Assembly (NCBI GenBank): GCA_000002445.1
Contig: CM000207.1
Coordinates: 2,368,001 to 2,432,000 of the forward strand
Reading direction: 5' to 3'
DNA length: 64,000 nt
Source of the DNA: Trypanosoma brucei
Lineage: Eukaryota
Part shown: positions 1 to 64,000 of the stretch, piece after piece
How positions within the stretch are numbered: position 1 is the stretch's first letter
How the letters are laid out: the number at the start of each line of letters is the position of its first letter
Program-made: the position numbers and the translations under genes
Notes under the pieces: generated by a model
The model's input: the letters and a program-made list of their open reading frames with translations, nothing else
Databases searched by the model: none
What the model was told of the DNA's origin: nothing

Positions 1-579
1 CACGCTGCTGAAGCTGCGGCTTTGGCTGCAAGTAACTTGGCTTTTGCCGCTGCAAATATTGCTGCGGTGCCGTGGTCACAACCAATCAGTGATTCCATGT
101 TGCATAAACTCGCACTATGCGACCACGTCGACGAGTATGTGCGAGAGGCAGCAAAAAAGTGCACAAAGAAAGCGAAGAACGTGACGGCACAATCTCTCAA
201 TGAGGTCCTCAAAGCGTTTGAGAAGCTGTTCAGTGAAGTAAATGCCTTGCAATCCTTACGGCATAATATTGCTGAGTTCCACAAAGACCTGAAATCGTTA
301 GAGGATCACGTTGAAGACATTGTCCGTGCACAAAAAAATGCGGAAGATGCAGCTGCAGAGACAAATAAAATAGCAGCGCCTGATCATGAGGTAGGAGGTA
401 ACAAAGAAGAAACACCAAGTCAACAGCCAGACACAAATCAAGATCAACAGGCAAATGAGAAACCTGAGGCAAATCAGACAGCCGGCACAAATACGGGACC
501 ACTTGGAAATTCCGTTGCTTCACCTGAAGGGTCAGTGCTGCTACTGATGGCTGGATTGTTTCTCGGTTCTGTACTGTAA
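1..579 (+). CDS. BARP: BARP-family alanine-rich GPI-anchored surface protein, 5'-truncated by the window edge. Has a long Q/N/E-rich C-terminal linker.
   Basis: Frame open from nt 1; 'AAEAAALAASNLAFAAANIAAVPW' matches the core of the other copies. Ends with the GPI signal 'SPEGSVLLLMAGLFLGSVL'. Confidence 0.7.
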   Translation, partial: HAAEAAALAASNLAFAAANIAAVPWSQPISDSMLHKLALCDHVDEYVREAAKKCTKKAKNVTAQSLNEVLKAFEKLFSEVNALQSLRHNIAEFHKDLKSLEDHVEDIVRAQKNAEDAAAETNKIAAPDHEVGGNKEETPSQQPDTNQDQQANEKPEANQTAGTNTGPLGNSVASPEGSVLLLMAGLFLGSVL

Positions 580-582
580 GAG

Positions 583-690
583 GTTGCAACTCCATGAATT
601 GTGATCCCAACCATTCCACTTGTCTCCACACAGTTATGTGCACATACAGGTGAGGCAACAAACATCCTTTGATATTAACCTTATTTTCTA
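583..690 (+). promoter_or_regulatory. Conserved ~100-nt post-stop (3'UTR) element, repeated after 13 of the 14 array genes
   Basis: 'gaggttgcaactccatgaattgtgatcccaaccattccacttgtctccacacagttatgtgcacatacaagtgaggcagcaaacatcctttcatattaacc' is present with >90% identity directly after each stop codon (e.g. 2373-2470, 4168-4265, 7948-8045). It is absent after the gene at 14382. Confidence 0.5.
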
Positions 691-900
691 TCAGTGGCTA
701 TTAATATTGTTATTTTATTTTGTTTCATTTATACTTTCACTTTTATTCTTTTTAACTTTACTTTACTTTTCCTTTACTGTGTTATCTTTCGAATATCTGT
801 TCCAACTTTTATCCTTCATTTTTATAACTGATTTTCTAGTGTGTTTATTGCCCTACTTTTAGTTGTATTTTTTCCTTTACCACCTTTGTTTTTTCATTAT
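690..900 (+). promoter_or_regulatory. Long polypyrimidine (T-rich) tract, likely coupling polyadenylation and trans-splicing. Representative copy; present in every array unit.
   Basis: ~200 nt of almost pure T/C ('ttattttctatcagtggctattaatattgttattttattttgtttcatttatactttcacttttattc...'). Pol-Y tracts define mRNA processing sites in trypanosomatids (established). Exact spliced-leader and poly(A) sites cannot be placed from sequence. Confidence 0.45.
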
Positions 901-1589
901 TTTATTCATGTAAAGCACTGAGGTGATTGCGTGTGAGCATGGCCACCTATGCGTTACCATTGTAAAACCGTTTTGCTAAAATCTATCATTCCTACGCATC
1001 CATAATGTCCTATTGTATGCGTAAAGCTAACTGATTCTGAGGGTTTTTATTTTATCATGAAGCAAAACTGTTACACTGTGGGTTTACCTTCACATATCTC
1101 TCTCCCATTACTCATTACACTTATTTTATGTTGTATTCTCTCCCTTTTTATTTCATATCTCTATATTTTATGTTACTGTCAGTATGTTGTATCGTAATAG
1201 TGTAGGATACCCTAAATGCTCAATACATGTGCTCTTACTGATTCGATCAGATATTGATATTATCATGTCTAATGAAATGACTATTGGAAGTTTGGGTGTG
1301 TGCTATTGCATTGCCTCTCTGCTTTGTAATTATGATATTTGATTTCCACTGTCACTTAGAATTGTATTTAGTAGGGAGTGGGGACAGTTCCATGCTGTGA
1401 TGTGTGCAGTGTGCTTAAATGATGAGCTGATTGACTGTAATGGTGTCACTACTCATATTGATACTATTGTTGTTGCTATTCTTTGCATTTCCCACTGTTG
1501 ATTCCATTAATCTCTCCTAATTCTCATGACAAGAATCCACTACAAGACAGCAGACACAAGTTTCGATACCATCCGAATAAATAACAATT

Positions 1590-2372
1590 ATGAGCATCAC
1601 TTTTCATAACTTATGGCTACTTTTAACAGTGTTATGCACCGCAGGTATTCGTGCTGACGCAAGTAAGGAGGAGTGTCCGGATAAGGGATCTTATCCGGCA
1701 GCCGAGGACGTACTTGTATTGTGTCGTGTGGCGGAACAACTTCGAGGGTTACCGGATACAGTGAGTTCTGCTCTTGTTAATGCCGCTACTGCTTCGAGTA
1801 AAGCATTTGAAGCAAAGGTACAAGCAGAGGAAGCTGTGGAACTTGCCGAGTCGAAAGGCCTAAACGTTACGAAAGCGAAGGAAGCTGCTGTGAGAGCAAC
1901 ACTCGCTGCTGAAGCTGCGGCTACGGCTGCAAGTAATGTGGAAATTAACGCTGCAAATATTGCTGCGGTGCCGTGGCTTGAACGAAGACAAAATGTGGGT
2001 TGGCAGAAGCTTGCGAAGTGTATAGACTTAGATATGGACATGCGGGAAGCAGCAAGGGTGTGTAGAAGGGCAGCAGACAACGTGACAGCCCAATCCCTCA
2101 CTGCGGCGCTGAAGGATTTGGAGAAGGTTTATACTGATGTGAGTACTAGAGAAGCCTTACGGAAGGAAACCGTTGAGTTCCATAAAGAGCTCGCGTCTTT
2201 AGAGGAGCATGTCGAAGAGGCTGTCCGTGCACAAAAACGGGCTGAGGATGCAGCTGCATATGCGAATCAAACAGTCGGTACAAATACGGGACCAGTTGTG
2301 AATTCCGTTGCATCACCTGAAGGGTCAGTGCTGCTACTGATAGCTGGACTGTTTCTCGGTTCTGTACTGTAA
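1590..2372 (+). CDS. BARP: BARP-family alanine-rich GPI-anchored surface protein (260 aa)
   Basis: Signal peptide MSITFHNLWLLLTVLCTAGIRA, Ala-rich invariant core 'SSKAFEAKVQAEEAVELAESKGLNVTKAKEAAVRATLAAEAAATAASNVEINAANIAAVPW', and a C-terminal hydrophobic GPI signal. Family assignment is from memory of BARP (~14-gene cluster, GPI-anchored, Ala-rich). Confidence 0.75.
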   Translation: MSITFHNLWLLLTVLCTAGIRADASKEECPDKGSYPAAEDVLVLCRVAEQLRGLPDTVSSALVNAATASSKAFEAKVQAEEAVELAESKGLNVTKAKEAAVRATLAAEAAATAASNVEINAANIAAVPWLERRQNVGWQKLAKCIDLDMDMREAARVCRRAADNVTAQSLTAALKDLEKVYTDVSTREALRKETVEFHKELASLEEHVEEAVRAQKRAEDAAAYANQTVGTNTGPVVNSVASPEGSVLLLIAGLFLGSVL

Positions 2373-3384
2373 GAGGTTGCAACTCTATAAATTGTGATGC
2401 CAACCATTCCTCTTGTCTCCACACAGTTATGTGCACATACAAGTGAGGCAGCAAACATTCTTTGATATTAACCTTATTTTCTATCAGTGGCTATTAATAT
2501 TGTTATTTTATTTTGTTTCATTTATACTTTCACTTTTATTCTTTTTACTTTACTTTACTTTTCCTTTTATTATTTTATCTTTCGAACAGTTGTTGTAACT
2601 TTTATCCTTCATTTTTATAACTGATTTTCTAGTGTGTTTATTGCCCTACTTTTTAGCTATATTTTTTTCCTTTATTACCTTTGTTTTTTCATTATTTTAT
2701 TCATGTAATGCACTGAGGTGATTGCGTGTAAGCATGGCCACCTATGTGTTACCATCGTAAGAGCGTGTTACTAAAATCTATCATTCCTACGCATCCATAA
2801 TGTCCTATTGTATGCGTAAAGCTAACTGATTCTGAGGGTTTTTATTTTATCATGAAGCAAAACTGTTACACTGTGAGTTTACCTTCACATATCTCTCTCC
2901 CATTACTCATTACACTTATTTTATGTTGTATTCTCTCCCTTTTTATTTCATATCTCTATATTTTATGTTACTGTCAGTATGTTGTATCGTAATAGTGTAG
3001 GATACCCTAAATGCTCAATACATGTGCTCTTACTGATTCCATCAGATATTGATATTATCGTGTCTAATGAAATGACTATTGGAAGTTTGGGTGTGTGCTA
3101 TTGCATTCCCTCTCTGCTTTGTAATTATGTTATTTGATTTCCACTGTCACTTAGAATTGTATTTAGTAGGGAGTGGGGACAGTTCCATGCTGTGATGTGT
3201 GCAGTGTGCTTAAATGATGAGCTGATTGACTGTAATGGTGTCACTACTCATATTGATACTATTGTTATTGCTATTCTTTGTATTTCCCACTGTTGATTCC
3301 AATAATCTCTCCTAATTCTCATGACAAGAATCCACTACAAGACAGCAGACACAAGTTTCGATACCATCCAAATAAATAACAATT

Positions 3385-4167
3385 ATGAGCATCACTTTTC
3401 ATAATTTATGGCTACTTTTGACAGTGTTATGCACCGCAGGTGTTCGTGCTCATCATGGCTGGACCAATTGCTACCCTGCGGGAAACAGTCCACCAGTAGA
3501 AGAGATTCGTGCGTCATGCGAAGTGGCTCACCAACTTCGAGGCCTATCACAAACAGTAACATCTGCTGTGGAAACTTCCGCTGCTGCTTCGAGTAAAGCA
3601 TTTGAAGCAAAGGTACAAGCAGAGGAAGCTGTGGAACTTGCCGAGTCAAAAGGCCTAAACGTTACGAAAGCGAAGGAAGCTGCTGTGAGAGCAACACTCG
3701 CTGCTGAAGCTGCGGCTACGGCTGCAAGTAATGTGGAAATTAACGCTGCAAATATTGCTGCGGTGCCGTGGCTTGAACGAAGACAAAATACAGGTTGGGA
3801 GGTGCTTACGAAATGCATTAACTTAGACGATGATATAAAAAAAATGGCATCAAAGTGTAAAAGTGCAGCAGAAGTTGTAACAGCCGAATCGATCAGTGCG
3901 GCGTTAAACGATTTGGGGAAGACATTTATAAATGAGAAGACTCGAGAAGCCTTACGGAAGGAAAGCGTTGAGTTCCATAAAGAGCTCGCGTCTTTAGAGG
4001 AACATGTCGAAGAGGCTGTCCGTGCACAAAAACGGGCTGAGGATGCAGCTGCAGATGCGAATCAAACAGCCGGTACAAATACGGGACCAGTTGTGAATTC
4101 CGTTGCATCACCTGAAGGGTCAGTGCTGCTACTGATGGCTGGACTGTTTCTCGGTTCTGTACTGTAA
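3385..4167 (+). CDS. BARP: BARP-family paralogue (260 aa)
   Basis: Same signal peptide, core and GPI tail. Divergent Cys-bracketed N-terminal patch 'HHGWTNCYPAGNSPPVEEIRASCEVAHQ'. Confidence 0.75.
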   Translation: MSITFHNLWLLLTVLCTAGVRAHHGWTNCYPAGNSPPVEEIRASCEVAHQLRGLSQTVTSAVETSAAASSKAFEAKVQAEEAVELAESKGLNVTKAKEAAVRATLAAEAAATAASNVEINAANIAAVPWLERRQNTGWEVLTKCINLDDDIKKMASKCKSAAEVVTAESISAALNDLGKTFINEKTREALRKESVEFHKELASLEEHVEEAVRAQKRAEDAAADANQTAGTNTGPVVNSVASPEGSVLLLMAGLFLGSVL

Positions 4168-5183
4168 GAGGTTGCAACTCTATAAATTGTGATGCCAACC
4201 ATTCCACTTGTCTCCACACAGTTATATGCACATACAAGTGAGGCAGCAAACATCCTTTCCTATTAACCTTATTTTCTATCAGTGGCTATTAATATTGTTA
4301 TTTTATTTTGTTTCATTTATACTTTCATTTTTATTATTCTTTTTACTTTACTTTACTTTTCCTTTTATTATTTTATCTTTCGAACAGTTGTTGTAACTTT
4401 TATCCTTCATTTTTATAGCTGTGCTACTAAAGTGTGTTTATAGTCCTTCTTTTTAGTTGTATTTTTTCCTTTATTACCTTTGTTTTTTCATTATTTTATT
4501 CATGTAATGCACTGAGGTGATTGCGTGTGAGCATGACCACCTATGCGTTACCATTGTAAAACCGTGTTACTAAAACGTATCATTTCTACGCATCCATAAT
4601 GTCCTATTGTATGCGTAAAGCTAACTGATTCTGAGGGTTTTTATTTTATCATGAAGCAAAACTGTTACACTGTGAGTTTACCTTCACATATCTCTCTCCC
4701 ATTACTCATTACACTTATTTTATGTTGTATTCTCTCCCTTTTTATTTCATATCTCTATATTTTATGTTACTGTCAGTATGTTGTGTCGTAATAGTGTAGA
4801 ATACTCTAAACGCTCAATACATGTGCTCTTACTGATTCCATCAGATATTGATATTATCGTGTCTAATGAAATGACTATTGGAAGTTTGGGTGTGTGCTAT
4901 TGCATTGCCTCTCTGCTTTGTAATTATGATATTTGATTTCCACTGTCACTTAGAATTGTATTTAGTAGGGAGTGGGGACAGTTCCATGCTGTGATGTGTG
5001 CAGTGTGCTTAAATGATGAGCTGATTGACTGTAATGGTGTCACTACTCATATTGATACTATTAATGTTGCTATTCCCTGTATTTCCTACTGTTGATTCCA
5101 TTAATCTCTCCTAATTCTCATGACAAGAATCCACTACAAGACAGCAGACACAAGTTTCGATACCATCCGAATAAATAACAATT

Positions 5184-6056
5184 ATGAGCATCACTTTTCA
5201 TAACTTATGGCTACTTTTGACAGTGTTATGCACTGCAGGTATTCGTGCGCACGGTGACTGGAGAGATTGCTATGCTGGTAGGAAACCCCCACCGGCAGGA
5301 CACGTACGTGTGGTGTGCAGTTTGGCGGAACAACTTCGAGGTTTACCGGATACAATAAGTTCTGCTCTTGTTACTGCCGCTGCTGCTTCGAGTAAGGCAT
5401 TTGAAGCAAAGGTACAAGCAGAGGAAGCTGTGGAACTTGCCGAGTCGAGAGGCCTAAACGTTACGAAAGCGAAGGAAGCTGCTGTGAGAGCAACACTTGC
5501 TGCTGAAGCTGCGGCTACAGCTGCAAGTAATGTGGAAATTGACGCTGCAAATGTCACTTCCTCCCGTCTGGCTCGTCGCAATCCTAACACAGGCTTTGAG
5601 AAAGTTGCTATGTGCGAAAACTTGGACAAGGATTTGCGGGAGGCGGCAGCAAAGTGCACAAAGAAAGCGGAGAACGTGACAACCCAATCACTCAGTGAGA
5701 CACTTCATAGGTTGGAGAATCTGTACACTAATATGAGTGCTCTTGAATCCTTACGGGTCGAACATGTTGAAATTGAACGCTTTTTTGAGATGCTCGAAGA
5801 ACACGTGGAGGAGGCTGTCCGTGCACAAAGACAAGCTGAGGAAGCAGCTGCCGAGGCAATTAAAATAGTAGCTGCTGATGAGGAGGTGAGAGGATACAAA
5901 AAGGAAGAAATTAATCAAGTAGCAGGGACAAAAAAAGGTCATGAGGCAAATCAAACAACCGGCACAAATACGGGACCAGTTGTGAATTCCGTTGCATCAC
6001 CTGAAGGGTCAGTGCTGCTACTGATGGCTGGACTGTTTCTCGGTTCTGTACTGTAA
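5184..6056 (+). CDS. BARP: BARP-family paralogue (290 aa) with C-terminal linker insertion
   Basis: Conserved signal, core and GPI tail. Extra block 'EAIKIVAADEEVRGYKKEEINQVAGTKKGHEANQTTGTNTGP' before the GPI signal. Confidence 0.75.
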   Translation: MSITFHNLWLLLTVLCTAGIRAHGDWRDCYAGRKPPPAGHVRVVCSLAEQLRGLPDTISSALVTAAAASSKAFEAKVQAEEAVELAESRGLNVTKAKEAAVRATLAAEAAATAASNVEIDAANVTSSRLARRNPNTGFEKVAMCENLDKDLREAAAKCTKKAENVTTQSLSETLHRLENLYTNMSALESLRVEHVEIERFFEMLEEHVEEAVRAQRQAEEAAAEAIKIVAADEEVRGYKKEEINQVAGTKKGHEANQTTGTNTGPVVNSVASPEGSVLLLMAGLFLGSVL

Positions 6057-7074
6057 GAGGTTGCAACTCTATAAATTGTGATGCCAACCATTCCACTTGT
6101 CTCCACACAGTTATATGCACATACAAGTGAGGCAGCAAACATCCTTTCCTATTAACCTTATTTTCTATCAGTGGCTATTAATATTGTTATTTTATTTTGT
6201 TTCATTTATACTTTCATTTTTATTATTCTTTTTACCTTACTTTACTTTTCCTTTTCCTTTATAATGTTATATTCCGAACATGTTCCAACTTTTATCCTTC
6301 ATTTTTATAACTGATTTTCTAGTGTATTTATTTTCTTATTTTTAGCTATATTTTTTTCCTTTATTATCTTTGTTTTTTCATTATTTTATTCATGTAATGC
6401 ACTGAGGTGATTGCGTGTGAGCATGGCCACCTATGCGTTACAACTGTAAAATTGTTTTACTGAAACGTATCATTCCTACGCATCCATAATGTCCTATTGT
6501 ATGCGTAAAGCTAACTGATTCTGAGGGTTTTTTATTTTATCATGAAGCAAAACTGTTACACTGTGGGTTTACCTTCACATATCTCTCTCCCATTACTCAT
6601 TACACTTATTTTATGTTGTATTCTCTCCCTTTTTATTTCATATCTCTATATTTTATGTTACTGTCAGTATGTTGTATCGTAATAGTGTAGGATACCCTAA
6701 ATGCTCAATACATGTGCTCTTACTGATTCCATCAGATATTGATATTATCGTGTCTAATGAAATGACTATTGGAAGTTTGGGTGTGTGCTATTGCATTGCC
6801 TCTCTGCTTTGTAATTATGTTATTTGATTTCCACTGTCACTTAGAATTGTATTTAGTAGGGAGTGGGGACAGTTCCATGCTGTGATGTGTGCAGTGTGCT
6901 TAAATGACGAGCTGATTGACTGTAATGGTGTCACTACTCATATTGATACTATTAATGTTGCTATTCCCTGTATTTCCCACTGTTGATTCCATTAATCTCT
7001 CCTAATTCTCATGACAAGAATCCACTACAAGACAGCAGACACAAGCTTCGATACCATCCAAATTAATAACAATT

Positions 7075-7947
7075 ATGAGCATCACTTTTAATAATTTATG
7101 GCTACTTTTGACAGTGTTATGCACCGCAGGTATTCGTGCTCATCATGTCTGGAATGATTGCTTTGCCGATGGAAGCTATCCACCACTAGAAGGTATACCC
7201 GCATTGTGTGGTGTGGCGGAACAACTTCGAGGTTTACCGGATACAATAAGTTCTGCTCTTGTTAATGTCGCTACTGCTTCGAGTAAAGCATTTGAAGCAA
7301 AGGTACAAGCAGAGGAAGCTGTGGAACTTGCCGAGTCGAAAGGCCTAAACGTTACGAAAGCGAAGGAAGCTGCTGTGAGAGCAACACTCGCTGCTGAAGC
7401 TGCGGCTACGGCTGCAAGTAATGTGGAAATTAACGCTGCAAATATTGCTGCGGTGCCGTGGTCACAAAGGAGACAGGATGCGGGGTTGCAAAAAGTTGCA
7501 CTATGCGACAATGTGGACAAGGATGTACGAGAGGCGGCAGCAAAGTGCACAAAGAAAGCGGAGAACGTGACAGCTGAATCTCTCCGTGCGGCACTAGAAG
7601 CGTTGGAGAATCTTGTTACTGATGTTAAATTCCAAGAAAATTTACGGAAGGAAGATGTCGAATTTCACACGGAGCTGAAATCATTAGAGGATCACGTGGA
7701 GGAGGCTGTCCGTGCACAAAGACAAGCTGAGGAAGCAGCTGCCGAGGCAATTAAAATAGTAGCTGCTGATGAGGAGGTGAGAGGATACAAAAAGGAAGAA
7801 ATTAATCAAGTAGCAGGGACAAAAAAAGGTCATGAGGCAAATCAAACAACCGGCACAAATACGGGACCAGTTGTGAATTCCGTTGCATCACCTGAAGGGT
7901 CAGTGCTGCTACTGATGGCTGGACTGTTTCTCGGTTCTGTACTGTAA
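7075..7947 (+). CDS. BARP: BARP-family paralogue (290 aa) with the same C-terminal linker insertion
   Basis: Same architecture. Linker identical to the gene at 5184. Confidence 0.75.
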   Translation: MSITFNNLWLLLTVLCTAGIRAHHVWNDCFADGSYPPLEGIPALCGVAEQLRGLPDTISSALVNVATASSKAFEAKVQAEEAVELAESKGLNVTKAKEAAVRATLAAEAAATAASNVEINAANIAAVPWSQRRQDAGLQKVALCDNVDKDVREAAAKCTKKAENVTAESLRAALEALENLVTDVKFQENLRKEDVEFHTELKSLEDHVEEAVRAQRQAEEAAAEAIKIVAADEEVRGYKKEEINQVAGTKKGHEANQTTGTNTGPVVNSVASPEGSVLLLMAGLFLGSVL

Positions 7948-8961
7948 GAGGTTGCAACTCCATGAATTGTGATCCCAACCATTCCACTTCTCTCCACACA
8001 GTTATGTGCACATACAAGTGAGGCAGCAAACATCCTTTCATATTAACCTTATTTTCTATCAGTGGCTATTAATATTGCTATTTTATTTTGTTTCATTTAT
8101 ACTTTCACTTTTATTATTCTTTTTAACCTTACTTTACTTTTCCTTTTATTATTTTATCTTTCGAACAGTTGTTGTAGCTTTTATCCTTCATTTTTATAAC
8201 TGATTTTCTAGTGTATTTATTTTCTTATTTTTAGCTATATTTTTTTCCTTTATTATCTTTGTTTTTTCATTATTTTATTCATGTAATGCGCTGAGGTGAT
8301 TGCGTGTGAGCATGGCCACCTATGCGTTACCATTGTAAAACCGTGTTACTAAAACGTATCATTCCTACGCATCCATAATGTCCTATTGTATGCGTAAAGC
8401 TAACTGATTCTGAGGGGTTTTATTTTATTATGAAGCAAAACTGTTACACTGTGAGTTTACCTTCACATATCTCTCTCCCATTACTCATTACACTTATTTT
8501 ATGTTGTATTCTCTCCCTTTTTATTTATATCTCTATATTTTATGTTACTGTCAGTATGTTGTATCGTAATAGTGTAGAATACCCTAAATGCTCAATACAT
8601 GTGCTCTTACTGATTCCATCAGATATTGATATTATCGTGTCTAATGAAATGACTATTGGAAGTTTGGATGTGTGCTATTGCATTGCCTCTCTGCTTTGTA
8701 ATTATGATATTTGATTTCCACTGTCACTTAGAATTGTATTTAGTAGGGAGCGGGGACAGTTCCATGCTGTGATGTGTGCAGTGTGCTTAAATGATGAACT
8801 GATTGACTGTAATGGTGTCACTACTCATATTGATACTATTAATGTTGCTATTCCCTGTATTTCCTACTGTTGATTCCATTAATCTCTCCTAATTCTCATG
8901 ACAAGAATCCACTACAAGACAGCAGACACAAGCTTCGATACCATCCAAATTAATAACAATT

Positions 8962-9729
8962 ATGAGCATCACTTTTCATAACTTATGGCTACTTTTAACA
9001 GTGTTATGCACCGCAGGTATTCGTGCTGACGCAAGTAAGGAGGAGTGTCCGGATAAGGGATCTTATCCGGCAGCCGAGGACGTACTTGTATTGTGTCGTG
9101 TGGCGGAACAACTTCGAGGGTTACCGGATACAGTGAGTTCTGCTCTTGTTAATGCCGCTACTGCTTCGAGTAAAGCATTTGAAGCAAAGGTACAAGCAGA
9201 GGAAGCTGTGGAACTTGCCGAGTCAAAAGGCCTAAACGTTACGAAAGCGAAGGAAGCTGCTGTGAGAGCAACACTCGCTGCTGAAGCTGCGGCTACGGCT
9301 GTGAGCTATGCGAATGCGCACGGCACGAAAGTTGGATCGATGACAGAAATACTTTGGGAGGCGGATGAAGAGTTGCGTGAACTTGTAGTGTGTAAGAGAA
9401 TGGATGAAGAAACAATAAAAGCTGCTGCAGAGTGTACGGGCACAGCGGAAGTTGTAACAGCCCAATCACTCAGTGAGGCACTAGAGGCATTGGCTAATCT
9501 ACACTATGGTGATGAAAACGTTGCTGAAACCCTACGACGGAAAGATGTTGTGTTCCACAAAGAGCTGAAATCACTCGAAGGTTACGTGGAGGAGGCTGTT
9601 CATGCACAAAAACAGGCTGAGGATGCAGCTGCAGATGCCAATCAAGTAGCTACTGGAAATTCCGTCGCATCGCCTGAAAAGTCAGTGCTGCTACTGATGG
9701 CTGGATTGTTTCTCAGTTCTGTACTGTAA
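8962..9729 (+). CDS. BARP: BARP-family paralogue (255 aa), 'AVSYANAHGTKVGS' subtype
   Basis: Conserved signal and core up to 'AAEAAATA', then a distinct C-terminal half ('VSYANAHGTKVGSMTEILWEADEELRELVVCKRMDEE'). The GPI tail has LFLSSVL instead of LFLGSVL. Confidence 0.75.
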   Translation: MSITFHNLWLLLTVLCTAGIRADASKEECPDKGSYPAAEDVLVLCRVAEQLRGLPDTVSSALVNAATASSKAFEAKVQAEEAVELAESKGLNVTKAKEAAVRATLAAEAAATAVSYANAHGTKVGSMTEILWEADEELRELVVCKRMDEETIKAAAECTGTAEVVTAQSLSEALEALANLHYGDENVAETLRRKDVVFHKELKSLEGYVEEAVHAQKQAEDAAADANQVATGNSVASPEKSVLLLMAGLFLSSVL

Positions 9730-10742
9730 GAGGTTGCAACTCTATAAATTGTGATGCCAACCATTCCACTTGTCTCCACACAGTTATGTGCACATACAAG
9801 TGGGGCAGCAAACATCCTTTCATATTAGTATTATTTTCTATCAGTGGCTATTAATATTGTTATTTTATTTTGTTTCCTTTCTACTTTCACTTTTATTATT
9901 CTTTTTAACCTTACTTTACTTTTCCTTTTATTATTTTATCTTTCGAACAGTTGTTGTAACTTTTATCCTTCATTTTTATAACTGATTTTCTAGTGTGTCT
10001 GTTGTCCTTCTTTTTAGTTGTATTTTTTCCTTTATTACCTTATTTTTCATTATTTTATTCATGTATTGCACTGAGGTGATTGCGTGTGAGCATGGCCACC
10101 TATGCGTTACAACTGTAAAATTGTTTTACTGAAACGTATCATTCCTACGCATCCATAATGTCCTATTGTATGCGTAAAGCTAACTGATTCTGAGGGTTTT
10201 TATTTTATCATGAAGCAAAAATGTTACACTGTGGGTTTACCTTCACATATCTCTCTCCCATTACTCATTACACTTATTTTATGTTGTATTCTCTCCCTTT
10301 TTATTTCATATCTCTATATTTTATGTTACTGTCAGTAGGTTGTATCGTAATAGTGTAGGATACCCTAAATGCTCAATACATGTGCTCTTACTGATTCCAT
10401 CAGATATTGATATTATCGTGTCTAATGAAATGACTATTGGAAGTTTGGGTGTGTGCTATTGCATTGCCTCTCTGCTTTGTAATTATGATATTTGATTTCC
10501 ACTGTCACTTAGAATTGTATTTAGTAGGGAGTGGGGACAGTTCCATGCTGTGATGTGTGCAGTGTGCTTAAATGATGAGCTGATTGACTGTAATGGTGTC
10601 ACTACTCATATTGATACTATTGTTGTTGCTATTCTTTGCATTTCCCACTGTTGATTCCATTAATCTCTCCTAATTCTCATGACAAGAATCCACTACAAGA
10701 CAGCAGACACAAGTTTCGATACCATCCGAATAAATAACAATT

Positions 10743-11579
10743 ATGAGCATCACTTTTAATAATTTATGGCTACTTTTGACAGTGTTATGCACTGCAGGTA
10801 TTCGTGCGCACGGTGACTGGAGAGATTGCTATGCTGCTAGGAAACCCCCACCGGCAGGACACGTACGTGTGGTGTGCAATTTGGCGGAACAACTTCGAGG
10901 GTTACCGGATACAGTAAGTTCTGCTCTTGTTAATGCCGCTGCTGCTTCGAGTAAAGCATTTGAAGCAAAGGTACAAGCAGAGGAAGCTGTGGAACTTGCC
11001 GAGTCGAGAGGCCTAAACGTTACGAAAGCGAAGGAAGCTGCTGTGAGAGCAACACTCGCTGCTGAAGCTGCGGCTACGGCTGCAAGTAATGTGGAAATTA
11101 ACGCTGCAAATGTCACTTCCTCGCGTTTGGCTCGTCGCAACCCTAACACAGGCTTTGAGAAAATTGCTATGTGCGAAAACTTGGACGAGGATGTACGAGA
11201 GGCAGCAGTAAAGTGTACAAAGAAAGCGGAGAACGTGACAACCCAATCTCTCAATGAAGCACTTCATAGGTTGGAGAATCTGTACACTAATATGAGTGCT
11301 CTTGAATCCTTACGGGTTGAACATGTTGAAATTGAACGCTTTTTTGAGATGCTCGAAGAACACGTAGAGGAGGCTGTGAGTGCACAAAGACAAGCTGAGG
11401 ATGCAGCTGCCGAGGCAATTAAAATAGCAGCTGCTGATGAGAAGGTGAGAGGATACAAAAAGGAAGAAATAAATCAAACAGCCGGCCCAAATACGGGACC
11501 AGTTGTGAATTCCGTTGCATCACCTGAAGGGTCGGTGCTGCTACTGATGGCTGGACTGTTTCTCGGTTCTGTACTGTAA
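10743..11579 (+). CDS. BARP: BARP-family paralogue (278 aa), shorter linker variant
   Basis: N-terminal patch almost identical to the gene at 5184 ('HGDWRDCYA.RKPPPAGHVRVVC'). Linker 'EAIKIAAADEKVRGYKKEEINQTAGPNTGP'. Confidence 0.75.
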   Translation: MSITFNNLWLLLTVLCTAGIRAHGDWRDCYAARKPPPAGHVRVVCNLAEQLRGLPDTVSSALVNAAAASSKAFEAKVQAEEAVELAESRGLNVTKAKEAAVRATLAAEAAATAASNVEINAANVTSSRLARRNPNTGFEKIAMCENLDEDVREAAVKCTKKAENVTTQSLNEALHRLENLYTNMSALESLRVEHVEIERFFEMLEEHVEEAVSAQRQAEDAAAEAIKIAAADEKVRGYKKEEINQTAGPNTGPVVNSVASPEGSVLLLMAGLFLGSVL

Positions 11580-12594
11580 GAGGTTGCAACTCCATGAATT
11601 GTGATCCCAACCATTCCACTTGTCTCCACACAGTTATGTGCACATACAAGTGAGGCAGCAAACATCCTTTGATATTAGTATTATTTTCTATCAGTGGCTA
11701 TTAATATTGTTATTTTATTTTGTTTCATTTATACTTTCACTTTTATTATTCTTTTTACTTTACTTTACTTTTCCTTTACTGTGTTATCTTTCGAATATCT
11801 GTTCCAACTTTTATCCTTCATTTTTATAACTGTGCAGCTGAGGTGTGTCTATTTTCCTATTTTCATTTTTATTTTTTTCCTTTACTAACTTTGTTTTTTC
11901 ATTATTTTATTCATGTAATGCACTGAGGTGATTGCGTGTAAGCATGGCCACCTATGCGTTACCATCGTAAGAGCGTGTTACTAAAATCTATCATTCCTAC
12001 GCATCCATAATGTCCTATTGTATGCGTAAAGCTAACTGATTCTGAGGGTTTTTATTTTATCATGAAGCAAAACTGTTACACTGTGGGTTTACCTTCACAT
12101 ATCTCTCTCCCATTACTCATTACACTTATTTTATGTTGTATTCTCTCCCTTTTTATTTCATATCTCTATATTTTATGTTACTGTCAGTAGGTTGTATCGT
12201 AATAGTGTAGGATACCCTAAATACTCAATACATGTGCTCTTACTGATTCGATCAGATATTGATATTATCGTGTCTAATGAAATGACTATTGGAAGTTTGG
12301 ATGTGTGCTATTGCATTGCCTCTCTGCTTTGTAATTATGATATTTGATTTCCACTGTCACTTAGAATTGTATTTAGTAGGGAGTAGGGACAGTTCCATGC
12401 TGTGATGTGTGCAGTGTGCTTAAATGATGAGCTGATTGACTGTAATGGTGTCACTACTCATATTGATACTATTGTTGTTGCTATTCCCTGTATTTCCTAC
12501 TGTTGATTCCATTAATCTCTCCTAATTCTCATGACAAGAATCCACTACAAGACAGCAGACACAAGTTTCGATACCATCCAAATTAATAACAATT

Positions 12595-13362
12595 ATGAGC
12601 ATCACTTTTCATAACTTATGGCTACTTTTAACAGTGTTATGCACCGCAGGTATTCGTGCTGACGCAAGTAAGGAGGAGTGTCCGGATAAGGGCTCTTATC
12701 CGGCAGCCGAGGACGTACTTGTATTGTGTCACGTTGCGGAGCAACTTCGAGGGTTACCGGATACAGTGAGTTCTGCTCTTGTTACTGCTGCTGCTGCTTC
12801 GAGTAAAGCATTTGAAGCAAAGGTACAAGCAGAGGAAGCTGTGGAACTTGCCGAGTCGAGAGGCCTAAACGTTACGAAAGCGAAGGAAGCTGCTGTGAGA
12901 GCAACACTCGCTGCTGAAGCTGCGGCTACGGCTGTGAGCTATGCGAATGCGCACGGCACGAAAGTTGGATCGATGACAGAAATACTTTGGGAGGCGGATG
13001 AAGAGTTGCGTGAACTTGTAGTGTGTAAGAGAATGGATGAAGAAACAATAAAAGCTGCTGCAGAGTGTACGGGCACAGCGGAAGTTGTAACAGCCCAATC
13101 ACTCAGTGAGGCACTAGAGGCATTGGCTAATCTACACTATGGTGATGAAAACGTTGCTGAAACCCTACGACGGAAAGATGTTGTGTTCCACAAAGAGCTG
13201 AAATCACTCGAAGGTTACGTGGAGGAGGCTGTTCATGCACAAAAACAGGCTGAGGATGCAGCTGCAGATGCCAATCAAGTAGCTACTGGAAATTCCGTCG
13301 CATCACCTGAAAAGTCAGTGCTGCTACTGATGGCTGGACTGTTTCTCGGTTCTGTACTGTAA
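12595..13362 (+). CDS. BARP: BARP-family paralogue (255 aa), near-identical to 8962-9729
   Basis: Differs from the copy at 8962 by only a handful of residues (R→H, N→T, K→R, S→G). Confidence 0.75.
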   Translation: MSITFHNLWLLLTVLCTAGIRADASKEECPDKGSYPAAEDVLVLCHVAEQLRGLPDTVSSALVTAAAASSKAFEAKVQAEEAVELAESRGLNVTKAKEAAVRATLAAEAAATAVSYANAHGTKVGSMTEILWEADEELRELVVCKRMDEETIKAAAECTGTAEVVTAQSLSEALEALANLHYGDENVAETLRRKDVVFHKELKSLEGYVEEAVHAQKQAEDAAADANQVATGNSVASPEKSVLLLMAGLFLGSVL

Positions 13363-14381
13363 GAGGTTGCAACTCCATGAATTGTGATCCCAACCATTCC
13401 ACTTGTCTCCACACAGTTATGTGCACATACAAGTGAGGCAGCAAACATCCTTTCACATTAGTATTATTTTCTATCAGTGGCTATTAATATTGTTATTTTA
13501 TTTTGTTTCATTTATACTTTCACTTTTATTATTCTTTTTACTTTACTTTACTTTTCCTTTACTGTGTTATCTTTCGAATATCTGTTCCAACTTTTATCCT
13601 TCATTTTTATAACTGTGCAGCTGAGGTGTGTCTATTTTCCTATTTTCATTTTTATTTTTTTCCTTTACCACCTTTGTTTTTTCATTATTTTATTCATGTA
13701 ATGCACTGAGGTGATTGCGTGTAAGCATGGCCACCTATGCGTTACAATAGTGACACTTTTTTTTTAATCAAAATCTATCATTCCTACGCATCCATAATGT
13801 CCTATTGTATGCGTAAAGCTAACTGATTCTGAGGGGTTTTATTTTATCATGAAGCAAAACTGTTACACTGTGGGTTTACCTTCACATATCTCTCTCCCAT
13901 TACTCATTACACTTATTTTATGTTGTATTCTCTCCCTTTTTATTTCATATCTCTATATTTTATGTTACTGTCAGTAGGTTGTATCGTAATAGTGTAGGAT
14001 ACCCTAAATGCTCAATACATGTGCTCTTACTGGTTCCATCAGATATTGATATTATCGTGTCTAATGAAATGACTATTGGAAGTTTGGATGTGTGCTATTG
14101 CATTGCCTCTCTGCTTTGTAATTATGATATTTGATTTCCACTGTCACTTAGAATTGTATTTAGTAGGGAGTGGGGACAGTTCCATGCTGTGATGTGTGCA
14201 GTGTGCTTAAATGATGAGCTGATTGACTGTAATGGTGTCACTACTCATATTGATACTATTAATGTTGCTATTCTTTGTATTTCCCACTGTTGATTCCAAT
14301 AATCTCTCCTAATTCTCATGACAAGAATCCACTACAAGACAGCAGACACAAGTTTCGATACCATCCAAATTAATAACAATT

Positions 14382-15362
14382 ATGAGCATCACTTTTCATA
14401 ATTTATGGCTACTTTTGACAGTGTTATGCACTGCAGGTATTCGTGCTGACCCAAGTAAGGAGGAGTGTCCGGATTTGGGAGGTTATCCATCAGCTGACGA
14501 CGTACTTGTATTGTGTTATTTGGCGGAACAACTTCGAGGGTTACCGGATACAATAAGTTCTGCTCTTGTTAATGCCGCTGCTGCTTCGAGTAAAGCATTT
14601 GAAGCAAAGGTACAAGCAGAGGAAGCTGTGGAACTTGCCGAGTCGAAAGGCCTAAACGTTACGAAAGCGAAGGAAGCTGCTGTGAGAGCAACACTCGCTG
14701 CTGAAGCTGCGGCCACGGCTGCAAGTAATGTGGAAATTAACGCTGCAAATATTTCTGCTTTCTCTATTGATTTTTTGGAGAGTGCGAACTTGTTGCTGTT
14801 TGAAGTTAGGGACGCAAAAGATGTTGGTGAAGACGTGAGAATCGTGGCGCAAAGGTGCACGGGTGAAGCGAACTTTGTTACGGTTGCTTCTCTAACCAAT
14901 GCACTGGATAATGTTACTTCTCTGTACTCCGTGTATGGTAAAGGCACGGCTTCTTTGAGTATGGAAAGTGTTGCCCTTTTGGAGGAGCTGAAGATGTTGG
15001 AAGATGGCTTGAAGAAGTCACAGGTTGCTGTTTCGGTGGCGGCTGACGCAGCAGACCAGTCGAAACTATTGGTAGATGCAGTTGAAGTATCGGGCAATAC
15101 TGCCAAAGGGGCTGTCAATAACCATAATACCGCAAATAATGAAAGCAACAAAGCAACAAGAAATAAAGATCAAGATGAAGGTAGAACAGTCGGAAACAAC
15201 GACAAGGAATTTACTATAACTTCTGAGGATTATACGAAGAAAAACCAAGGAGAAAACGGGGACCTGAGCTCGATTACCCTTACAGAAGATAGCGGAAGTT
15301 CTTTTATCGCTAAATATCCCTTTCACCTGTGTACCATATTCACTTTCTATACACTTCTATGA
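14382..15362 (+). CDS. Aberrant BARP-family member (326 aa): conserved N-half, divergent C-half, canonical GPI signal lost
   Basis: Identical signal peptide and core up to 'NVEINAANI'. After that the sequence is unique, with an N/K/D/T-rich tail ending 'SSFIAKYPFHLCTIFTFYTLL'. The canonical post-stop element is missing and ~180 nt of unique 3' flank follows (15363-15545). Confidence 0.6.
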   Translation: MSITFHNLWLLLTVLCTAGIRADPSKEECPDLGGYPSADDVLVLCYLAEQLRGLPDTISSALVNAAAASSKAFEAKVQAEEAVELAESKGLNVTKAKEAAVRATLAAEAAATAASNVEINAANISAFSIDFLESANLLLFEVRDAKDVGEDVRIVAQRCTGEANFVTVASLTNALDNVTSLYSVYGKGTASLSMESVALLEELKMLEDGLKKSQVAVSVAADAADQSKLLVDAVEVSGNTAKGAVNNHNTANNESNKATRNKDQDEGRTVGNNDKEFTITSEDYTKKNQGENGDLSSITLTEDSGSSFIAKYPFHLCTIFTFYTLL

Positions 15363-16321
15363 TAAGCGACGGCGTAACAATTTTTGTCACAAACACATTC
15401 CGAGACGTCATTTAATTAATACAATCATGAATTAAACTTATCCACGGTATATACAAAAGTGCGACTTTCCACGAAAAGGTCGTCATCTTTTCCCTAAAAC
15501 ACCTTCTCTTGTATTTTATAAAAAGTTGTTGTTGCTTTTATCTTTCTTTTTTATAACTGTGCAGCTGAGGTGCGTCTATTTTCCTATTTTCATTTTTATT
15601 TTTTTCCTTTACTAACTTTGTTTTTTCATTATTTTATTCATGTAATGCACTGAGGTGATTGCGTGTAAGCATGGCCACCTATGCGTTACCATTGTAAAAC
15701 CGTGTTACTAAAACGTATCATTCCTACGCATCCATAATGTCCTATTGTATGCGTAAAGCTAACTGATTCTGAGGGTTTTTATTTTATCATGAAGCAAAAA
15801 TGTTACACTGTGGGTTTACCTTCACATATCTCTCTCCCATTACTCATTACACTTATTTTATGTTGTATTCTCTCCCTTTTTATTTCATATCTCTATATTT
15901 TATGTTACTGTCAGTAGGTTGTATCGTAATAGTGTAGGATACCCTAAATACTCAATACATGTGCTCTTGTTGATTCGATCAGATATTGATATTATCGTGT
16001 CTAATGAAATGACTATTGGAAGTTTGGGTGTGTGCTATTGCATTGCCTCTCTGCTTTGTAATTATGATATTTGATTTCCACTGTCACTTAGAATTGTATT
16101 TAGTAGGGAGCGGGGACAGTTCCATGCTGTGATGTGTGCAGTGTGCTTAAATGATGAGCTGATTGACTGTAATGGTGTCACTACTCATATTGATACTATT
16201 AATGTTGCTATTCCCTGTATTTCCTACTGTTGATTCCATTAATCTCTCCTAATTCTCATGACAAGAATCCACTACAAGACAGCACACACAAGTTTCGATA
16301 CCATCCAAATTAATAACAATT

Positions 16322-17104
16322 ATGAGCATCACTTTTAATAATTTATGGCTACTTTTGACAGTGTTATGCACTTCAGGTATTCGTGCTCATCATGTCTGGA
16401 ATGATTGCTTTGCTGATGGAAACCATCCACCTGTAGATGAGATTCCCGTCTTGTGTCGTGTGGCGGAACAACTTCGAGGTTTACCGGATACAATAAGTTC
16501 TGCTGTGGAAACTGCCGCTGCTGCTTCGAGTAAAGCATTTGAAGCAAAGGTACAAGCAGAGGAAGCTGTGGAACTTGCCGAGTCGAAAGGCCTAAACGTT
16601 ACGAAAGCGAAGGAAGCTGCTGTGAGAGCAACACTCGCTGCTGAAGCTGCGGCTACGGCTGCAAGTAATGTGGAAATTAACGCTGCAAATATTGCTGCGG
16701 TGCCGTGGTCACAACGAAGACAGGATGTGGGGTTACAGGAACTTGCACTATGCGACAATGTGGACAAGGATGTACGAGAGGCGGCAGCAAAGTGTACAAA
16801 GAAAGCGGACAACGTGACAGCCCAATCGCTCAGTGCGGCACTAGAAGCGTTGGAGAATTTATACACTGATGTGAATACCCGGGAGACCTTGCGGCGGGAA
16901 GATGTTGAGTTTCACACGGAGCTGAAATCGTTAGAGGAACATGTGGAGGAGGCTGTCCGTGCACAAAAACAAGCTGAGGATGCAGCTGCAGATGCAATTA
17001 AAATAGCCGGTACAAATACGGGACCAGTTGTGAATTCCGTTGCATCACCTGAAGGGTCGGTGCTGCTACTGATGGCTGGATTGTTTCTCGGTTCTGTACT
17101 GTAA
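16322..17104 (+). CDS. BARP: BARP-family paralogue (260 aa)
   Basis: Conserved signal, core and GPI tail. Confidence 0.75.
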   Translation: MSITFNNLWLLLTVLCTSGIRAHHVWNDCFADGNHPPVDEIPVLCRVAEQLRGLPDTISSAVETAAAASSKAFEAKVQAEEAVELAESKGLNVTKAKEAAVRATLAAEAAATAASNVEINAANIAAVPWSQRRQDVGLQELALCDNVDKDVREAAAKCTKKADNVTAQSLSAALEALENLYTDVNTRETLRREDVEFHTELKSLEEHVEEAVRAQKQAEDAAADAIKIAGTNTGPVVNSVASPEGSVLLLMAGLFLGSVL

Positions 17105-18117
17105 GAGGTTGCAACTCCATGAATTGTGATCCCAACCATTCCACTTGTCTCCACACAGTTATGTGCACATACAAGTGAGGCAGCAAACATCCTTTGATAT
17201 TAGTATTATTTTCTATCAGTGGCTATTAATATTGTTATTTTATTTTGTTTCATTTATACTTTCACTTTTATTATTCTTTTTACTTTACTTTACTTTTCCT
17301 TTCATTATTTTATCTTTCGAATATCTGTTGTAACTTTTATCCTTCATTTTTATAACTGATTTTCTAGTGTGTTTATTGCCCTACTTTTAGTTGTATTTTT
17401 TCCTTTATTACCTTTTTTATTTCATTATTTTATTCATGTAATGCACTGAGGTGATTGCGTGTAAGCATGGCCACCTATGCGTTACCATTGTAAAACCGTT
17501 TTGCTAAAATCTATCATTCCTACGCATCCATAATGTCCTATTGTATGCGTAAAGCTAACTGATTCTGAGGGTCTTTATTTTATCATGAAGCAAAACTGTT
17601 ACACTGTGGGTTTACCTTCACATATCTCTCTCCCATTACTCATTACACTTATTTTATGTTGTATTCTCTCCCTTTTTATTTCATATCTCTATATTTTATG
17701 TTACTGTCAGTAGGTTGTATCGTAATAGTGTAGGATACCCTAAATGCTCAATACATGTGCTCTTACTGATTCGATCAGATATTGATATTATCGTGTCTAA
17801 TGAAATGACTATTGGAAGTTTGGGTGTGTGCTATTGCATTGCCTCTCTGCTTTGTAATTATGATATTTGATTTCCACTGTCACTTAGAATTGTATTTAGT
17901 AGGGAGTGGGGACAGTTCCATGCTGTGATGTGTGCAGTGTGCTTAACTGATGAGCTGATTGACTGTAATGGTGTCACTACTCATATTGATACTATTGTTG
18001 TTGCTATTCTTTGTATTTCCCACTGTTGATTCCATTAATCTCTCCTAATTCTCATGACAAGAATCCACTACAAGACAGCAGACACAAGTTTCGATACCAT
18101 CCAAATTAATAACAATT

Positions 18118-18900
18118 ATGAGCATCACTTTTCATAACTTATGGCTACTTTTGACAGTGTTATGCACTGCAGGTATTCGTGCTGACTATATCTGGAACAA
18201 CTGCTCTGTTGAAAACAGTCATCCTCCGCTGGAAGAAATACGTGTCTTGTGTCGTGTGGCGGAACAGCTTCGAGGGTTACCGGAGACAGTAAGTTCTGCT
18301 GTGGAAACTGCCGCTGCTGCTTCGAGTAAAGCATTTGAAGCAAAGGTACAAGCAGAGGAAGCTGTGGAACTTGCCGAGTCGAGAGGTCTAAACGTTACGA
18401 AAGCAAAGGAAGCTGCTGTGAGAGCAACACTCGCTGCTGAAGCTGCGGCCACGGCTGCAAGTAATGTGGAAATTAACGCTGCAAATATTGCTGCGGTGCC
18501 GTGGTTACAACCAATCTCTGATGCAGGTTTGGAAAACCTTTCTAAATGCGAGCACATAGACAAGTATGTGCAGGAGGCGGCAGCAGAGTGCTCAAAGAAA
18601 GCAGAACATGTGACGGCTCAATCGCTTAGTGCGGCACTGGAAGGGTTGGAGAATCTATTCACTGATGTGAGTACTAGGGAAGCCTTACGGAAGGAAACCA
18701 TTGAGTTTCACACTGAGCTGAAATCGTTAGAGGAACATGTCGAAGAGGCTGTCCGTGCACAAAAACGGGCTGAGGATGCAGCTGCATATGCGAATCAAAC
18801 AGTCGGTACAAATACGGGACCAGTTGGAAATTCTGTTGCATCACCTGAAGGGTCAGTGCTGCTACTGATGGCTGGACTGTTTCTCGGTTCTGTACTGTAA
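18118..18900 (+). CDS. BARP: BARP-family paralogue (260 aa)
   Basis: Conserved signal, core and GPI tail. Confidence 0.75.
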   Translation: MSITFHNLWLLLTVLCTAGIRADYIWNNCSVENSHPPLEEIRVLCRVAEQLRGLPETVSSAVETAAAASSKAFEAKVQAEEAVELAESRGLNVTKAKEAAVRATLAAEAAATAASNVEINAANIAAVPWLQPISDAGLENLSKCEHIDKYVQEAAAECSKKAEHVTAQSLSAALEGLENLFTDVSTREALRKETIEFHTELKSLEEHVEEAVRAQKRAEDAAAYANQTVGTNTGPVGNSVASPEGSVLLLMAGLFLGSVL

Positions 18901-19913
18901 GAGGTTGCAACTCCATGAATTGTGATCCCAACCATTCCACTTGTCTCCACACAGTTATGTGCACATACAAGTGAGGCAACAAATATCCTTTGATATTAGT
19001 ATTATTTTCTATCAGTGGCTATTAATATTGTTATTTTATTTTGTTTCATTTATACTTTCATTTTTATTATTCTTTTTACTTTACTTTTCCTTTCATTATT
19101 TTATCTTTCGAATATCTGTTGTAACTTTTATCCTTCATTTTTATAACTGATTTTCTAGTGTGTTTATTGCCCTACTTTTTAGCTATATTTTTTCCTTTAT
19201 TACCTTTTTTATTTCATTATTTTATTCATGTATTGCACTGAGGTGATTGCGTGTAAGCATGGCCACCTATGCGTTACAATAGTGACACTTTTTTTTTAAT
19301 CAAAATCTATCATTCCTACGCATCCATAATGTCCTATTGTATGCGTAAAGCTAACTGATTCTGAGGGGTTTTATTTTATCATGAAGCAAAAATGTTACAC
19401 TGTGGGTTTACCTTCACATATCTCTCTCCCATTACTCATTACACTTATTTTATGTTGTATTCTCTCCCTTTTTATTTCATATCTCTATATTTTATGTTAC
19501 TGTCAGTAGGTTGTATCGTAATAGTGTAGGATACCCTAAATACTCAATACATGTGCTCTTACTGATTCCATCAGATATTGATATTATCGTGTCTAATGAA
19601 ATGACTATTGGAAGTTTGGGTGTGTGCTATTGCATTGCCTCTCTGCTTTGTAATTATGATATTTGATTTCCACTGTCACTTAGAATTGTATTTAGTAGGG
19701 AGTGGGGACAGTTCCATGCTGTGATGTGTGCAGTGTGCTTAACTGATGAGCTGATTGACTGTAATGGTGTCACTACTCATATTGATACTATTGTTGTTGC
19801 TATTCTTTGTATTTCCCACTGTTGATTCCAATAATCTCTCCTAATTCTCATGACAAGAATCCACTACAAGACAGCAGACACAAGTTTCGATACCATCCAA
19901 ATTAATAACAATT

Positions 19914-20678
19914 ATGAGCATCACTTTTCATAACTTATGGCTACTTTTGACAGTGTTATGCACTGCAGGTATTCGTGCTGACGATATCTGGAACGACTGC
20001 CTTGCCAGCAGTAATGGTCCACCACTGAAACACATAGAAGTGTTATGTAATTTGGCGGAACAACTTCGAGGTTTACCGGATACAGTAAGTTCTGCTGTGA
20101 TTTCTGTAACGGAAGCATCTATAAAGGCCTCGAAAGCAAAGGTACAAGCAGAGGAAGCTGTGGAACTTGCCGAGTCGAAAGGCCTAAACGTTACGAAAGC
20201 GAAGGAAGCTGCTGTGAGAGCAACACTCGCTGCTGAAGCTGCGGCTACGGCTGCAAGTAATGTGGAAATTAACGCTGCAAATATTGCTGAACTTCCTTGG
20301 TCTCAAAGGAGGAGAGACGCTGGTTTGCAGAATATTGAACACTGCAAAAATTTGGATAAGGATGTACGAGAGGCAGCAGTAAAGTGTACAAAGAAAGCGG
20401 AGAACGTGACAGCCGATTCTCTCCGTGCGGCACTGGAAGGGTTGGAAACATTGTTCAGCGACGTTTACATACTAGTAACGTTGCGGAAGGAAAAAGTTGA
20501 GATGCAGGAAGAAATGCAATCGTTAGAACAAAACGCAGCGACAGTCCTTCGTGTACTTCAAAAGGCTGAGGATGCAGCAGCTGATGCAAATCGAGAAGCC
20601 CTTGGAAATTCCGTTGCATCACCTGAAGGCTCGGTGCTGCTACTGATGGCTGGATTGTTTCTCGGTTCTGTACTGTAA
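19914..20678 (+). CDS. BARP: BARP-family paralogue (254 aa), most divergent core and C-terminus
   Basis: Signal and GPI tail conserved. Core 'SAVISVTEASIKASKAKVQ' and C-half 'MQEEMQSLEQNAATVLRVLQKAEDAAADANREALGNS' diverge from the rest. Confidence 0.7.
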   Translation: MSITFHNLWLLLTVLCTAGIRADDIWNDCLASSNGPPLKHIEVLCNLAEQLRGLPDTVSSAVISVTEASIKASKAKVQAEEAVELAESKGLNVTKAKEAAVRATLAAEAAATAASNVEINAANIAELPWSQRRRDAGLQNIEHCKNLDKDVREAAVKCTKKAENVTADSLRAALEGLETLFSDVYILVTLRKEKVEMQEEMQSLEQNAATVLRVLQKAEDAAADANREALGNSVASPEGSVLLLMAGLFLGSVL

Positions 20679-21688
20679 GAGGTTGCAACTCCATGAATTG
20701 TGATCCCAACCATTCCACTTGTCTCCACACAGTTATGTGCACATACAAGTGAGGCAACAAACATCCTTTCATATTAACCTTATTTTCTATCAGTGGCTAT
20801 TAATATTGTTATTTTATTTTGTTTCATTTATACTTTCACTTTTATTATTCTTTTTACTTTACTTTTCCTTTCATTATTTTATCTTTCGAATATCTGTTCC
20901 AACTTTTATCCTTCATTTTTATAACTGATTTTCTAGTGTGTTTATTGCCCTACTTTTAGTTGTATTTTTTCCTTTATTACCTTTTTTATTTCATTATTTT
21001 ATTCATGTAATGCACTGAGGTGATTGCGTGTAAGCATGGCCATCTATGCGTTACAATAGTGACACTTTTTTTTATCAAAATCTATCATTCCTACGCATCC
21101 ATAATGTCCTATTGTATGCGTAAAGCTAACTGATTCTGAGGGTTTTTATTTTATCATGAAGCAAAAATGTTACACTGTGGGTTTACCTTTACATATCTCT
21201 CTCCCATTACTCATTACACTTATTTTATGTTGTATTCTCTCCCTTTTTATTTCATATCTCTATATTTTATGTTACTGTCAGTATGTTGTATCGTAATAGT
21301 GTAGGATACCCTAAATGCTCAATACATGTGCTCTTACTGATTCGATCAGATATTGATATTATCGTGTCTAATGAAATGACTATTGGAAGTTTGGGTGTGT
21401 GCTATTGCATTGCCTCTCTGCTTTGTAATTATGATATTTGATTTCCACTGTCACTTAGAATTGTATTTAGTAGGGAGTGGGGACAGTTCCATGCTGTGAT
21501 GTGTGCAGTGTGCTTAAATGATGAGCTGATTGACTGTAATGGTGTCACTACTCATATTGATACTATTGTTGTTGCTATTCTTTGCATTTCCCACTGTTGA
21601 TTCCATTAATCTCTCCTAATTCTCATGACAAGAATCCACTACAAGACAGCAGACACAAGTTTCGATACCATCCGAATAAATAACAATT

Positions 21689-22474
21689 ATGAGCATCACT
21701 TTTCATAATTTATGGCTACTTTTGACAGTGTTATGCACTGCAGGTATTCGTGGTGATCGAGTCTGGTACGATTGTCCAGAAAAAGGAGTGGACACATCGC
21801 GGGACGACATACAAGCTTTGTGCCGTGCAGCGGAGCAGTTCAGAGGCCTATCACAAACAGTAACATCTGCTGTGGAAACTTCCGCGGCTGCTTCAAGTAA
21901 AGCATTTGAAGCAAAGGTACAAGCAGAGGAAGCTGTGGAACTTGCCGAGTCGAGAGGCCTAAACGTTACGAAAGCGAAGGAAGCTGCTGTGAGAGCAACA
22001 CTCGCTGCTGAAGCTGCGGCCACGGCTGCAAGTAATGTGGAAATTGACGCTGCAAATATTGCTGCGGTGCCGTGGTCACAACCAAGCAGTGATGCAGGTT
22101 TACAAAAGCTGGCACTTTGTGAAAACATCGACAAGAGTTTACGACAGTTGGCATCAAAGTGCTCGAAGAGAGCGGAAAACGTGACGGCCCAATCGCTCAG
22201 TGAGGCGTTGGAGGGACTAAGAAAACTACACTACAATGATGTATACGTTAAGGAAATATTAGAGAGAGAAGATGTTGAGTTCCACAAAGAGTTTATGTGG
22301 TTACAGCACCACCTCCGGGAGGCTGTCCGTGCACAAAAACAGGCTGAGGATGCAGCTGCAGAGGCGAATGAAATAGCCGGCACAAATACGGGACCAGTTG
22401 GAAATTCCGTTGCATCACCTGAAGGGTCAGTGCTGCTACTGATGGCTGGACTGTTTCTCGGTTCTGTACTGTAA
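21689..22474 (+). CDS. BARP: BARP-family paralogue (261 aa)
   Basis: Conserved signal, core and GPI tail. Confidence 0.75.
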   Translation: MSITFHNLWLLLTVLCTAGIRGDRVWYDCPEKGVDTSRDDIQALCRAAEQFRGLSQTVTSAVETSAAASSKAFEAKVQAEEAVELAESRGLNVTKAKEAAVRATLAAEAAATAASNVEIDAANIAAVPWSQPSSDAGLQKLALCENIDKSLRQLASKCSKRAENVTAQSLSEALEGLRKLHYNDVYVKEILEREDVEFHKEFMWLQHHLREAVRAQKQAEDAAAEANEIAGTNTGPVGNSVASPEGSVLLLMAGLFLGSVL

Positions 22475-23486
22475 GAGGTTGCAACTCCATGAATTGTGAT
22501 CCCAACCATTCCACTTGTCTCCACACAGTTATGTGCACATACAAGTGGGGCAGCAAACATCCTTTCATATTAACCTTATTTTCTATCAGTGGCTATTAAT
22601 ATTGTTATTTTATTTTGTTTCATTTATACTTTCACTTTTATTATTCTTTTTACTTTACTTTACTTTTCCTTTCATTATTTTATCTTTCGAATATCTGTTG
22701 TAGCTTTTATCCTTCATTTTTATAACTGATTTTCTAGTGTGTTTATTGCCCTACTTTTAGTTGTATTTTTTCCTTTATTACCTTATTTTTCATTATTTTA
22801 TTCATGTATTGCACTGAGGTGATTGCGTGTAAGCATGGCCATCTATGCGTTACAATAGTGACACTTTTTTAATCAAAATCTATCATTCCTACGCATCCAT
22901 AATGTCCTATTGTATGCGTAAAGCTAACTGATTCTGAGGGTTTTTATTTTATCATGAAGCAAAACTGTTACACTGTGGGTTTACCTTCACATATCTCTCT
23001 CCCATTACTCATTACACTTATTTTATGTTGAATTCTCTCCCTTTTTATTTCATATCTCTATATTTTATGTTACTGTCAGTAGGTTGTATCGTAATAGTGT
23101 AGGATACCCTAAATACTCAATACATGTGCTCTTACTGATTCCATCAGATATTGATATTATCGTGTCTAATGAAATGACTATTGGAAGTTTGGGTGTGTGC
23201 TATTGCATTGCCTCTCTGCTTTGTAATTATGATATTTGATTTCCACTGTCACTTAGAATTGTATTTAGTAGGGAGTGGGGACAGTTCCATGCTGTGATGT
23301 GTGCAGTGTGCTTAAATGATGAGCTGATTGACTGTAATGGTGTCACTACTCATATTGATACTATTGTTGTTGCTATTCTTTGTATTTCCCACTGTTGATT
23401 CCGTTAATCTCTCCTAATTCTCATGACAAGAATCCACTACAAGACAGCAGACACAAGTTTCGATACCATCCAAATTAATAACAATT

Positions 23487-24269
23487 ATGAGCATCACTTT
23501 TCATAACTTATGGCTACTTTTGACAGTGTTATGCACTGCAGGTATTCGTGCTGACGATATCTTGAATAATTGCTCTGCTGGTAGGAAACCCCCACCGGCA
23601 GTATACGTAACTGCCTTGTGTCGTGTGGCGGAACAACTTCGAGGGTTAGGAGGGACTATTAGTTCCTCTCTTCTTACTGTAACTTCCGCGTCAAGTAAAG
23701 CATTCAAAGCAAAGGTACAAGCAGAGAAGGCTGTGAAACTTGCCGAGTCGAGAGGCCTAAACGTTACGAAAGCGAAGGAAGCTGCTGTGAGAGCAACACT
23801 CGCTGCTGAAGCTGCGGCCACGGCTGTGAGCTATTGTATTACCCATTCTACGAAAGTTGGGTCAATTGCAGAGATGCTATGGGAGGTAGATGAGGAGCTG
23901 CATGTTTTTTCGTTATGTGGTAACAAAGACAGGGATGTACAAGATACGGCATTAAAGTGTACTGATACAGCGGAAGGTGTAACAGCCCAATCGCTCAGTG
24001 AGGCGCTAGAAGGGTTAGCTAAATTAGTTTTTGACGACAACGTTGCTAGAAAGTTGCGGCAGGAAGATACTGTGTTCCAGAGAGAATTTATGTGGTTACA
24101 GCAGCACATGGAGGAGGCTGTCCGTGCACAAAAACAAGCTGAGGATGCAGCTGCAGATGCAAATGAAACAGCCGGCCCAAATACGGGACCAGTTGTGAAT
24201 TCTGTTGCATCACCTGAAGGGTCAGTGCTGCTACTGATGGCTGGACTGTTTCTCGGTTCTGTACTGTAA
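23487..24269 (+). CDS. BARP: BARP-family paralogue (260 aa), last in the array, 'AVSYCITHSTKVGS' subtype
   Basis: Core has K-for-E changes ('AFKAKVQAEKAVKLAESRG'). C-half is related to the 8962/12595 subtype. The downstream spacer is degenerate. Confidence 0.72.
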   Translation: MSITFHNLWLLLTVLCTAGIRADDILNNCSAGRKPPPAVYVTALCRVAEQLRGLGGTISSSLLTVTSASSKAFKAKVQAEKAVKLAESRGLNVTKAKEAAVRATLAAEAAATAVSYCITHSTKVGSIAEMLWEVDEELHVFSLCGNKDRDVQDTALKCTDTAEGVTAQSLSEALEGLAKLVFDDNVARKLRQEDTVFQREFMWLQQHMEEAVRAQKQAEDAAADANETAGPNTGPVVNSVASPEGSVLLLMAGLFLGSVL

Positions 24270-25446
24270 GAGGTTGCAACTCCATGAATTGTGATCCCAA
24301 CCATTCCACTTGTCTCCACACAGTTATGTGCACATACAAGTGAGGCAGCAAACATCCTTTCATATTAACCTTATTTTCTATCGATAATTATATATTTTTT
24401 AAAATTTCCTTTATATTTTCACTTTTATTATTCTTTTTACTTTACTTTACTTTTCCTTTACTGTGTTATCTTTCGAATATCTGTTGTAGCTTTTGTCCTT
24501 TATTTTCTTAATTTTTTTTAATTGTCGGGAAAGTCTCGTAATTAATAAAAATAAGTTTTTTATTACCTTTTTTTTTAATTATTTTATTCATGTATTGCAC
24601 TGAGGTGATTGCGTGTAAGCATGGCCACCTATGCGTTACCATTGTAAAACCGTTTTGCTAAAATCTATCATTTCTACGCATCCATAATGTCCTATTGTAT
24701 GCGTAAAGCTAACTGATTCTGAGGGTTTTTATTTTATCATGAAGCAAAACTGTTACACTGTGGGTTTACCTTCACATATCTCTCTCCCATTACTCATTAC
24801 ACTTATTTTATGTTGTATTCTCTCCCTTTTTATTTCATATCTCTATATTTTATGTTACTGTCAGTAGGTTGTATCGTAATAGTGTAGGATACCCTAAATG
24901 CTCAATACATGTGCTCTTACTGATTCCATCAGATATTGATATTATCGTGTCTAATGAAATGACTATTGGAAGTTTGGGTGTGTGCTATTGCATTGCCTCT
25001 CTGCTTTGTAATTATAATATTTGATTTGTTCTTGCATCGTGTTATGTTTTTATGTTTCTTTTTTGTTTATAGGATAGTATTATTTTTTGTTATGATGTTG
25101 AAATTTCGTACTTCAAAAAAAATATTAGTGGTGTAATATCCTTTCCTTTGTCGGTTATTTAGTTTTTCTCTTGACACCTTGTTTCTATTGTTATTGACCT
25201 TTTTTTCCCCCATTCTTTTAATCATTTACTTTCTTCTTTTTTAATATATGTGTACTTTATAGTTTCTTTATGTTCTAATATTGCTTGTTCGTGTTATTGT
25301 GTTGGTGCGAAAATAATTCATTTTTTTTTTTGTCGTTGTTTCATATATCCTTGTGCATATTTTTCTTTGGCTTCTCTTTTGTAGTAATAAGTGTGGAAGG
25401 TGGAGGGCGGAGGGAACGAGTGAGTTTTAATACAAATTAGTCGTAG

Positions 25447-26487
25447 ATGCACTCATGTTGGATTGGTTCGCTGTTACTACTAGTGGGACTTATGTTTTTT
25501 AGTATTGTTTGCCGAGCAAATGGAACGGAAGTGAAGCCGCTGGAAGAAAGTGCAGAGGATATTTGTGCGGCCATGAAGTCCCTTAATACCGTAAATAACA
25601 CTGTACAAAATATTATTACCACCATACGCAATCACAAGGCGAAATTGATACGCTATCTCCAGGATGTAGAGACGGCATTTGAAAGGACGAGTAGCGCAGC
25701 CGCTGCAGCGAAACAATACGGGGGAACCTTCCGAACTGCGTCGGTGGCATCAAAAATTGCGAATGACGCAATGTCCAACTCCACGCGGGCCATGTTGGAT
25801 GCTGAAACGAGTCACAACACGACTCTTATTATTGAGGCGGCGGCGAATATTGAAGCACAGAGCGCGAGAGACAACGCAACTGCCGCCGCTGTGGCACTTC
25901 AGGCGATATGGAAAACGACAGTTGGCACTGCCAGACTTCAAGCGAACCATACGGATTGTGTGTATACACCAGCTGATCAGATGTTGACGTCCCAGAAGCT
26001 GAATGAGCACAAAGAGAAGCTGGTGGTAACAGATAGCAAATATAATGATGAACACAAGGAGTTGAAGGAGCTTTGGGCGCGGAGTTATCTGAAGCTCTTC
26101 CTCCCGCTCGACCAGCTCCATATGTTATTGCAAAAGTTGGAATGGGATGTTGCCACAACGTCAGAGATGGAAACCACTGCAGAAAAGGCAGCTGATGCAG
26201 CAGTAGCGGCGCAAGAGGATGTTGAGAAGGCGGCAGAGTTGGCGGCGGAGAGTGCGACAGAATCTGTACGGGCAAAACGATACTCTGATCGTGTCGCAAG
26301 AGGGAATATGAAATTTAAAACCATCGCAGGATTTCATGAGGAACCTCTACCCGAGGTCGTCCCTCGTCCCGGGGCAAAGGCATCTGCCGCGTCCGATCCA
26401 TTGGAAAATGAAGACGGCGCTTTTTATGTGTCCAGGGGAATAATGCCGCTCAGTCAAGCTTTTTTCGTAATTGCGTTTACCATATAA
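25447..26487 (+). CDS. Alanine-rich secreted/GPI-type protein (346 aa), possible distant BARP/GARP-like (Fam50-like) relative
   Basis: N-terminal signal peptide 'MHSCWIGSLLLLVGLMFFSIVCRANG'. Ala/Glu-rich helical-looking stretches ('AEKAADAAVAAQEDVEKAAELAAESATESV' cf. BARP 'VEEAVRAQKQAEDAAADA'). Several NxT/S sites. C-terminal hydrophobic tail 'GIMPLSQAFFVIAFTI'. Preceded by a T-rich tract at 25150-25400. Confidence 0.6.
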   Translation: MHSCWIGSLLLLVGLMFFSIVCRANGTEVKPLEESAEDICAAMKSLNTVNNTVQNIITTIRNHKAKLIRYLQDVETAFERTSSAAAAAKQYGGTFRTASVASKIANDAMSNSTRAMLDAETSHNTTLIIEAAANIEAQSARDNATAAAVALQAIWKTTVGTARLQANHTDCVYTPADQMLTSQKLNEHKEKLVVTDSKYNDEHKELKELWARSYLKLFLPLDQLHMLLQKLEWDVATTSEMETTAEKAADAAVAAQEDVEKAAELAAESATESVRAKRYSDRVARGNMKFKTIAGFHEEPLPEVVPRPGAKASAASDPLENEDGAFYVSRGIMPLSQAFFVIAFTI

Positions 26488-28156
26488 CCGCGATTGGCAA
26501 ACTCGAAGCATAGATATATTTTAATTTCCATTCATGGATGCATATGGACCCGTTCGCAAAATGCTGTGAGGCGGTTTTGCCGAATCTTCACTCTCTGCCT
26601 GTTCGTGTGTTGCTCGAGTGAGCCATTCAGTTCTACGTCTGTTGCGCTTGCTTTTGGTTTGGGTTTTGGATTGGTGGTATAGAATGTTGTGTTGTTAAGG
26701 TTGTTCGTTTTGTTGGTGTCTTTGCTTTGTCTTGCTTCGCTTGTCCCTCTTCCACACCAATTCTTGAAGCGGTTGTGTGTATAAAGGAGGAAGGAGACAG
26801 TTGGGTGTTTGAATTTTCCGACCCCGCACATTGGTCGAATGGCTAGCATGTTTCATTCTTTCGCAGTTCGATGCATATTCCCATATAGATATATTTTTAA
26901 TATACCAACTTGTGTGTTTGTGAGTGATTTTTTTTGTTTTGCTTTTGCTTTTGTTCACTCGCGTTTGCGTCCTCATAGTTGGTAATATCGGTGGGCCTTG
27001 CCATTCACTTCTTCCCTCATTAGACGATTGGTTATCAGGTAGAAGCTATGCTCCATCCTCTTCCCCCTCCCCTCTGTGTGCTTTAAAATAATTCGAAAGT
27101 TCATCGATTTATCACACATTTCTCGAAGGGAACTCGTCTTTGCTTCACTCTGTTCAACAATACAACAATTTTTGTCGGAACAGAAACTCATTATTGCTTT
27201 TCGCTTTACCCTTCATTATTTATAGATGCGCAATGACAAATAAACAAGATTTATGTAGTTAAACATAGTGGGCACCTTTCACTCACAAGCACTCATGCGT
27301 GAGAGTAAATTATAAAAGAAAGATGTTGTCATTTGATGGATTTAAATCTTGTCTGGTCGTGAAAACGTGAAAGAATTCACGCAACTTTGCATTCCTTTGC
27401 AGTCGCTTTTTATCGCTGACGGCGCGCATTCTTTACTTTGTGGTCGCTTCTGTTTCATGCCGATTAGTCTGGTGAACAAATGGAAGTGCTATGCCCGAAT
27501 TTATTAACATAATAATTATTGACTATATGATGCACCGTGATAGGGTTGTGTCGCATTCGGTATTGTTGGATATGAAATGAATTTTTGAACTTGACCACGT
27601 GGGTGGGGGTGGGGGGACGCGAAAATATAGTGGCAGTGAGCGCTGCATGGAGCACTTTGGCAGCATTCTGTCGGGTAAGATCTGCATAAACGCGTATACA
27701 TATGCCTGTAAATATACAAATGCGCACGCACGTAATTGGTTTTCGTTAGATGCAATACAAAGTATTTAGCCGCTCACTTGGTTTCACCCTTTTTTGTGTG
27801 CGTGTTTTGCTTTTGATGTCGCTGTCTCTTTTAGTGGGATGCACCTATATATAGATAGATAAAGATATTATGTTTATGTATTGTGTTTTGTTGCTTCATT
27901 ACTTGCGAGACCACGTATAATGTATATAAGCATATACGCAGAGAAGCTGCTTTGGGGAAGGTGACGGATGCTTGGCAAGGTGAATATCTGTTGAAAAACA
28001 AGTGGAAACCCCCTGCTTTTATTTCTTTTCTCCTTGTTTCTTGTCGTTGAATAGATTTCTGCAAGTTACCGTTAATATTCGGTGACTGAGGTGTTCAAGA
28101 ACTGCCATTTTTAAAGGAAAAGGAAAGGAAAACGTCGGTGCACAAATATAAACAAC

Positions 28157-31100
28157 ATGAGTTGTTTAAGAAGCATCTCGCTGTCGGTACCTCCGCACGC
28201 CCTTTCGACGTTCAGCAGAACGGGAATGTTATATGTTATGTATGTCTTGCTTCTTCTCATGCCCTATCCGCTGCAAGTGCACGGCGCTCCAGCAAACATC
28301 AACGTTAAGGTTTTACTTTGTACCTGGAACACGCGTGTACCAAAAATTTTCACCACCGCAGTTAACGCTGGTTTCAATGCGTCAATGGAATCACGCAATT
28401 GGACCATAGCCGACAGGGTGAAGGTGCAGGTAGTTCAATCCAGTACGAGTCACAAAACCCCGGAAGAATTTATCAAAGACGAGTTGAGTAAGGAAACAGA
28501 CAAGAGTGGCATCACGATTGTGTTTGGCCCCGTAGGTGACGACACTACGCTGGATTCTATTTCTGAGTTGCAGAAGCACGAGGTGGTTGCGTTCGGTCCC
28601 ATGACTGGATCTGGAGAGGTTCGGCGGTGGGTTCGTGAGCTCTATTTTCTACGCCCAAGCCCAACAATCGAAACCATGGTGCTCATTCGACATGCATTGG
28701 GTCATCTAGGTGTATTGCGACTGGGTTTCATGTATCTGCAGGGCCATCATTATGGAGAGAAAGAGTATGAGGTGGCATTGCGGGTAATGGAAGAAATGGG
28801 CTACCAACTTTGCGGTGTCTTTGTTGTGTTAAATGTTAACGATAAACCCGCACCCGACAAGGAATTCAACGCAGTGTTTGAGCGTTTTGCAGCTACTAAG
28901 CCACAGGCTGTGCTTTTGTTTGGTGCTCCCAAATCCGACACGGGGAGGTTCCTGAGGAAGTTGGTGGCGGACCGACGCACCTCTGGGGCCTACGTCCTCG
29001 CTCCCTCTGGGGCGCAGGTGTTTCTGGAACTTATGTGGAAACGAGTTCTGCTTGACAGTCAAGTCTCCCCCTTCCCCGGGAAGCTGCTCATTGCTGGCAC
29101 CAACCCACTTGCGAAGAACGAACAGTACGTGGCCATAAAACGCTTTCAAGAGGTGATGCGAGAGTATCTGAAGACTCACACCAGCGAAACGGGCATCACG
29201 GACCCGAACTACTTCTTGAAACATGACACAGATGGTGAAATGATGGTGTACGGCTGGGCTGCTGGCGAGGTGCTGTCGCAGGCGCTAAGCGTCCCTGAGT
29301 GGCTCAAGGACAGGACAACATTCATGGACTCGCTGTATAATCAGCGCCGATACGTTATTGCTGACTTTGTAATTGGCGACTTCGGTGGTGATTGCGAAGG
29401 GGAAGCAGCCAAGCAGGGTGCCGTCTGTTATTGCAACCAAGGTGGAAATGTGGTGTACGTGAGAGAGGTTGAGGATGATTTCAGCATGCAAACGCCGAAA
29501 GATGGCACGGTGGGACTGGCCGCACTGCGCTGCAATGCTGACTCGGTAACGCTACATTCCCCATTGAATGGGCTTGTTATTTTCTTTGGTGACAACACAA
29601 TTGCCGTGAAAGCGACCGCGGCGTGGCTTGTTGGCGCCCTCCGCCACGATACCGGGTCACTAGAGTATTCAGGCCAACTCTTTCTGCACGCATTTGGCAC
29701 CACCACATCTGACTCTGCGAAGGCCCTGAAGGAAGAGAAGAAAAAACGAACTGTCACCGCCGTGTTCGGCATTGTGACGAAAGCGCTTATGAAAATGACC
29801 AACACGCTGTTCATTGACCCAATAACAATTGAACCCCAGTTGAACAAGTTCCGGAGGCATGTGATTCACCTCTCCCCAACGGTGGAGCAGCAAATCTACG
29901 TGCTAACACGCTACCTCTCCAACAACAGTGGTAAAGAGGCAAATGCCATTGTTTGCGCTGCAGAAGCGCATGGTATAATGAAGGTTATCCGAAAGTCCTT
30001 GGAAAAGTGGGGAGGTTCGCTGAATATCTCACTGGTGCGCAGGAGGGGTGCCGCGCTTACCGGCCACCTTCCCACCAGCGGGGCAGTGTTTGTTTTCGGT
30101 ATATCTGCCGCTGACGTTGATGTGATTGAGAGGCACCTCGCTGCGCATAGTGAACTTCGTGTGCTTGTCCTTTTCTCCGAGGTGGCATTGCTTTATGAGA
30201 AGTTTGTCACGGCCTTCAACGGCAGCGCCGCGGCCCCTCGCCTCGTGTTTGCCACCAACCTTCCACACTGGTATGACAATGAAACATCGTCACCAACAAT
30301 CCTGAAGTTTCACGCCACAGTGGAGAGCCGAGAAAAGTGGACGCCAATGACACTAATGGGCTTCGTTACCGGGACGCTGATGAGTCTGGCGCTCTTGCGC
30401 GTGGAACGGGTAAACATGAGCACGCTTGCAAACTTCTTCTTCGTTGAATCCTCCGTAAATGTCGACGACATGCGGTATGGCGTCTTTAGCGACTCGGAGT
30501 GTGGTTCGGGGGAAACCGGATATGGCGATATGTGCCGCACCAACTATGGGGCGACGCGCATTAGTGTGTGGTCCATGTCGCGTGTATTTAATGCTTCAAT
30601 CGAGCTGCTCGCCGAGCCCGTGACACCTTCCTTGAAGTTTTTATTGGAGTGGGACGGGCTTACCAGGGCTCAGCTGGTAGGAATCATTGTCGGTTCCACC
30701 CTCTTCGTGATGCTGCTTGCTGCGCTCGGTGTTTTTATGCACATCACCTTACGTGATGCCCGCGATAATGTGAGTGCACCTATGGACCCGACGGACCCCG
30801 TGACGCTCATCTTCACGGATATTGAAAACAGCACGTCGCAGTGGGCCTCACATCCCAATGTCATGGCCGATGCCGTTGCCGCGCATCACTCTCTGATACG
30901 GACACTAATTGGGAACTATGATTGCTACGAAGTGAAGACCATAGGTGACTCTTTCATGATTGCGAGCAAGAGTGCCACGGCGGCAGTGAGGCTTGCCCGC
31001 GATTTGCAGCGCTGCTTTCTAAACTACCGTTGGGGTACGGACAGCATCGACAACTTCTACCGTGCTGAGGAAAAACAAGTGGCTGAGTTGAACAGCAAGG

Positions 31101-31885
31101 CCGAACCCCCGAGCGCCCAACTGGACCCCGAAGTGTACAGGAAACTGTGGAATGGCCTCCGCATCCGTGCTGGGATCCACACCGGGTTGTGTGATATTCG
31201 GTACGACGAGGTGACGAAAGGATATGACTATTACGGTCAAACGGCAAACATGGCTGCCCGCACGGAGAGCATTGCGAATGGTGGACAAGTGCTTCTGACA
31301 CGTGCAACGTACTTCTCTCTAAGTACAGCGGAACGTGAGCAACTTGATGTGACTGCACTTGGTTCCGTGCCACTGCGGGGTGTACCCGAACCCGTGGAAA
31401 TATATCAACTGGATGCTGTTCCTGGGCGAACCTTTGCGCCGCTGCGTCTAGATCACGAGGCATATGTGGCGGATGAGAGCAGTGATGTTTCCCATACGAC
31501 CTTCAACGACTGCATGTCAATTTCCTCTCAACTAGGAGCAGGTGGGGAAAGTGTTTCCAATGTTTTGCACGCCCTACTCGGCACATTCACAATTGTTCAG
31601 CGGCAGAAGGAATTGACGGCAATATGTGAGCGCTGGCGTGTCCCTCTTCCACCCTGGAAGGAAGCCGTGTGGAATGATGAATATTATCAGGAAGCTATAC
31701 ATCGCCTTGCAGTTAAGGTGGGTCACATTGTCGATGTCGCCGCAGTCGAGCGTGTTGGACGCCCTACGGAATCATCGGACAGCTCCTCCGTCATTTTGAT
31801 TTCTAATCCTGCGGTGGATCAATCCACGGAAGATTTGGAAGGCGATGCTTTTGAATGCGGTTGGGAGGAAAAGGGGAAGCAGTAG
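28157..31885 (+). CDS. GRESAG4: Receptor-type adenylate cyclase (GRESAG4 family): large extracellular domain, single TM, class III cyclase catalytic domain
   Basis: 1242-aa ORF. TM helix 'LVGIIVGSTLFVMLLAALGVFMHI' (~30670-30750). It is followed by the cyclase catalytic core 'LIFTDIENSTSQWASHPNVMADAVAAHHSLIRTLIGNYDCYEVKTIGDSFMIASKS ... GIHTGLCDIRYDEVTKGYDYYGQTANMAARTES' (ends 'IANGGQVLLT'). The true start may be the Met at 28226 ('MLYVMYVLLLLMPYPLQVHG' = signal peptide). Confidence 0.9.
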   Translation: MSCLRSISLSVPPHALSTFSRTGMLYVMYVLLLLMPYPLQVHGAPANINVKVLLCTWNTRVPKIFTTAVNAGFNASMESRNWTIADRVKVQVVQSSTSHKTPEEFIKDELSKETDKSGITIVFGPVGDDTTLDSISELQKHEVVAFGPMTGSGEVRRWVRELYFLRPSPTIETMVLIRHALGHLGVLRLGFMYLQGHHYGEKEYEVALRVMEEMGYQLCGVFVVLNVNDKPAPDKEFNAVFERFAATKPQAVLLFGAPKSDTGRFLRKLVADRRTSGAYVLAPSGAQVFLELMWKRVLLDSQVSPFPGKLLIAGTNPLAKNEQYVAIKRFQEVMREYLKTHTSETGITDPNYFLKHDTDGEMMVYGWAAGEVLSQALSVPEWLKDRTTFMDSLYNQRRYVIADFVIGDFGGDCEGEAAKQGAVCYCNQGGNVVYVREVEDDFSMQTPKDGTVGLAALRCNADSVTLHSPLNGLVIFFGDNTIAVKATAAWLVGALRHDTGSLEYSGQLFLHAFGTTTSDSAKALKEEKKKRTVTAVFGIVTKALMKMTNTLFIDPITIEPQLNKFRRHVIHLSPTVEQQIYVLTRYLSNNSGKEANAIVCAAEAHGIMKVIRKSLEKWGGSLNISLVRRRGAALTGHLPTSGAVFVFGISAADVDVIERHLAAHSELRVLVLFSEVALLYEKFVTAFNGSAAAPRLVFATNLPHWYDNETSSPTILKFHATVESREKWTPMTLMGFVTGTLMSLALLRVERVNMSTLANFFFVESSVNVDDMRYGVFSDSECGSGETGYGDMCRTNYGATRISVWSMSRVFNASIELLAEPVTPSLKFLLEWDGLTRAQLVGIIVGSTLFVMLLAALGVFMHITLRDARDNVSAPMDPTDPVTLIFTDIENSTSQWASHPNVMADAVAAHHSLIRTLIGNYDCYEVKTIGDSFMIASKSATAAVRLARDLQRCFLNYRWGTDSIDNFYRAEEKQVAELNSKAEPPSAQLDPEVYRKLWNGLRIRAGIHTGLCDIRYDEVTKGYDYYGQTANMAARTESIANGGQVLLTRATYFSLSTAEREQLDVTALGSVPLRGVPEPVEIYQLDAVPGRTFAPLRLDHEAYVADESSDVSHTTFNDCMSISSQLGAGGESVSNVLHALLGTFTIVQRQKELTAICERWRVPLPPWKEAVWNDEYYQEAIHRLAVKVGHIVDVAAVERVGRPTESSDSSSVILISNPAVDQSTEDLEGDAFECGWEEKGKQ

Positions 31886-32138
31886 TAACAGCAGTAGTGA
31901 ATTGAAGTCGATCAGACAATTGTGAGTGCTGCCGGCAGCACTTGAGGTAAATTAACGTGAGGCGGTTTTTTTTCCTTTCCTCTCTGTTTCTCACGTTTCA
32001 TCTCTTCTTGATTTATTTTTACTTTTGTGTGCGTGTTTCGTCGTGTTTTGTTTTGCGTCTCAGTTGAACTGTGGTCACATGTCCTCTTTTTACATCTTAA
32101 CGTTGCCTTCAGAGTGTCTTAATCCATTTATAAATGTT

Positions 32139-32161
32139 TATATATATATATATATATATAT
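32139..32161. repeat. (TA)n microsatellite
   Basis: 'tatatatatatatatatatatat' seen directly. Confidence 0.9.
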
Positions 32162-32770
32162 GTGCGTGTTTATTTATTTACTTATTTTGTTATTCAAACT
32201 GGTTCCGAGGAATGTATGTGGATGTCTATATGTATATTCCTTTGTTTTGTTGTTGTGGGGACGTATCCCACGGGGTTCCCTCATTTAACGACTGAAGGAT
32301 GAAGGTGAAGTCCACGTAATATTTGGCGGTGGAATGCTTCCTTTCATTTATTTTCATGGCTTGATGGCTTTGGCTTGTTTTGGTTTCAGTTTTAATTTTA
32401 TTTTTCAATTTTGGTAATTTATTTTTTTATTTAAAGTTTTCATCCATTTTATTTACCTTTGTTTTTTACCATGTACATTTTTACTTCCCCTCACCTCATA
32501 ATATAACTGCATGTATGCGCGCGTGTGCATGTATGTATGTGTGTTCCACTCTCCTCTCTCTTTTCTTTCCACTCTTTTTCTTTTTCTTTACCTTCCTTTT
32601 TTTTGGGGGTTGTTGTTGTTGTTTTTATTTCATTACATTTCGTAAAGATAACGGCTGCAGTGGTTCTTGTGCTTAATGTTTATAAGCGTGTCGTGTATGA
32701 AACGTCGTTTGCCTTCACTTAACTCCTCATGCACACAAAAGGTGGATATTTCCTCAATACACACACGAAT

Positions 32771-32809
<39 letters not shown>
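32771..32809. repeat. Compound (AC)n-(AT)n microsatellite
   Basis: 'acacacacacacacacatatatatatatatatatatata' seen directly. Confidence 0.9.
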
Positions 32810-33248
32810 ATTTATATGGATTTATATGTTCTTATGTTTGTTTATGTGTGTGTTTATATGTATGTTTGTTTGTGCTTGTTTAGATGTTCTGTTTTGTCTT
32901 GTTTTGCCATATAAATTTATTACTATTGTGAACGGTTTGTCAAATAATAAAAACATTAAAAACCTCTCCCCTCCTTTCCCCTTCCTCAAAAAGGGAAAAA
33001 ACAGAAAGAAAAAGGAGTGGTGACGCACCGCTCTCCTTTGGTTTATTATTTGCTTAGATTTGTTTGTTTTCTTCGTTGTTGCTGGCATATAATAATCTAA
33101 GATTTTGTCTCTTCCATCTCTCCTCTTTTTCTCGGCTGTTTGTTTGTGTTTTTGTGTGTTTTTTTCCTTTTATCAAACGTACATGAATATATATATATAT
33201 GTATATTACTTTTGTTTTAGTCCTCTGATGATGTCGGCATTGCTTCCT

Positions 33249-33269
33249 TGTGTGTGTGTGTGTGTGTGT
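33249..33269. repeat. (TG)n microsatellite
   Basis: 'tgtgtgtgtgtgtgtgtgtg' seen directly. Confidence 0.9.
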
Positions 33270-36203
33270 AACTGAAATATATATATGGAGGGTTGTGGCA
33301 TTATTATTATTATTACTGTTTACTATTGTTAATGCTATTGTTAACATCTCAATTATTTATTTCTGTTACTGTTTTTTTTTACTTTTCATTTTTTAGTTAG
33401 TAATGCAAAAAGATGGATTTCATAAAATGCTTTCACCTGCGGCAGCTATCGTTATTATCACAATGAATCGGATGCGTGCACACAGGCCTTCACGCTTATT
33501 ATTTTATTTTATTTTTTAGCGATTGATAACAACAAGTAAAAACACAGATGAAAGCTTCGTTTTGGCAATGGAGAAATTATCATATGTCATTCAATACAAA
33601 ATTATAATAACTATAATATAATATAAATGGTGCTTACGAATCAATCGGATTGTGTTGGGGACGTGCCGGAAGGCACGTCAACGGGTTTCCAACACACGAA
33701 CGATCAGGGAAGTGAACGGCAATTGCAACTTGTTTTTTATTTGTATTTTTATTTTTGCTCTTGAGTCTAATGGTGGTGATGAGCATATTTGTACAGAGTA
33801 ATTGGGGATGTTTTCATGCCGGATGTTATGGTTTATTACATGAAATGCCCTTTTGGTAAATGCGTTCCATCAATTTTCGTCAAACTGACCGCTGTTATTG
33901 TTGTTATTGTTGTTTTTATTCATACACGCGCTAAATGATTGTGGGATCAGTTTATGGTACCGTTCAAAAATGTATATAACACGGCGTTGCATTTATGCAT
34001 GAAGTTAAGTTAAATTAAGTTAGGTTAAGTGAATTGTTCATTCAGTTGTCAAATATGCGAGTTTGAAACAGTGATTAAAGGATGGAACGGTGTGAAGTGC
34101 TCGATATCTCTTCTTTTTTTTAAAAAAAAAGTATATAAAATAAAGCAAGAAAGGATTTGAACGGGGTTTCGGAGGAATTCCTTCGTTAGTAAATTCTTTT
34201 TTTGATGCCTCCAGTGGTTTCAGGAACCGAACATAGATTATAACATCTCAAGTGGAAACTTAAATTTCACACGAAAATATGCCTTTTGAAAGTCGTTTAC
34301 AGCAAATGGCCATTAGCAATGATGTGCGTTGATCCTCCCGCCTAAGAGGTGATAACTTAAACCTTTAAAATGCTGGAAAGAATCTTTGAATAAGTTGAGT
34401 GTATGACATTATGGTTCCTTAACTCTAAATAAAACGCCACATATTGTAATGTTGAGGTACGGGGACTTGTGTGTCCCTCTACGCCCATTGGGGAGGGGAG
34501 AGCCGCGTATTTTAACTGCATTTGCAGCGTTTTATCCCTCAGTGTGTGGGTGTGGCCCATTTAAGGAATGCACAGCTGAAAGATGCTCCTTGAAACTGCT
34601 TTTGCTTTCACCCGTTAAATCCATGAAGCGATGACTTGCAACAAAAACAGCGTTTGTACGTGTATATTAATATGTTTATGTACGTGTGTGAATATGGATA
34701 TAAATATTGATATTGATATTTCCTCCTTGAGGATAATAGTAATTTCTTTCTTCAAGCGTTTGTCCTGCCCCAGTTACAACAAAGTAACATCCACATGTGT
34801 CTTCCTCTGCTGTTGATTTTGACGTGACTGCGAGACGTCCACTCGACAATGCGAAGATGTGGGAGAGCATGGCTGCGTTATACAGGTGTTTGCACTATCA
34901 ATTTGCTCGGCCCCTTATCAAGGGCTTTCGTTTTTACGTGTTAATGAAACCACGAATTAATTCATCAGTACCGTTGACTGCTCTTTCCGCTATGGGCGGC
35001 ATCAGAGATGTAACCGCACCATAATAGTGATGCGCCGACGCTCATAAGGAATGTGGTTTTCCACCTAAGTAGACTGTGAGGTGATGCTCCATTTGTATAT
35101 GCGCCGGTAGGGGCCATTTAGAGGCAAATGATATTCGTGTGTGTACACGTTCGCGTGTGTGCATGAGGGCTCTGGAACTTAAACTGGAGGTGTAAAGCAT
35201 ATACACGCCGACACTTCTATTTTTTTGGGGGGGGGAAGTACCAAATCTGACGGAGGGTTTGTCGTTTTCGCCCGGAGGATGTACCATTTTAAAAACTTAG
35301 GTTAATCAAATCGAAGAACATGTCGGCCGTGTTGATTTCAAGTGGGGTGTTTGTTGTGGGGAACAGCACACAAGTTAAAAGGAGTGCACAGTGCATGAGT
35401 TGCCTTGTGGGGTGGACCGGTGCATACATACGAATATTCAGAGACTCTTTTGGGTCTTTTTTTATTTTTTTAAAAAAAAACTTTGAAGATGCCCCTGCTG
35501 ATTTATAGTTACTCCACATCCGAGCGATGATTGAGTGGGAATGATCGCAGAGAGTCATACGCGTGTCGGCACTCCTGGCTTTTTTTCTTTTTATCAGGTG
35601 AGGTTGGTGCGTGTGTAACGGAAGCAGAAGAAGGTAAAGCGGGACGAATAGGAGAGTCTCAGTGGCAAAAGGATTCGTTACTGGCATGAAACTAATTGCC
35701 AATTCAAAGAGCTTTTCCGCATCTTTCCCAACAAGACGGGAGACGATAAAAGAAACAGGGCTGTGTAAGGGGGGAGGAAAATGGGCGAGCAATAGCCGCT
35801 GCAGTTAAAGAGTATGTGCTGCCTTGTGGGAAAGTTTAATGATTTGCATTCCTCAGCGGTGAGGTTAGGAATGAAAAAAAAAAATTTCCTATGGAAGAAA
35901 TCTCGCGGTTGGGTGCTGGGGAAGCCGAAGCGGCAGTTTGGGTCGCGATCATGCAATCCGCATCACTCGTGAAAAAATGTCTGGTTGACCACGCGTTTTT
36001 GTCGGTAATTGTGGGTCAGTGGCGCGCTATGACCTCTTCTAAAACCAATAAACAAATTGTCAACGAGGCTAGAACTTAACACATGTGGGTAAAGTCCGTT
36101 GTGGTGTAGCCGCTGGTTCGAACAATCCTAAATGCTTTTTTTTTGCAATTTTTTAAGACACTCAACGTTGCTCCTCCCTTTCCCTCACCTTACCTCAGGG
36201 AGT

Positions 36204-37439
36204 ATGAGAACGATCCTCACCACATTAGGGTTATTGTTAGGCGTCACGCAGTACTCTGTGGGTGTCCCTGGAGCTGCCCTCAGCGTTGCAGCCGCTAGAA
36301 TAGTGTGCGAAGCGGCTATGGAACTTGGGAGAGCCGAATCTTATATCTCGATGAAACTGCGCGAAACGCGCGACTTGATCGAGTCCTTGAAAGTTGCTCG
36401 CAGACTCCTTGATGGCAAACTGCAGCGGGACAGACCCATCGGGGAGGAGTGCCTGAACGCAGTTAAGCTTATCGCTCACGCAGATGGTCTGGGTCGCAAA
36501 CTAGAGTCGCAATATTATGAGTTGGAGAGGATAGGGTTCAAAACCGCCTCCAAGTCCCGGCTGGCCTCCGGGAGACTCCACGAATTTATTTTAGTGTTTT
36601 CCCAGTGGCACGACGGCGAGGGCAGATGCATTGCCAACGGGGACGAGGAGGGCGACACACAGGGTGAAGTCACGCTGCGCCGTTGTATGAGCAGTTTGGT
36701 TAACGGAAGCTACGAAGACGGTGGCGGTGGCGTCCATCACAACTTCCCGCGTTATCTGAGGGAATCATTTCAGAATCTTTTTACGCTAGATGAGGATGTA
36801 TCGCTGAACAAGGATAATGGATGTCCTCTGACAAGGTGGAAAGTCATCCACAACGCAACGGCAAATGCCACGGGACGGAGTGGGGCCGCGGAAGATGTTA
36901 GGTGGGCAGGTGGGCTCCTTATTGTCACAGGTAACGGCCCCAGATGGATTTCAGACATTGAAGGGGTCCCGATGCTATCCAAAACGAAAACTAGCCTTGG
37001 AAAATTTGTGTCGATGTCCAGTAAAATTACCAGTGCCTTCAGTAATTTTATGGGAATAGTTTGGGCAGACAACCCGTGGTTGGTGAACAGCAGTGAAGTG
37101 GACAGTCTGATCGTGGGTGTTGACCTCTACATCTTTATGCACCCTTCCAGGGACTTCCAGATCAATGAAAGGGACCTAGACCGCCTGACAAAAACTTATT
37201 GTGGCGAACCCCTCCCCGCTCACGTGCGGCTCAGCGACAAAGTTGCTGACGGAAGGGACGGAAATAGTGACGTCTCGCCTCGCGGCCCTGTAGTCCCCGC
37301 AAACATATCTGAAACCAATACGATTTTCGGTAGCGATGATGACGATGAAGATTACAATGGTTTAACGGAGGTTAAGGCTGGGACCGAGCTTCTGTCGTTG
37401 TTGTTTCCCCTCGTGGCAATAAACCTTTTTCTTGTCTGA
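36204..37439 (+). CDS. GPI-anchored surface protein of the ESAG6/7-PAG (transferrin-receptor-like) lineage, 412 aa from the second Met
   Basis: Signal peptide 'MRTILTTLGLLLGVTQYSVG'. Motif 'ASGRLHEFILVFSQWHDGEGRCI' closely resembles ESAG6 'AAGRLEEWIFVFAQAAGRSSQFCI' (from memory). C-terminal GPI-type tail 'GTELLSLLFPLVAINLFLV'. The ORF-track start at 36132 lies inside the upstream polypyrimidine tract (36135-36198), so 36204 is the more likely start. Confidence 0.7.
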   Translation: MRTILTTLGLLLGVTQYSVGVPGAALSVAAARIVCEAAMELGRAESYISMKLRETRDLIESLKVARRLLDGKLQRDRPIGEECLNAVKLIAHADGLGRKLESQYYELERIGFKTASKSRLASGRLHEFILVFSQWHDGEGRCIANGDEEGDTQGEVTLRRCMSSLVNGSYEDGGGGVHHNFPRYLRESFQNLFTLDEDVSLNKDNGCPLTRWKVIHNATANATGRSGAAEDVRWAGGLLIVTGNGPRWISDIEGVPMLSKTKTSLGKFVSMSSKITSAFSNFMGIVWADNPWLVNSSEVDSLIVGVDLYIFMHPSRDFQINERDLDRLTKTYCGEPLPAHVRLSDKVADGRDGNSDVSPRGPVVPANISETNTIFGSDDDDEDYNGLTEVKAGTELLSLLFPLVAINLFLV

Positions 37440-38904
37440 TGTGAATGTAAAAGAAGTAACTGGCTCGTATATACATTGATCTCTTGTATTGGGTAGAGCT
37501 CGCCATTTTGCAGCCTATGCGTGCCACAACATCTGTCACCGTGTGTAACAAGTGAAGTTCCAGTTTACCTTGGTCATTGCATTTAACTTTCCTAAACCTC
37601 CATCCACATCGTGCACTCCGCCAAACTGTAGCGCGGGAAGTTGTTGAAAAATGTGAATCTCATTGCATCCTTTTGCAATCCGACTTTCTTGGTCCACGCA
37701 AGCATGGGTCAGAAAGCATTTTAGCCAACCTCGGAAGTCACAACCAAGGAACTCATAAAAAGAGCTCCTTCCTCCCTGGTACAGTGCGCTGTCAAAATAA
37801 AAGTCCTGTCCCCCTTTCCCTGACTGTTTTCTCCGCCGGTTAGGGCGGCTGCAGCGTTGGTAGAACCAGGTGGTATTTCGCGCTAAATCCTTATTCCAAA
37901 TGACGGTAGAACGCATCAAATGAGAGCAAACACAGAAAATTCGGTTATGATACTATTGTGATGCAGTCATTTCGGAAAGACGTGCAAAGGCGGTAGTGTT
38001 CAGCAGCGCAGCATTGTCGTCAAGGGAAACGGCGGGTAATGGGATGAGACAGTGGAGAACCCAGCACGCTGAAAGCTGAAGCACATTACAGACTCGTAGT
38101 GTTCAAGGAACGAACTGCACCTGCGTTAAGGTGCATGTCAACTTCAAAAATGCGAGGAATCAGCGCTGCTACTGAGAGGATTGTTGATTGCCACAGGAAG
38201 TGGCCCACCAACATGGTGCAGTGCGGTGCAATGAGGAGATCACTTGCTCACGCGACTCACAGAGGGAACTGAAGAGTATGCTACGGCCAAGTTAGAGCCA
38301 AGTGTACTGGACAGGATTATGAGGTGGGAACAGATAGGAACTAACAAGAAATCAAAACTACGTTTGTAAGATACACAAAGAAGAGGCGCACTGAAGATTA
38401 CTTCATGCCGCACTATTTTTGTGGCGGCCAAACTTAAAAGTGGAGAAGGGTAAAGGAAGTCAACGAGTGCCCGAAGCTTTTGTAATTATTTGGTTGAAGG
38501 AAGTTGCTCCAAAATGACGTGCGGAATGGCCGCGCAGCTAAGGCGGGAGAGAAAATTGTAGTAATTTAAAGCAAGGGTGAAGGAGCTTACCTGCTTATTT
38601 GCTTAAACGGCTGCACAGCAACCGTAGGGCAAAGAAATGGAATTCAGAAATACGGTAGAGGAAGATATGTGTACACGTGCAGCCGGTGTGGTTCCTTTGG
38701 GGTTCCGTTAGGTATTAAATGGGGGTAAAGCCATTGTCAATGACAGTGAGCACGAGGCCGAAGATAACGGCTGGTTCATCCGCTTACACAAGCAAATTTT
38801 TCAACAAACAGATACTTTTTTAACTTTCACTAACTGTAATTATATGCCTCTCAGTTAAACATAAGGCTAATAAATTCCAAAAGCGTTTCGATCGTAACGA
38901 TAGC

Positions 38905-41900
38905 GACATATGTCGCTAAGACACACATGAAAACATGCACAGTGGTCGTACCAAAGTATCCTCACCAGCGTAGCAACACAAAAAGTTAATGGAAATTTCC
39001 TATGGAAGAGAAACCATGCGATATTCCGGTAAGGCACTTGAAACCCTTCAGTAGCAGGCGATATCCACGGATCGTTAACAACATGGAATGAGAATCACAA
39101 CACACAAGGGGGAAAGGAATCGCAATTACTCTTTGAATATCAATACTTTTAGAGGGTCGAACTATCATCTGTCATCTGTCCCACGTGGCACTCTCACACA
39201 CCACATCAAGGGTGATGGGAGAAATTTTTTGTGGGAGCATACGATGGCCGATGAGTTGGTGAGAGATCAATTATGTTTGCAACACTGCCGTTTTGGTTAT
39301 TTTCTACTTGAGCACCTTTGATACAGTGGGCCATATCAGGGTTGTGCAATAAATGCGTAAAGTTAGTGGAGAAAAGTCTAACACCCTCTGCACCGCATCC
39401 TTACCAACAGAAGGAATGGCAGCAGCTCACTTAGATAAATCACTTCCCCCTGACAAGAATAGTTTAACAGAGGGCAGGTGAAAGGCACAGTGTTCAGCCT
39501 TTTACTGTTAAAAGCTGCAGTTACCTCCCTTCATTTTCTTACCAAACATCCCAAGACACAGCTTAAAGCATGGATTCTTTGTGGAAGACTTGACAGTGAG
39601 GAGAGGGAACGTGGATGGCTTTTCAGAAGGAACTGAATGTTATAGCTGTGATAGGAATCCGTATTTACTTCAGATAACTCGTCACGAAGAAAACAGGGTG
39701 TGAGGTGTTGGGAGGACATTTGGGGTCACGGTAATGCGGAAACGCGGCGACACCCACTCCATGTTGAATTTATATCCACACCGTTAATGTACTGGCAAAT
39801 CGGATATCCGCAGCGCCTTCTTACCCATAGAGTGCAAAGTGAAGAATACAAACTGACATTGACACTCTTCATTACTTCCAACATGTATTACACACGCGTT
39901 ACTCGGATGTAAGATATCGTGTGATTACAGGAGTTATTTCAAATATCAAGAGAGCTATGGAGAGTAATGGTTTCCTGATCTTTTTTCACCCATTCTGCCA
40001 TTTCATATCATCTCTCCCATGAAATTTCGATGATATGGGGAAACAATGTGTGGTGGAGCGTATATGTAAAAAGAAGACCTGAGGGCACTTTCACCCTGGG
40101 CACCTTGTCACACGAAATAGGAGCTATGGAAGACTTTCTCACTGAGGGTTGAGCCCCTTCCACACTATTTCATGGGATTCGTGCGAAGGGAAAACAGAAA
40201 AATTATGTTTTAGCAGTAGTCATGAAGAGTTTAATTTTGTGTGAAGTAATAACCCTGAGAACACTGAAACACTTCCATGAGATGTGTGGAAGAATGTCAA
40301 AATGTCAAGAAAGCTCAAAATACTTCACTTTTTGGTTCTTTTTTGATTTTGCTAGAGGACAAGGGTGAAACATGCAAGGCACTATGTACTGGGTTGTATT
40401 TTTAGTGGCGGTACTACAGGGTATTCATTTAGTGTCGGGCCAGGAGGAGATATTGAATGAACAAGAGTTTGAAGCGTTGTGTCGAATGATAAATTGGGCA
40501 GAAAGGGGACTGAAGCACATAAAAGTAACAAAACGAGTTACCCAAGAAGCTCTGAAAATAGGCGTAAGATATCTTGAAGTGGCCGGTGAGGAAAATGCTG
40601 CTGAACTCGCTGAGGCACAGGACTATTCTTGTACGAAGAGAATGGAGGATCGGAAAAGGAATTGTGGGCTGTACAAAACATTTTGGGAAGAGGCGCAGAG
40701 AGTATTGAACAAAGGGGTTGACAGCGGAGAAAGACCTGAGCGAAAAAAAAACGGCTTGCGGGAGCACAGTGCAGAGATTAGAAAAAAGGCAATGGAAGTG
40801 GCAGATATATATCACGAAATCGAAGCGAAGAGTCCATCTGGACAAGTAGAAAAGATTGAAGAACAGCTCAATAAAGCTCTTTATGGAAGGACACACACTG
40901 CTGAAGAGATAAGGGAAAGAGAAGAGCGAAGCAGGGTGTGCGGGAAAACATTACCAAATCCACCTAATAGAGAAGACCAATCACTAGCCGTGGATTTGCT
41001 GTGCTTGTGTGCAATGCACGGCTCTTGGAACGGCAGGGAGATATGCTGCGCAGACTGCACCACAGGAAGAAATAGCGAGGAGTGGAATCCAGAATCAAAC
41101 AGCGCGCACCGCTGGGAATTTCTGAAACAGAAGTGTGCGGGAGTCATTCCAAGCTATGGTAGCACGGGGGAAAGACTGCGTGATGCAAAACAAAATTTTA
41201 TGGATGCAGTAACGAAAATAACTACAAGGAGGGGGGAGCAGTTGTCCAAACTAGGAGAAAAGCAAAACAACAACGTAAAAGACTGCGGCGCGGACACAAG
41301 CAAGAGCCAAGGAATATGCATGCTGTACGGAGCAGTTGACGGAGTGAACCTGCCCTGGATGAAAACTTTGGAAAGTGTCGAAGACAGGATAGGACTTCTG
41401 ATGCAAGAGAGCCAAGACAAGACATCAAAACTTGAGAGAATTAAAGAGCTAAGTCAAGAGATAGAAAGCTTAATCAAAGGTGATACGGGGCGAGGAAGAC
41501 AACAGGGAAGACAGAAACGGAGTGTGGATACCGAGAACAGTGTCCCAGAAACCCCAGCTGACCCGAGCGATCCAACACAGTCAACCACAGATACCAATAG
41601 AAAAAAGCAAGGTGAAAGGAAACCGATATCAACAGGTAACGGTGCATCCAAAAGCTACGGTGGAGATGAGGTTGATTCTTACGATTCCAAATGCGATGGA
41701 GAAAACTCGGCATGCTCAGATTCACCAGCAAAGCCAACAGTAAAAAGCAGCAAAAGTGCTATAAATTGTCCACTGGGATTAATTTTGCTTTTGGTATAAA
41801 CGAAAAGTTCCAACACAAGGTAAGGAAAAAGAGATGGAATTGGTTGTGTTTGCGGCATCTCAATATTCCACACGGAGTGGGATGGTGTGCATTTCAAAAC

Positions 41901-44900
41901 TTGTACAGGAGACACGTGATGCGTCAGAGCAATCGTGCTCAGCAGCACAGCCATCCAGGAAGCCTAAACGAAAGAGGGAAATGTTGGGAGGGTTTATGCT
42001 TCGTGATACTAGTAATGCGTGTTGTTGAGAACCTTTTCATATTAAAAGGAACACTACAAAAACTGAAAGCATTTACGAATGATGGGAAAGCTCATAGAGG
42101 CTATAAACGGCTAAAATGTACCGGCCGTACTGAGTGGGTGGTGTGAAAATAAAAAGGGATATGTTGTAGAGAGTGTCAATACAGGAAGGCTACACAAATG
42201 GAAAGGAATAATAAATACAGAAAAAGGGACGTCATAATATTTTACTGAGCTCCATGCAGGAAGTGCAAGGGATATTTCCAATGGGGAAGTTGGGAAGGTT
42301 AAAAAAAAAGGCGAAAACATATGAGTGATAATGTAAATATAGTCTGATGGAAGGAAGTGTTGCTTTGGAAAAAGACAGACAAATAACTAAAAGAGGATTG
42401 ACTGGAGAAAATGATGCCAGGCGAAACACATAAAAAAATGGGTTCGGGAAGCATGGATATTTCGAACTTGGAACATAAAGACAAAAGAGCAGGAAAAGTT
42501 GTGGGAAATGGCATGTTATATATTTGCATCGTTATAGCAAAAAAAACTGTTTGGTGTGTCGAATGAGTGAAGGAACTGAGGCACTCAAGACCGCTGAATA
42601 AGAAAATGGAGAAGGAAAGCCACGGAAAGTAATGAGGGGATATCTTGAAAGCCGCGCACACAGACACGTACACTTGATAGCGGGGTGTGAAAAAGCAAGG
42701 AGTGGAACAAAAGCCTTCATCGCTATGATGGTTAAGAAATACGACACCACCACAATGCGCTGTATAATTCAAAGCAGACGTATTATTAAAGGGATCGGTA
42801 TTAGTGGAAATACCTGTGGTATTAACCTTTGCGGTGCTTGAAGTGATGGCATGAAAAAGATTAGAGATACCCTCTTCTGTGTTGTGTCGGATACATGGAA
42901 AAAGAAAGTGTGTGCTTGGCCTAAGGATGTAATGTGCTAAACCATAAGGCAGTAATAAAATACCTCAAAGCAATTCTATCGCCAAAAGGAATCGATGATG
43001 CTGTGGTTCAGACGAGAAATATCACACTACAGAATCCGACATTGCATGGGACGCAACTATGTGTCAACGCGGCGGTGATATAAGCTATCAAAGCAAAAAA
43101 TGATGCAATTATGGGGATTTATCATGCAGCAGCGTTGTCTACTATGGAAAATGCAGTAACCACTGAAAAGGAGGAAACATGCTTCAAGGAGCAAAAAGTA
43201 GCAGTGATTGCTGTAACAACAAGATTGTGGTTGTAAATAAAAAAAAAGAAAAGGAAGCGAAACTACGACCCAAGGATATTTAGAGTAGTATCGAAACTGC
43301 CTAAACATCACTAATGAATGCATATTTACCAAATGCGAATATATATGTATATGTGAATATATACGTACATCAATATTCTACAAAAATAGTGCTTTGCAGC
43401 GTGTGAGACTTTCAAAACATTTTTTGTGGAACACTTAAGCATAATTGTTGTTAATGGAAAATTGATCTATGGATACCTTCTTTTTGCTACATGTATTTTG
43501 AATTTGTTTGAGAGGAAAATGGTAACATCTCTGAGGTAAACTCTGGGACAATATAAAAGTGCTGGAGAAAATTTCTTGGTTTGACAGTAGCAATATCATG
43601 AACTAAAGAAGTGATTAAAAGATCTGTAACACGGGAGTATGTGCTTTTGCCATTGTACGATTTTCTTGATATATGCATTGAAGTGATTGATTGAATAGGG
43701 GTGCAAGTCTCATGAAACATGCTCTTCATTCAACCAAGGCTTTTTAGGAATATGCAGCAAAAGTCGAAAAATGACTGACTTGACAACCAAAATGGCGTCC
43801 CTATTCTATTAGTGAAAATTCGAATGAAACAGCACATAATGGAACTACATGAAAATTCAAAGGAAATGTGATATCAAATTCCTAACCCGCTGTATCAAAT
43901 TTCTCACACACCTTTCATAAAAGTATTTTTACATACATGTTTGAATTGAAAACACTCGACAAAATAATTTATGTGATCTGCGTATGAAATGTGTGATGAA
44001 TTCTGCCCAATCGTGCTAATCTCTCTATTATTGTTAAACCTCACCTTACCATTTGTTTCAGTAAAGGCAAGAAAGCAATATTAAATGATGAAATACTGTT
44101 AAACGGTGAAGTTACAAAGGAATATCTTTTCCGCAACAGAGAGTAACTATCTGAGAGGAGTTTAATGAACCGTGTACAATGATAGTGTCAGCACACTAAG
44201 TCTTGGAACAGCATAAACAGACTAGGATAACCAAAGGGGAAGAAGTGACACCTGGTGCTATGCAGTAACTAGCTTCAGAGGCAAAAAAAAGGCTGCTCAA
44301 TCCTATGGAAGCAATGTAACCTCACAGCCGTAGCAGTAGCGTGAATAAGAAAGGAAATGTGAACTTAGAAAAAACATATTGAACTCAAAGTGAAAAAGCA
44401 GAAGCAGTCAACCGCATAGAGGTATCAAAGGCATAACGTAGTTTGTTGGAAGGGGCGCCGAGCAAAATCAAGTTTTAGGCAGGTGATCCGGTATGGATGT
44501 ATCACACTGCACATGGATGCCACAAACCAAGAGACTTTGAATAGATGAAAGGAAAGATGAGAGACTTCGCGTCTATCAGGCGTGCTTGAGTTAGGGGCTG
44601 TAGTGGAAAGCAAACACAAACTGCTTACCCGAAGAGGGACAGTAACATGAACAATCCGAAATGGGTTTCAAACTATCTGGCACAATATCATTTTGACTGG
44701 GTCTGAGAGAGAGAGCTCTTTGGCCAGAGACAAACACGCGCGTTACTATAACCTTACAAATGACTCGAATACAGATATCAAATGCAATATTCTAAACGAA
44801 TAAAAACAAGGCTCAAGAGGCAACAATGCGGAAGATTCCGTTGAGTTACTTTACGTTAGCGTGAGGGTAGGAAAGAAAATGAAGAGATTTTGTGAATCTG

Positions 44901-47363
44901 GAAAAGGAAATGTGAGAACGCAACCCTACAACAGCTTTTAAAATATCCCATGGACTAAAGCGTTGAATAGAATTGACGGGAAAATGAGCAACCTGACTGT
45001 TAGCAAAGACAAGGGAAACTATGGCAAAGCTAACCTAGTTAAGCTGTGGCATCGCCAATTTAATTAAAACAAGCCAGAGTGAAGAGAGGATGCCATTCAG
45101 AGTTATAAGAAAGTAAAGCCATGAAAGTATAATTGGCACGATTACTTTGTTAAATTACGATACAAATACGAGTAAAACACAAATAATAATTATGGGAGCA
45201 AGCCAGGAGTTACCTGTGAAGGTGAAATTACTGCTGATTATAATAGTGCGGGTGTCTCTCGAATGAAACGCGAAAACCGTCGGCACAGTACAGCGTCCAC
45301 GCACTCAAACTGTGAAAGAGGATGTCAGTGGGTCAACGGTGAGATTGTGAGGCCACATCGCAAGCCAGTTATCTAAAACAGTGTGGGATTTGTTCAAACA
45401 TTACCCAGATTATATTTGTTTCTGTTTGTAAACGTGTGATTAGGCACTAAACTTCAATTCTAGCAGTGTTTGAATCTGTAGTACAATTAATATTTACCCC
45501 TTTCGTTTGAAAGTTAGTATAACTCTACGGTTTTGTCGGTCATTCAACGTAGTCTTGAAAGGGCCCAAAAGCACAAATACGTGACTTCTTAACATTTCAT
45601 CAGAGATGCACTACACCACACGGGTGAGCACATTGCCGTAACTAGGGGGTAGGTTTACTTTTTTGACACAGCTTCAAAAAGGTAGAACCTCGAATATGAT
45701 GCAAGTGGACCTCAGGTGGGGACTATCTGGCGCAAGAAAACGCTAGCAGAACTCGGGTCTCTCCCTCGCTTGAGGTAAAAGTTGTGTTGCATTGCGGGCT
45801 TCGGTGACGATTGCTCACTCCTTATTCAGATTTTTGAGGTTACCAAGCATGTAAAGCTAAGGGAGTGCAGTTCTTTCTCTGTAGTTGTTGGGTGAGCGGT
45901 TATGTAAATGTGTATATCTTCACATTTTTATATTTAAATGTTGGCTTTTACGAATTTTTTTGTTTGCAATGGGTTGAAATTACACGGCAACGACGTGGTT
46001 CAAGGTGTGAATTTTACTGATTTAGTTTTTGACGCCATCTCAGTTAGTGAAAGGATACGATGGCGATCCGCAAAGGGGAGGAAAAGGGCTTCCAAATTGC
46101 AGAGACGTACCAAAAATTGACAGGAATTTAGGTTGCTCAAAGGAAAATAATTATAGATATTAAGCGGCAAGAAACTTTGTGCTGGAGAGGCTTCTGGGGT
46201 TGGATTCTGTTTGACAGAAACTGCACGCCATGGCTGATAAGTGAGCTGCTTCCCATGAGGCATAGACGGGTGAATAATGCTTCCCTCAGTTTTTTGAGTG
46301 GGAATTCGTCGCTGTAAAAGATTCACCTGGTGTGAAAAGAATTGATAGAGCGTATCCGAACATTTTAATTACTCCAATCTAAGGAACAAGAAGTGTGAAA
46401 CATCTGGTGAGGGTAGAACGTCTTGTTACCTTAGCTCCCTTGGGCGGAACACAGGTGTAGGGTCGTGTAAAAAAGGGACGAGAGGTGTGTCTTCCTATTG
46501 AAGTTGGAGGTCTCTAGCTGAAAAAAAAAAGCCACTGACTCTAGTGACACGAATAGTCCAGACAATATCCCTAGGCGCGCGCACCTCACAGGCCGGCAGA
46601 ATAGTAAAACTCAATTTTCACTACAATCCAGTTACCAAACTGTACATTTAATCTTACTCTTCCCACTGTAAAAACATATAAGTGTTATTCAACTCGGGTG
46701 CTGAATCCATACCAAAGCACATAGAGGTAACAAATAAAAGTCGCTATTTCTGAAAACTAATTCACACTTGCCTGCGAATGCACACCTTTCCTTTAACATT
46801 CGTAAGACAGTATAGGGTCCTACTGAAGTCCTGGTTTACACAAGATATTATATACGATTGGTCACGCAGTCACCTCTGCTGCTTTCCGGACAATAAAGTG
46901 ACTAACTGCGAAGCATGGCTCTCAATGGGAGAGATTTTCTAAGCGGGTTAAAGAGCCATACTATGGAGACTCATACATGTGTATATTATTGTTGGGGTGA
47001 TTCACCAGCCCTTTTTACAAAATGTATAATATCCTCTTGCATTTGGCAGTGAAGCATAAAAGCGTGCTGCTGTTGTACTGAATATATCCCCTTTCCTTTG
47101 CGGTACCCTCCTTTCTCTTTATAAATAATGAGCCTGGTGTGAATTAGAAGAGTGTGCGAATTTATCCAAAATAGAGTGGGTGTAATGGGAAGACACATCA
47201 TGTGGAGGACACTCCGTATGCTAGCAGCTGATGCTTACGGTGGAAGTGGAAGAAGCATTCAGTATCCGAGGCGTAGTGCCACCTTGCCATAAATTGGCTG
47301 TCGGAGTTGACAAGAGATCACTGAAGTGGCAACCCTCCAAGGGCCACTTAGTGAAGATGTGCG
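38905..47363 (+). repeat. Macro-repeat unit 1 (~8.46 kb) of a tandem triplication
   Basis: Sequence from 'tgtcgctaagacacacatgaaaacatgcacagtggtcgt' (38911) recurs at 47370 and 55824. ORF-track ORFs recur at offsets of +8459 and +8453. Sequence upstream of 38905 has no counterpart, so the array starts here. Confidence 0.9.
40372..41799 (+). CDS. Secreted Cys-containing GPI-type surface glycoprotein (475 aa), VSG/ESAG-like fold suspected; paralogue A
   Basis: Signal peptide 'MQGTMYWVVFLVAVLQGIHLVSG'. Early Cys in 'EFEALCRMINWAE'. 'AVDLLCLCAMHGSW' Cys cluster. Dibasic 'RQKRS'. Pro/Thr/Ser-rich stalk 'VPETPADPSDPTQSTT'. Cys-rich C-terminal module 'CDGENSACSDSP'. Hydrophobic tail 'INCPLGLILLLV'. 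Upstream polyY+AG 'cttcactttttggttcttttttgattttgctag'. Confidence 0.8.
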   Translation: MQGTMYWVVFLVAVLQGIHLVSGQEEILNEQEFEALCRMINWAERGLKHIKVTKRVTQEALKIGVRYLEVAGEENAAELAEAQDYSCTKRMEDRKRNCGLYKTFWEEAQRVLNKGVDSGERPERKKNGLREHSAEIRKKAMEVADIYHEIEAKSPSGQVEKIEEQLNKALYGRTHTAEEIREREERSRVCGKTLPNPPNREDQSLAVDLLCLCAMHGSWNGREICCADCTTGRNSEEWNPESNSAHRWEFLKQKCAGVIPSYGSTGERLRDAKQNFMDAVTKITTRRGEQLSKLGEKQNNNVKDCGADTSKSQGICMLYGAVDGVNLPWMKTLESVEDRIGLLMQESQDKTSKLERIKELSQEIESLIKGDTGRGRQQGRQKRSVDTENSVPETPADPSDPTQSTTDTNRKKQGERKPISTGNGASKSYGGDEVDSYDSKCDGENSACSDSPAKPTVKSSKSAINCPLGLILLLV

Positions 47364-50300
47364 CCATTATGTCGCTAAGACACACATGAAAACATGCACA
47401 GTGGTCGTACCAAAGTATCCTCACCAGCGTAGCAACACAAAAAGTTAATGGAAATTTCCTATGGAAGAGAAACCATGCGATATTCCGGTAAGGCACTTGA
47501 AACCCTTCAGTAGCAGGCGATATCCAAGGATTGTTAACAACATGGAATGAGAATCACAACACACAAGGGGGAAAGGAATCGCAATTACTCTTTGAATATC
47601 AATACTTTTAGAGGGTCGAACTATCATCTGTCATCTGTCCCACGTGGCACTCTCACACACCACATCAAGGGTGATGGGAGAAATTTTTTGTGGGAGCATA
47701 CGATGGCCGATGAGTTGGTGAGAGATCAATTATGTTTGCAACACTGCCGTTTTGGTTATTTTCTACTTGAGCACTTTTGATACAGTGGGCCATATCAGGG
47801 TTGTGCAATAAATGCGTAAAGTTAGTGGAGAAAAGTCTAACACCCTCTGCACCGCATCCTTACCAACAGAAGGAATGGCAGCAGCTCACTTAGATAAATC
47901 ACTTCCCCCTGACAAGAATAGTTTAACAGAGGGCAGGTGAAAGGCACAGTGTTCAGCCTTTTACTGTTAAAAGCTGCAGTTACCTCCCTTCATTTTCTTA
48001 CCAAACATCCCAAGACACAGCTTAAAGCATGGATTCTTTGTGGAAGACTTGACAGTGAGGAGAGGGAACGTGGATGGCTTTTCAGAAGGAACTGAATGTT
48101 ATAGCTGTGATAGGAATCCGTATTTACTTCAGATAACTCGTCACGAAGAAAACAGGGTGTGAGGTGTTGGGAGGACATTTGGGGTCACGGTAATGCGGAA
48201 ACGCGGCGACACCCACTCCATGTTGAATTTATATCCACACCGTTAATGTACTGGCAAATCGGATATCCGCAGCGCCTTCTTACCCATAGAGTGCAAAGTG
48301 AAGAATACAAACTGACATTGACACTCTTCATTACTTCCAACATGTATTACACACGCGTTACTCGGATGTAAGATATCGTGTGATTACAGGAGTTATTTCA
48401 AATATCAAGAGAGCTATGGAGAGTAATGGTTTCCTGATCTTTTTTCACCCATTCTGCCATTTCATATCATCTCTCCCATGAAATTTCGATGATATGGGGA
48501 AACAATGTGTGGTGGAGCGTATATGTAAAAAGAAGACCTGAGGGCACTTTCACCCTGGACACCTTGTCACACGAAATAGGAGCTATGGAAGACTTTCTCA
48601 CTGAGGGTTGAGCCCCTTCCACACTATTTCATGGGATTCGTGCGAAGGGAAAACAGAAAAATTATGTTTTAGCAGTAGTCATGAAGAGTTTAATTTTGTG
48701 TGAAGTAATAACCCTGAGAACACTGAAACACTTCCATGAGATGTGTAGAAGAATGTCAAAATGTCAAGAAAGCTCAAAATACTTCACTTTTTGGTTCTTT
48801 TTTGATTTTTCTAGAGGACAAGGGTGAAACATGCAAGGCACTATGTACTGGGTTGTATTTTTAGTGGCGGCACTACAGGGTATTCATTTAGTGTTGGGCC
48901 AGGAGGAGATATTGAATGAACAAGAGTTTGAAGCGTTGTGTCGAATGATAAATTGGGCAGAAAGGGGACTGAAGCACATAAATTTGGCACGACAGGTTAC
49001 TGAAGAAGCTCTGAAAATAGGCGTAAGATATCTTGAAGTGGCCGGCGAGGAGGAGGTTACAGAGCTTACCGAACTGCAGGAGAAGGCGTGCATGAGCAAC
49101 AAGAAGACAAGTCACGAAAAGAATTGTGGACTGTACAAAACATTTTGGGAAGAGTCACAGGAAGCATTGAAGAGGACTGCCAGATCGCAAGCGCCTCATC
49201 GAGGAAGGAACAGTTTGCAATATCATACAGCGGAAGGAATTAAAATCAAAGTAATGGAAGTGGCGGATACGTATCACGAGGTCAAAAAAGAAATCTTGAA
49301 ACTTAGAACGGATAACATGGAGGAGCAACTCAATCAAGCTCTTTATGGAGTAGGACATTTTACTGGAGAGGTAAAAGGAGGGGATTCGGACCGAAGCAGA
49401 GTGTGTGGACAAAACCTGGGCAACCGCGACGCCACTGGAGGTTGGTCACTAGCCGTGGATTTGTTGTGCTTGTGTGCGAGGCACATATCCTGGAGCAGCG
49501 TGAAGAGTGTATGCTGTGAGGAGTGCGGTACGGGAGAGAACAGCAACACATGGAACCCAGCATTAGACGGAGCACTACACTGGGAATTTCTAAAAGAGAA
49601 TTGTCCAGGTGATAATACAAATCACCATACAGAGGGCGAACAGCTGAAAAGCGCCAAAAAGAATTTTATGGCAAAAGTGTCTAAAATAGCCACTATCCCA
49701 TATAGAACTATGTACAAGCTTGGAGACAGTAAAAATATACAAACAAAGCAATGCGGGGCTAACATAGGCACTGGCCAGGGAATATGCGTGTACTACGGAT
49801 CTGATAATGGAGCGAATCTGCACTGGATGCAAGCGTTGGAAAGGGTTGAAAATGATGTTGAAGTTCTTCTGCAAGACAGTAAATATAAGTCGACTAAGCT
49901 AAAGAGGATTAAAGAGCTAAGTCAAGAGATTCAGAACCTAATCGAAGGTGGCACGCCGCGGGGAAGACAGAAACGGAGTGTGGATACCGAGAACAGTGTC
50001 CCAGAAACCCCAGCTGACCCGAGCGATCCAACACAGTCAACCACACATACCAATGAAAAAAAGCGAATTGTAAGAAAACCGATATCAACAGGTAACAATG
50101 CATCCAAAAGCTACGGTGGAGATGAGGTTGATTCTTACGATTCCAAATGCGATGGAGAAAACTCGGCATGCTCAGATTCACCAGCAAAGCCAACAGTAAA
50201 AAGCAGCAAAAGTGCTATAAATTGTCCACTGGGATTAATTTTGCTTTTGGTATAAACGAAAAGTTCCAACACAAGGTAAGGAAAAAGAGATGGAATTGGT

Positions 50301-53300
50301 TGTGTTTGCGGCATCTCAATATTCCACACGGAGTGGGATGGTGTGCATTTCAAAACTTGTACAGGAGACATGTGATGCGTCAGAGCAATCGTGCTCAGCA
50401 GCACAGCCATCCAGGAAGCCTAAACGAAAGAGGGAAATGTTGGGAGGGTTTATGCTTCGTGATACTAGTAATGCGTGTTGTTGAGAACCTTTTCATATTA
50501 AAAGGAACACTACAAAAACTGAAAGCATTTACGAATGATGGGAAAGCTCATAGAGGCTATAAACGGCTAAAATGTACCGGCCGTACTGAGTGGGTGGTGT
50601 GAAAATAAAAAAGTATATGTTGTAGAGAATGTCGATACCGGAAGGCTACAAGAATGGAAGGAATAATAAATACAGAAAAAGAGACGCCATACTTTTCACT
50701 GAGCTATCTACAGGACATGGAAGGGATATTTCCAATGGGGAAGTTGGGAAGGTTAAAAAAAAAGGCGAAAACATATGAGTGATAATGTAAATATAGTCTG
50801 ATGGAAGGAAGTGTTGCTTTGGAAAAAGACAGACAAATAACTAAAAGAGGATTGACTGGAGAAAATGATGCCAGGCGAAACACATAAAAAAATGGGTTCG
50901 GGAAGCATGGATATTTCGAACTTGGAACATAAAGACAAAAGAGCAGGAAAAGTTGTGGGAAATGGCATGTTATATATTTGCATCGTTATAGCAAAAAAAA
51001 CTGTTTGGTGTGTCGAATGAGTGAAGGAACTGAGGCACTCAAGACCGCTGAATAAGAAAATGGAGAAGGAAAGCCACGGAAAGTAATGAGGGGATATCTT
51101 GAAAGCCGCGCACACAGACACGTACACTTGATAGCGGGGTGTGAAAAAGCAAGGAGTGGAACAAAAGCCTTCATCGCTATGATGGTTAAGAAATACGACA
51201 CCACCACAATGCGCTGTATAATTCAAAGCAGACGTATTATTAAAGGGATCGGTATTAGTGGAAATACCTGTGGTATTAACCTTTGCGGTGCTTGAAGTGA
51301 TGGCATGAAAAAGATTAGAGATACCCTCTTCTGTGTTGTGTCGGATACATGGAAAAAGAAAGTGTGTGCTTGGCCTAAGGATGTAATGTGCTAAACCATA
51401 AGGCAGTAATAAAATACCTCAAAGCAATTCTATCGCCAAAAGGAATCGATGATGCTGTGGTTCAGACGAGAAATATCACACTACAGAATCCGACATTGCA
51501 TGGGACGCAACTATGTGTCAACGCGGCGGTGATATAAGCTATCAAAGCAAAAAATGATGCAATTATGGGGATTTATCATGCAGCAGCGTTGTCTACCATG
51601 GAAAATGCAGTAACCACTGAAAAGGAGGAAACATGCTTCAAGGAGCAAAAAGTAGCAGTGATTGCTGTAACAACAAGATTGTGGTTGTAAATAAAAAAAA
51701 AGAAAAGGAAGCGAAACTACGACCCAAGGATATTTAGAGTAGTATCGAAACTGCCTAAACATCACTAATGAATGCATATTTACCAAATGCGAATATATAT
51801 GTATATGTGAATATATACGTACATCAATATTCTACAAAAATAGTGCTTTGCAGCGTGTGAGACTTTCAAAACATTTTTTGTGGAACACTTAAGCATAATT
51901 GTTGTTAATGGAAAACTGATCTATGGATACCTTCTTTTTGCTACATGTATTTTGAATTTGTTTGAGAGGAAAATGGTAACATCTCTGAGGTAAACTCTGG
52001 GACAATATAAAAGTGCTAAAGGAAATTTCTGGGTTTGACAGTAGCAATATCATGAACTAAAGAAGTGATTAAAAGATCTGTAACACGGGAGTATGTGCTT
52101 TTGCCATTGTACGATTTTCTTGATATATGCATTGAAGTGATTGATTGAATAGGGGTGCAAGTCTCATGAAACATGCTCTTCATTCAACCAAGGCTTTGTA
52201 AGAATATGCAGCAAAAGTCGAAAAATGACTGACTTGACAACCAAAATGGCGTCCCTATTCTATTAGTGAAAATTCGAATGAAACAGCACATAATGGAACT
52301 ACATGAAAATTCAAAGGAAATGTGATATCAAATTCCTAACCCGCTGTATCAAATTTCTCACACACCTTTCATAAAAGTATTTTTACATACATGTTTGAAT
52401 TGAAAACACTCGACAAAATAATTTATGTGATATGCATGTGAAATGTGTGATGAATTCTGCCCAATCGTGCTAATCTCTCTATTATTGTTAAACCTCACCT
52501 TACCATTTGTTTCAGTAAAGGCAAGAAAGCAATATTAAATGATGAAATACTGTTAAACGGTGAAGTTACAAAGGAATATCTTTTCCGCAACAGAGAGTAG
52601 CTATCTGAGAGGAGTTTAATGAACCGCGTACAATGATAGTGTCAGCACACTAAGTCTTGGAACAGCATAAACAGACTAGGATAACCAAAGGGGAAGAAGT
52701 GACACCTGGTGCTATGCAGTAACTAGCTTCAGAGGCAAAAAAAAGGCTGCTCAATCCTATGGAAGCAATGTAACCTCACAGCCGTAGCAGTAGCGTGAAT
52801 AAGAAAGGAAATGTGAACTTAGAAAAAACATATTGAACTCAAAGTGAACAAACAGAAGCAGTCAACCGCATAGAGGTATCAAAGGCATAACGTAGTTTGT
52901 TGGAAGGGGCGCCGAGCAAAATCAAGTTTTAGGCAGGTGATCCGGTATGGATGTATCACACTGCACATGGATGCCACAAACCAAGAGACTTTGAATAGAT
53001 GAAAGGAAAGATGAGAGACTTCGCGTCTATCAGGCGTGCTTGAGTTAGGGGCTGTAGTGGAAAGCAAACACAAACTGCTTACCCGAAGAGGGACAGTAGC
53101 ATGTACAATCCGAAATGGGTTTCAAACTATCTGGCACAATTCCATTTTGACTGGGTGTGAGAGAGAGTTCTTGGGACAGAGACAAACACGCGCGTTACTA
53201 TAACCTTACAAATGACTCGAATACAGATATCAAATGCAATATTCTAAATGAACAATAAAAACAAGGCTCAAGAGGCAACAATGCATAAGATTCCGTTGAG

Positions 53301-55817
53301 TTACTTTACGTTAGCGTGAGGGTAGGAAAGAAAATGAAGAGATTTTGTGAATCTGGAAAAGGAAATGTGAGAACGCAACCCTACAACAGCTTTTAAAATA
53401 TCCCATGGACTAAAGCGTTGAATAGAATTGACGGGAAAATGAGCAACCTGACAGTGAGCACAAACAAGGGAAACTATGGCAAAGCTTACATAGTTAAGCT
53501 GTGGCATGTCAATTTAATTAAAACGTGCCAGAGTGAAGAGAGGATGCCATTCAGAGTTATAAGAAAGCAAAGCCATGAAAGTGTAATTGACACGATTACT
53601 TTGTTACAATCCGATACAAATACGAGTAAAACACAAATAATAATTATGGGAGCAAGCCAGGAGTTACCTGTGAAGGTGAAATTACTGCTGATTATAATAG
53701 TGCGAGTGGCTCTTGACACAAATGCGAAAACCGTAAGCACAGTTCAGCGTCCACGAGCTCAAACTGTGAAACAGGATGAAAGCTGGTCAACGGTGAGATT
53801 GTGAGGCCACATCGCGAGTCAGTCATCTAAAACAGTGTGAATTTCGTTCAAACATTACCCAGGTTATATTTGTTTCTGTTTGTAAACGTGTGATTAGGCA
53901 CTAAACTTCAATTCTAGCAGTGTTTGAATCTGTAGTACAATTAATATTTACCCCTTTCGTTTGAAAGTTAGTATAACTCTACGGTTTTGTCGGTCATTCA
54001 ACGTAGTCTTGAAAGGGCCCAAAAGCACAAATACGTGACTTCTTAACATTTCATCAGAGATGCACTACACCACACGGGTGAGCACATTGCCGTAACTAGG
54101 GGGTAGGTTTACTTTTTTGACACAGCTTCAAAAAGGTAGAACCTCGAATATGATGCAAGTGGACCTCAGGTGGGGACTATCTGGCGCAAGAAAACGCTAG
54201 CAGAACTCGGGTCTCTCCCTCGCTTGAGGTAAAAGTTGTGTTGCATTGCGGGCTTCGGTGACGATTGCTCACTCCTTATTCAGATTTTTGAGGTTACCAA
54301 GCATGTAAAGCTAAGGGAGTGCAGTTCTTTCTCTGTAGTTGTTGGGTGAGCGGTTATGTAAATGTGTATATCTTCACATTTTTATATTTCAATGTTGGCT
54401 TTTACGAATTTTTTTGTTTGCAATGGGTTGAAATTACACGGCAACGACGTGGTTCAAGGTGTGAATTTTACTGATTTAGTTTTTGACGCCATCTCAGTTA
54501 GTGAAAGGATACGATGGCGATCCGCAAAGGGAAGGAAAGAGACTTCCGGATTGCAGAGACGTACCAAAAATTGACAGGAATTTAGGTTGCTCAAAGGAAA
54601 ATAATTATAGATACTAAGCGGTAAGAAACTTTGTGCTGGAGAGGCTTCTGGGGTTGGATTCTGTTTGACAGAAACTGCACGCCATGACTGATAAGTGAGC
54701 TGCTTCCCCTGAGGCATAGACGTGTGAAAAATGCTTCCCTCAGTTTTTTGAGTGGGAATTCGTCGCTGTAAAAGATTCACCTGGTGTGAAAAGAATTGAT
54801 AGAGCGTATCCGAACATTTTAACTATTCCAATCTAAGGAACAAGGAGTGTGAAACATCTGGTGAGGGTAGAACGTCTTGTTACCTTAGCTCCCTTGGGCG
54901 GAACACAGGTGTAGGGTCGTGTAAAAAAGGGACGAGAGGTGTGTCTTCCTATTGAAGTTGGAGGTCTCTAGCTGAAAAAAAAAAGCCACTGACTCTAGTG
55001 ACATGAATAGTCCAGACAATATCCCTAGGCACGTGCACCTCACAGGCCGGCAGAATAGTAAAACTTAATTTTCACTACAATCCAGTTACCAAACTGTACA
55101 TTTAATCTTACTCTTCCCACTGTAGAAACATATAAGTGTTATTCAACTCGGGTGCTGAATCCATACCAATTCACATAGAGGTAACAAATAAAAGCCGCTA
55201 TTTCTGAAAACTAATTCACACTTGCCTGCGAATGCACACCTCTCCTTTAACATTCGTAAGACAGTATAGGGTCCTACTGAAGTCCTGGTTTACACAAGAT
55301 ATTATATACGATTGGTCACGCAGTCACCTCTGCTGTTTTCCGGACAATAAAGTGACTAACTGCGAAGCATGGCTCTCAATGGGAGAGATTTTCTAAGCGG
55401 GTTAAAGAGCCACACTATGGAGACTCATACGTGTGTATATTATTGTTGGGGTGATTCACCAGCCTTTTTTACAAAATGTATAATATCCTCTTGCATTTGG
55501 CAGTGAAGCATAAAAGCGTGCTGCTGTTGTACTGAATATATCCCCTTTCCTTTGCGGTACCCTCCTTTCTCTTTATAAATAATGAGCCTGGTGTGAATTA
55601 GAAGAGTGTGCGAATTTATCCAAAATAGAGTGGGTGTAATGGGAAGACACATCACGTAGAGGACACTCCGTATGCTAGCAGCTGATGCTTACGGTGGAAG
55701 TGGAAGAAGCATTCAGTATCCGAGGCGTAGTGCCACCTTGCCATAAATTGGCTGTCGGAGTTGACAAGAGATCACTGAAGTGGCAACCCTCCAAGGGCCA
55801 CTTAGTGAAGATGTGCG
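47364..55817 (+). repeat. Macro-repeat unit 2 (~8.45 kb)
   Basis: Near-identical to unit 1 outside the central part of the embedded gene. Confidence 0.9.
48831..50255 (+). CDS. Paralogue B of the 475-aa surface glycoprotein family (474 aa)
   Basis: First ~50 and last ~95 residues identical to A; the middle ~330 residues are a mosaic. Confidence 0.8.
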   Translation: MQGTMYWVVFLVAALQGIHLVLGQEEILNEQEFEALCRMINWAERGLKHINLARQVTEEALKIGVRYLEVAGEEEVTELTELQEKACMSNKKTSHEKNCGLYKTFWEESQEALKRTARSQAPHRGRNSLQYHTAEGIKIKVMEVADTYHEVKKEILKLRTDNMEEQLNQALYGVGHFTGEVKGGDSDRSRVCGQNLGNRDATGGWSLAVDLLCLCARHISWSSVKSVCCEECGTGENSNTWNPALDGALHWEFLKENCPGDNTNHHTEGEQLKSAKKNFMAKVSKIATIPYRTMYKLGDSKNIQTKQCGANIGTGQGICVYYGSDNGANLHWMQALERVENDVEVLLQDSKYKSTKLKRIKELSQEIQNLIEGGTPRGRQKRSVDTENSVPETPADPSDPTQSTTHTNEKKRIVRKPISTGNNASKSYGGDEVDSYDSKCDGENSACSDSPAKPTVKSSKSAINCPLGLILLLV

Positions 55818-58800
55818 CCATAATGTCGCTAAGACACACATGAAAACATGCACAGTGGTCGTGCCAAAGTATCCTCACCACAGTAGCAACACAAAAAGTA
55901 AGGGTGAGTTCCTATGGAAGAGAAACCATGCGATATTCCGGTAAGGCACTTGAAACCCTTCAGTAGCAGGCGATATCCAAGGATTGTTAACAACATGGAA
56001 TGAGAATCACAACACACAAGGGGGAAAGGAATCGCAATTACTCTTTGAATATCAATACTTTTAGAGGGTCGAACTATCATCTGTCATCTGTCCCACGTGG
56101 CACTCTCACACACCACATCAAGGGTGATGGGAGAAATTTTTTGTGGGAGCATACGATGGCCGATGAGTTGGTGAGAGATCAATTATGTTTGCAACACTGC
56201 CGTTTTGGTTATTTTCTACTTGAGCACTTTTGATACAGTGGGCCATATCAGGGTTGTGCAATAAATGCGTAAAGTTAGTGGAGAAAAGTCTAACACCCTC
56301 TGCACCGCATCCTTACCAACAGAAGGAATGGCAGCAGCTCACTTAGATAAATCACTTCCCCCTGACAAGAATAGTTTAACAGAGGGCAGGTGAAAGGCAC
56401 AGTGTTCAGCCTTTTACTGTTAAAAGCTGCAGTTACCTCCCTTCATTTTCTTACCAAACATCCCAAGACACAGCTTAAAGCATGGATTCTTTGTGGAAGA
56501 CTTGACAGTGAGGAGAGGGAACGTGGATGGCTTTTCAGAAGGAACTGAATGTTATAGCTGTGATAGGAATCCGTATTTACTTCAGATAACTCGTCACGAA
56601 GAAAACAGGGTGTGAGGTGTTGGGAGGACATTTGGGGTCACGGTAATGCGGAAACGCGGCGACACCCACTCCATGTTGAATTTATATCCACACCGTTAAT
56701 GTACTGGCAAATCGGATATCCGCAGCGCCTTCTTACCCATAGAGTGCAAAGTGAAGAATACAAACTGACATTGACACTCTTCATTACTTCCAACATGTAT
56801 TACACACGCGTTACTCGGATGTAAGATATCGTGTGATTACAGGAGTTATTTCAAATATCAAGAGAGCTATGGAGAGTAATGGTTTCCTGATCTTTTTTCA
56901 CCCATTCTGCCATTTCATATCATCTCTCCCATGAAATTTCGATGATATGGGGAAACAATGTGTGGTGGAGCGTATATGTAAAAAGAAGACCTGAGGGCAC
57001 TTTCACCCTGGACACCTTGTCACACGAAATAGGAGCTATGGAAGACTTTCTCACTGAGGGTTGAGCCCCTTCCACACTATTTCATGGGATTCGTGCGAAG
57101 GGAAAACAGAAAAATTATGTTTTAGCAGTAGTCATGAAGAGTTTAATTTTGTGTGAAGTAATAACCCTGAGAACACTGAAACACTTCCATGAGATGTGTA
57201 GAAGAATGTCAAAATGTCAAGAAAGCTCAAAATACTTCACTTTTTGGTTCTTTTTTGATTTTGCTAGAGGACAAGGGTGAAACATGCAAGGCACTATGTA
57301 CTGGGTTGTATTTTTAGTGGCGGTACTACAGGGTATTCATTTAGTGTCGGGGCAGGATATAGTGAATCAACAGGAGTTTGAAGCGTTGTGTCGAATGATA
57401 AATTGGGCAGAAAGGGGACTGAAGCACATAAAACTAGCTAAACAAGTGACGGAAGAAGCTCTGAGCATCGGCATAAGATATCTTGAAGTCGCTGATGCAG
57501 ATAGCGCTGCTCAACTTGGCGCGGCAGAACACGATGCTTGTATGGATAAAAGAGAGGTTCGTGAAAAAAACTGCGGATTGTACAAAACATTTTGGGAAGA
57601 GTCACAGAGGCTATTAAAGGAAAAGCATGAAAGATCGCAAGCACATCACCGAGGAAGGAACAGTTTGCAATATCATACAGCGGAAGAAATTAAAAGCAAA
57701 GTAATGGAAGTGGCGGATATATTTCACGAAGTCAAGTGGGAACTCTTAGAACTCAAAGTAAATAATATGGAGGAGCAACTCAATCAAGCTCTTTATGGAA
57801 GGACATACTCCGCAGAAGAAATAAGGGAAAGAGAAGAGCGAAGCAGGGTGTGCGGACAAAGCTCGCGTAGTGAAATGATTATTGGGGGCCAATCACTAGT
57901 AATGGATTTGTTGTGCTTGTGTGCAATGCACAGTTCTTGGAAAGAGATGAGGGTATGCTGCGCAGACTGCACTACGGGAGAGAACGGCAACACATGGAAC
58001 CCAGGATCAAACGGAGCACCACGCTGGAAATTTCTGAAACAAAAGTGTGCGGGAGCCACCACTAGTTACGTTAGCGTACGCAAAACCCTGCGTGGTGCAA
58101 AACAGGATTTTATGGATGCCGTAACGGAAATAAGTGCAAACAGAAGAACAAATTTGTACAAACTTGGGGAAAAGCAAAACAAAGAAATAAAAGACTGTGG
58201 AGCAGACAAAAACAGCAAAGAAGGAATATGTGTGTTTTACAGAGAGCGTGATGGAGTGGTGTTTTGGATGAAAGCGTTGGAAAACGTGGACAACAAGATG
58301 GAAGTTCTGCTTCAAGACAGAACAAAGAAGACATCAAAACTTGAGAGAATTAAAGAGCTAAGTCAAGAGATAGAAAGCTTAATCAAAGGTGATACGGGGC
58401 GAGGAAGACAACAGGGAAGACAGAAACGGAGTGTGGATACCGAGAACAGTGTCCCAGAAACCCCAGCTGACCCGAGCGATCCAACACAGTCAACCACACA
58501 TACCAATGAAAAAAAGCGAATTGTAAGAAAACCGATATCAACAGGTAACAATGCATCCAAAAGCTACGGTGGAGATGAGGTTGATTCTTACGATTCCAAA
58601 TGCGATGGAGAAAACTCGGCATGCTCAGATTCACCAGCAAAGCCAACAGTAAAAAGCAGCAAAAGTGCTATAAATTGTCCACTGGGATTAATTTTGCTTT
58701 TGGTATAAACGAAAAGTTCCAACACAAGGTAAGGAAAAAGAGATGGAATTGGTTGTGTTTGCGGCATCTCAATATTCCACACGGAGTGGGATGGTGTGCA

Positions 58801-61800
58801 TTTCAAAACTTGTACAGGAGACATGTGATGCGTCAGAGCAATCGTGCTCAGCAGCACAGCCATCCAGGAAGCCTAAACGAAAGAGGGAAATGTTGGGAGG
58901 GTTTATGCTTCGTGATACTAGTAATGCGTGTTGTTGAGAACCTTTTCATATTAAAAGGAACACTACAAAAACTGAAAGCATTTACGAATGATGGGAAAGC
59001 ACATAGAGGCTATAAACGGCTAAAATGTACCAACCGTACTGAGTGGGTGGTGTGAAAATAAAAAAGTATATGTTGTAGAGAATGTCGATACCGGAAGGCT
59101 ACAAGAATGGAAGGAATAATAAATACAGAAAAAGAGACGCCATACTTTTCACTGAGCTATCTACAGGACATGGAAGGGATATTTCCAATGAGGAAGTTGG
59201 GAAGGTTTCAAACAAAAAAGGAGAAAACATATGAGTGATAATGTTAATGTAAGTAACGGAAGGAAGTGTTGCTTTGGAAAAAGACAGACAAATAACTAAA
59301 AGAGGATTGACTGGAGAAAATGATGCCAGGCGAAACACATAAAAAAATGAGTTCGGGAAGCATGGATATTTCGAACTTGGAACATAAAGACAAAAGAGCA
59401 GGAAAAGTTGTGGGAAATGGCATGTTATATATTTGCATCGTAGTCGCAAAAAACTGTTTGTTGTGTTGAATGAGTGGAGAAACTGAGGCACTCACGGCCG
59501 CTGAATAAGAAAATGGAGAAGGAAAGCCATGGAAAGTAATGAGGGAATAGCTTGAAAGGCACGCACACACAGACACACACACGTGATAGCGGGGTGTGGA
59601 AAAGCAAGGAGTGGAACAAAAGCCTTCATCGCTATTATGGCTAAGAAATACGACACCACCAGAATGCACTGCAGTGTTTAAAGGCAGACGAATTATTAAA
59701 GGGATCAGTATTATTGGCTGAAATACCTGTGGTATTAACCTTTGCGGTGCTTGAAGTGATGGCATGAAAAAGATTAGAGACCTCTCTTTGTTGTTAGGTC
59801 GGATGCATGGAAAAAAGAGAGTGCGTGGCTGCTCTAAGAATGTAACGTGCAAACTACAAGGCAGTAATAAAAGACCCCAAAGCAATTCCATGGCCAAAAG
59901 GACTTGATGGCGCCGTGGTTCAGACGAGAAATATCACACTACAGAATCCGACATTGCATGGGACGCAACTGCGTATCAACGCGGCAGTGATATAAGCTAT
60001 CAAAACAAAAAATTATGCAATCACGGAGGTTTTTCATAAAGTAGCGTTGTCTACTATGGAAAATGCAGTAACCACTGAAAAGGAGGAAACATGCTTCAAG
60101 GAGCAAAAAGTAGCAGTGATTGCTGTAACAACAAGATTGTGAGTGGAAATAAAACAAACAGGAAGCGAAACTACGACCCAAGGATATTTAGAGTAGTATC
60201 GACACTGCCAAAGCATCACTAATGAATGCATATTTACCGAATGCGAATATATATGTATATGTGAATATATACGTACATCAATATTCTACAAAAATAGTGC
60301 TTTGCAGCGTGTGAGACTTTCAAAACATTTTTTGTGGAACACTTAAGCATAATTGTGATTAATGGAAAATTGATCTATGGATACCTTCTTTTTGCTACAT
60401 GTATTTTGAATATGTTTGAGAGGAAAATGGTAACATCTCTGAGGTAAAATCTGGAACAATATAAAAGTGCTAAAGGAAATTTCTGGGTTTGACAGTAGCA
60501 ATATCATGAACTACAACAGTGGTTATAAGATCTGTAAGACGGAAGTACATGTTTGTGCCATTGTACGATTTTCTTGATATATGCATTGAAGTGATTTGAA
60601 TGAATAGGGGTGCAAGTCTCATGGAACATGCTCTTCATTCAACCAAGGCTTTTTAGGAATATGCAGCAAAAGTCGAAAAATGACTGACTTGACAACCAAA
60701 ATGGCTTCCCTATTCTATTAGTGAAAATTCGAATGAAACAGCACATAATGGAACTACATGAAAATTCAAAGGAAATGTGATATCAAATTCCTAACCCGCT
60801 GTATCAAAATTCTCACACACCTTTCATAAAGGTATTTTAACATACATGTTTGAATTGAAAACACTCGATAAAATAATTTATGTGATATGCATGTGAAATG
60901 TGTGATGAATTCTGCCCAATCGTGCTAATATCGCTATTATTGTTAAACCTCACCTTACCATTTGTTTCAGCAAAGGCAAGAAGGAAATACTAAATGATGA
61001 AATACTGTTAAACGGTGAGGGTACAGAGGAATATCTTTTCCGGAACAGAGAGTAACTATCTGAGAGGAGTTTAATGAACCGTGTACAATGATAGTGTCAG
61101 CACACCAAGTCTTGGAACAGCATAAGCAGGCTAGGATAACAAAAGGGGAAGAAGTGACATCTGGTGCTATACAGTAACTAGCTTCAGAGGCAAAAGGAAA
61201 AGCTGCTCAACCCTATGGAAGCAATGTAACCTCACAGCCGTAGCAGTAGCGTGACTAAGAAAGGAAATGTGAACTTAGAAAAAAACATATTGAACTCAAA
61301 GTGAAAAAGCAGAAGCAGTCAACCGCACAGAGGTATCAAAGGCATAACGTAGTTTGTTGGAAGGGGCGCCGAGCAAAATCAAGTTTTAGGCAGGTGATCC
61401 GGTATGGATGTATCACACTGCGCACGGATGCCACAAACCAAGAGACTTCGAAGATATGAAAGGGAAGATTAGAGACTTCGCGTCTATCAGGCGTGCTTGA
61501 GTTAGGGACCGTAGTGGAAAGCAAACACAAACTGCTTACCCGAAGAGGGACAGTAACATGAACAATCCGAAATGGGTTTCAAACTATCTGGCACAATTCC
61601 ATTTTGACTGGGTGTGAGAGAGAGTTCTTGGGACAGAGACAAACACGCGCGTTACTATAACCTTACAAATGACTCGAATACAGATATCAAATGCAATATT
61701 CTAAATGAACAATAAAAACAAGGCTCAAGAGGCAACAATGCATAAGATTCCGTTGAGTTACTTTACGTTAGCGTGAGGGTAGGAAAGAAAATGAAGAGAT

Positions 61801-64000
61801 TTTGTGAATCTGGAAAAGGAAATGTGAGAACGCAACCCTACAACAGCTTTTAAAATATCCCATGGACTAAAGCGTTGAATAGAATTGACGGGAAAATGAG
61901 CAACCTGACAGTGAGCACAAACAAGGGAAACTATGGCAAAGCTTACATAGTTAAGCTGTGGCATGTCAATTTAATTAAAACGTGCCAGAGTGAAGAGAGG
62001 ATGCCATTCAGAGTTATAAGAAAGCAAAGCCATGAAAGTGTAATTGACACGATTACTTTGTTACAATCCGATACAAATACGAGTAAAACACAAATAATAA
62101 TTATGGGAGCAAGCCAGGAGTTACCTGTGAAGGTGAAATTACTGCTGATTATAATAGTGCGAGTGGCTCTTGACACAAATGCGAAAACCGTAAGCACAGT
62201 TCAGCGTCCACGAGCTCAAACTGTGAAACAGGATGAAAGCTGGTCAACGGTGAGATTGTGAGGCCACATCGCGAGTCAGTCATCTAAAACAGTGTGAATT
62301 TCGTTCAAACATTACCCAGGTTATATTTGTTTCTGTTTGTAAACGTGTGATTAGGCACTAAACTTCAATTCTAGCAGTGTTTGAATTTGTAGTACATTTG
62401 ATATTTACCTCTTTTGTTGGAAAGCCAGTACGATTTTACGGTTTTGCCGATTGTTCAACGTAGTCTTGAAAGGGCTCAAAAGCACAACTACGTGACTTCT
62501 TAACATTTCATCAGAGATGCACTACACTACACTACACGGGTGAGCACATCGCCGTAACTCGGGGGCAGGTTTACTTTTTTGACTCAGCATCAAAAAGGTA
62601 GAACCTTGAATATGATGCAAGTGGACCTCAGGTGGGGACTATCTGGCGCAAGAAAACGCTAGCAGAACTCGGGTCTCTCCCTCACTTGAAGTAAAAATTG
62701 TGTTGCATTGCGGGCTCCGGTGACGATTGCTCACTCTTTATTCAGATTTTTGGGGTTACCAAGCATGTAAAGCTAAGGAAGTGCAGTTCTTTCTCTGTAG
62801 TTGTTGGGTGAGCGGTTATGTAAATGTGTATATCTTCACATTTTTATATTTCAATGTTGGCTTTTACGAATTTTTTTGTTTGCAATGCGTTGAAATTACA
62901 CGACAACGACGTGGCTCAGGGTGTTACATGTACTGATTTAATTTTTGACGCCATCTCAGTTAGTGAAAGGATACGATGGCGATCCGCAAAGGGAAGGAAA
63001 GAGACTTCCGGATTGCAGAGACGTACCAAAAATTGACAGGAATTTAGGTTGCTCAAAGGAAAATAATTATGGATACTAAGCGGTAAGAGACTTTGTGCTG
63101 GAGAGGCTTCTGGGGTTGGATTCTGTTTGAACAGAAACTGCACGCCATGACTGATAAGTGAGCTGGTTCCCCTGAGGCATAGACGGGTGAATAATGCTTT
63201 CCTCAGTTTTTTTGAGTGGGAATTCGTCGCTGTAAAAGAGTCACCTGGTGTGAAAAGGATTGATAGAGCGTATCCGAACATTTTAACTATTCCAATCTAA
63301 GGAACAAGAAGTGTGAAACATCTGGTGAGAGTAGAACGTCTTGTTACCTTAGCTCCCTTGGGCGGAACACAGATTTAGGGTCGTGTAAAAGAGGGACGAG
63401 AGGTGTGTCTTCCTATTGAAGTTGGAGGTCTCTAGCTGAAAAAAAGCCACTGATTCTAGTGACATGAATAGTCCAGACAATATCCCTAGGCGCGCGCACC
63501 TCACAGGCCGGCAGAATAGTAAAACTCAATTTTCACTACAATCCAGTTACCAAACTGTACATTTAATCTTACTCTTCCCACTGTAAAAACATATAAGTGT
63601 TATTCAACTCGGGTGCTGAATCCATACCAAAGCACATAGAGGTAACAAATAAAAGCCTCTATTTCTGTAAACTAATTCACACTTGCTTGCGAATGCACAC
63701 CTCTCCTTTAACATTCGTAAGACAGTATAGGGTTTTACTGAAGTCCTGGTTTACGCAAGATATTATATACGGTTGTTTACGCAGTCACCTCTACTGGTTT
63801 CTGGACAAGAATGTGACCAGCTGCAAAGCATGGCTCTCAATGGGAGTGATTTGCGAGTCATGTTAAAGAGCCATACTATGGAGACTCATACATGTGTATA
63901 TTATTGTTGGGGTGATTCACCAGCCCTTTTTACAAAATGTGTAATATTCTCTTGCATTTGGCAGTGAAGCATAAAAGCGTGCTGCTGTTGTACTGAATAT
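55818..64000 (+). repeat. Macro-repeat unit 3 (truncated by the window end; more diverged from units 1 and 2)
   Basis: Collinear with units 1 and 2 up to the window end. The 3' flank of the gene (59.1-60.2 kb) is noticeably more diverged. Confidence 0.85.
57284..58708 (+). CDS. Paralogue C of the 475-aa surface glycoprotein family (474 aa)
   Basis: Same conserved ends. The middle shares some blocks with A ('ALYGRT..AEEIREREERSRVCG', 'SKLERIKELSQEIESLIKGDTGRGRQQGRQKR') and others with B ('HRGRNSLQYHTAEE.K.KVMEVAD', 'THTNEKKRIVRKPISTGNNASKSYGG'). Confidence 0.8.
   Translation: MQGTMYWVVFLVAVLQGIHLVSGQDIVNQQEFEALCRMINWAERGLKHIKLAKQVTEEALSIGIRYLEVADADSAAQLGAAEHDACMDKREVREKNCGLYKTFWEESQRLLKEKHERSQAHHRGRNSLQYHTAEEIKSKVMEVADIFHEVKWELLELKVNNMEEQLNQALYGRTYSAEEIREREERSRVCGQSSRSEMIIGGQSLVMDLLCLCAMHSSWKEMRVCCADCTTGENGNTWNPGSNGAPRWKFLKQKCAGATTSYVSVRKTLRGAKQDFMDAVTEISANRRTNLYKLGEKQNKEIKDCGADKNSKEGICVFYRERDGVVFWMKALENVDNKMEVLLQDRTKKTSKLERIKELSQEIESLIKGDTGRGRQQGRQKRSVDTENSVPETPADPSDPTQSTTHTNEKKRIVRKPISTGNNASKSYGGDEVDSYDSKCDGENSACSDSPAKPTVKSSKSAINCPLGLILLLV

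What the first reader, a model, noticed from the sequence alone, without database searches (positions are those of the whole stretch)
1656..1740. Hypervariable Cys-bracketed patch immediately after the BARP signal peptide, flanked by invariant sequence
Across the 13 complete paralogues, residues ~23-50 are highly variable: 'DASKEECPDKGSYPAAEDVLVLC', 'HHGWTNCYPAGNSPPVEEIRASC', 'HGDWRDCYAGRKPPPAGHVRVVC', 'DYIWNNCSVENSHPPLEEIRVLC', 'DDIWNDCLASSNGPPLKHIEVLC', 'GDRVWYDCPEKGVDTSRDDIQALC', 'DDILNNCSAGRKPPPAVYVTALC'. The two Cys (spacing ~14-17) and a central Pro-Pro stay fixed. The following ~80 residues are almost invariant at the nucleotide level. A disulfide-bounded hypervariable loop on a constant scaffold, in a tandem array, points to diversifying selection on an exposed epitope or ligand-binding loop. 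A few distinct loop types recur across the array (for example the gene 2/6/8/9 type and the gene 4/7 type), which implies loop swapping by gene conversion.
Basis: seen in the sequence. Interest (0 to 1): 0.55.

Follow-up and report, generated by a model that had tools for sequence, protein, structure and literature searches.

The report
Variable N-terminal tip of BARP coat proteins
The first 23 residues of the mature BARP surface protein of Trypanosoma brucei really do differ sharply between the tandem gene copies, but this reflects old sequence types that escaped the array's homogenisation and are shuffled by recombination, not detectable positive selection.

Summary
The window is the T. b. 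brucei TREU927 chromosome 9 BARP array: 13 complete copies plus one partial copy (Pfam GARP, E=2.6e-72). The patch is real. Codons 23-45 (window 1656-1724 in copy 1) have 58 of 69 variable sites, against 23 of 195 in the signal peptide plus codons 71-113 (Fisher p=3e-28). Both Cys are invariant and there are no indels.

Several details in the finding are wrong. Cys spacing is always 16. Pro-Pro is not fixed. Only codons 71-113 are near-invariant. A second, larger variable block (codons 114-228) exists, so there is no constant scaffold.

Positive selection is not supported:
- Synonymous divergence is saturated and exceeds non-synonymous divergence (pS 0.64, pN 0.38).
- ML M0 gives omega 0.51 (<1, p=0.0008).
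- M2a adds nothing over M1a (2ΔlnL=0), although simulations show 92% power.
- Patch types are nearly identical across T. brucei subspecies.

The invariance of the flanks is concerted evolution, because 700 nt of upstream non-coding DNA is equally invariant. Recombination is confirmed, and the constant block acts as the crossover hinge. By homology the patch sits at the membrane-distal tip. The two Cys probably bond to the head (Cys45-Cys158, Cys29-Cys144) rather than to each other. The gene family and its array behaviour are already known, so interest is modest.

The parts
1590..1655 (+). Signal peptide of BARP copy g1 (codons 1-22). It is homogenised across copies.
   Evidence: pS 0.11, pN 0.017. 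The cleavage site after Ala22 is inferred from the sequence (IRA|D/H), not predicted with a tool.
1656..1724 (+). The variable patch of g1: codons 23-45, the first 23 residues of the mature protein. Residues 23-28 are predicted disordered, residues 29-37 form a coil, and residues 38-45 are the first two turns of helix I.
   Evidence: for diversity and site counts. for AF2 secondary structure and pLDDT.
1674..1676 (+). Cys29 codon. It is invariant in all copies and is present only in BARP and GARP among the Fam50 members examined.
1722..1724 (+). Cys45 codon. It is invariant and lies inside helix I. It aligns with MISP360 Cys36 and with the N-terminal Cys of FHR and GARP.
   Evidence: and (the paper's description of the Cys36-Cys157 disulphide).
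1725..1799 (+). Moderately variable shoulder (codons 46-70, upper part of helix I).
   Evidence: diversity 0.16-0.23, pS 0.30, pN 0.17.
1800..1928 (+). Near-invariant block (codons 71-113: lower helix I, the turn with the NVT sequon, lower helix II). It acts as the recombination hinge between the 5' and 3' variable modules.
   Evidence: pS 0.065. One search places breakpoints of the g1/g5 and g1/g2 similarity at this block; the peptide KVQAEEAVELAESK is described as fully conserved across isoforms.
1929..2273 (+). Second, larger variable block (codons 114-228: upper helix II, the head helices and the last long helix).
   Evidence: pS 0.56, pN 0.31.
2019..2021 (+). Cys144 codon, the inferred disulphide partner of Cys29. 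It is missing only in the aberrant copy g8.
   Evidence: The pairing is inferred from phyletic co-occurrence.
2061..2063 (+). Cys158 codon. This is the cysteine found throughout Fam50, followed by the VTxxSL motif, and it is the homology-inferred partner of Cys45.
3451..3519 (+). Patch of g2 (HHGWTNC... type).
5250..5318 (+). Patch of g3 (HGDWRDC... type, shared with g6).
7141..7209 (+). Patch of g4 (HHVWNDC... type, related to g9).
9028..9096 (+). Patch of g5 (identical at the nucleotide level to g1).
10809..10877 (+). Patch of g6 (1 nt different from g3).
12661..12729 (+). Patch of g7 (1 nt different from g1 and g5).
14448..14516 (+). Patch of g8 (DPSKEEC..., 9 nt different from g1). g8 is the aberrant copy.
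16388..16456 (+). Patch of g9.
18184..18252 (+). Patch of g10.
19980..20048 (+). Patch of g11.
21755..21823 (+). Patch of g12 (DRVWYDCPEKGVDTSR..., which lacks the prolines).
23553..23621 (+). Patch of g13. It is a mosaic: the 5' end resembles g11 and a central 26-nt tract is identical to g3.

Best explanation
What it is. The patch is the first 23 residues of mature BARP, the GPI-anchored, alanine-rich three-helix-bundle coat protein of T. brucei salivary-gland epimastigotes.

Structure. By homology it lies at the membrane-distal tip. Residues 23-28 form a flexible tail, residues 29-37 form a Pro-containing strap, and residues 38-45 are the first two turns of helix I. The two invariant cysteines most likely pin this segment to the head through Cys45-Cys158 (a pair present throughout the family and seen in the MISP crystal) and Cys29-Cys144 (a pair specific to BARP and GARP). 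They probably do not bond to each other.

Why it looks hypervariable. The contrast with the flanks comes from mosaic concerted evolution. Gene conversion or unequal crossing-over keeps four parts of every unit nearly identical: the upstream intergenic/5'UTR DNA, the signal peptide, codons 71-113 and the GPI signal. The patch and the larger block at codons 114-228 persist as old, synonymously saturated sequence types, about nine for the patch. These types are copied whole (g1=g5=g7, g3=g6) and recombined as modules, with the constant block as the crossover hinge.

Selection within the patch. About one third of sites are constrained: the two Cys, Pro36, the hydrophobic positions 41, 43 and 44, and the fixed length. 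The remaining sites evolve at roughly the neutral rate. There is no detectable positive selection.

Shown versus inferred. Shown here: the diversity pattern, the saturation, omega, the recombination, conservation of types between subspecies, and the fold. Inferred: the disulphide pairing, the exposure, and why the islands escape homogenisation. That escape could be selection for a mixed coat, suppression of conversion by mismatches, or both.
For: Identity.
- Pfam GARP E=2.6e-72.
- Several copies are identical to TREU927 BARP entries.
- Foldseek top hits are 2Y44 GARP, 6XZ6 FHR and 5VTL MISP.

Mosaic homogenisation.
- The upstream 700 nt of non-coding DNA has diversity 0-0.04, like codons 71-113. 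The patch has 0.41-0.48 and the second variable block (codons 114-228, var2) 0.23-0.52.
- pS is 0.065 in codons 71-113 against 0.635 in the patch.

Age of the types.
- Among-BARP patch dN is 0.53, against 0.88 for BARP versus GARP.
- The types are nearly unchanged in T. b. gambiense and T. b. equiperdum.

No positive selection.
- Region-wide dN/dS is 0.38-0.55.
- Within-type omega is 0.45, p=0.014 below neutral.
- ML M0 gives omega 0.51 (p=0.0008 against omega=1). M1a puts 36% of sites at omega 0.19 and 64% at omega 1. The M2a LRT is 0.
- Simulated power is 11/12, with 0/12 false positives.

Recombination and modules.
- PHI p=0.0005 for the CDS and 0.0075 for the patch.
- Segment nearest neighbours are discordant, and the Mantel correlation between patch and var2 distances is weak, r=0.21.
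- Similarity breakpoints fall at the constant block.

Structure.
- AF2 of the mature domain has pLDDT 82.7. Residues 23-28 are below 50, and helix I starts at residue 38.
- BARP Cys45 and Cys158 align to MISP Cys36 and Cys157, which are disulphide-bonded in 5VTL.
- Cys29 and Cys144 are present together in BARP and GARP and absent together in FHR, MISP and other Fam50 representatives.
- The FHR N-terminus is membrane-distal and lies next to the binding site.

Prior literature agrees.
- BARP CDS distance is 0.335 against 0.073 and 0.038 for the UTRs.
- The array is listed with 14 against 13 copies and a statistic of p<0.001 in the T. b. gambiense genome paper's table of tandem arrays. I read this as its recombination test.
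Against: - The syntenic GARP array of T. congolense is homogenised throughout, patch included. So conversion can erase such islands. Their long persistence in T. brucei suggests some diversity-preserving force that dN/dS tests cannot detect.
- Synonymous sites are saturated, which limits the region-wide estimates.
- The ML test is my own implementation, on an NJ topology with recombination inside the data.
- The disulphide pairing and the exposure were not measured. The tools return no model coordinates, and the GARP structure paper was not available.
- Variability along helix I shows no significant alpha-helical periodicity (p=0.77). So there is no independent sequence evidence that the variable residues face the solvent.
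Confidence: 0.7

Rival explanations
1. The patch is an exposed epitope or ligand-binding loop under ongoing diversifying (positive) selection, for example from host antibodies at the bite site or from tsetse factors. New variants are favoured and spread by gene conversion.
For: - The location is membrane-distal by homology.
- In FHR the region next to the mature N-terminus contributes to ligand binding.
- About nine types are maintained, while the sister GARP array is uniform.
- One within-type cluster of 4 non-synonymous and 0-1 synonymous changes occurs at residues 24-27, ASKE to PNNG.
Against: - dN is below dS at every scale tested.
- The M2a versus M1a LRT is 0, despite 92% simulated power for omega 2.5-3.
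- The types are nearly identical across subspecies.
- BARP is mainly expressed in the tsetse salivary gland, and all copies are up-regulated together there rather than one at a time. This does not fit classical antigenic variation.
Confidence: 0.12
2. This is purely neutral drift in a dispensable, unstructured N-terminal tail. The patch has no function of its own. It diverged by drift, and its divergence now mechanically blocks gene conversion, so it simply remains different.
For: - M1a assigns 64% of patch sites to omega=1.
- Residues 23-28 have pLDDT below 50.
- Crystallised constructs of relatives start near the Cys45 equivalent.
- Only whole-island copying is seen between otherwise similar units.
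Against: - There are no indels in 23 codons across 21 distinct sequences, despite about 45% nucleotide divergence.
- Cys29, Pro36, Cys45 and the hydrophobic positions 41, 43 and 44 are conserved.
- The C-x15-C module with Pro at +7 is conserved in T. congolense GARP.
- Overall omega is significantly below 1.
- Drift alone should lose types over time, as in the GARP array.
Confidence: 0.15
3. The pattern is an artefact of assembly or alignment in a repetitive array, such as collapsed or chimeric copies.
For: Tandem arrays are prone to mis-assembly. The T. b. gambiense assembly of this locus contains four runs of N.
Against: - All 13 ORFs are intact and in frame with identical patch length.
- Several window proteins are identical to deposited TREU927 proteins.
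- The same patch types occur in two independently assembled genomes and in older cDNA-derived entries (O60946, Q306G3).
Confidence: 0.02

Closest known systems
T. congolense GARP (glutamic acid/alanine-rich protein; PDB 2Y44; Pfam PF16731)
   Same: - Same family, at E=7.6e-28 with the profile, and same fold.
- Same syntenic tandem array, followed by a receptor adenylate cyclase.
- Same N-terminal C-x15-C module with Pro at +7.
- Same four ectodomain cysteines.
   Different: The five GARP copies in IL3000 are nearly identical over their whole length (diversity at most 0.02, patch included). BARP copies carry two deeply divergent islands. The crystallised GARP construct starts after the Cys29 equivalent.
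T. brucei factor H receptor FHR (PDB 6XZ6), a GARP-fold receptor
   Same: It has the same three-helix bundle and the Cys45 and Cys158 equivalents. Its mature N-terminus is membrane-distal. The region near the N-terminus is conserved among orthologues, and mutation and cross-linking implicate it in ligand binding.
   Different: - It is a single-copy receptor expressed mainly in the mammalian-to-tsetse transition.
- It has no N-terminal Cys29/Cys144 strap.
- Its N-terminal region is conserved rather than variable.
- No ligand is known for BARP.
T. brucei MISP family (PDB 5VTL)
   Same: It has the same fold, is co-expressed with BARP, and forms a tandem family of five isoforms. Its head is stapled by a Cys36-Cys157 disulphide equivalent to BARP Cys45-Cys158. 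About half of the non-conserved residues among isoforms lie close to an apical pocket.
   Different: MISP isoforms differ mostly in C-terminal length. MISP lacks the extra N-terminal strap and the Cys29/Cys144 pair. Its second disulphide (Cys177-Cys185) is not present in BARP.
Mosaic concerted evolution in T. brucei tandem gene arrays (Jackson 2007; T. b. gambiense genome paper 2010)
   Same: BARP is explicitly listed as array Tb93, with CDS distance 0.335 against UTR distances of 0.073 and 0.038. The later paper lists copy-number differences between subspecies and a statistic of p<0.001, which I read as its recombination test. This is the same phenomenon measured here.
   Different: The passages I read do not resolve the variation into a discrete 23-codon N-terminal island, a 43-codon hinge and a 3' block. 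They also do not map these onto the structure.
VSG N-terminal domain surface variation
   Same: Both are GPI-anchored helical-bundle coat proteins of the same organism, with variation concentrated away from the membrane and mosaic formation by segmental gene conversion. This comparison rests on established knowledge and was not tested here.
   Different: VSGs are expressed one at a time from a very large archive for antibody evasion. All BARP copies are up-regulated together in the insect salivary gland, and the repertoire is about nine patch types.

Membership tests
BARP/GARP family (Pfam PF16731; Fam50 of the trypanosome cell-surface phylome) | Significant match to the GARP domain model above the curated cut-off | tested here: met
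   242.8 bits against a cut-off of 27.4, E=2.6e-72. The aberrant g8 also matches (E=1.4e-61).
BARP/GARP family (Pfam PF16731; Fam50 of the trypanosome cell-surface phylome) | Elongated three-helix bundle with a small membrane-distal head | tested here: met
   AF2 models (long helices at residues 38-88, 94-125 and 184-231 plus short head helices). Foldseek top hits are 2Y44, 6XZ6 and 5VTL, followed by HpHbR.
BARP/GARP family (Pfam PF16731; Fam50 of the trypanosome cell-surface phylome) | Ubiquitous cysteine followed a few residues later by a VTxxSL motif (Jackson 2013) | tested here: met
   Cys158 followed by NVTAQSL in g1. C158, V165, T166 and S169 are invariant in the 22-sequence alignment and L170 is nearly invariant. 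The motif is described.
BARP/GARP family (Pfam PF16731; Fam50 of the trypanosome cell-surface phylome) | N-terminal signal peptide and C-terminal GPI-addition signal | tested here: inconclusive
   Hydrophobic N- and C-termini are visible in the sequence, and the proteins are identical to entries annotated as BARP. No signal-peptide or GPI predictor was available.
BARP/GARP family (Pfam PF16731; Fam50 of the trypanosome cell-surface phylome) | Tandem array on T. brucei chromosome 9 (Tb927.9.15510-15640), identical to reference BARP proteins | tested here: met
   g2, g6, g7, g9, g10 and g11 are identical to TREU927 BARP entries, on a 3.06-Mb contig.
BARP/GARP family (Pfam PF16731; Fam50 of the trypanosome cell-surface phylome) | Expression on salivary-gland epimastigotes | not testable with these tools
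   Literature only.
Hypervariable region under diversifying (positive) selection | Non-synonymous rate exceeds synonymous rate at a class of sites | tested here: not met
   omega is 0.4-0.55, the M2a versus M1a LRT is 0, and simulated power is 92%.
Hypervariable region under diversifying (positive) selection | Rapid turnover between closely related strains | tested here: not met
   there are 0-2 amino-acid differences per type between subspecies for six types, and 4 for one type.
Hypervariable region under diversifying (positive) selection | Solvent-exposed position on the native protein | tested here: inconclusive
   The membrane-distal position rests on homology and on a low-confidence coil in AF2. 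No coordinates were available, and the helical periodicity test was negative.
Mosaic concerted evolution of a tandem array (segmental gene conversion or unequal crossing-over) | Non-coding spacers homogenised as strongly as the conserved coding segments | tested here: met
   upstream 700 nt has diversity 0-0.04; pS is 0.065 in codons 71-113.
Mosaic concerted evolution of a tandem array (segmental gene conversion or unequal crossing-over) | Statistical evidence of recombination and discordant relationships between segments | tested here: met
   (PHI p=0.0005). (nearest neighbours and breakpoints).
Disulphide-closed loop (Cys29-Cys45) | The two flanking cysteines are bonded to each other | tested here: inconclusive
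   Homology argues against it. Cys45 and Cys158 align to the bonded Cys36 and Cys157 of MISP, and Cys29 co-occurs with Cys144. No coordinates or experimental mapping were available.

The most novel reading that the evidence does not exclude
The N-terminal strap and the variable head/helix block may together form a germline-encoded, combinatorial recognition surface at the tip of a co-expressed coat. About nine patch modules and several head modules would be kept apart from array homogenisation by long-term balancing selection. They would be re-assorted through a dedicated constant 'hinge', so that each parasite displays a mixture of BARP tips able to engage different tsetse salivary-gland or host ligands. 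This would parallel the way FHR uses the same region to bind factor H.
Probability: 0.15. Interest if true: 0.6.

Novelty: already known. Interest (0 to 1): 0.27.

Why it matters
BARP is the major coat protein of the T. brucei stage that attaches in the tsetse salivary gland, and its function is unknown. Three results are useful for designing experiments:
- Paralogue differences are concentrated at the membrane-distal tip, in the N-terminal strap and the head.
- These modules are old, stable across subspecies and recombined through a constant hinge.
- They are not under detectable positive selection.

In practice, this helps with choosing isoform-specific or pan-BARP epitopes. The published pan-BARP antibody targets the constant hinge. 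It also supports domain-swap and ligand-screening experiments. The contrast with the fully homogenised, syntenic GARP array of T. congolense is the most interesting lead, because it suggests that something preserves diversity in T. brucei. The gene family, its fold, its array structure, the excess of coding over UTR divergence and recombination in the array have all been published already.

Tried and rejected
1. Helical periodicity of variability along helix I (residues 38-70 and 38-88). There is no significant moment at 100 degrees (p=0.77-0.78), so I do not claim from sequence that variable residues lie on one exposed face.
2. The GARP structure paper (JBC 2011; DOI and PMC3121512) and Urwyler 2007 were not available. 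GARP's disulphide description and the original account of BARP variability could therefore not be read.
3. Cys-Cys distances from the AF2 models. The tool returns no coordinates, so the disulphide pairing rests on homology and phyletic co-occurrence.
4. The first AF2 model, which included the signal peptide, had low confidence at residues 7-33. It was repeated on the mature domain.
5. I tested whether the downstream 346-aa ORF (25447-26487) is a divergent BARP relative. It has no Pfam match above threshold, no PDB sequence match and hhalign probability 1%. Rejected.
6. The tree-free per-codon minimum-change count is crude. It agrees with the other estimates, but I do not rely on it alone.
7. 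The g3/g13 26-nt shared tract has P=0.0013 for that pair. After correcting for about 66 pairs it is only suggestive.
8. I substituted my own GY94 M0/M1a/M2a with branch lengths fixed from M0 and checked its power by simulation.
Full report
**Identity of the locus**

The window holds a tandem array of ORFs with a period of about 1.8 kb. There are 13 complete copies, here called g1-g13, starting at 1590, 3385, 5184, 7075, 8962, 10743, 12595, 14382, 16322, 18118, 19914, 21689 and 23487. The 3' end of a 14th copy lies at 22-579.

The proteins match Pfam GARP (PF16731) at E=2.6e-72. Several are identical to T. b. brucei TREU927 proteins named BARP on a 3.06-Mb contig. The window is therefore the chromosome 9 BARP array, Tb927.9.15510-15640, whose genes are listed. 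Downstream lie a 346-aa ORF, a receptor-type adenylate cyclase and VSG-related genes.

**Check of the observation**

Base 1656 is the first base of codon 23 of g1. The signal peptide appears to end at Ala22, which is an inference from the sequence. The patch is therefore the first 23 residues of the mature protein.

- All seven quoted peptides are present.
- Nucleotide diversity is 0.41-0.48 across 1662-1721. It is 0.00-0.05 in the 700 nt upstream, the signal peptide and codons 71-113.
- 58 of 69 patch sites segregate, against 23 of 195 in the signal peptide plus codons 71-113 (Fisher p=3e-28).
- Cys29 and Cys45 are invariant, and there are no indels in 21 distinct sequences from three genomes.

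Four details in the finding need correction.

- The Cys spacing is always 16.
- Pro-Pro is not fixed. Pro36 is present in 19 of 21 distinct sequences and Pro37 in 13 of 21.
- The downstream 'invariant ~80 residues' are really a moderately variable shoulder (codons 46-70, diversity 0.16-0.23) followed by a 43-codon near-invariant block (codons 71-113).
- A second, larger variable block spans codons 114-228, with diversity up to 0.52. The 'constant scaffold' description is therefore wrong.

They are g1/g5/g7/g8 and g3/g6, and g4/g9 form a further type.

**Selection**

Nei-Gojobori estimates over all 78 pairs give pS 0.635 and pN 0.378 in the patch (dN/dS about 0.38), and 0.55 for the inter-Cys residues alone. 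The second variable block (var2) gives 0.38 and the constant block has pS of only 0.065.

Saturation weakens such averages, so I also used recent contrasts. Pooling copies of the same type within the array and between subspecies gives 13.5 synonymous and 22.5 non-synonymous changes. This corresponds to omega of about 0.45, significantly below the neutral expectation (p=0.014).

I then ran my own GY94 implementation on 21 distinct patch sequences.

- M0 gives omega 0.51, which rejects omega=1 at p=0.0008.
- M1a puts 36% of sites at omega 0.19 and 64% at omega 1.
- M2a adds nothing (2ΔlnL=0).

Simulations on the same tree show that a class with omega 2.5-3 covering 30-50% of sites is detected in 11 of 12 replicates. 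There were no false positives in 12 null replicates. Strong pervasive positive selection is rejected. Weak or episodic selection is not excluded.

**Comparison between genomes**

I fetched the T. b. gambiense DAL972 array (L001 and L002) and part of a T. b. equiperdum array (L003).

- The same patch types recur there. The g4, g9 and g12 types have identical amino-acid sequences. The g2, g3 and g13 types differ by 1-2 residues. The DASKEEC type differs by 4 residues clustered at positions 24-27.
- Copy number and order of types differ. For example, the g2 type occurs four times in T. b. gambiense.
- The first and last types of the array are the same in both.
- The g10 and g11 types were not seen, but those assemblies have gaps or were only partly fetched.

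The syntenic GARP array of T. congolense IL3000 (L004) has five copies followed by an adenylate cyclase, as in this window. It has diversity of at most 0.02 along the whole gene, patch included. Yet GARP has the same C-x15-C module with Pro at +7. The module is therefore ancestral, while the divergent islands are a T. brucei feature.

Among-BARP patch dN (0.53) is about 60% of BARP-versus-GARP dN (0.88). Synonymous sites are saturated in both comparisons. The types are deep lineages.

**Concerted evolution and recombination**

The invariance of the flanks extends through 700 nt of non-coding upstream DNA. It therefore reflects homogenisation of the repeat unit rather than protein constraint.

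- The PHI test gives p=0.0005 for the CDS and p=0.0075 within the patch.
- Nearest neighbours change from segment to segment. Patch distances correlate only weakly with var2 distances (Mantel r=0.21). The two halves of var2 correlate at r=0.54.
- g1 and g5 are identical from upstream to codon 113, then about 50-60% different. g5 and g7 share an identical var2. g1 and g2 have similar 3' parts but patches that differ by about 45%.

The constant block thus acts as the crossover hinge between two variable modules. Within the patch, g13 looks mosaic. Its 5' end resembles g11, and a 26-nt tract is identical to g3 (P=0.0013 for that pair, suggestive only after multiple-test correction).

This agrees with the literature. 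Jackson (2007) reported BARP CDS distance 0.335 against UTR distances of 0.073 and 0.038. The T. b. gambiense genome paper lists the array with 14 against 13 copies and a statistic of p<0.001, which I read as its recombination test.

**Structure**

AF2 on the mature domain gives pLDDT 82.7 and pTM 0.75. The long helices span residues 38-88, 94-125 and 184-231, with short head helices between the second and third.

Foldseek finds GARP 2Y44, FHR 6XZ6 and MISP 5VTL first, then HpHbR. In MISP and FHR the N-terminus of helix I lies in the membrane-distal cap. In FHR the region next to the mature N-terminus is involved in factor H binding.

The constant block (codons 71-113) corresponds to the membrane-proximal hairpin. 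Both variable blocks include the membrane-distal part.

**Cysteine pairing**

The profile alignment places BARP Cys45 opposite MISP Cys36, and BARP Cys158 opposite MISP Cys157. These two are disulphide-bonded in the MISP crystal. FHR and other Fam50 representatives have only these two cysteines. Cys29 and Cys144 occur together only in BARP and GARP.

I therefore infer Cys45-Cys158 and Cys29-Cys144. The patch would be a strap pinned to the head at both ends, not a closed Cys29-Cys45 loop. This is an inference, because no coordinates or experimental mapping were available.

A test for alpha-helical periodicity of variability in helix I was negative (p=0.77). Exposure therefore rests on homology.

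**Biological context**

All 13 complete BARP genes are up-regulated together in the salivary glands, and several isoforms are detected in saliva. The diversity is therefore displayed simultaneously, not one copy at a time as with VSG. BARP has no known ligand or function in the papers I read.

**Conclusion**

The best explanation is mosaic concerted evolution. Old, module-like variable islands sit at the membrane-distal end of a known coat protein. Their variable sites evolve roughly neutrally, a constrained framework comprises the two Cys, Pro36, three hydrophobic positions and the fixed length, and the islands are shuffled through a homogenised hinge.

Why the islands have resisted homogenisation in T. 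brucei but not in T. congolense is open. Selection for a mixed coat and mismatch-limited conversion are both compatible with the data. The family, fold, array behaviour and recombination are already published. The fine mapping of the N-terminal island and the probable disulphide topology are small additions.

Noticed in passing
window 22-579 (+): This is the 3' part of a 14th BARP copy. It matches the C-terminus of the 296-aa TREU927 BARP P0010, which has a long Gln/Glu/Asn-rich insert before the GPI signal. Its patch type (DFIGEEC...) is also the first copy of the T. b. gambiense array and the first BARP-like ORF found in the fetched T. b. equiperdum locus.
   Followed up: partly
window 14382-15362 (+), copy g8: This is an aberrant BARP of 326 aa. 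It lacks Cys144, and its block at codons 114-228 is about 50% different from all other copies. It has a long unrelated C-terminal extension ending in a different hydrophobic tail. The T. b. gambiense counterpart has a frameshift inside the patch and is annotated from an internal Met (P0015). It is probably Tb927.9.15590, the one isoform the MISP paper says has a C-terminal domain.
   Followed up: partly
window 25447-26487 (+): This is a 346-aa ORF with a hydrophobic N-terminus and C-terminus and a helical, Ala-rich body. It has no Pfam match above threshold and no PDB sequence match, and it is not related to BARP by hhalign. A 346-aa gene with no Pfam hit occupies the same position after the T. 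b. gambiense array (L002 18159-19199); I did not compare the two sequences. It may be an uncharacterised GPI-anchored surface protein.
   Followed up: partly
window 28157-31885 (+); L004 18180 onwards: This is a receptor-type adenylate cyclase (two periplasmic-binding-protein-like domains plus a cyclase domain, 1242 aa). The same kind of gene follows the GARP array in T. congolense, so the BARP and GARP arrays are positional orthologues.
   Followed up: partly
window 36132-37439 (+); 40372-41799, 48831-50255 and 57284-58708 (+): One ORF has a weak VSG A-type domain match. It is followed by three tandem units of about 8.45 kb, each carrying a 474-475 aa ORF with a strong VSG_B domain match (E=5e-84) and an overlapping 151-aa ORF. 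AT skew changes sign near 38 kb.
   Followed up: no
L004 (T. congolense IL3000 contig CAEQ01001962) 4519-16250: Five GARP copies with a period of about 2.74 kb differ at only six amino-acid positions in total. An independent T. congolense GARP sequence (P0016) is 83% identical overall to the IL3000 copy P0028. By eye, about 7 of the 24 patch residues differ, so between-isolate differences seem somewhat enriched in the patch there too.
   Followed up: partly
L001/L002 merged (T. b. gambiense FN554972 2064339-2100066): The T. b. gambiense array has a different composition from TREU927. The g2-type patch occurs four times, against once in TREU927. The g10 and g11 types were not found. The assembly has four runs of N, so the copy content is uncertain.
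   Followed up: partly
window codon 92 of each copy (g1: 1863-1871): An invariant N-V-T glycosylation sequon sits in the turn between helices I and II, at the membrane-proximal end. A second NVT sequon, after Cys158, is present in most copies but not all (g2, g5 and g7 have VVT).
   Followed up: no

What the first reader, a model, noticed from the sequence alone, without database searches (positions are those of the whole stretch)
14382..15545. One BARP-array member has had its 3' half and 3'UTR replaced
The ninth gene keeps the family signal peptide and Ala-rich core exactly, then switches to unique sequence. The Cys context is retained ('AQRCTGEANFVT'). It gains a long Asn/Lys/Asp/Thr-rich low-complexity tail ('NHNTANNESNKATRNKDQDEGRTVGNNDKE...'). 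It ends in 'YPFHLCTIFTFYTLL' instead of the invariant 'SPEGSVLLLMAGLFLGSVL'. The conserved post-stop element is deleted and replaced by ~180 nt of unique sequence before the spacer consensus resumes at ~15545. This suggests a chimeric paralogue with different anchoring or secretion and different post-transcriptional control. It could be a neofunctionalised member or a pseudogene in the making.
Basis: seen in the sequence. Interest (0 to 1): 0.6.

Follow-up and report, generated by a model that had tools for sequence, protein, structure and literature searches.

The report
Divergent, probably decaying BARP coat-gene copy
One copy in the Trypanosoma brucei BARP surface-coat gene array (Tb927.9.15590) has a family-type front half joined to a very diverged back half, a long floppy tail and its own start of the 3'UTR; it is real and already annotated, and it looks weakly constrained rather than clearly re-purposed.

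Summary
The gene at 14382-15362 (326 aa) is T. b. brucei TREU927 BARP Tb927.9.15590 (XP_827696.1). It is family-identical up to 14753 and again from about 15520. Between those points lies a roughly 765-nt block with no nucleotide match elsewhere in the window.

The block is not foreign. Its first 100 codons still score as the second half of the Pfam GARP domain (E 4e-21). They keep the Fam50 Cys+VTxxSL motif and model as a GARP-type helical bundle. The last ~100 codons (disordered tail plus a GPI-like signal) and about 158 nt of 3'UTR are orphan sequence.

The same mosaic sits at the same array position in T. b. gambiense. So it is neither an assembly artefact nor a recent event.

The flanks are more similar to copies in the same genome than to the ortholog, which indicates concerted evolution. 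The block evolves as a single-copy island.

Several results point to relaxed constraint:
- dN/dS is 0.88, against 0.19-0.33 for canonical copies.
- A family-invariant Cys is lost.
- The gambiense copy has a frameshift that uncouples the signal peptide.
- The part of a T. equiperdum array I examined lacks the block.
- Published RNA-seq shows normal salivary-gland induction at 4-20 times lower abundance.

The unusual C-terminal domain has been noted in print. Interest is low to moderate.

The parts
13363..14381 (+). Family-type upstream intergenic region, presumably containing the polypyrimidine tract, splice acceptor and 5'UTR
   Evidence: Aligns with the other units. The last 600 nt are 98.8% identical to a T. 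b. brucei (Tbb) paralogue but 96.8% to the T. b. gambiense (Tbg) ortholog, which indicates concerted evolution. The RNA-processing sites are inferred, not mapped.
14382..14753 (+). Family-type N-terminal half, aa 1-124: signal peptide (about aa 1-22), N-variable stretch (type shared with copies 1590, 8962 and 12595), and invariant Ala-rich core
   Evidence: The core is 98-100% identical to 10 of the 12 other copies (91-93% to copies 19914 and 23487). SP plus N-variable region is 87% identical to three copies. The nucleotide breakpoint is after 14753. The cleavage site is inferred.
14754..15053 (+). Highly diverged second half of the GARP/BARP helical domain, aa 125-224, with the Fam50 Cys159 + VTVASL motif; family Cys145 is lost
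   Evidence: Pfam PF16731 positions 90-192: 75.7 bits, E 4.4e-21. Identity is 22-38% to other BARP C-halves and 28-29% to GARP. AF2 pLDDT is 76-88 and the model matches 2Y44 with TM 0.95. dN/dS vs Tbg is 1.62, from 15 changes.
15054..15290 (+). Orphan Asn/Thr/Asp/Lys/Glu-rich tail, aa 225-303; helix 3 is modelled to about aa 243 and the rest is predicted disordered; one extra N-glycosylation sequon (NES at 253)
   Evidence: pLDDT is below 40 from aa 241. Composition and absence of repeats. No significant match to any BARP in the window with composition-corrected BLASTP. The only database match is the Tbg ortholog.
15291..15362 (+). C-terminal GPI-signal-like sequence (SGSSFIAKYPFHLCTIFTFYTLL, aa 304-326) plus the stop codon
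   Evidence: Layout: small residues S304/G305/S306, spacer FIAKYP(FH), and a hydrophobic end with mean Kyte-Doolittle 1.87 over the last 11 residues, against 2.21 in canonical BARP. Conserved in Tbg with two conservative changes. No GPI predictor was available.
15363..15520 (+). Unique proximal 3'UTR that replaces the ~215-nt post-stop element conserved in the other 13 copies
   Evidence: Alignment of post-stop regions. No local similarity to the family C-terminus/3'UTR beyond shuffled controls. 93.8% identical to the Tbg ortholog with no indels.
15521..16321 (+). Family-type remainder of the intergenic region, including the single UA(U)6 motif at about 15597 that every BARP spacer has
   Evidence: Match to the other units is 0.7-1.0. 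Motif positions. The last 800 nt are closer to within-genome paralogues (97.0% in Tbb, 98.4% in Tbg) than to the ortholog (95.0%).

Best explanation
The gene is Tb927.9.15590. It is a genuine BARP paralogue held at a fixed position in the chromosome-9 tandem array, and it is a mosaic.

How the mosaic is maintained. The upstream spacer, the signal peptide, the N-terminal half up to the end of the invariant Ala-rich core, and most of the downstream spacer are kept family-like by ongoing gene conversion with neighbouring copies. An internal ~765-nt island (14754 to about 15520) has no homologous partner in the array, so it escapes homogenisation and evolves as single-copy DNA.

What the island encodes:
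- an old, very diverged version of the second half of the GARP/BARP helical bundle;
- an orphan, disordered polar tail of roughly 60-80 aa;
- a different but still GPI-signal-like C-terminus;
- about 158 nt of orphan proximal 3'UTR.

Predicted product in strain TREU927: a secreted, probably GPI-anchored BARP on a long flexible stalk. It is made from an mRNA that is induced in salivary-gland stages like other BARPs but is much less abundant.

Evolutionary status. On the T. b. brucei / T. b. gambiense time scale the island evolves at the neutral rate, has lost a conserved cysteine, and is disabled by a frameshift in T. b. gambiense. The copy is therefore most likely dispensable and decaying, not a newly specialised gene.

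Shown: the mosaic anatomy, its conservation in a second subspecies, homology of aa 125-224 to the family, the neutral-like substitution pattern, and the frameshift as assembled.

Inferred: gene conversion as the mechanism, the direction of the event (flanks overwritten rather than block imported), GPI anchoring, and loss of function.
For: Identity. The protein is an exact match to XP_827696.1 / Q38CV4, 'BARP protein', T. b. brucei TREU927. It is the only BARP with a C-terminal domain, as PMC10089363 says of Tb927.9.15590.

Anatomy and homology.
- Breakpoints are at 14753/14754 and about 15520.
- The C-half alone hits Pfam GARP positions 90-192 at E 4.4e-21.
- BLASTP to the other copies gives 28-37% identity, best E 2e-10.
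- The Fam50 Cys+VTxxSL motif described in PMC3605285 is retained.
- In the AF2 model residues 38-243 are helical with pLDDT 76-89, and the best PDB match is GARP 2Y44 (TM 0.95, rmsd 1.4 A).

Age and reality. The T. b. gambiense DAL972 unit is colinear at 94% identity with the same breakpoints and the same array position.

Concerted evolution of the flanks only. Upstream 600 nt: 98.8% and 99.5% to within-genome paralogues against 96.8% to the ortholog. Downstream 800 nt: 97.0% and 98.4% against 95.0%.

Mosaicism is a family habit. N-variable types and C-half types assort independently.

No donor. None was found in the window, in 5.8 billion clustered proteins, or in 1.84 billion representatives.

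Relaxed constraint.
- Island dN/dS is 0.88 (19.5 non-synonymous: 6.5 synonymous changes), which fits neutrality.
- Canonical C-halves give 0.19-0.33. Fisher p is 0.004-0.016.
- Cys145 is lost in both subspecies.
- In T. b. gambiense the signal peptide reading frame stops after 34 codons and the rest of the protein is in the +1 frame.
- The examined 22.6 kb of a T. equiperdum BARP array lacks the island.

Expression (PMC8483307). log2FC salivary gland vs proventriculus is 2.9 (p 1.7e-8). Normalised counts go from 30 to 255, against 987-5353 in salivary glands for the other BARPs I read.
Against: - The TREU927 ORF is fully intact, and the gambiense ORF has no stop or indel in the 295 codons after the frameshift.
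- The island has reached about 70% amino-acid divergence from its relatives yet keeps a foldable GARP half-domain, the family motif and a plausible GPI signal. It must have been under purifying selection for most of its history.
- The tail and GPI-signal codons give dN/dS 0.41-0.58, but from only 11 changes.
- dN/dS near or above 1 in the helical part could reflect diversifying selection on a surface protein.
- The gambiense frameshift could be a sequencing or assembly error in a repetitive array. I could not check reads.
- The lower read counts could partly reflect mapping EATRO1125 reads to a TREU927 reference at a locus with about 5% divergence.
- Only part of the T. equiperdum contig was examined, and that lineage is not tsetse-transmitted.
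Confidence: 0.55

Rival explanations
1. Functional, neofunctionalised 'stalked BARP'. The diverged head half and the disordered stalk of roughly 60-80 aa raise an altered helical bundle above the canonical BARP coat of salivary-gland epimastigotes. The near-neutral or elevated dN/dS would then reflect diversifying selection. The changed proximal 3'UTR would set a deliberately low expression level.
For: - The ORF is intact in TREU927.
- The helical bundle is predicted to fold, and the Fam50 motif and Pfam domain are retained.
- The GPI-like signal is conserved between subspecies.
- The transcript is induced 8-fold in salivary glands.
- dN/dS is 1.62 in the helical part against 0.41 in the tail.
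- In the related MISP family, long disordered C-terminal tethers are proposed to elevate the head group (PMC10089363).
- Linker length also varies among other BARP copies.
Against: - The frameshift in T. b. gambiense uncouples the signal peptide.
- A cysteine conserved in all other BARPs and in GARP is lost.
- The island as a whole fits neutrality.
- The block is absent from the examined T. equiperdum array.
- The mRNA is 4-20 times lower than other copies.
- No isoform-specific peptide appears in the held proteomics supplements.
- The counts are too small to show dN/dS significantly above 1.
Confidence: 0.27
2. Recent import. The block (or at least its tail, GPI signal and 3'UTR part, about 15054-15520) was pasted in by ectopic recombination from a different gene elsewhere in the genome. 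That donor could be a diverged Fam50 member or another GPI-protein gene, either no longer present or unannotated.
For: - The breakpoints are sharp.
- aa 205-326 and the unique UTR have no detectable similarity to any BARP.
- The C-half is about as far from BARP neighbours (22-38%) as from T. congolense GARP (28-29%).
Against: - No donor was found among annotated proteins of TREU927, DAL972 or any other proteome in the databases, nor in the 64-kb window.
- The event predates the brucei/gambiense split, so it is not recent.
- aa 125-224 are colinear and in register with the family domain across the junction. Helix 2 runs straight through the junction. That is what is expected if only the flanks were homogenised.
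Confidence: 0.15
3. Assembly or annotation artefact: a chimeric join within a repetitive array.
For: Tandem arrays of 1.8-kb units are prone to mis-assembly.
Against: - The independent DAL972 assembly has the same unit. It is colinear over 2,959 nt with the same breakpoints and about 5% substitutions spread along it.
- RNA-seq reads are assigned to the gene.
Confidence: 0.02

Closest known systems
Canonical BARP isoforms of the same array (Tb927.9.15510-15640; Urwyler et al. 2007, as cited in PMC10089363 and PMC8483307)
   Same: - Same array and same flanking spacers.
- Identical signal peptide and Ala-rich core.
- Pfam GARP domain and the Fam50 Cys+VTxxSL motif.
- mRNA induced in salivary glands.
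   Different: - The C-half is only 22-38% identical.
- One of the four conserved Cys is missing.
- There is an orphan C-terminal extension: about 79 aa between the Pfam domain and the GPI signal, some 60 of them predicted disordered.
- The C-terminal hydrophobic signal is different.
- The first ~215 nt of the family 3'UTR are replaced by ~158 nt of orphan sequence.
- dN/dS is 0.88 against 0.19-0.33.
- The mRNA is 4-20 times less abundant.
T. congolense GARP (PDB 2Y44; Pfam PF16731)
   Same: Predicted fold: TM 0.95, rmsd 1.4 A over 187 columns, 34% identity. Sequence match E 2.4e-16 for the whole protein.
   Different: - The C-half alone matches GARP at only 19.3 bits, against 34.3 bits for a canonical BARP C-half.
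- GARP has both C-half cysteines.
- Different species and a different expression pattern.
MISP360/MISP380 (Fam50 relatives on chromosome 7; PDB 5VTL)
   Same: A triple-helical bundle head (TM 0.84) carried on a long, disordered C-terminal tether ahead of a GPI signal. Salivary-gland stage expression (PMC10089363).
   Different: MISP tethers are built from 26-residue repeats, and copy number sets the tether length. The tail here has no repeats and no sequence similarity to anything but its own ortholog.
Concerted evolution with escaped islands in trypanosome tandem surface-gene arrays (the general process discussed for Fam50, Fam15 and ESAG6/7 in PMC3605285)
   Same: Flanks are closer to within-genome paralogues than to the ortholog. 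N-half and C-half types are shuffled among the copies.
   Different: Here one copy holds a block so diverged that it no longer has a conversion partner. The mechanism is inferred from identity patterns, not observed.

Membership tests
BARP/GARP family (Pfam PF16731; Fam50 of the trypanosome cell-surface phylome) | GARP domain above Pfam's gathering score | tested here: met
   Whole protein: 207.8 bits against a cut-off of 27.4, aa 39-224. The divergent C-half alone: 75.7 bits, profile positions 90-192.
BARP/GARP family (Pfam PF16731; Fam50 of the trypanosome cell-surface phylome) | Ubiquitous Cys followed a few residues later by a VTxxSL motif (PMC3605285) | tested here: met
   C159-TGEANF-V166 T167 V A S170 L171, inside the divergent block. 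These columns are invariant across all 13 copies.
BARP/GARP family (Pfam PF16731; Fam50 of the trypanosome cell-surface phylome) | Extended triple-helical bundle fold | tested here: met
   AF2 model: helices 38-88, 94-143 and 189-243 plus two short head helices, pLDDT 76-89. Foldseek vs PDB: 2Y44 TM 0.95, 5VTL TM 0.84, 6XZ6 TM 0.84. This is a prediction only, and the alignment was dominated by canonical BARPs.
BARP (T. brucei chromosome 9 array) | Member of the tandem array with the family signal peptide and invariant Ala-rich core | tested here: met
   Ninth of 14 units. The signal peptide matches the family sequence. The core is 98-100% identical to 10 of the 12 other copies (91-93% to copies 19914 and 23487).
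BARP (T. brucei chromosome 9 array) | Four conserved ectodomain cysteines (29, 45, 145, 159) | tested here: not met
   Position 145 is Ala in TREU927 and in the T. b. gambiense ortholog. It is Cys in all 12 other copies and in GARP.
BARP (T. brucei chromosome 9 array) | Family C-terminal GPI signal (...SPEGSVLLLMAGLFLGSVL) and GPI anchoring | tested here: inconclusive
   The family signal is absent. The replacement has small residues (SGS), a spacer and an 11-13-residue hydrophobic end. It is less hydrophobic than the family signal (Kyte-Doolittle 1.87 vs 2.21 over the last 11 residues). No GPI predictor or experiment was available.
BARP (T. brucei chromosome 9 array) | Conserved ~215-nt post-stop 3'UTR element | tested here: not met
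   Replaced by about 158 nt with no similarity beyond shuffled controls. The rest of the spacer and its UA(U)6 motif are retained.
BARP (T. brucei chromosome 9 array) | Salivary-gland (epimastigote) specific expression | not testable with these tools
   From the literature only. PMC8483307 Table 1 and its supplement give log2FC 2.9 and counts rising from 30 to 255. There is no isoform-specific protein evidence.
Pseudogene | Disabling mutation in the reading frame | tested here: inconclusive
   TREU927 has none: the 326-codon ORF is intact. T. b. gambiense DAL972 has a +1 frameshift after about codon 31 and a stop at codon 35 of the signal-peptide frame. Reads could not be checked.
Pseudogene | Neutral substitution pattern (dN/dS about 1) | tested here: met
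   Island dN/dS is 0.88 (19.5 non-synonymous, 6.5 synonymous). Canonical copies give 0.19-0.33. Fisher p is 0.004-0.016. The same pattern could also arise from diversifying selection.
MISP-type tethered isoform | C-terminal tether made of tandem 26-residue repeats | tested here: not met
   The only repeated 3-mer in aa 225-326 is NTA, twice. There is no database similarity.

The most novel reading that the evidence does not exclude
Tb927.9.15590 is a functional, specialised 'stalked' BARP. Its altered helical head is lifted above the canonical BARP coat on a flexible tether, under diversifying selection. It is kept at low dosage by its private proximal 3'UTR. That would make it a minor ligand-binding or adhesion isoform of salivary-gland epimastigotes that T. 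b. gambiense has lost.
Probability: 0.2. Interest if true: 0.5.

Novelty: already known. Interest (0 to 1): 0.3.

Why it matters
BARP is the coat protein of the T. brucei stage that colonises tsetse salivary glands, and its function is still unknown.

This copy is a natural experiment. It has the same promoter-less array context, 5' flank, signal peptide and N-half as its neighbours, but a different head half, stalk, anchor signal and proximal 3'UTR. It could therefore be used to test two things. One is which parts of BARP mRNA set its abundance. The other is whether stalk length matters for surface display, as proposed for the related MISP proteins.

It is also a clean example of how concerted evolution in a tandem array stops at the edge of a block that has drifted too far to pair.

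The gene is already annotated and its odd C-terminus has been mentioned in print. The evidence here leans towards a dispensable copy, so the pay-off is modest.

Tried and rejected
1. Donor inside the window. blastn (word size 7) of 14755-15510 against the rest of the window found nothing at E<1. tblastn of the tail found only chance 6-24-aa matches.

2. Donor or relatives in protein space. I ran a word-indexed search of 5.8 billion clusters and a full phmmer scan of 1.84 billion representatives with aa 116/120-326. Both returned only the T. b. gambiense ortholog.

3. Read-through origin. I tested whether the new C-terminus and UTR come from read-through into a diverged family 3'UTR. The best local alignment score was 18, below the shuffle mean of 19.6, so I rejected this.

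4. Tail as a diverged long linker. I tested whether the tail is a diverged version of the long linkers in the 278/290-aa BARP copies. An uncorrected BLASTP alignment ran into the tail. With composition correction, aa 205-326 match no other BARP, so I rejected this.

5. Ancient lineage versus acceleration. In Tajima relative-rate tests with GARP as outgroup, this copy has more unique changes in all 12 comparisons, but the difference is significant in only 4 (p 0.008-0.03). The test does not separate an old lineage from accelerated evolution.

6. Downstream gene. I checked whether the 346-aa gene after the array (25447-26487) is a remote BARP relative or donor. hhalign gave probability 1.4%, so no.

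7. Isoform-specific peptides in the held supplements of PMC10089363: none found.

8. Isoform-resolved single-cell data in PMC8939820 and PMC8509897: only generic BARP markers are reported.

9. BARP 3'UTR function in the literature: nothing specific was found.

10. A resemblance I recalled between the new C-terminus and VSG-type GPI signals was not tested and is not used.
Full report
**What the window is.** The first 25 kb hold a head-to-tail array of 1.8-kb units. Each unit encodes a ~255-290-aa protein that starts MSITFHNLWLLLTVLCTAG and ends ...SPEGSVLLLMAGLFLGSVL. The 326-aa product of 14382-15362 is an exact match to XP_827696.1 / Q38CV4, 'BARP protein' of Trypanosoma brucei brucei TREU927. 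It is the ninth unit, counting the partial first one. It is also the only copy with a long C-terminal extension, so it corresponds to Tb927.9.15590. [quoted passage not shown] Downstream lie an unclassified 346-aa gene, a receptor-type adenylate cyclase and VSG-related genes.

**Checking the observation.** I aligned all units. Unit 9 is family-like from its ATG to about 14741 and again from about 15509. In between, its match to the other copies drops to 0-0.5 per 40-nt block.
- The base-level 5' breakpoint is after 14753, at the end of the invariant Ala-rich core.
- The 3' rejoin is at about 15518-15525.
- The post-stop unique stretch is therefore about 158 nt rather than ~180 nt. It replaces a ~215-nt element that is almost invariant in the other 13 copies.
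- The quoted Cys context, the N/T/D/K/E-rich tail and the ...YPFHLCTIFTFYTLL end are all present.

**Is the block foreign?** No, at least not its first third.
- On its own, aa 120-326 hits Pfam GARP (PF16731) at profile positions 90-192 with 75.7 bits, E 4.4e-21.
- BLASTP to the other copies gives 28-37% identity, best E 2e-10.
- The retained 'C...VTVASL' is the Cys+VTxxSL hallmark that defines Fam50 (PMC3605285).
- An AlphaFold2 model built on 21 BARP sequences places aa 38-243 in long helices with pLDDT 76-89. Helix 2 (94-143) runs straight through the junction at residue 124.
- The model's best PDB match is T. congolense GARP 2Y44 (TM 0.95, rmsd 1.4 A), followed by MISP360 and the factor H receptor.

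From about aa 241 the model is disordered (pLDDT below 40), until a short hydrophobic C-terminal helix. With composition-corrected BLASTP, aa 205-326 match nothing else in the window. The tail-plus-UTR nucleotides show no similarity to the family C-terminus or 3'UTR beyond shuffled controls. A word-indexed search of 5.8 billion protein clusters and an exhaustive phmmer scan of 1.84 billion representatives found only one relative of the C-half, its own ortholog.

One departure from the family stands out. The Cys at alignment position 145 is present in all 12 other copies and in GARP. Here it is Ala, in both subspecies. In the related MISP360, two disulfides anchor the head of the bundle (PMC10089363). 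By inference, one such bond cannot form in this protein.

**Conservation elsewhere.** The T. b. gambiense DAL972 chromosome 9 (FN554972.1) has the same unit at the same relative position in its array. It is colinear over 2,959 nt at 94% identity, with no indels in the island. This excludes an assembly artefact and dates the mosaic to before the subspecies split.

The gambiense gene model is 295 aa and starts at an internal Met. The reason is a 1-nt insertion about 95 nt after the family ATG. The signal-peptide frame then stops after 34 codons, and the rest of the protein is in the +1 frame. As assembled, that copy cannot enter the secretory pathway. I could not check reads.

In a T. b. equiperdum assembly (QSBY01000017.1), the 22.6 kb I could fetch hold eight BARP units and no trace of the island. 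The rest of that contig was not examined.

**How it evolves.** The flanks behave like array DNA and the island does not.
- The upstream 600 nt are 98.8% (brucei) and 99.5% (gambiense) identical to a paralogue in the same genome, but only 96.8% identical between orthologs.
- The downstream 800 nt give 97.0% and 98.4% against 95.0%.

This is the signature of continuing gene conversion. The island has no partner and differs by 4-6% between subspecies.

Mosaicism is general in the array. For example, copies 1590 and 8962 are 100% identical in the N-variable part but only 41% identical in the C-half. So the end of the invariant core is a habitual recombination boundary.

Within the island, 19.5 non-synonymous and 6.5 synonymous differences give dN/dS 0.88. 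That is what neutrality predicts for 468 non-synonymous and 138 synonymous sites. The best brucei-gambiense pairs of canonical BARPs give 0.19-0.33 in the same region, and the difference is significant (Fisher p 0.004-0.016). The helical part gives 1.62 and the tail 0.41, but from 15 and 8 changes respectively.

The C-half is 28-29% identical to T. congolense GARP and 22-38% identical to its own neighbours. Relative-rate tests show only mild acceleration. The block is therefore either an old lineage or a long-diverging one. Because it still encodes a recognisable, foldable half-domain and an open frame, it must have been under constraint for most of that time.

**C-terminal signal.** The end of the protein reads ...TED-S304-G305-S306-S-FIAKYPFH-LCTIFTFYTLL. 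It has small residues at candidate attachment positions, a spacer of about 8 residues, and an 11-13-residue hydrophobic end. That end is less hydrophobic than the family signal (mean Kyte-Doolittle 1.87 vs 2.21 over the last 11 residues). The gambiense version differs by S to A and L to V only. This fits the general layout of a GPI signal (established knowledge). No predictor was available, so anchoring remains inferred. Nothing points to a switch to secretion or a transmembrane anchor.

**mRNA control.** Only the first ~158 nt after the stop are private. The remaining ~800 nt of spacer are family-like. They include the single UA(U)6 motif that every BARP spacer carries about 290 nt after its stop, here at about 15597.

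In a tsetse time-course (PMC8483307), Tb927.9.15590 is up 2.9 log2 units in salivary glands relative to the proventriculus (p 1.7e-8), within the BARP range of 2.6-5.3. Its normalised counts rise from 30 to 255, against 987-5353 in salivary glands for the other copies I could read. Stage specificity is therefore preserved and abundance is 4-20 times lower. Loss of the family post-stop element is a reasonable but untested cause. Cross-strain mapping is a caveat.

Shared N-terminal peptides in a saliva proteome cannot tell this isoform from the others. I found no isoform-specific peptides in the held supplements.

**Verdict.** The feature is real and is a known, annotated BARP copy. It is best described as a mosaic. 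The flanks are homogenised with the array. The internal island combines a deeply diverged half of the family domain with an orphan stalk, an alternative GPI-like signal and an orphan proximal 3'UTR.

'Replacement' is not demonstrated, and 'different anchoring or regulation' is mostly not supported. The question is easy to settle with population data and targeted proteomics.

Noticed in passing
window 1590-24269 (all BARP copies): The whole array is mosaic: N-variable types and C-half types assort independently. Copies 1590 and 8962 are 100% identical in aa 1-67 but only 41% in the C-half. Copies 8962 and 12595 have identical C-halves. The invariant Ala-rich core sits between the two variable parts, like a shared recombination tract.
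   Followed up: partly
window 22-579; 5184-6056; 7075-7947; 10743-11579: Stalk or linker length varies in other copies too. The partial first copy has a long Q/N/E/P-rich linker before the family GPI signal. The 278- and 290-aa copies carry 18-30-aa inserts. The published statement that only Tb927.9.15590 has a C-terminal domain is therefore an approximation.
   Followed up: partly
window about +285..293 nt after each BARP stop codon (e.g. 15597 for gene 9): In 13 of the 14 BARP intergenic spacers there is exactly one UA(U)6 motif at a conserved offset. This is the kind of motif bound by RBP10 according to PMC5568443. The last spacer has two, at other offsets. Its function here is untested.
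   Followed up: no
L001:2800-8100 (T. b. gambiense) and L002:2463-8210 (T. b. equiperdum): Both arrays are interrupted by the same ~5.3-kb retroelement-like insertion (ORFs with Exo_endo_phos_2 and zinc-finger hits; 96-97% identical between the two). The TREU927 array in the window has no such insertion.
   Followed up: partly
window 25447-26487 (+): A 346-aa ORF immediately after the array has a signal-peptide-like N-terminus and a hydrophobic C-terminus. It has no Pfam hit above threshold and no profile similarity to BARP (hhalign probability 1.4%). A 346-residue gene is called at the corresponding position after the array in T. b. gambiense, and a 245-residue gene after the T. b. equiperdum array; I did not compare their sequences.
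   Followed up: partly
window 36132-37439; 40372-41799; 48831-50255; 57284-58708: One gene has a VSG A-type domain. Three ~475-aa paralogues with a VSG B-type domain are spaced about 8.45 kb apart and share identical C-terminal ~100 aa. These are VSG-related genes at a chromosome-internal site.
   Followed up: no
window, minus strand over each Ala-rich core (e.g. 14516-15151): Long antisense ORFs (124-211 aa) overlap most BARP genes. They look like a by-product of the GCN-rich Ala codons rather than genes.
   Followed up: no
window 14440-14500 vs L001:9965-10030: The N-variable stretch of gene 9 differs sharply between T. b. brucei and T. b. gambiense, although the surrounding sequence is near-identical. 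This suggests that one lineage received a short conversion tract from a different paralogue, and the gambiense frameshift lies inside this patch.
   Followed up: no

What the first reader, a model, noticed from the sequence alone, without database searches (positions are those of the whole stretch)
25447..26487. Divergent alanine-rich GPI-type gene sitting immediately after the array terminus
Directly after the array decays at 24360-25020, a 346-aa ORF encodes a protein with a signal peptide, Ala/Glu-rich helical segments reminiscent of the BARP core, many N-glycosylation sequons and a C-terminal hydrophobic tail. It may be an ancient, diverged founder or outlier of the same family (Fam50-like). 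Its position at the array boundary makes it a candidate for the ancestral single-copy locus from which the tandem array expanded.
Basis: inference. Interest (0 to 1): 0.55.

Follow-up and report, generated by a model that had tools for sequence, protein, structure and literature searches.

The report
Orphan three-helix surface protein beside BARP
The gene just after the Trypanosoma brucei BARP array is a real, conserved single-copy gene for a probably GPI-anchored surface protein with the long three-helix-bundle shape of trypanosome receptors, but no sequence test places it in the BARP/GARP family and nothing supports it as the array's founder.

Summary
Window 25447..26487 (+) is a 346-aa ORF, identical to Tb09.244.2390 (by position Tb927.9.15650). 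It lies between the last BARP gene and adenylate cyclase ACP6. It has a signal-peptide-like N-terminus, six N-glycosylation sequons, 16% Ala and a GPI-signal-like tail.

The public label "T. brucei spp.-specific" is wrong. T. congolense has orthologues (35% identity, E=5.6e-38), each about 2 kb downstream of a GARP gene, so the array-edge position predates the species split.

Fam50 membership fails by sequence. There is no PF16731 hit. hhalign against BARP/GARP/FHR/MISP profiles gives about 1% probability. The same BARP/GARP profile does recover FHR and MISP.

It is best read as a separate, receptor-length lineage of the trypanosome three-helix-bundle superfamily. Its mRNA is low in tsetse stages and lacks BARP's salivary-gland burst. 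The founder idea has no support. Function is inferred, not shown.

The parts
23487..24269 (+). Last BARP gene of the tandem array (260 aa). By position this is Tb927.9.15640.
   Evidence: PF16731 GARP, E=5e-68. The T. b. gambiense locus has the same gene order.
24270..25027 (+). Tail of the last BARP repeat unit (BARP 3' flank). Array homology ends at 25027.
   Evidence: blastn gives 89-91% identity to the two preceding inter-BARP spacers over 758 bp and nothing beyond.
25028..25446 (+). Unique upstream region of the ORF. Long polypyrimidine tracts (about 25160-25385) are followed by AG dinucleotides (about 25384-25392). This is the expected context for a trans-splice acceptor, which is inferred and not mapped.
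   Evidence: Read directly from the sequence. No homology to the BARP 5' region.
25447..26487 (+). CDS of the 346-aa protein, Tb09.244.2390 (by position Tb927.9.15650). The range includes the stop codon.
   Evidence: T. congolense orthologues P0002 and P0008.
25447..25518 (+). Signal-peptide-like segment, aa 1-24 (MHSCWIGSLLLLVGLMFFSIVCRA). The C-R-A before the predicted cleavage site is conserved in T. congolense.
   Evidence: Alignment A2. Inferred from sequence; no predictor was run.
25531..25719 (+). Helix A, aa 29-91. It contains C40 in the context DIC-AAMKSLNTV.
   Evidence: AF2 model m1bbbdb293c4a; per-10-residue mean pLDDT 83-97 over aa 31-90.
25732..25932 (+). Helix B, aa 96-162. It contains the invariant D-N-A-T-A-A block and the only sequon conserved with T. 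congolense (N143).
25933..26055 (+). Head region at the N-terminal end of the bundle, aa 163-203. Its membrane-distal position is inferred from the C-terminal anchor. It has short helices, C171 and the conserved LTSxxLxxHKExLxxTDxKY block.
   Evidence: The 20-aa windows starting at aa 171-211 are 45-55% identical to T. congolense, against 33% overall.
26056..26325 (+). Helix C, aa 204-293. This long third helix runs toward the membrane.
26326..26430 (+). Predicted disordered linker, aa 294-328.
   Evidence: pLDDT below 50 and no secondary structure in the model.
26431..26484 (+). Candidate GPI-addition signal. The proposed omega site is S329 within the conserved S-R-G, followed by 17 residues (RGIMPLSQAFFVIAFTI).
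   Evidence: S-R-G is invariant in both T. congolense homologues and is followed by a hydrophobic tail. GPI addition is inferred; no predictor was available.
28157..31885 (+). Downstream neighbour: a receptor-type adenylate cyclase (1242 aa), ACP6 / Tb927.9.15660.
   Evidence: Pfam PF25493, PF25495 and PF00211. The ACP6 identity comes from PMC9481589 and from supplementary tables of PMC8483307.

Best explanation
The ORF encodes a secreted, N-glycosylated and probably GPI-anchored surface protein. Its ectodomain (aa ~29-293) is an elongated three-helix bundle. A small head sits at the end that carries the N-terminus. A disordered linker of about 35 residues leads to the anchor.

It is a single-copy, separate lineage of the trypanosome three-helix-bundle surface-protein superfamily. 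That superfamily includes HpHbR, GARP/BARP/FHR/MISP, ISG65 and VSG. The gene is conserved in T. brucei and T. congolense and has sat at the edge of the BARP/GARP array since before the two species diverged.

Three features point away from a coat protein like BARP. It is single-copy. Its mRNA is low. Its folded region is HpHbR-length (about 265 residues, against about 185 in GARP/BARP). The most likely role is a low-abundance ligand-binding receptor that works within the insect-stage coat, using the more conserved head end of the bundle.

Shown here: the gene is real and conserved; the synteny; the predicted fold and its nearest structural neighbours; the lack of sequence-profile similarity to Fam50. 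Taken from published supplementary RNA-seq tables: transcription in tsetse stages. Inferred: signal-peptide cleavage, GPI anchoring, a C40-C171 disulfide, surface location and receptor function.
For: - Fold. AF2 with the 3-sequence alignment gives pLDDT 76.4 and pTM 0.64, with helices 29-91, 96-162 and 204-293.
- Foldseek agrees. Its 10 best hits are the same proteins, with E between 5e-6 and 7e-3.
- Separate lineage. phmmer against 1.84 billion representatives finds only the T. brucei cluster and one T. congolense cluster. There is no Pfam family. No PDB sequence hit to any trypanosome protein appears at E<=10.
- Synteny. GARP (PF16731, E=1e-33) lies about 2 kb upstream of both T. congolense homologues. 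The order BARP-ORF-cyclase is the same in T. b. gambiense.
- Selection. The CDS is less diverged than the 3.9-kb stretch containing it, at 0.67% against about 1.5%.
- Head end more conserved than average. Windows starting at aa 31-41, 131 and 171-211 are 45-55% identical to T. congolense, against 33% overall. The windows over the turn at the other end (aa 71-100) are also raised, at 40-45%.
- Expression (PMC8483307, S3 and S5 tables). Tb927.9.15650 goes from 50 in proventriculus to 86 in salivary gland (padj 0.25). BARP Tb927.9.15640 goes from 50 to 417. In one midgut time-point comparison of S3 the ORF rises from 18.6 to 62.4 (padj 0.011); which days were compared was not identified.
- Paradigm. 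TcHpHbR is about 25% longer than GARP and binds its ligand at the membrane-distal side (PMC5268388).
Against: - No protein-level or localisation data were found for this gene. It is absent from the main text of every paper in the library, and from the held supplement text (some files truncated when stored) of the spatial-proteomics and single-cell papers checked.
- The structure is a prediction from only 3 sequences. Only 2 of 5 models were confident.
- The C-terminal hydrophobic stretch is short, at about 9 residues, and no GPI predictor could be run.
- Low mRNA and single-copy status fit a receptor but do not prove one. GARP, BARP and MISP have the same fold and no known ligand.
- Conservation of the head end is modest, rests on a single species pair, and is matched by a rise at the opposite turn.
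Confidence: 0.6

Rival explanations
1. The gene is an extremely diverged Fam50 (BARP/GARP-like) member that arose by local tandem duplication next to the array, and may be its ancestral founder copy.
For: - It sits immediately next to the BARP array in T. brucei and next to GARP in T. congolense.
- Composition is similar.
- The only two cysteines of the mature protein sit in contexts resembling the two Fam50 cysteine motifs.
  - The ORF has C40-x5-L-x2-V, against Fam50 C-x5-L-[RH]-x-[LI].
  - The ORF has C171-x8-LTSQKL (T. congolense LTSRAL), against the Fam50 'ubiquitous Cys + VTxxSL' motif of PMC3605285.
  - Cys-Cys spacing is 131 residues, against 113-121 in Fam50.
- A non-significant HMMER alignment places C171/LTSQKL on the Fam50 C/VTxxSL columns.
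- A relaxed motif pair occurs in 13 of 200,000 shuffles with the cysteines fixed. The pattern was defined after seeing the data, so this is not a real probability.
Against: - No significant sequence or profile similarity appears in any test. Genuine distant Fam50 members on other chromosomes are recovered by the same profile at 1e-10 to 1e-14.
- The ORF lineage evolves no faster than BARP/GARP (35% against 33-39% identity between T. brucei and T. congolense). Any split from Fam50 would therefore have to predate the whole Fam50 radiation.
- The strict Fam50 motifs are not matched in spacing or residues.
- It is structurally at least as close to HpHbR.
- The ORF's 5' flank is not homologous to the BARP unit's 5' flank.
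- A 'founder' role cannot be tested from position alone.
Confidence: 0.25
2. The gene is a diverged relative of the haptoglobin-haemoglobin/haemoglobin receptor (HpHbR) lineage and takes up a haem-carrying or similar ligand in the fly.
For: - The folded region is HpHbR-length rather than GARP-length.
- TcHpHbR is an insect-stage (epimastigote) receptor that works within the GARP coat (PMC5268388).
Against: - There is no sequence similarity to HpHbR chains in the PDB at E<=10, with either the single sequence or the profile.
- HpHbR sequences could not be fetched for a direct profile-profile test.
- No synteny evidence links the two.
Confidence: 0.1
3. The gene is a VSG-related (A-type) protein, as the UniRef name of the T. 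equiperdum copy implies.
Against: PF00913 does not hit the protein at E<=1. VSG structures score no better than generic helical bundles and well below HpHbR and Fam50. The protein is much shorter than a VSG and has no VSG C-terminal domain.
Confidence: 0.03
4. The ORF is a chance or decaying open frame at the ragged end of the array and makes no functional product.
For: mRNA level is low, and no proteomic detection was found in the papers searched.
Against: The 346-codon frame is intact in all full-length T. brucei-group copies, with full-length orthologues in T. congolense (E=5.6e-38) that keep the signal peptide, both cysteines and the S-R-G/hydrophobic tail. The CDS is more conserved than its surroundings. 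The predicted fold is confident. The gene is transcribed and changes significantly in one midgut comparison.
Confidence: 0.02

Closest known systems
T. congolense haptoglobin-haemoglobin (haemoglobin) receptor, TcHpHbR (PDB 4E40, 5JDO)
   Different: There is no detectable sequence similarity (17% identity in the structural alignment; no HMMER hit at E<=10). The genomic locus is different. No ligand is known for the ORF.
Fam50 / PF16731 GARP-domain proteins: BARP, GARP (2Y44), factor H receptor Tb927.5.4020 (6XZ6), MISP (5VTL)
   Different: It fails every sequence and profile test that unites Fam50 members. Its folded domain is about 40% longer than that of BARP/GARP. It is single-copy, and it lacks the roughly 8-fold rise in the salivary gland seen here for the adjacent BARP copy (the source paper reports about 40-fold for BARPs overall). 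It was not found where Fam50 was checked: the main text and the one held supplementary table of PMC3605285, which lists only one representative gene per family.
ISG65 (complement C3 receptor; PDB 7PI6, 8OVB) and C3bBbR Tb927.11.1470
   Different: ISGs are type I transmembrane proteins of bloodstream forms with disordered head loops. The ORF has a GPI-type tail. Its transcripts were seen in tsetse-stage data; bloodstream-form levels were not retrieved.

Membership tests
Fam50 / Pfam PF16731 (GARP domain: BARP, GARP, CESP, FHR, MISP) | A significant match to the PF16731 GARP profile (gathering score 27.4 bits). | tested here: not met
   PF16731 does not hit the T. brucei protein or either T. congolense homologue at E<=1. 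The neighbouring BARP scores 228.9 bits and the T. congolense neighbour 116.9 bits.
Fam50 / Pfam PF16731 (GARP domain: BARP, GARP, CESP, FHR, MISP) | Profile-profile or profile-sequence similarity to an alignment spanning BARP, GARP, FHR and MISP. | tested here: not met
   hhalign probability is 0.7-1.6%. hmmsearch --max full-sequence scores are -1.7 to -7.4 bits. As a positive control, the BARP/GARP profile finds FHR at 1.8e-14 and MISP at 1.3e-10.
Fam50 / Pfam PF16731 (GARP domain: BARP, GARP, CESP, FHR, MISP) | A ubiquitous cysteine followed a few residues later by a VTxxSL-like motif (Jackson et al. 2013, PMC3605285). | tested here: inconclusive
   The ORF has C171-x8-LTSQKL and T. congolense has C-x8-LTSRAL. 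Fam50 has C-x6-7-V[TN]xxxL. This is a near match with different spacing and a different first residue. The shuffle test (13 of 200,000) used a pattern defined after seeing the data.
Fam50 / Pfam PF16731 (GARP domain: BARP, GARP, CESP, FHR, MISP) | [quoted passage not shown] | tested here: met
Fam50 / Pfam PF16731 (GARP domain: BARP, GARP, CESP, FHR, MISP) | An N-terminal signal peptide and a C-terminal GPI-addition signal. | not testable with these tools
   Sequence features consistent with both are present and conserved: C-R-A at the cleavage site, and S-R-G followed by a hydrophobic tail. No SignalP or NetGPI was available and there are no experimental data.
HpHbR family | Sequence similarity to T. 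brucei or T. congolense HpHbR. | tested here: not met
   Neither the protein nor the profile A2 hits the HpHbR chains (4E40, 5JDO, 4X0J) in the PDB sequence search at E<=10.
HpHbR family | A three-helix bundle of HpHbR length with a distal head. | tested here: met
HpHbR family | Binds haemoglobin or haptoglobin-haemoglobin. | not testable with these tools
   This needs recombinant protein and binding assays.
VSG A-type N-terminal domain (PF00913) | A significant PF00913 match and a VSG-like dimeric N-terminal domain. | tested here: not met
Trypanosome three-helix-bundle surface-protein superfamily (structural class) | The predicted structure's nearest neighbours are the trypanosome three-helix-bundle surface proteins, clearly above generic helical bundles. 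| tested here: met

The most novel reading that the evidence does not exclude
Tb927.9.15650 and its T. congolense orthologues could be a previously unrecognised, HpHbR-length receptor of insect-stage African trypanosomes. Under this reading it has been kept at the edge of the BARP/GARP coat-gene array for the whole history of the T. brucei/T. congolense lineage. It would bind a tsetse or blood-meal ligand through its conserved head end. That would make it a fifth functional class of three-helix-bundle receptor, after HpHbR, FHR, ISG65 and C3bBbR.
Probability: 0.3. Interest if true: 0.6.

Novelty: new member of a known kind. Interest (0 to 1): 0.35.

Why it matters
Three-helix-bundle surface proteins are the main receptor scaffold of African trypanosomes. 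Known examples are the haem (HpHbR), factor H, C3 and C3bBb receptors. Each newly characterised member has revealed a host or vector interaction.

This gene is annotated only as hypothetical, or as 'T. brucei spp.-specific'. The results here correct that label, because T. congolense orthologues exist in conserved synteny. They give the protein a confident fold class. They also show it is neither a BARP-type coat protein nor a recognisable Fam50 member.

That makes it a concrete, cheap candidate for ligand screening and for fly-transmission knockouts. It is not a surprise to specialists, who have predicted more such proteins (PMC5268388). The evolutionary 'founder' story that made the finding attractive is not supported.

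Tried and rejected
Sequence routes to Fam50 all gave nothing:
- Pfam.
- BLASTP against the adjacent BARP.
- hhalign against three increasingly broad Fam50 profiles, in local and global modes.
- hmmsearch --max with a BARP+GARP+FHR+MISP profile. The FHR and MISP sequences for that profile were rebuilt from the HMMER alignments.
- PDB sequence searches with the single sequence and with the profile.

Searches for more relatives found only one T. brucei-group cluster and one T. congolense cluster:
- An exhaustive phmmer over 1.84 billion representatives.
- A word-indexed profile search.
- T. vivax and other trypanosomatids gave no hit at E<=0.001.

Structure prediction and fold search:
- The single-sequence AF2 model was poor (pLDDT 50.8) and was replaced by the alignment-based model.
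- The afdb50 fold library was unavailable, so uncharacterised structural relatives in other trypanosome proteomes could not be sought.

A test of whether the ORF occupies a BARP repeat-unit slot was negative. Only the BARP 3' flank is retained and the ORF's upstream 419 bp are unique.

Literature:
- The gene IDs Tb927.9.15650, Tb09.244.2390 and Tb927.9.15500 are absent from all main texts searched.
- They are also absent from the held supplement text of three relevant papers.
- They are not in the one held supplementary table of the cell-surface phylome paper, which lists only family representatives.

Other checks:
- Rfam found no RNA family in 24000-36500.
- Tandem Repeats Finder found no tandem repeat in 24000-28200.
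- Weak Pfam hits (Clusterin, Spo12, DUF948, ISG65-75) are below their thresholds and were treated as coiled-coil or compositional noise.

Full report
**Where the window comes from.** The window is Trypanosoma brucei brucei TREU927 chromosome 9.
- From the window start to 24269 it holds about 14 tandem BARP genes with a period of about 1.8 kb. Each is a strong match to Pfam PF16731 (GARP); for example the last copy, 23487..24269, has E=5e-68.
- The finding's ORF follows at 25447..26487.
- A 1242-aa receptor adenylate cyclase follows at 28157..31885.
- The ORF's translation is identical to XP_827702.1 / Tb09.244.2390.
- Supplementary tables of PMC8483307 and the data statement of PMC9481589 identify Tb927.9.15640 as a BARP, Tb927.9.15650 as 'hypothetical protein' and Tb927.9.15660 as ACP6. 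The ORF is therefore assigned to Tb927.9.15650 by position. No sequence-level check of that ID was possible.

The ORF is 346 aa.
- It has a hydrophobic N-terminus ending in C-R-A.
- It has six N-x-S/T sequons.
- It has 15.9% Ala and 8.1% Glu, close to BARP's 14.6% and 7.7%.
- Its tail is ...YVS-RG-IMPLSQAFFVIAFTI.
The BARP repeat unit continues for 758 bp after the last BARP stop codon and ends at 25027, at 89-91% identity to the preceding spacers. The 419 bp before the ORF's ATG are unique.
- Those 419 bp carry long polypyrimidine tracts followed by AG dinucleotides. This is the normal context of a trypanosome trans-splice acceptor (inferred, not mapped).

**It is a real gene, and it is not T. 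brucei-specific.**
- The public name 'T. brucei spp.-specific protein' is contradicted by an exhaustive phmmer search of 1.84 billion representatives. Besides the T. brucei-group cluster, that search finds a T. congolense IL3000 protein of 351 aa (P0002, 35% identity over aa 21-299, E=5.6e-38). A second T. congolense copy, P0008, is in the same cluster.
- The three-way alignment (A2) keeps the C-R-A at the signal-peptide end, both cysteines of the mature protein (C40, C171), an invariant D-N-A-T-A-A block, and a well-conserved stretch LTSxxLxxHKExLxxTDxKY...WARxYxKLF. It also keeps an S-R-G just before the hydrophobic tail, a plausible omega, omega+1, omega+2 of a GPI signal.
- T. b. brucei and T. 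b. gambiense differ at 7 of 1041 coding positions (4 synonymous, 3 non-synonymous), or 0.67%. The whole 3.9-kb stretch differs by about 1.5%. The counts are small but fit purifying selection.
- No other relative was found in any organism.

**Synteny is conserved.**
- In T. b. gambiense the order BARP-BARP-BARP-ORF-cyclase is the same.
- Both T. congolense contigs that carry a homologue also carry a GARP gene about 2 kb upstream on the same strand.
  - L001 5468..6247 matches PF16731 at E=1e-33 and is nearly identical to the crystallised GARP sequence. The homologue follows at 8320..9375.
  - L002 has the 3' part of a GARP gene at 41..619, then the homologue at 2662..3756.
- BARP and GARP are sister arrays (PMC3605285). 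The gene was therefore already a distinct neighbour of the array in the common ancestor of the two species.
- No adenylate cyclase was seen in the about 3 kb available downstream in T. congolense.

**Is it a Fam50 / BARP-GARP family member?** By sequence, no.
- PF16731 does not hit it or its T. congolense homologues at E<=1.
- BLASTP against the adjacent BARP finds only compositional matches.
- hhalign of the ORF, or of its 3-sequence profile, gives 0.7-1.6% probability against 13 BARPs (A1), against BARP+GARP (A4), and against BARP+GARP+FHR+MISP.
- hmmsearch with all filters off gives negative full-sequence scores.
- The control matters. The BARP/GARP profile alone recovers the distant Fam50 proteins FHR (6XZ6, 1.8e-14) and MISP (5VTL, 1.3e-10) from the PDB.
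- The ORF's T. brucei/T. congolense orthologues are as similar to each other (35%) as BARP is to GARP (33-39%). The lack of signal is therefore not explained by unusually fast evolution. Any common origin with Fam50 would have to be older than the Fam50 radiation itself.

**A residual hint remains.**
- The two mature cysteines lie in contexts that resemble the two Fam50 cysteine motifs.
  - ORF: DIC-AAMKSL-NTV and TDC-VYTPADQM-LTSQKL.
  - BARP: ALC-RVAEQL-RGL and LKC-TDTAEG-VTAQSL.
  - FHR: ALC-EVAKQL-RKL and KEC-ATAVADD-VTPEAL.
- Cys-Cys spacing is 131 residues, against 113-121 in Fam50.
- Jackson et al. define Fam50 by a ubiquitous Cys followed by VTxxSL 'with slight variations'.
- A relaxed pattern covering both motifs occurs in 13 of 200,000 shuffles with the cysteines fixed. 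I wrote the pattern after seeing the data, and the strict Fam50 pattern is not matched, so I count this as inconclusive.

**Structure.**
- Single-sequence AlphaFold2 was poor (pLDDT 50.8).
- With the 3-sequence alignment the best model reached pLDDT 76.4 and pTM 0.64. Per-10-residue mean pLDDT is 83-97 over most of aa 31-270, with dips to 67-79 at the helix A/B turn and in the head.
- Helix A is aa 29-91, helix B aa 96-162, a head region with short helices aa 163-203, and a long helix C aa 204-293. A disordered linker and the hydrophobic tail follow.
- Foldseek gives the same ten proteins first.
- The fold class is therefore secure as far as a prediction can be. It does not discriminate between Fam50 and HpHbR.
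- The folded part (about 265 residues) is HpHbR-sized rather than GARP/BARP-sized (about 185). TcHpHbR is described as about 25% longer than GARP, with a ligand site on the membrane-distal side (PMC5268388).

**Expression.** All values are from RNA-seq of fly-derived T. brucei (PMC8483307, S3 and S5 tables).
- Tb927.9.15650 has low counts.
- It rises from 18.6 to 62.4 in one midgut time-point comparison (padj 0.011). I did not identify which days were compared.
- It goes from 50 in proventriculus to 86 in salivary glands (padj 0.25).
- The adjacent BARP Tb927.9.15640 goes from 50 to 417 in the same proventriculus to salivary-gland comparison.
- ACP6 falls from 26 to 7.
- So the gene is transcribed in insect stages but is not co-regulated with BARP.
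- I did not retrieve bloodstream-form values.

**Interpretation.**
- The best-supported reading is a single-copy, probably GPI-anchored, glycosylated three-helix-bundle surface protein. It forms its own small lineage (T. brucei group plus T. congolense) within the trypanosome three-helix-bundle superfamily.
- Copy number, mRNA level and length make it look more like the low-abundance receptors (HpHbR, FHR, ISG65, C3bBbR) than like a coat protein.
- The head end of the bundle (aa 31-60, 131-150, 171-230) is somewhat better conserved between species, at 45-55% against 33% overall. The turn at the other end (aa 71-100) is also raised, so this pattern is weak evidence.
- Receptor function, surface location, the GPI anchor and the C40-C171 disulfide are inferences.
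A very old tandem-duplication origin from a Fam50-like ancestor is possible and fits the adjacency and the cysteine contexts. Nothing measurable here favours it over descent from any other three-helix-bundle gene.

**Novelty.**
- The gene is annotated but uncharacterised. I found no paper that discusses it.
- The new points are the corrected phylogenetic distribution, the conserved array-edge synteny, the fold assignment and the negative Fam50 test.
- Specialists expect more three-helix-bundle proteins to turn up (PMC5268388), so this is a new member of a known kind. It is useful as a candidate for ligand screening but is not surprising.

Noticed in passing
window 14382..15362 (+): One BARP array member is 326 aa. 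It has a normal GARP domain (PF16731, E=1.4e-61) but a completely different, longer C-terminus that is Asn/Lys/Asp-rich and ends ...YPFHLCTIFTFYTLL. The canonical ...NSVASPEGSVLLLMAGLFLGSVL GPI signal is missing. It also lacks the Cys that the other copies have at BARP position 144 (alignment A3). It could be a BARP isoform with a different anchor or tail, or a decaying copy.
   Followed up: partly
window ~38900..64000 (+); VSG_B genes at 40372..41799, 48831..50255 and 57284..58708: This is a second tandem array of three units of about 8.45 kb. Each unit carries a 474-475-aa gene with a B-type VSG domain (PF13206, E=5e-84). Much of the non-coding part of the units is 95-100% identical between copies. 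Segments inside the N-terminal coding regions drop to 64-76%. The pattern suggests diversification of the coding part, or homogenisation of the flanks by gene conversion.
   Followed up: partly
window 36132..37439 (+): A 435-aa ORF between ACP6 and the VSG_B array has a weak but above-threshold A-type VSG domain (PF00913, E=8.7e-7, 29 bits against a cutoff of 22.1). Counting the BARP genes, the three-helix ORF, ACP6 and these VSG-related genes, every sizeable ORF examined in the 64-kb window is a surface-protein gene.
   Followed up: no
window 25447..26487 (public annotation): The public annotations of this gene conflict with each other. The names in use are 'T. brucei spp.-specific protein' (TREU927, DAL972), 'hypothetical protein, conserved' and 'Trypanosome variant surface glycoprotein (A-type)' (T. 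equiperdum UniRef entries). The first is wrong, because T. congolense orthologues exist. The last is not reproduced by Pfam here.
   Followed up: yes
PMC10089363, Fig 1 legend (literature): The MISP paper lists Tb927.9.15660 among BARP IDs represented by a peptide group. Other sources identify Tb927.9.15660 as the adenylate cyclase ACP6. This is probably a typographical slip in that legend.
   Followed up: partly
L001 and L002 (T. congolense IL3000 contigs CAEQ01000393.1 and CAEQ01001741.1): The two T. congolense contigs carry near-identical GARP + orthologue pairs, and the protein copies differ at a handful of residues. They may be two tandem or dispersed copies, or unmerged haplotypes. Copy number in T. 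congolense is therefore uncertain.
   Followed up: no

What the first reader, a model, noticed from the sequence alone, without database searches (positions are those of the whole stretch)
36204..37439. Chromosome-internal transferrin-receptor-like (ESAG6/7-PAG lineage) gene between the cyclase and the macro-repeats
The motif 'GRLHEFILVFSQWHDGEGRCI', together with a signal peptide and GPI tail, places this protein in the ESAG6/7-PAG-like group. Those are normally telomeric expression-site or procyclin-locus genes. A solitary internal copy, flanked upstream by a GRESAG4 cyclase (after a 4.2-kb spacer) and downstream by a VSG-like tandem family, makes this neighbourhood look like an 'expression-site-like' assemblage at an internal locus. 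The ORF-track start at 36132 is almost certainly wrong: the first 24 codons are a polypyrimidine tract.
Basis: partly seen in the sequence, partly recalled or inferred. Interest (0 to 1): 0.55.

Follow-up and report, generated by a model that had tools for sequence, protein, structure and literature searches.

The report
Divergent transferrin-receptor-like surface gene, Tb927.9.15680
This is an already-annotated Trypanosoma brucei gene (Tb927.9.15680, labelled "transferrin receptor subunit") for a GPI-anchored surface protein that is only a distant cousin of the real transferrin receptor, with a counterpart in T. congolense, so the family call is right but the database label overstates what is known.

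Summary
The ORF is real: 36204-37439 (+), 411 aa, with the quoted motif at residues 123-143. Published qPCR primers for Tb927.9.15680 ("transferrin receptor subunit"; elsewhere "putative genomic copy of ESAG6") match inside it exactly, so the gene and its TfR-like label are already public. The window is the chromosome-9 BARP locus: a BARP array, the cyclase ACP6, this gene, then three B-type VSG-like genes. An exhaustive search of 1.84 billion proteins found only a full-length T. congolense homolog (38% identity) and a T. congolense "PAG-like" TfR-like protein. No a-VSG passed. Profile comparison gives 97% probability against ESAG6/7 plus PAG-like and 12% against a-VSGs. ESAG6 is the top structural hit. 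However, identity to ESAG6/7 is only 22-23%, and trees place the gene outside the ESAG6/7 plus PAG-like group (about 90% bootstrap). No partner gene lies in the 64 kb, and there are no telomere or 70-bp repeats. Its 3'UTR is reported as not ESAG6-like, and its mRNA barely responds to iron chelation. Verdict: a conserved, single-copy, early-branching TfR-like lineage, not a VSG, not T. brucei-specific and not a demonstrated transferrin receptor. The "expression-site-like assemblage" idea is unsupported. The 36204 start is supported only indirectly.

The parts
36204..37439 (+). CDS including stop: 411-aa precursor, the counterpart of Tb927.9.15680. A GPI-anchored, TfR-like protein of the A-type VSG superfamily that lacks a VSG C-terminal domain.
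   Evidence: ORF and translation. Pfam PF00913. Published Tb927.9.15680 primers match 37109-37128(+) and 37292-37311(-) exactly, once each. The identical protein is in databases at 411 aa.
36204..36263 (+). Predicted signal peptide, about residues 1-20 (MRTILTTLGLLLGVTQYSVG). The cleavage site is inferred.
   Evidence: Hydropathy peak at residues 7-11. The N-terminus aligns with that of the T. congolense homolog. No signal-peptide predictor was available.
36285..36602 (+). Long antiparallel helical hairpin (residues 28-76 and 81-133), with the Cys83 turn shared with ESAG6/7 and PAG-like proteins.
   Evidence: AF2 model with pLDDT 70-84 over these helices. Alignment shows C83 in the target clade, ESAG6/7 and PAG-like proteins but not in a-VSGs. 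This is the only region with PDB sequence hits, to ESAG7/6.
36570..36632 (+).
   Evidence: Aligned to ESAG6/7 AAGRLEEWIFVFAQ, PAG-like AAGRLDEFMSVFKQ and a-VSG KGRIDEYLNLL. The core is common to the superfamily. The 'VF' tail is seen only in the T. brucei target, ESAG6/7 and PAG-like proteins; the T. congolense homolog has 'AF'.
36969..37070 (+). Third long helix (residues 256-289), which completes the three-helix bundle.
37209..37388 (+). Low-complexity, acidic, probably disordered C-terminal linker (residues 336-395), including the conserved DYN at 383-385. There is no Cys-rich VSG C-terminal domain.
   Evidence: pLDDT below 35. Sequence and Cys positions. Conservation with T. congolense. 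No Pfam C-terminal-domain hit.
37389..37436 (+). C-terminal hydrophobic tail (LLSLLFPLVAINLFLV), the presumed GPI-addition signal. The omega site is undetermined (candidates N385/G386 or A392/G393).
   Evidence: Hydropathy above 2 over residues 399-407. The T. congolense homolog has an equivalent tail. No GPI predictor was run.
36132..36203 (+). In-frame upstream extension used by the T. b. gambiense annotation (434 aa). It is probably the 5' flank or UTR, with two polypyrimidine tracts (36135-36154, 36168-36196) followed by AG at 36156 and 36197, which are candidate trans-splice acceptors.
   Evidence: tracts and AG positions. (the only difference from T. b. gambiense here is a 3-nt T-run indel). 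(three of four database entries and the T. congolense homolog start at the downstream Met). Spliced-leader mapping was not available.
28157..31885 (+). Context: upstream receptor-type adenylate cyclase (GRESAG4 family), inferred to be ACP6, Tb927.9.15660.
   Evidence: Pfam domains. [quoted passage not shown] Identification rests on gene order and numbering relative to Tb927.9.15680.
40372..58708 (+). Context: three B-type VSG-domain genes (40372-41799, 48831-50255, 57284-58708) in repeat units of about 8.45 kb. They belong to a different VSG class from the target gene.
   Evidence: Pfam PF13206 at E=1e-83 to 1e-87. The paralogs are 63-70% identical to each other. T. b. gambiense has one copy, followed by an RHS gene.

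Best explanation
The gene is the counterpart of Tb927.9.15680. It is a single-copy, strain-invariant gene encoding a secreted, N-glycosylated, GPI-anchored surface protein, built on the trypanosome three-helix-bundle (A-type VSG N-terminal domain) scaffold and lacking a VSG C-terminal domain. In evolutionary terms it is an early-branching, separate lineage of the transferrin-receptor-like branch (ESAG6/7 plus PAG/Fam14-15). It has a full-length homolog, probably an ortholog, in T. congolense, so it predates the split of those two species. It lies in a long same-strand gene run on chromosome 9, after the BARP array and the ACP6 cyclase, so it is most likely transcribed polycistronically by Pol II and regulated post-transcriptionally. 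The mRNA is low in abundance and higher in bloodstream (stumpy) forms than in early midgut forms. The inferred mechanism, which has not been shown, is that it acts as an invariant, low-abundance surface or flagellar-pocket protein that binds a ligand through its membrane-distal loops. It would do so as a monomer or homodimer, because it has no ESAG7-type partner. It is not the canonical iron-regulated ESAG6/7 transferrin receptor. Translation most likely starts at 36204.
Confidence: 0.68

Rival explanations
1. It is a genuine chromosomal copy of ESAG6, a functional transferrin-receptor subunit contributing to iron uptake, as the database product name implies.
For: It is annotated 'transferrin receptor subunit' or 'putative genomic copy of ESAG6'. 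ESAG6/7 are the only PDB sequence hits and the top structural hits. It has a GPI-type tail like ESAG6. The transcript is enriched in the bloodstream stage.
Against: Identity to ESAG6/7 is only 22-23% and it branches outside ESAG6/7 plus PAG-like. No ESAG7-like GPI-minus partner lies nearby. The C-terminal half shows no detectable similarity. The 3'UTR that mediates the iron response is not conserved. The deferoxamine response is weak at 1.4-fold. The cell-surface phylome paper lists only Tb927.7.3250/3260 and the PAGs as non-ES ESAG6/7 homologs.
Confidence: 0.08
2. It is a PAG-type gene: an insect-stage or differentiation-associated, dispensable TfR-like protein that happens to sit next to other insect-stage genes (BARP, ACP6).
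For: The highest non-orthologous scores are to T. congolense 'PAG-like' Fam14 proteins. It lies downstream of the epimastigote BARP genes and the procyclic-enriched ACP6 on the same strand.
Against: Trees place it outside PAG-like plus ESAG6/7. It is not next to a procyclin locus, because it is on chromosome 9 at the BARP locus. The transcript is higher in stumpy forms than in day-3 midgut forms and low overall in fly stages. T. brucei PAG1/2/4/5 themselves could not be compared.
Confidence: 0.15
3. It is an atypical or degenerate A-type VSG (a 'VSG-related' archive gene), as the NCBI VSGnome entries call it.
Against: It has no VSG C-terminal domain. It is 99% conserved between subspecies, with an intact ORF. 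It has a 38%-identical full-length homolog in T. congolense, a species reported to have no a-VSG. No a-VSG passed E<=1e-3 in 1.84e9 proteins. hhalign probability against a-VSGs is 12%. It lacks the a-VSG insertion of about 45 residues.
Confidence: 0.04
4. The cyclase, the TfR-like gene and the VSG-like genes together form a relic or cryptic expression-site-like transcription unit.
For: The gene families in this order superficially recall ESAG4, ESAG6 and VSG. In T. b. gambiense the locus lies about 50 kb from the end of the chromosome-9 core, next to an RHS gene. T. congolense TfR-like genes also sit among VSG_B, ISG and cyclase genes.
Against: The window has no telomere repeats and no 70-bp-type arrays. 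There is no ESAG7 partner. The cyclase is ACP6, not ESAG4. The VSG-like genes are B-type and diverged from each other. Everything lies on one strand downstream of a 14-gene BARP array, which points to an ordinary Pol II polycistron. No promoter test was possible.
Confidence: 0.05

Closest known systems
T. brucei transferrin receptor subunits ESAG6/ESAG7 (PDB 6SOY/6SOZ; Fam15)
   Same: Both have the A-type VSG-derived three-helix-bundle fold without a VSG C-terminal domain. Shared sequence features are the Cys in the inter-helix turn, AxGRLxE[FW]IxxF, [ND]GCxL[TVM]R and W-[AG]-G-G. The target has a GPI-type tail like ESAG6 and a bloodstream-enriched transcript. ESAG6/7 are the best sequence and structure hits in the PDB.
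   Different: Identity is 22-23% and detectable only over the N-terminal 150-290 residues. The target has no GPI-minus partner and is not in a telomeric expression site. Its 3'UTR is not conserved and its iron response is weak. It has a long acidic C-terminal linker. Its ligand is unknown.
PAG / 'Transferrin receptor-like, PAG-like' proteins (Fam14), represented here by T. congolense CCD13731.1
   Same: These are the nearest relatives outside the gene's own two-member clade (E=1.8e-5 against the whole library; 38-55 bits with the clade profile). They are similar in length, are alignable to about residue 290, and have no demonstrated receptor function.
   Different: Identity is 18-20%. PAG-like proteins group with ESAG6/7 to the exclusion of this gene. 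The gene is not at a procyclin locus. T. brucei PAG1/2/4/5 were not available for direct comparison.
T. congolense IL3000 CCD14569.1 ('unnamed protein product')
   Same: It is a full-length homolog at 38% identity. All six Cys, the DYN plus hydrophobic tail, and long conserved blocks such as WAGGLL, SDIE.VP.L and FSNF.G..W.D.P are shared. A receptor-type cyclase lies nearby in both species.
   Different: Its neighbours are ISG65/75-family genes, not BARP or VSG_B genes, and the cyclase is on the opposite strand. Synteny, and therefore strict orthology, is unproven.
Canonical A-type VSGs (MITat1.1, MITat1.2, mVSG531, ILTat1.24) and SRA
   Same: They share the Pfam domain family and overall fold, the core G-x-[IL]-x-E-[FY] motif at the end of helix B, and several Cys positions.
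   Different: The target has no C-terminal domain, is not variable, and lacks the insertion of about 45 residues. Profile similarity is not significant. It has a homolog in T. congolense, which is reported to lack a-VSG.

Membership tests
ESAG6/ESAG7 transferrin receptor (Fam15) | A-type VSG-derived N-terminal-domain fold without a VSG C-terminal domain | tested here: met
ESAG6/ESAG7 transferrin receptor (Fam15) | Phylogenetic position within the ESAG6/7 clade | tested here: not met
   Identity is 22-23%. ESAG6/7 group with PAG-like proteins and exclude this gene at 89-90% bootstrap. The sampling was limited to 9 sequences.
ESAG6/ESAG7 transferrin receptor (Fam15) | Tandem GPI-plus/GPI-minus gene pair encoding a heterodimer | tested here: not met
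   tblastn of the target, ESAG6/7 and PAG-like proteins finds no second copy in 64 kb. The T. b. gambiense locus has none within 10 kb on either side.
ESAG6/ESAG7 transferrin receptor (Fam15) | Location just downstream of the promoter of a telomeric bloodstream expression site | tested here: not met
   The gene is at the chromosome-9 BARP locus. There are no telomere or 70-bp-type repeats, and it lies on the same strand downstream of the BARP array and ACP6.
ESAG6/ESAG7 transferrin receptor (Fam15) | Binds host transferrin | not testable with these tools
   This needs recombinant protein. The head loops are modelled poorly and are not alignable with confidence.
ESAG6/ESAG7 transferrin receptor (Fam15) | Conserved ESAG6 3'UTR and up-regulation on iron starvation | not tested
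   From the literature only: the 3'UTR is 38.9-42.2% identical to ES copies, and deferoxamine gives a 1.4-fold change against about 3-fold reported for ESAG6.
PAG / PAG-like (Fam14) | Closest sequence match is to PAG-type proteins | tested here: inconclusive
   The best non-orthologous hit is T. congolense 'PAG-like', but the tree puts the gene outside PAG-like plus ESAG6/7. T. brucei PAG1/2/4/5 could not be retrieved.
PAG / PAG-like (Fam14) | In T. brucei, adjacency to a procyclin locus | tested here: not met
   The neighbours are BARP, ACP6 and VSG_B genes on chromosome 9.
TfR-like branch (Fam14+15 in the broad sense) of the A-type VSG superfamily | Significantly closer to ESAG6/7 and PAG-like proteins than to a-VSGs | tested here: met
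   hhalign gives 97.2% against 11.8%. hmmsearch gives 23-55 bits against 5-9 bits. The reciprocal PDB profile searches agree.
TfR-like branch (Fam14+15 in the broad sense) of the A-type VSG superfamily | Present in T. brucei and T. congolense | tested here: met
   A T. congolense homolog was found and no hit came from any other species, apart from a Branchiostoma repeat-protein artefact, at E<=1e-3. Absence from T. vivax holds only at the sensitivity of single-sequence phmmer.
Canonical A-type VSG | N-terminal A-type domain plus a Cys-rich C-terminal domain and GPI signal | tested here: not met
   The N-terminal domain and a GPI-like tail are present, but there is no C-terminal domain.
Canonical A-type VSG | Hypervariable, strain-specific repertoire member | tested here: not met
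   Identity is 99% across T. b. brucei, T. b. gambiense and T. equiperdum entries.

The most novel reading that the evidence does not exclude
Tb927.9.15680 and T. congolense CCD14569.1 define a third, ancient lineage of TfR-like receptors that predates the split of T. brucei and T. congolense. On this reading it is an invariant, single-subunit, GPI-anchored bloodstream-stage receptor for a host macromolecule other than transferrin, overlooked because it is mislabelled in turn as VSG, 'T. brucei-specific' and 'transferrin receptor subunit'.
Probability: 0.25. Interest if true: 0.6.

Novelty: already known. Interest (0 to 1): 0.27.

Why it matters
The gene and its TfR-like label are already in the reference annotation, so the finding itself is not new. 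What this analysis adds is a correction. Three public names contradict each other: VSG, 'T. brucei spp.-specific protein' and 'transferrin receptor subunit'. None of them fits. The gene is an invariant, conserved, early-branching relative of the transferrin receptor with a T. congolense counterpart. This has a practical consequence, because at least one study measured this gene by qPCR as 'the transferrin receptor' and interpreted its weak iron response on that basis. It may also matter biologically. Invariant receptors built on the VSG-type helical scaffold (TfR, HpHbR, FHR, ISG65) are the main known host-ligand receptors of African trypanosomes and are candidate drug-delivery or vaccine targets, so an uncharacterised conserved member is a reasonable candidate for ligand screening.

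Tried and rejected
1. The word-indexed homolog searches returned almost nothing beyond self and three close T. congolense PAG-like paralogs, so a broad named set (T. brucei PAGs, Fam15, T. vivax Fam23) could not be assembled.
2. AF2 with a two-sequence alignment failed (pLDDT 33) and was not used.
3. A profile of the C-terminal half found no PDB hit at E<=10, so there is no independent support for full-length similarity to ESAG6/7.
5. Synteny test with the T. congolense contig: the 223-aa neighbour has no match to the window's 346-aa ORF. The neighbouring cyclase is 48% identical to ACP6, a level that cannot separate ortholog from paralog. The test is inconclusive.
6. Supplement searches for stage-resolved expression found the gene in only one of five papers tried (found; not found).
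7. The old-style ID could not be found, and no 'GRESAG6' or 'ESAG6-like' literature exists for this gene.
8. The Branchiostoma hit (P0006, 13 short stretches in a repeat protein) was rejected as a repeat artefact.
9. An Rfam scan of the window found nothing.
10. I looked for an RHS gene at the end of the window, as in T. b. gambiense, and found none within 58709-64000.
Full report
**1. Observation**

An ORF runs from 36132 to 37439 on the + strand. The internal ATG at 36204 gives a 411-aa protein that contains the quoted motif GRLHEFILVFSQWHDGEGRCI at residues 123-143. The protein passes Pfam's curated threshold for the A-type VSG N-terminal domain, PF00913 (29.2 bits against a 22.1 cutoff, E=7e-7). 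It has:
- an N-terminal hydrophobic segment;
- a 16-residue hydrophobic C-terminal tail preceded by an acidic linker;
- six cysteines;
- five N-glycosylation sequons.

Upstream of these lies an array of GARP-family (BARP) genes at a period of about 1.8 kb.

**2. Identity**

The window is Trypanosoma brucei DNA. The exact protein is in public databases as 'variant surface glycoprotein' (ARB50711.1). Entries 99% identical to it are named 'VSG 1125.1322', 'Trypanosome VSG (A-type)' in T. equiperdum, and 'T. brucei spp.-specific protein' in T. b. gambiense DAL972. The DAL972 entry is 434 aa because it uses the upstream ATG.

A paper lists RT-qPCR primers for 'Tb927.9.15680, transferrin receptor subunit'. 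Both primers match the window exactly and uniquely, at 37109-37128(+) and 37292-37311(-). The gene is therefore the counterpart of Tb927.9.15680. [quoted passage not shown]

The BARP genes are Tb927.9.15520-15640. ACP6, a procyclic-enriched flagellar cyclase, is Tb927.9.15660. By gene order this is the cyclase upstream of the target.

In T. b. gambiense the same gene order lies at 2.108 Mb of the 2.16-Mb chromosome-9 record. One VSG_B gene and then an RHS gene follow it. The locus is therefore non-telomeric but close to the distal end of the chromosome core.

**3. Family placement**

An exhaustive phmmer search of 1.84 billion representative proteins found only four hits at E<=1e-3:

| Hit | Description | Result |
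|---|---|---|
| P0001 | self cluster | E=9e-272 |
| P0005 | T. congolense IL3000 CCD14569.1, 'unnamed protein product', 406 aa | 38% identity over the full length, E=1e-70 |
| P0006 | Branchiostoma repeat protein | artefact (13 short stretches) |
| P0007 | T. congolense 'Transferrin receptor-like, PAG-like', CCD13731.1 | 26% identity, E=1.8e-5 |

No a-VSG passed. The library presumably holds many a-VSGs, though I did not verify that.

In the PDB, only ESAG7 and ESAG6 (6SOY) are hit. The E-values are 0.07 and 0.16 with the single sequence and 2e-4 and 6e-4 with a profile of the T. brucei and T. congolense pair. In the reverse direction, a profile of three a-VSGs reaches ILTat1.24 (4e-6) and SRA (3e-5) but not ESAG6/7.

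The true chain sequences of ESAG6/7 (N-terminal ~237 residues) and of three a-VSGs were recovered from PDB alignment output. Local hmmsearch with these gave the following scores for the target-clade profile:

| Comparison set | Full length | N-terminal region only |
|---|---|---|
| T. congolense PAG-like | 55 and 44 bits | 42 and 38 bits |
| ESAG7/ESAG6 fragments | 23.5 and 23.0 bits | 25 and 24 bits |
| a-VSGs | 4.6-6.3 bits | 8-9 bits |

hhalign gave these results:
- target clade against TfR/PAG-like: 97.2% probability, E=4e-11, over 274 columns;
- target clade against a-VSG: 11.8% probability, over only the 56 columns around the motif;
- TfR/PAG-like against a-VSG: 39% probability.

The alignment shows features shared with ESAG6/7 and PAG-like proteins but absent from a-VSGs:
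- a Cys in the inter-helix turn (C83);
- a Trp in W-[AG]-G-G;
- absence of an a-VSG insertion of about 45 residues.

The 'VF' tail of the motif is found in the T. brucei protein, ESAG6/7 and PAG-like proteins (the T. congolense homolog has 'AF'), and [ND]GCxL[TVM]R is shared with ESAG6/7. On its own, therefore, the motif marks the superfamily and not the TfR branch.

**4. It is not inside the ESAG6/7 or PAG clades**

Over the shared ~210 columns, identity is 22-23% to ESAG6/7, 18-20% to PAG-like and 15-17% to a-VSGs. By comparison, ESAG6/7 and PAG-like are 27-29% identical to each other.

Two NJ analyses, using different alignments and distance corrections, agree:
- the T. brucei and T. congolense pair groups at 99.8-100% bootstrap;
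- ESAG6/7 plus PAG-like group at 89-90% and exclude the pair;
- the a-VSGs separate from everything else at 59% in one analysis and 100% in the other.

If the root lies on the a-VSG branch, as in the published TfR-family tree, the pair is the earliest-branching TfR-like lineage. The caveats are nine sequences, saturated distances, NJ only, and no T. brucei PAGs or T. congolense Fam15 sequences.

The cell-surface phylome paper fits this picture. It lists only Tb927.7.3250/3260 and PAG1/2/4/5 as non-ES ESAG6/7 homologs in T. brucei, and the T. congolense homolog was left unnamed while Fam14 members were labelled 'PAG-like'.

**5. Structure**

AF2 with two sequences failed (pLDDT 33). With six sequences it gave pTM 0.54. 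Three long helices (28-76, 81-133, 256-289) were modelled at pLDDT 70-84, while the head loops and residues 336-411 were poor.

- Foldseek against the PDB ranks ESAG6 first (E=7.4e-5, the only hit at E<=1e-3). ESAG7 follows, then GARP, ILTat1.24, MISP, HpHbR, mVSG531, ISG65 and FHR.

The fold is the trypanosome three-helix-bundle surface-protein fold. Fold alone does not separate TfR-like proteins from VSGs, so the sequence profiles carry that argument. A profile of the C-terminal half finds nothing in the PDB.

**6.

- *Partner gene.* tblastn with the target, its homolog, PAG-like proteins, ESAG6/7 and a-VSGs finds no second A-type or TfR-like copy, or remnant of one, in the 64 kb. None is present in the T. 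b. gambiense locus.
- *Start codon.* The stretch 36132-36203 is 69% pyrimidine. It has two polypyrimidine tracts (36135-36154 and 36168-36196), each followed by an AG (36156 and 36197), and either AG would exclude the upstream ATG from the mature mRNA. The T. congolense protein starts at the position equivalent to 36204, and three of four database entries use it. The only difference from T. b. gambiense in this stretch is a 3-nt T-run indel, which is in frame and so only weakly informative. This supports 36204 but is indirect, because spliced-leader mapping could not be done.
- *'Expression-site-like assemblage'.* There are no telomere repeats, no 70-bp-type arrays and no ESAG7 partner. The cyclase is ACP6, not ESAG4. 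The VSG-like genes are B-type and 63-70% identical to each other. All called genes lie on one strand behind a 14-gene BARP array. This looks like an ordinary Pol II polycistron rich in surface-protein genes near the core boundary. T. congolense TfR-like genes sit in similar mixed neighbourhoods of VSG_B, ISG and cyclase genes. The arrangement therefore resembles a generic subtelomere-proximal surface-gene neighbourhood more than a cryptic expression site. That last step is an inference.

**7. Expression and constraint**

Between the window and T. b. gambiense the CDS differs at 10 codons, 4 synonymous and 6 non-synonymous, giving pN/pS of about 0.46 and 99.2% nucleotide identity. The ORF is intact in all entries, so the gene is invariant and not an antigenically variable VSG.

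In a published RNA-seq comparison, Tb927.9.15680 is at 26.8 RPM in stumpy bloodstream forms and 7.1 RPM in day-3 midgut forms (log2FC -1.7, padj 0.0086). It is detectable by qPCR in cultured bloodstream forms. There it rose only 1.4-fold with deferoxamine, where the authors expected about 3-fold as reported for ESAG6. Its 3'UTR is 39-42% identical to the ES ESAG6 3'UTRs that mediate the iron response.

**8. Interpretation**

*Shown:*
- the gene's identity;
- its place in the A-type superfamily;
- its closer affinity to TfR/PAG-like proteins than to a-VSGs;
- its separate lineage with a T. congolense homolog;
- that it is solitary and non-telomeric;
- that it is invariant and transcribed.

*Inferred:*
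- signal-peptide cleavage and GPI anchoring;
- surface or flagellar-pocket location;
- ligand binding through the membrane-distal loops;
- a monomeric or homodimeric state;
- Pol II polycistronic transcription with post-transcriptional, bloodstream-biased regulation.

The canonical transferrin-receptor role is unlikely. Identity to ESAG6/7 is low, there is no partner subunit, and the 3'UTR and iron response differ from those of ESAG6. That role has not, however, been excluded experimentally.

**9. Novelty and score**

The gene and the TfR-like reading are already in the reference annotation and in two papers, so the finding as stated is already known. The modest added value has three parts:
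- the three public names are mutually inconsistent and each is inaccurate;
- the gene is not T. brucei-specific;
- it appears to be an early-branching, conserved TfR-like lineage that nobody seems to have characterised.

Interest is low to moderate (0.27).

Noticed in passing
window 36204-37439: The same gene carries three conflicting public names: 'variant surface glycoprotein' (VSGnome and T. equiperdum entries), 'T. brucei spp.-specific protein' (DAL972) and 'transferrin receptor subunit' or 'putative genomic copy of ESAG6' (927 annotation and papers). One study used it as the qPCR proxy for 'the transferrin receptor' and interpreted its weak iron response on that basis.
   Followed up: yes
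window 40372-41799, 48831-50255, 57284-58708: Three B-type VSG-domain paralogs sit in repeat units of about 8.45 kb. They are only 63-70% identical overall but share a nearly invariant C-terminal region of about 100 residues (from about residue 370) and an identical N-terminal signal region. The variation is concentrated in the N-terminal domain. T. b. gambiense DAL972 shows a single copy followed by an RHS gene.
   Followed up: partly
window 25447-26487: A 346-aa ORF lies between the BARP array and the cyclase. It has no significant Pfam match, only sub-threshold Clusterin, Spo12 and DUF948 hits. A 346-aa gene is also called at the same position in T. b. gambiense.
   Followed up: no
window 1590-24269: The BARP (GARP-family) array has 13 ORFs of at least 200 aa at a period of about 1.8 kb. 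Sizes range from 254 to 326 aa, and the copy at 14382-15362 is notably longer at 326 aa. This compares with the 13-14 published BARP genes, Tb927.9.15520-15640 or Tb09.244.2400-2530.
   Followed up: no
L002 (T. congolense CAEQ01001566.1) 1-17889: The T. congolense homolog is flanked by two ISG65/75-family genes upstream on the minus strand and a receptor-type adenylate cyclase downstream on the minus strand. That cyclase is 48% identical to the C-terminal half of the window's cyclase. A cyclase is therefore adjacent in both species, but orthology or synteny could not be decided.
   Followed up: partly
window 36135-36144 vs L001 (T. b. gambiense): A 3-nt length polymorphism in the T-run just after the upstream ATG is the only difference from T. 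b. gambiense in the 220 nt around the start region.
   Followed up: yes
window 31886-36131 and 37440-40371: The long intergenic spacers (4.2 kb and 2.9 kb) flanking the gene contain no Rfam family and no notable tandem repeats apart from two short pyrimidine/GT-rich 23-nt repeats at 32544-32589 and 32862-32904. They probably include long UTRs.
   Followed up: partly

What the first reader, a model, noticed from the sequence alone, without database searches (positions are those of the whole stretch)
38905..64000. Tandem ~8.45-kb macro-repeats each carrying a single 1.4-kb surface-protein gene in ~7 kb of conserved non-coding DNA
Trypanosomatid polycistrons are normally gene-dense, with intergenic regions under about 1 kb. 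Here three (possibly more, beyond the window) 8.45-kb units are near-identical over about 7 kb of sequence with no credible ORF, and each carries one secreted/GPI-type gene. That much conserved non-coding sequence per gene suggests one of three things: very recent segmental duplication; homogenisation by gene conversion; or embedded functional non-coding elements (decayed retroposon or pseudogene, ncRNA, or long processed UTRs). I could not recognise ingi/RIME or any RNA gene by eye. This looks like an under-described surface-antigen expansion locus.
Basis: seen in the sequence. Interest (0 to 1): 0.8.

Follow-up and report, generated by a model that had tools for sequence, protein, structure and literature searches.

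The report
Tandem VSG-related surface-gene array
This is the already annotated tandem array of VSG-related surface-protein genes on Trypanosoma brucei TREU927 chromosome 9; its long spacers look conserved only because the repeat units keep copying each other, while the surface-exposed part of each gene is old, very divergent and mosaic.

Summary
There are three head-to-tail units of about 8,454 bp, starting at 38903, 47361 and 55815; the third is cut by the window end. Each unit has one 474-475 aa ORF and no other credible gene.

The window is T. brucei brucei TREU927 chromosome 9: the BARP array, a GRESAG4 adenylate cyclase, an ESAG6-like gene, then this array. The ORFs are b-type VSG-like proteins (Pfam VSG_B, 5e-84). 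They are annotated as "VSG, atypical / VSG-related" (Tb927.9.15700 and neighbours), and the segmental duplication was noted in the 2010 gambiense genome paper.

The spacers carry no protein domain in any frame, no Rfam RNA, and no dispersed repeat shared with the rest of the window.

Spacer identity (99% upstream, 94-98% downstream) is not conservation by selection:
- The single gambiense copy differs by 6-20% in the same DNA, against 0-3% in the DNA upstream of about 37.8 kb.
- Variable spacer sites fall in long blocks, which indicates gene conversion.
- The neighbouring BARP array shows the same pattern.

Verdict: a known kind of locus showing concerted evolution of the flanks around old, recombining antigen cores. 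Interest is low to moderate.

The parts
38903..47360 (+). Repeat unit 1 (8,458 bp)
   Evidence: Left junction at 38903-38905, with no similarity to the unit ends before it.
47361..55814 (+). Repeat unit 2 (8,454 bp)
55815..64000 (+). Repeat unit 3, cut by the window end about 270 bp before its end
40372..41799 (+). VR gene 1: 475 aa b-type VSG-like protein with a hydrophobic N-terminal (signal-like) stretch and a hydrophobic C-terminal (GPI-signal-like) tail. Identical to the NCBI protein 'VSG, atypical, putative' of T. b. brucei TREU927.
   Evidence: Pfam VSG_B 5.2e-84, residues 9-358. 100% match to P0001. Top Foldseek PDB hits are class-B VSGs, from a weak model.
48831..50255 (+). VR gene 2: 474 aa (= P0007), 63% identical to gene 1
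57284..58708 (+). VR gene 3: 474 aa (= P0002), 69% identical to gene 1 and 68% to gene 2
40480..41500 (+). Hypervariable core of VR gene 1, coding for the N-terminal domain. It is 66-75% identical between units, dS 0.69-1.06, dN/dS 0.34-0.39. The boundaries are sharp, at about 40440-40524 and about 41504-41642. Equivalent cores lie at about 48939-49956 and about 57392-58409.
40325..40354 (+). U-rich tract ending in AG, 18 nt upstream of the ATG. Candidate trans-splice acceptor (inferred, not shown).
   Evidence: sequence read
39521..39543 (+). Strongest + strand polypyrimidine tract of the unit, repeated at 47980-48002 and 56433-56455
41650..42150 (+). Best-kept stretch of the unit: 100% identical among units at 41650-41799 and 94-96% identical to gambiense. 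It covers the end of the CDS and the stretch just 3' of the stop codon, and is a candidate proximal 3' UTR (inferred). Three short overlapping ORFs here stay open in all copies, but coding tests are inconclusive.
42284..43130 (+). Example conversion block: U1 = U2 exactly, and U3 differs at 81 sites
44687..45409 (+). Example conversion block with the opposite pattern: U2 = U3 exactly, and U1 differs at 49 sites
44325..47360 (+). The 3.0 kb part of the unit that has no counterpart in the single T. b. gambiense copy. Homology stops abruptly at 44324, and in gambiense an RHS gene follows on the - strand.
44146..45013 (+). Faint, unconfirmed VR-like patches that might be the relic of an older VR copy: about 44146-44440 matches residues 28-123, and 44945-45013 matches residues 325-349
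   Evidence: hmmsearch gave 5.5 bits in U3, above all 300 shuffles. Not confirmed by the frameshift-tolerant DP (z about 2) or by Pfam.

Best explanation
The region is the chromosome-internal tandem array of VSG-related (VR, 'atypical VSG') genes at the right-hand edge of the core of T. brucei brucei TREU927 chromosome 9. It lies downstream of the BARP array, a GRESAG4 adenylate cyclase and an ESAG6-like gene.

Each 8.45 kb unit makes one mRNA for a b-type VSG-like surface protein with signal-like and GPI-signal-like hydrophobic ends. The rest of the unit is untranslated or intergenic DNA with no gene, retroelement ORF or known RNA.

The array is old, not new. The N-terminal-domain cores of the genes are as diverged as old paralogs. 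They are reshuffled among family members by short segmental gene conversions, as in mosaic VSG formation.

The gene ends and the roughly 7 kb of flanking DNA are repeatedly homogenised within a genome by gene conversion or unequal crossing-over between units (concerted evolution). Exchange probably stops at the edges of the cores because they are too diverged for heteroduplex formation, because selection keeps the variants, or both (inferred). Unequal exchange between the long identical flanks also explains copy-number differences: five copies in TREU927 and one in the gambiense DAL972 assembly.

Shown here: the anatomy, the divergence contrast, the mosaic pattern and the lack of cross-subspecies conservation. 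Inferred: the mechanism that halts conversion, the transcript structure and the surface function.
For: Identity and context
- 100% protein match to TREU927 'VSG, atypical', with four more paralogs on the same 3.06 Mb record.
- Pfam gives VSG_B, GARP, adenylate-cyclase and A-type VSG domains in the expected order.
- BARP genes are Tb927.9.15520-15640. Tb927.9.15680 is 'ESAG6' and Tb927.9.15700 is 'VSG-related'.
- Five VR genes, Tb09.244.2200-2330, lie next to RHS Tb09.244.2180.
- The duplication is noted in PMC2854126.

Old cores
- dS 0.69-1.06, dN 0.27-0.36, dN/dS 0.34-0.39.
- Cores are 66-75% identical within 927 and 68-70% to gambiense, so they do not group by genome.

Homogenised flanks
- Upstream: 99.2-99.6% within 927 against about 91% to gambiense.
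- Downstream: 93.6-98.7% within 927 against 92-93.5% to gambiense.
- Variable sites fall in 50 runs against 183 expected, with blocks of exact identity alternating between unit pairs.

Mosaic genes
- The nearest relative switches every 30-90 residues.
- Gambiense gene against equiperdum and P0005: Fisher p = 1.3e-9.

The spacer is not selectively conserved
- 927 against gambiense is 97-100% identical up to 37.8 kb, then 80-94% in the spacer.
- Equiperdum behaves likewise.

The spacer is empty
-.

The pattern is general
- The BARP array has intergenic identity of 91-99% against 59-78% in the variable part of its CDS.

Expression and location (from the literature)
- VR mRNAs are 3-7.6 fold higher in bloodstream forms.
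- Tb927.9.15700 is 4.7 fold higher in bloodstream forms.
- VR proteins are enriched on the bloodstream-form surface (PMC4587319).
Against: - I could not read units 4 and 5 or the array's right end; the TREU927 record is not retrievable with these tools. The copy number of five and the array end therefore rest on protein records and the literature.
- Only two other strains were available, and the equiperdum contig is gapped and ends inside the unit.
- The single copy in gambiense could in principle be an assembly collapse.
- A recent amplification followed by import of diverged cores from donors outside the array cannot be excluded, because pseudogene donors would not be in the protein database.
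- There is no RNA evidence for the spacer, so a long regulatory 3' UTR or a lncRNA is not ruled out.
Confidence: 0.72

Rival explanations
1. Recent T. b. brucei-specific segmental amplification of a single ancestral unit, followed by rapid adaptive point-mutation divergence of the surface protein. This is the general reading given to such arrays in the 2010 gambiense genome paper.
For: - Gambiense has one copy at the syntenic site, followed by an RHS gene.
- Flanks within 927 are 94-99.6% identical.
- PMC2854126 describes similar arrays as recently multiplied and rapidly diverging.
Against: - Synonymous divergence in the core is near saturation (dS 0.69-1.06) while the flanks differ by 0.5-6%.
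- dN/dS is 0.34-0.39, not above 1.
- Cores do not group by genome.
- The gambiense gene is a mosaic of blocks 83-96% identical to different 927 paralogs.
- The gambiense spacer is 6-20% diverged from all 927 units.
Confidence: 0.05
2. Recent amplification of the 8.45 kb unit, after which each core was overwritten by segmental gene conversion from diverged VR or VSG-like donors elsewhere in the genome. On this reading the flanks are young rather than homogenised.
For: - The boundaries of the divergent core are sharp.
- Family members are clearly mosaic.
- Two further TREU927 family members, P0004 and P0009, carry no contig record in the search output, unlike the five paralogs on the chromosome 9 record.
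Against: - No donor with more than 71% overall identity to any of the three cores was found among 5.8 billion proteins.
- The spacer itself holds alternating blocks of 7-10% divergence, which implies older unit lineages that are being patched.
- U3's downstream spacer is as far from U1 and U2 as the gambiense copy is.
Confidence: 0.15
3. The spacer is kept similar by purifying selection because it holds functional non-coding elements, such as a very long regulatory 3' UTR, a lncRNA or small RNAs.
For: - The + strand is purine-rich and poor in polypyrimidine tracts for 3.6 kb past the stop codon.
- The stretch just 3' of the stop codon, to about 42.28 kb, is the best-kept spacer segment against gambiense (94-96%).
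- lncRNAs alternating with repeated genes, and near VSG/ESAG/RHS genes, are reported in T. brucei (PMC10048164).
Against: - Between subspecies the spacer is 6-20% diverged, several times more than the DNA upstream of about 37.8 kb.
- No Rfam family hits at E<=1.
- The between-unit differences come in conversion blocks, not as an even low level of change.
- The identity level equals that of BARP intergenic DNA.
Confidence: 0.06
4. The spacer is a decayed mobile element (ingi, DIRE, RIME, SLACS, VIPER, RHS) or a decayed gene copy, or the repeat is an assembly artefact.
For: - There are faint VR-like patches at 44146-45013. The hmmsearch score in U3 exceeds all 300 shuffles.
- In gambiense, an RHS gene follows the unit.
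Against: - There is no RVT, endonuclease, RNase H, RHSP or any other Pfam hit in six frames at E<=1.
- There is no long A-run or repeat shared with the rest of the window or with the gambiense RHS region.
- The relic is not confirmed by the frameshift-tolerant DP (z about 2) or by Pfam VSG_B.
- An artefact is excluded by 787 variable sites and three different CDSs, and by separate probe sets and proteins in the literature.
Confidence: 0.05

Closest known systems
VSG-related (VR) / 'atypical VSG' genes of T. brucei (Marcello & Barry 2007, as cited in PMC2854126, PMC2771046 and PMC3605285)
   Same: - b-type VSG N-terminal domain.
- Chromosome-internal location at the edge of the core.
- No 70-bp repeat core motif and no VSG 3' UTR 16-mer found.
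- Moderate mRNA levels, higher in bloodstream forms.
- The proteins in the window are the annotated ones.
   Different: Nothing essential: this is that family. The contrast between old mosaic cores and homogenised 7 kb flanks was not described in the papers I could read.
Strain-specific segmental duplications of surface-protein genes in T. b. brucei (Jackson et al. 2010, PMC2854126, Table 1, Fig. 2, Fig. S1)
   Same: - One copy in gambiense against about five tandem copies in TREU927.
- Unit size of several kb.
- Some parts of the unit are identical while the surface-protein CDS differs by 30-50%.
- Their Fig. S1 concerns a chromosome 9 VSG island with a duplicated atypical VSG.
   Different: That paper reads such cases as recent multiplication with rapid adaptive divergence. 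Here the synonymous divergence, the mosaic structure and the cross-subspecies comparison point to old variants with concerted evolution of the flanks.
BARP (brucei alanine-rich protein) tandem array, in the same window at 1-25 kb
   Same: It is a tandem array of GPI-anchored surface-protein genes with near-identical intergenic DNA (91-99%) and a variable CDS segment (59-78%).
   Different: - The unit is 1.8 kb rather than 8.45 kb, with 14 copies.
- The protein belongs to the GARP family.
- Expression is in tsetse salivary-gland stages.
Silent VSG cassettes and mosaic VSG formation in subtelomeric arrays
   Same: Shared ends with a divergent N-terminal-domain core, and segmental gene conversion that makes mosaics among family members.
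   Different: - No 70-bp repeats and no conserved VSG 3' UTR 16-mer (motifs recalled from memory).
- The genes are intact.
- By their position in the chromosome core, they are presumably expressed in place from the polycistronic unit and not copied to a telomeric expression site (not tested here).
- The family has only nine members in the database.

Membership tests
b-type (class B) VSG superfamily | N-terminal domain matching the VSG_B profile | tested here: met
   Pfam PF13206 VSG_B, E = 5.2e-84, 283 bits against a cut-off of 25, covering residues 9-358 and profile positions 2-351 of 352.
b-type (class B) VSG superfamily | Long helical-bundle fold like solved class-B VSGs | tested here: inconclusive
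   The AF2 model is poor (mean pLDDT 52.6, pTM 0.53), with long helices at 30-87, 91-116, 130-171 and 328-369. The top 15 Foldseek PDB hits are all class-B VSGs (VSG3, VSG11, VSG615, mVSG1954), but E is only 2e-3 to 1 and TM is 0.23-0.38. phmmer against PDB sequences found nothing.
b-type (class B) VSG superfamily | Signal peptide and C-terminal GPI-addition signal | tested here: inconclusive
   Read by eye only. There is a hydrophobic N-terminus (MYWVVFLVAVLQGIHLVSG) and a hydrophobic C-terminal tail (NCPLGLILLLV), invariant in all nine members. No dedicated predictor was run.
Canonical (switchable) VSG cassette | 70-bp repeats upstream of the gene | tested here: not met
   The core motif GTTGTGAGTGTG (recalled from memory) has no match at up to 2 mismatches upstream of any of the three genes, and the total count is below chance. 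TRF finds no tandem repeat of about 76 bp in the unit.
Canonical (switchable) VSG cassette | Conserved 16-mer TGATATATTTTAACAC in the 3' UTR | tested here: not met
   There is no match at up to 3 mismatches anywhere in 38.9-64 kb. The motif was recalled from memory.
VSG-related (VR) genes | VSG-like gene in a chromosome-internal, non-telomeric position, lacking 70-bp repeats and annotated as VR or atypical VSG | tested here: met
   - The source names of the identical proteins are 'VSG, atypical, putative'.
- Tb927.9.15700 is 'VSG-related'.
- The position is directly after the BARP, GRESAG4 and ESAG6-like genes.
- The criteria are as stated in PMC2771046.
VSG-related (VR) genes | Expressed as mRNA and protein outside the telomeric expression site | not testable with these tools
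   Literature only:
- Five Tb09.244 VR genes are 3.1-7.6 fold higher in cultured bloodstream forms.
- Tb927.9.15700 is 4.7 fold higher in bloodstream forms.
- VR proteins are enriched on the bloodstream-form surface.
Retroposon-derived spacer (ingi/RIME/DIRE/SLACS/VIPER) | Remnant of reverse transcriptase, endonuclease, RNase H or recombinase ORFs | tested here: not met
   A six-frame Pfam scan of the whole unit at E<=1 gave no family in any frame.
Retroposon-derived spacer (ingi/RIME/DIRE/SLACS/VIPER) | Nucleotide similarity to reference elements, including the non-coding RIME | not testable with these tools
   No reference sequences are available here. Indirect evidence: no A-run longer than 10, and no repeat shared with the rest of the window or with the gambiense RHS region.
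Known non-coding RNA families | Match to an Rfam covariance model | tested here: not met
   There were 0 hits at gathering score in the whole window and 0 hits at E<=1 in unit 1.

The most novel reading that the evidence does not exclude
The VR array may be a small, chromosome-internal diversification system, not just a duplicated locus.

- The 7 kb of homogenised flanks would serve as long homology arms that keep the units pairing.
- Short conversion tracts would then shuffle old N-terminal-domain variants into new mosaic surface proteins, and copy number could expand or collapse between strains.
- This would be an in-place expressed counterpart of mosaic VSG formation, maintained by balancing selection.
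- A purine-rich, multi-kilobase 3' region might act as a shared stage-regulatory UTR or lncRNA.
Probability: 0.15. Interest if true: 0.5.

Novelty: already known. Interest (0 to 1): 0.25.

Why it matters
The locus shows, in a fully readable example, how a trypanosome keeps a small set of old, very different surface-protein variants inside nearly identical repeat units. That corrects the common reading of such arrays as recent duplications with rapid adaptive divergence.

For genome scans the lesson is practical. High identity between repeat units says nothing about function unless it also holds between strains.

The biology of VR proteins is still open. They are expressed and surface-exposed according to the literature, but have no known role. 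This array, with five copies in one strain and one in another, is a natural handle for asking whether VR diversity matters for host range or immune evasion.

Tried and rejected
1. Retrieving the rest of the array. Exact-protein look-ups for P0001, P0002, P0004, P0005, P0006 and P0009 all returned 'not on record'. Only the gambiense and equiperdum loci were obtained.

2. Pfam on DNA references failed because of stop codons. I repeated it with stops replaced by X and got no hits.

3. NCBIfam found nothing; it is a prokaryote-oriented library.

4. Rfam found nothing at gathering score or at E<=1.

5. The hypothesis that the purine-rich 3.6 kb after the gene is a decayed VR copy:
- The family HMM gave a 5.5-bit match, above all 300 shuffles, plus a co-linear 'NIPWTKAL' patch.
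- My own frameshift-tolerant profile alignment scored only z of about 2.
- Pfam VSG_B did not hit the pieces.
- I left it as unconfirmed.

6. Small ORFs in the spacer. None is kept open across copies except three overlapping ones next to the stop codon, and their pN/pS tests rest on 5-22 differences and are inconclusive.

7. Inferring transcript ends from polypyrimidine tracts. A strict scan gave one tract per unit. Reading the sequence showed further U-rich tracts, including one directly before the ATG, so I dropped the 'single 6 kb UTR' inference.

8. Looking for transcript or lncRNA annotation of the spacer in supplements. The files were not held or not informative.

9. Marcello & Barry 2007 could not be read.

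10. The 70-bp repeat consensus is not printed in PMC4858185, so the motif test rests on a motif recalled from memory.

Full report
**What is there**

A direct-repeat search and a self-BLASTN of the window show three head-to-tail copies of a unit of about 8,454 bp. They start at 38903, 47361 and 55815, and the third runs off the window end about 270 bp early. Each unit has one long ORF: 40372-41799, 48831-50255 and 57284-58708, of 474-475 aa.

**Where it comes from**

- The ORF of unit 1 is 100% identical to a protein that NCBI calls 'variant surface glycoprotein (VSG, atypical), putative' of Trypanosoma brucei brucei TREU927. It lies on a 3,057,547 bp record.
- Units 2 and 3 encode P0007 and P0002 of the same record. 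Two more paralogs, P0005 and P0006, are on it as well.
- The rest of the window fits chromosome 9:
  - 14 copies of a 1.8 kb unit encoding Pfam GARP-family proteins, the BARP array, Tb927.9.15520-15640;
  - a 346 aa ORF;
  - a GRESAG4-type adenylate cyclase;
  - a 435 aa A-type VSG-like ORF annotated 'ESAG6', Tb927.9.15680.
- The next annotated gene mentioned in the literature, Tb927.9.15700, is 'VSG-related, putative'.
- An older microarray paper lists five VR genes, Tb09.244.2330, 2310, 2280, 2240 and 2200, followed by an RHS gene, Tb09.244.2180.
- I infer that the array has five units in TREU927, three of them in the window.

**What the gene is**

- Pfam VSG_B matches residues 9-358 at E = 5e-84.
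- The nine family members share a hydrophobic N-terminus, 14 conserved cysteine columns and an invariant hydrophobic C-terminal tail.
- An AlphaFold model built on only nine sequences is poor (pLDDT 52.6). Its helical core nevertheless finds only class-B VSGs as its top 15 PDB matches, at weak scores.
- The canonical VSG cassette marks are absent. The 3' UTR 16-mer and the 70-bp-repeat core motif, both recalled from memory, are not found, and no tandem repeat of about 76 bp exists.
- This matches the published definition of VR genes.

**What the spacer is not**

- Six-frame translations of the whole unit, with stops masked, hit no Pfam family at E<=1. That means no reverse transcriptase, endonuclease, RHS or VSG domain.
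- Rfam finds nothing at gathering score in the window, or at E<=1 in unit 1.
- The unit has no similarity to the rest of the window, to itself, or to the RHS-bearing DNA that follows the gambiense copy.
- It has no A-run longer than 10.
- Of the 19 other ATG ORFs of 50 aa or more in the part shared with gambiense, only three short overlapping ones next to the stop codon stay open in all four copies. Their substitution patterns are inconclusive.

**The key contrast**

Identity between units:

| Part of the unit | Identity between units |
|---|---|
| 1.47 kb upstream of the gene | 99.1-99.5% |
| 5.56 kb downstream of the gene | 94.0-97.9% |
| whole CDS | 75-81% |
| CDS core (about 40480-41500) | 66-75% |

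- The transitions are sharp: about 40440-40524 on the 5' side and about 41504-41642 on the 3' side.
- In the core, Nei-Gojobori dS is 0.69-1.06, dN is 0.27-0.36 and dN/dS is 0.34-0.39.
- Synonymous sites are thus more than ten times as diverged as the surrounding non-coding DNA. That excludes a recent duplication followed by fast adaptive change.

**Evidence for concerted evolution of the flanks**

- Outside the core there are 362 variable sites. They fall into 50 runs of the same odd-one-out pattern, against 183 expected and a minimum of 157 in 2000 shuffles.
- For example, at 42284-43130 U1 equals U2 and U3 differs at 81 sites. At 44687-45409 U2 equals U3 and U1 differs at 49 sites.
- The flanks group by genome: the upstream flank is 99.2-99.6% identical within 927 and about 91% to gambiense.
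- The cores do not group by genome: 66-75% within 927 and 68-70% to gambiense.

**Evidence that the cores recombine**

- Among the nine proteins, the nearest relative changes every 30-90 residues, with jumps from about 60% to 83-100% identity.
- The gambiense protein follows the equiperdum one over columns 1-210 (96% identity). It is then closer to the TREU927 paralog P0005 over columns 211-330 (Fisher p = 1.3e-9 on informative sites).

**The spacer is not conserved between subspecies**

- The syntenic gambiense DAL972 locus has a single copy followed by an RHS gene on the opposite strand. Homology to the unit stops abruptly at window position 44324.
- TREU927 against gambiense is 97-100% identical up to about 37.8 kb. 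It then drops to 80-94% in the spacer and 68% in the core.
- The equiperdum contig behaves the same way.
- The best-kept spacer piece is the stretch just 3' of the stop codon, to about 42.28 kb (94-96%). It may be a regulatory proximal 3' UTR (inferred).

**A control in the same window**

The BARP array has intergenic identity of 91-99% and variable CDS segments at 59-78%. The pattern is therefore a general property of surface-gene arrays here.

**Interpretation**

The best-supported model is an old VR array. Its gene ends and flanks are repeatedly homogenised within each genome by conversion or unequal exchange. Its diverged cores are not homogenised and are shuffled by short conversions. Unequal exchange also explains the difference of five copies against one.

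The main rival that I cannot exclude is recent amplification with import of cores from outside donors. It is weakened by two results:
- No donor was found.
- The spacer itself contains older lineages that are being patched.

**Comparison with the literature**

- Jackson et al. 2010 mention 'a segmental duplication in T. b. brucei of an atypical VSG' on a chromosome 9 VSG island (their Fig. S1). They describe similar arrays as recent and rapidly diverging.
- VR genes are defined and shown to be expressed in PMC2771046.
- VR proteins were found on the bloodstream-form surface (PMC4587319).
- Jackson et al. 2013 note that VR genes are specific to T. brucei and resemble T. congolense VSGs.
- The locus is therefore already known. 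What this analysis adds is the dating argument and the cross-subspecies test.

**Loose ends**

- The 3 kb of each unit that is missing in gambiense (44325-47360) has no identified origin.
- The + strand is purine-rich for 3.6 kb past the stop codon.
- Faint VR-like patches at 44146-45013 beat all shuffles in HMMER, but failed my own frameshift-tolerant alignment test and the Pfam scan.
- No RNA data for the spacer could be consulted.

Noticed in passing
window 1-25300: There are fourteen tandem copies of a unit of about 1.8 kb (spacing 1775-1940 bp), each encoding a 254-326 aa GARP-family (BARP) protein. Intergenic DNA is 91-99% identical, while the middle of the CDS is only 59-78% identical. 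This is the same flank-versus-core contrast as in the VR array.
   Followed up: partly
window 14382-15362: One BARP copy (326 aa) has a completely different C-terminal half and a different hydrophobic tail (…FIAKYPFHLCTIFTFYTLL instead of …LLLMAGLFLGSVL). This suggests a chimeric or replaced 3' part.
   Followed up: no
window 25447-26487: A 346 aa ORF lies between the BARP array and the adenylate cyclase. It has a hydrophobic N-terminus and C-terminus and an alanine-rich helical look. It has no Pfam hit above cut-off and no significant BLASTP similarity to BARP (E = 0.08).
   Followed up: partly
window 32100-34050: An AT-rich (GC 0.33), T-skewed, low-complexity stretch with (TA)n, (AT)n and (TG)n microsatellites and short T-rich tandem repeats lies between the adenylate cyclase and the ESAG6-like gene. 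This is also where most indels against gambiense lie.
   Followed up: no
window 37800-38903: Divergence between TREU927 and gambiense jumps from 0-3% to 6-20% at about 37.8 kb. That is about 1.1 kb to the left of the repeat boundary, so the deeply diverged haplotype extends beyond the duplicated unit.
   Followed up: partly
L002 13954-21431 (T. b. gambiense FN554972.1): The single gambiense VR unit ends abruptly at the equivalent of window position 44324. It is followed by unrelated DNA carrying a 593 aa RHS gene on the opposite strand. The 3 kb at 44325-47360 of the TREU927 unit has no counterpart there.
   Followed up: partly
window 41679-41954 (- strand): A 91 aa antisense ORF overlaps the 3' end of the VR gene. 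It is open in all three units and in gambiense, with 7 synonymous and 4 non-synonymous differences (pN/pS 0.18). The numbers are too small to judge.
   Followed up: partly
window 44146-45013 (and the equivalents in units 2 and 3): There are two faint, co-linear, same-strand patches resembling VR residues 28-123 and 325-349, including 'NIPWTKALNRIDGK' against the family motif 'LPWMKALxxVE'. They may be the relic of an older VR copy. HMMER scores them above all shuffles, but my frameshift-tolerant alignment test and Pfam do not confirm them.
   Followed up: yes
L001 8361-9794 vs L002 10001-11431: The T. equiperdum and T. b. gambiense VR genes are 94-100% identical over codons 1-240 and only 60-73% identical over codons 241-330. 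This is a clean example of a replaced segment between closely related lineages.
   Followed up: yes
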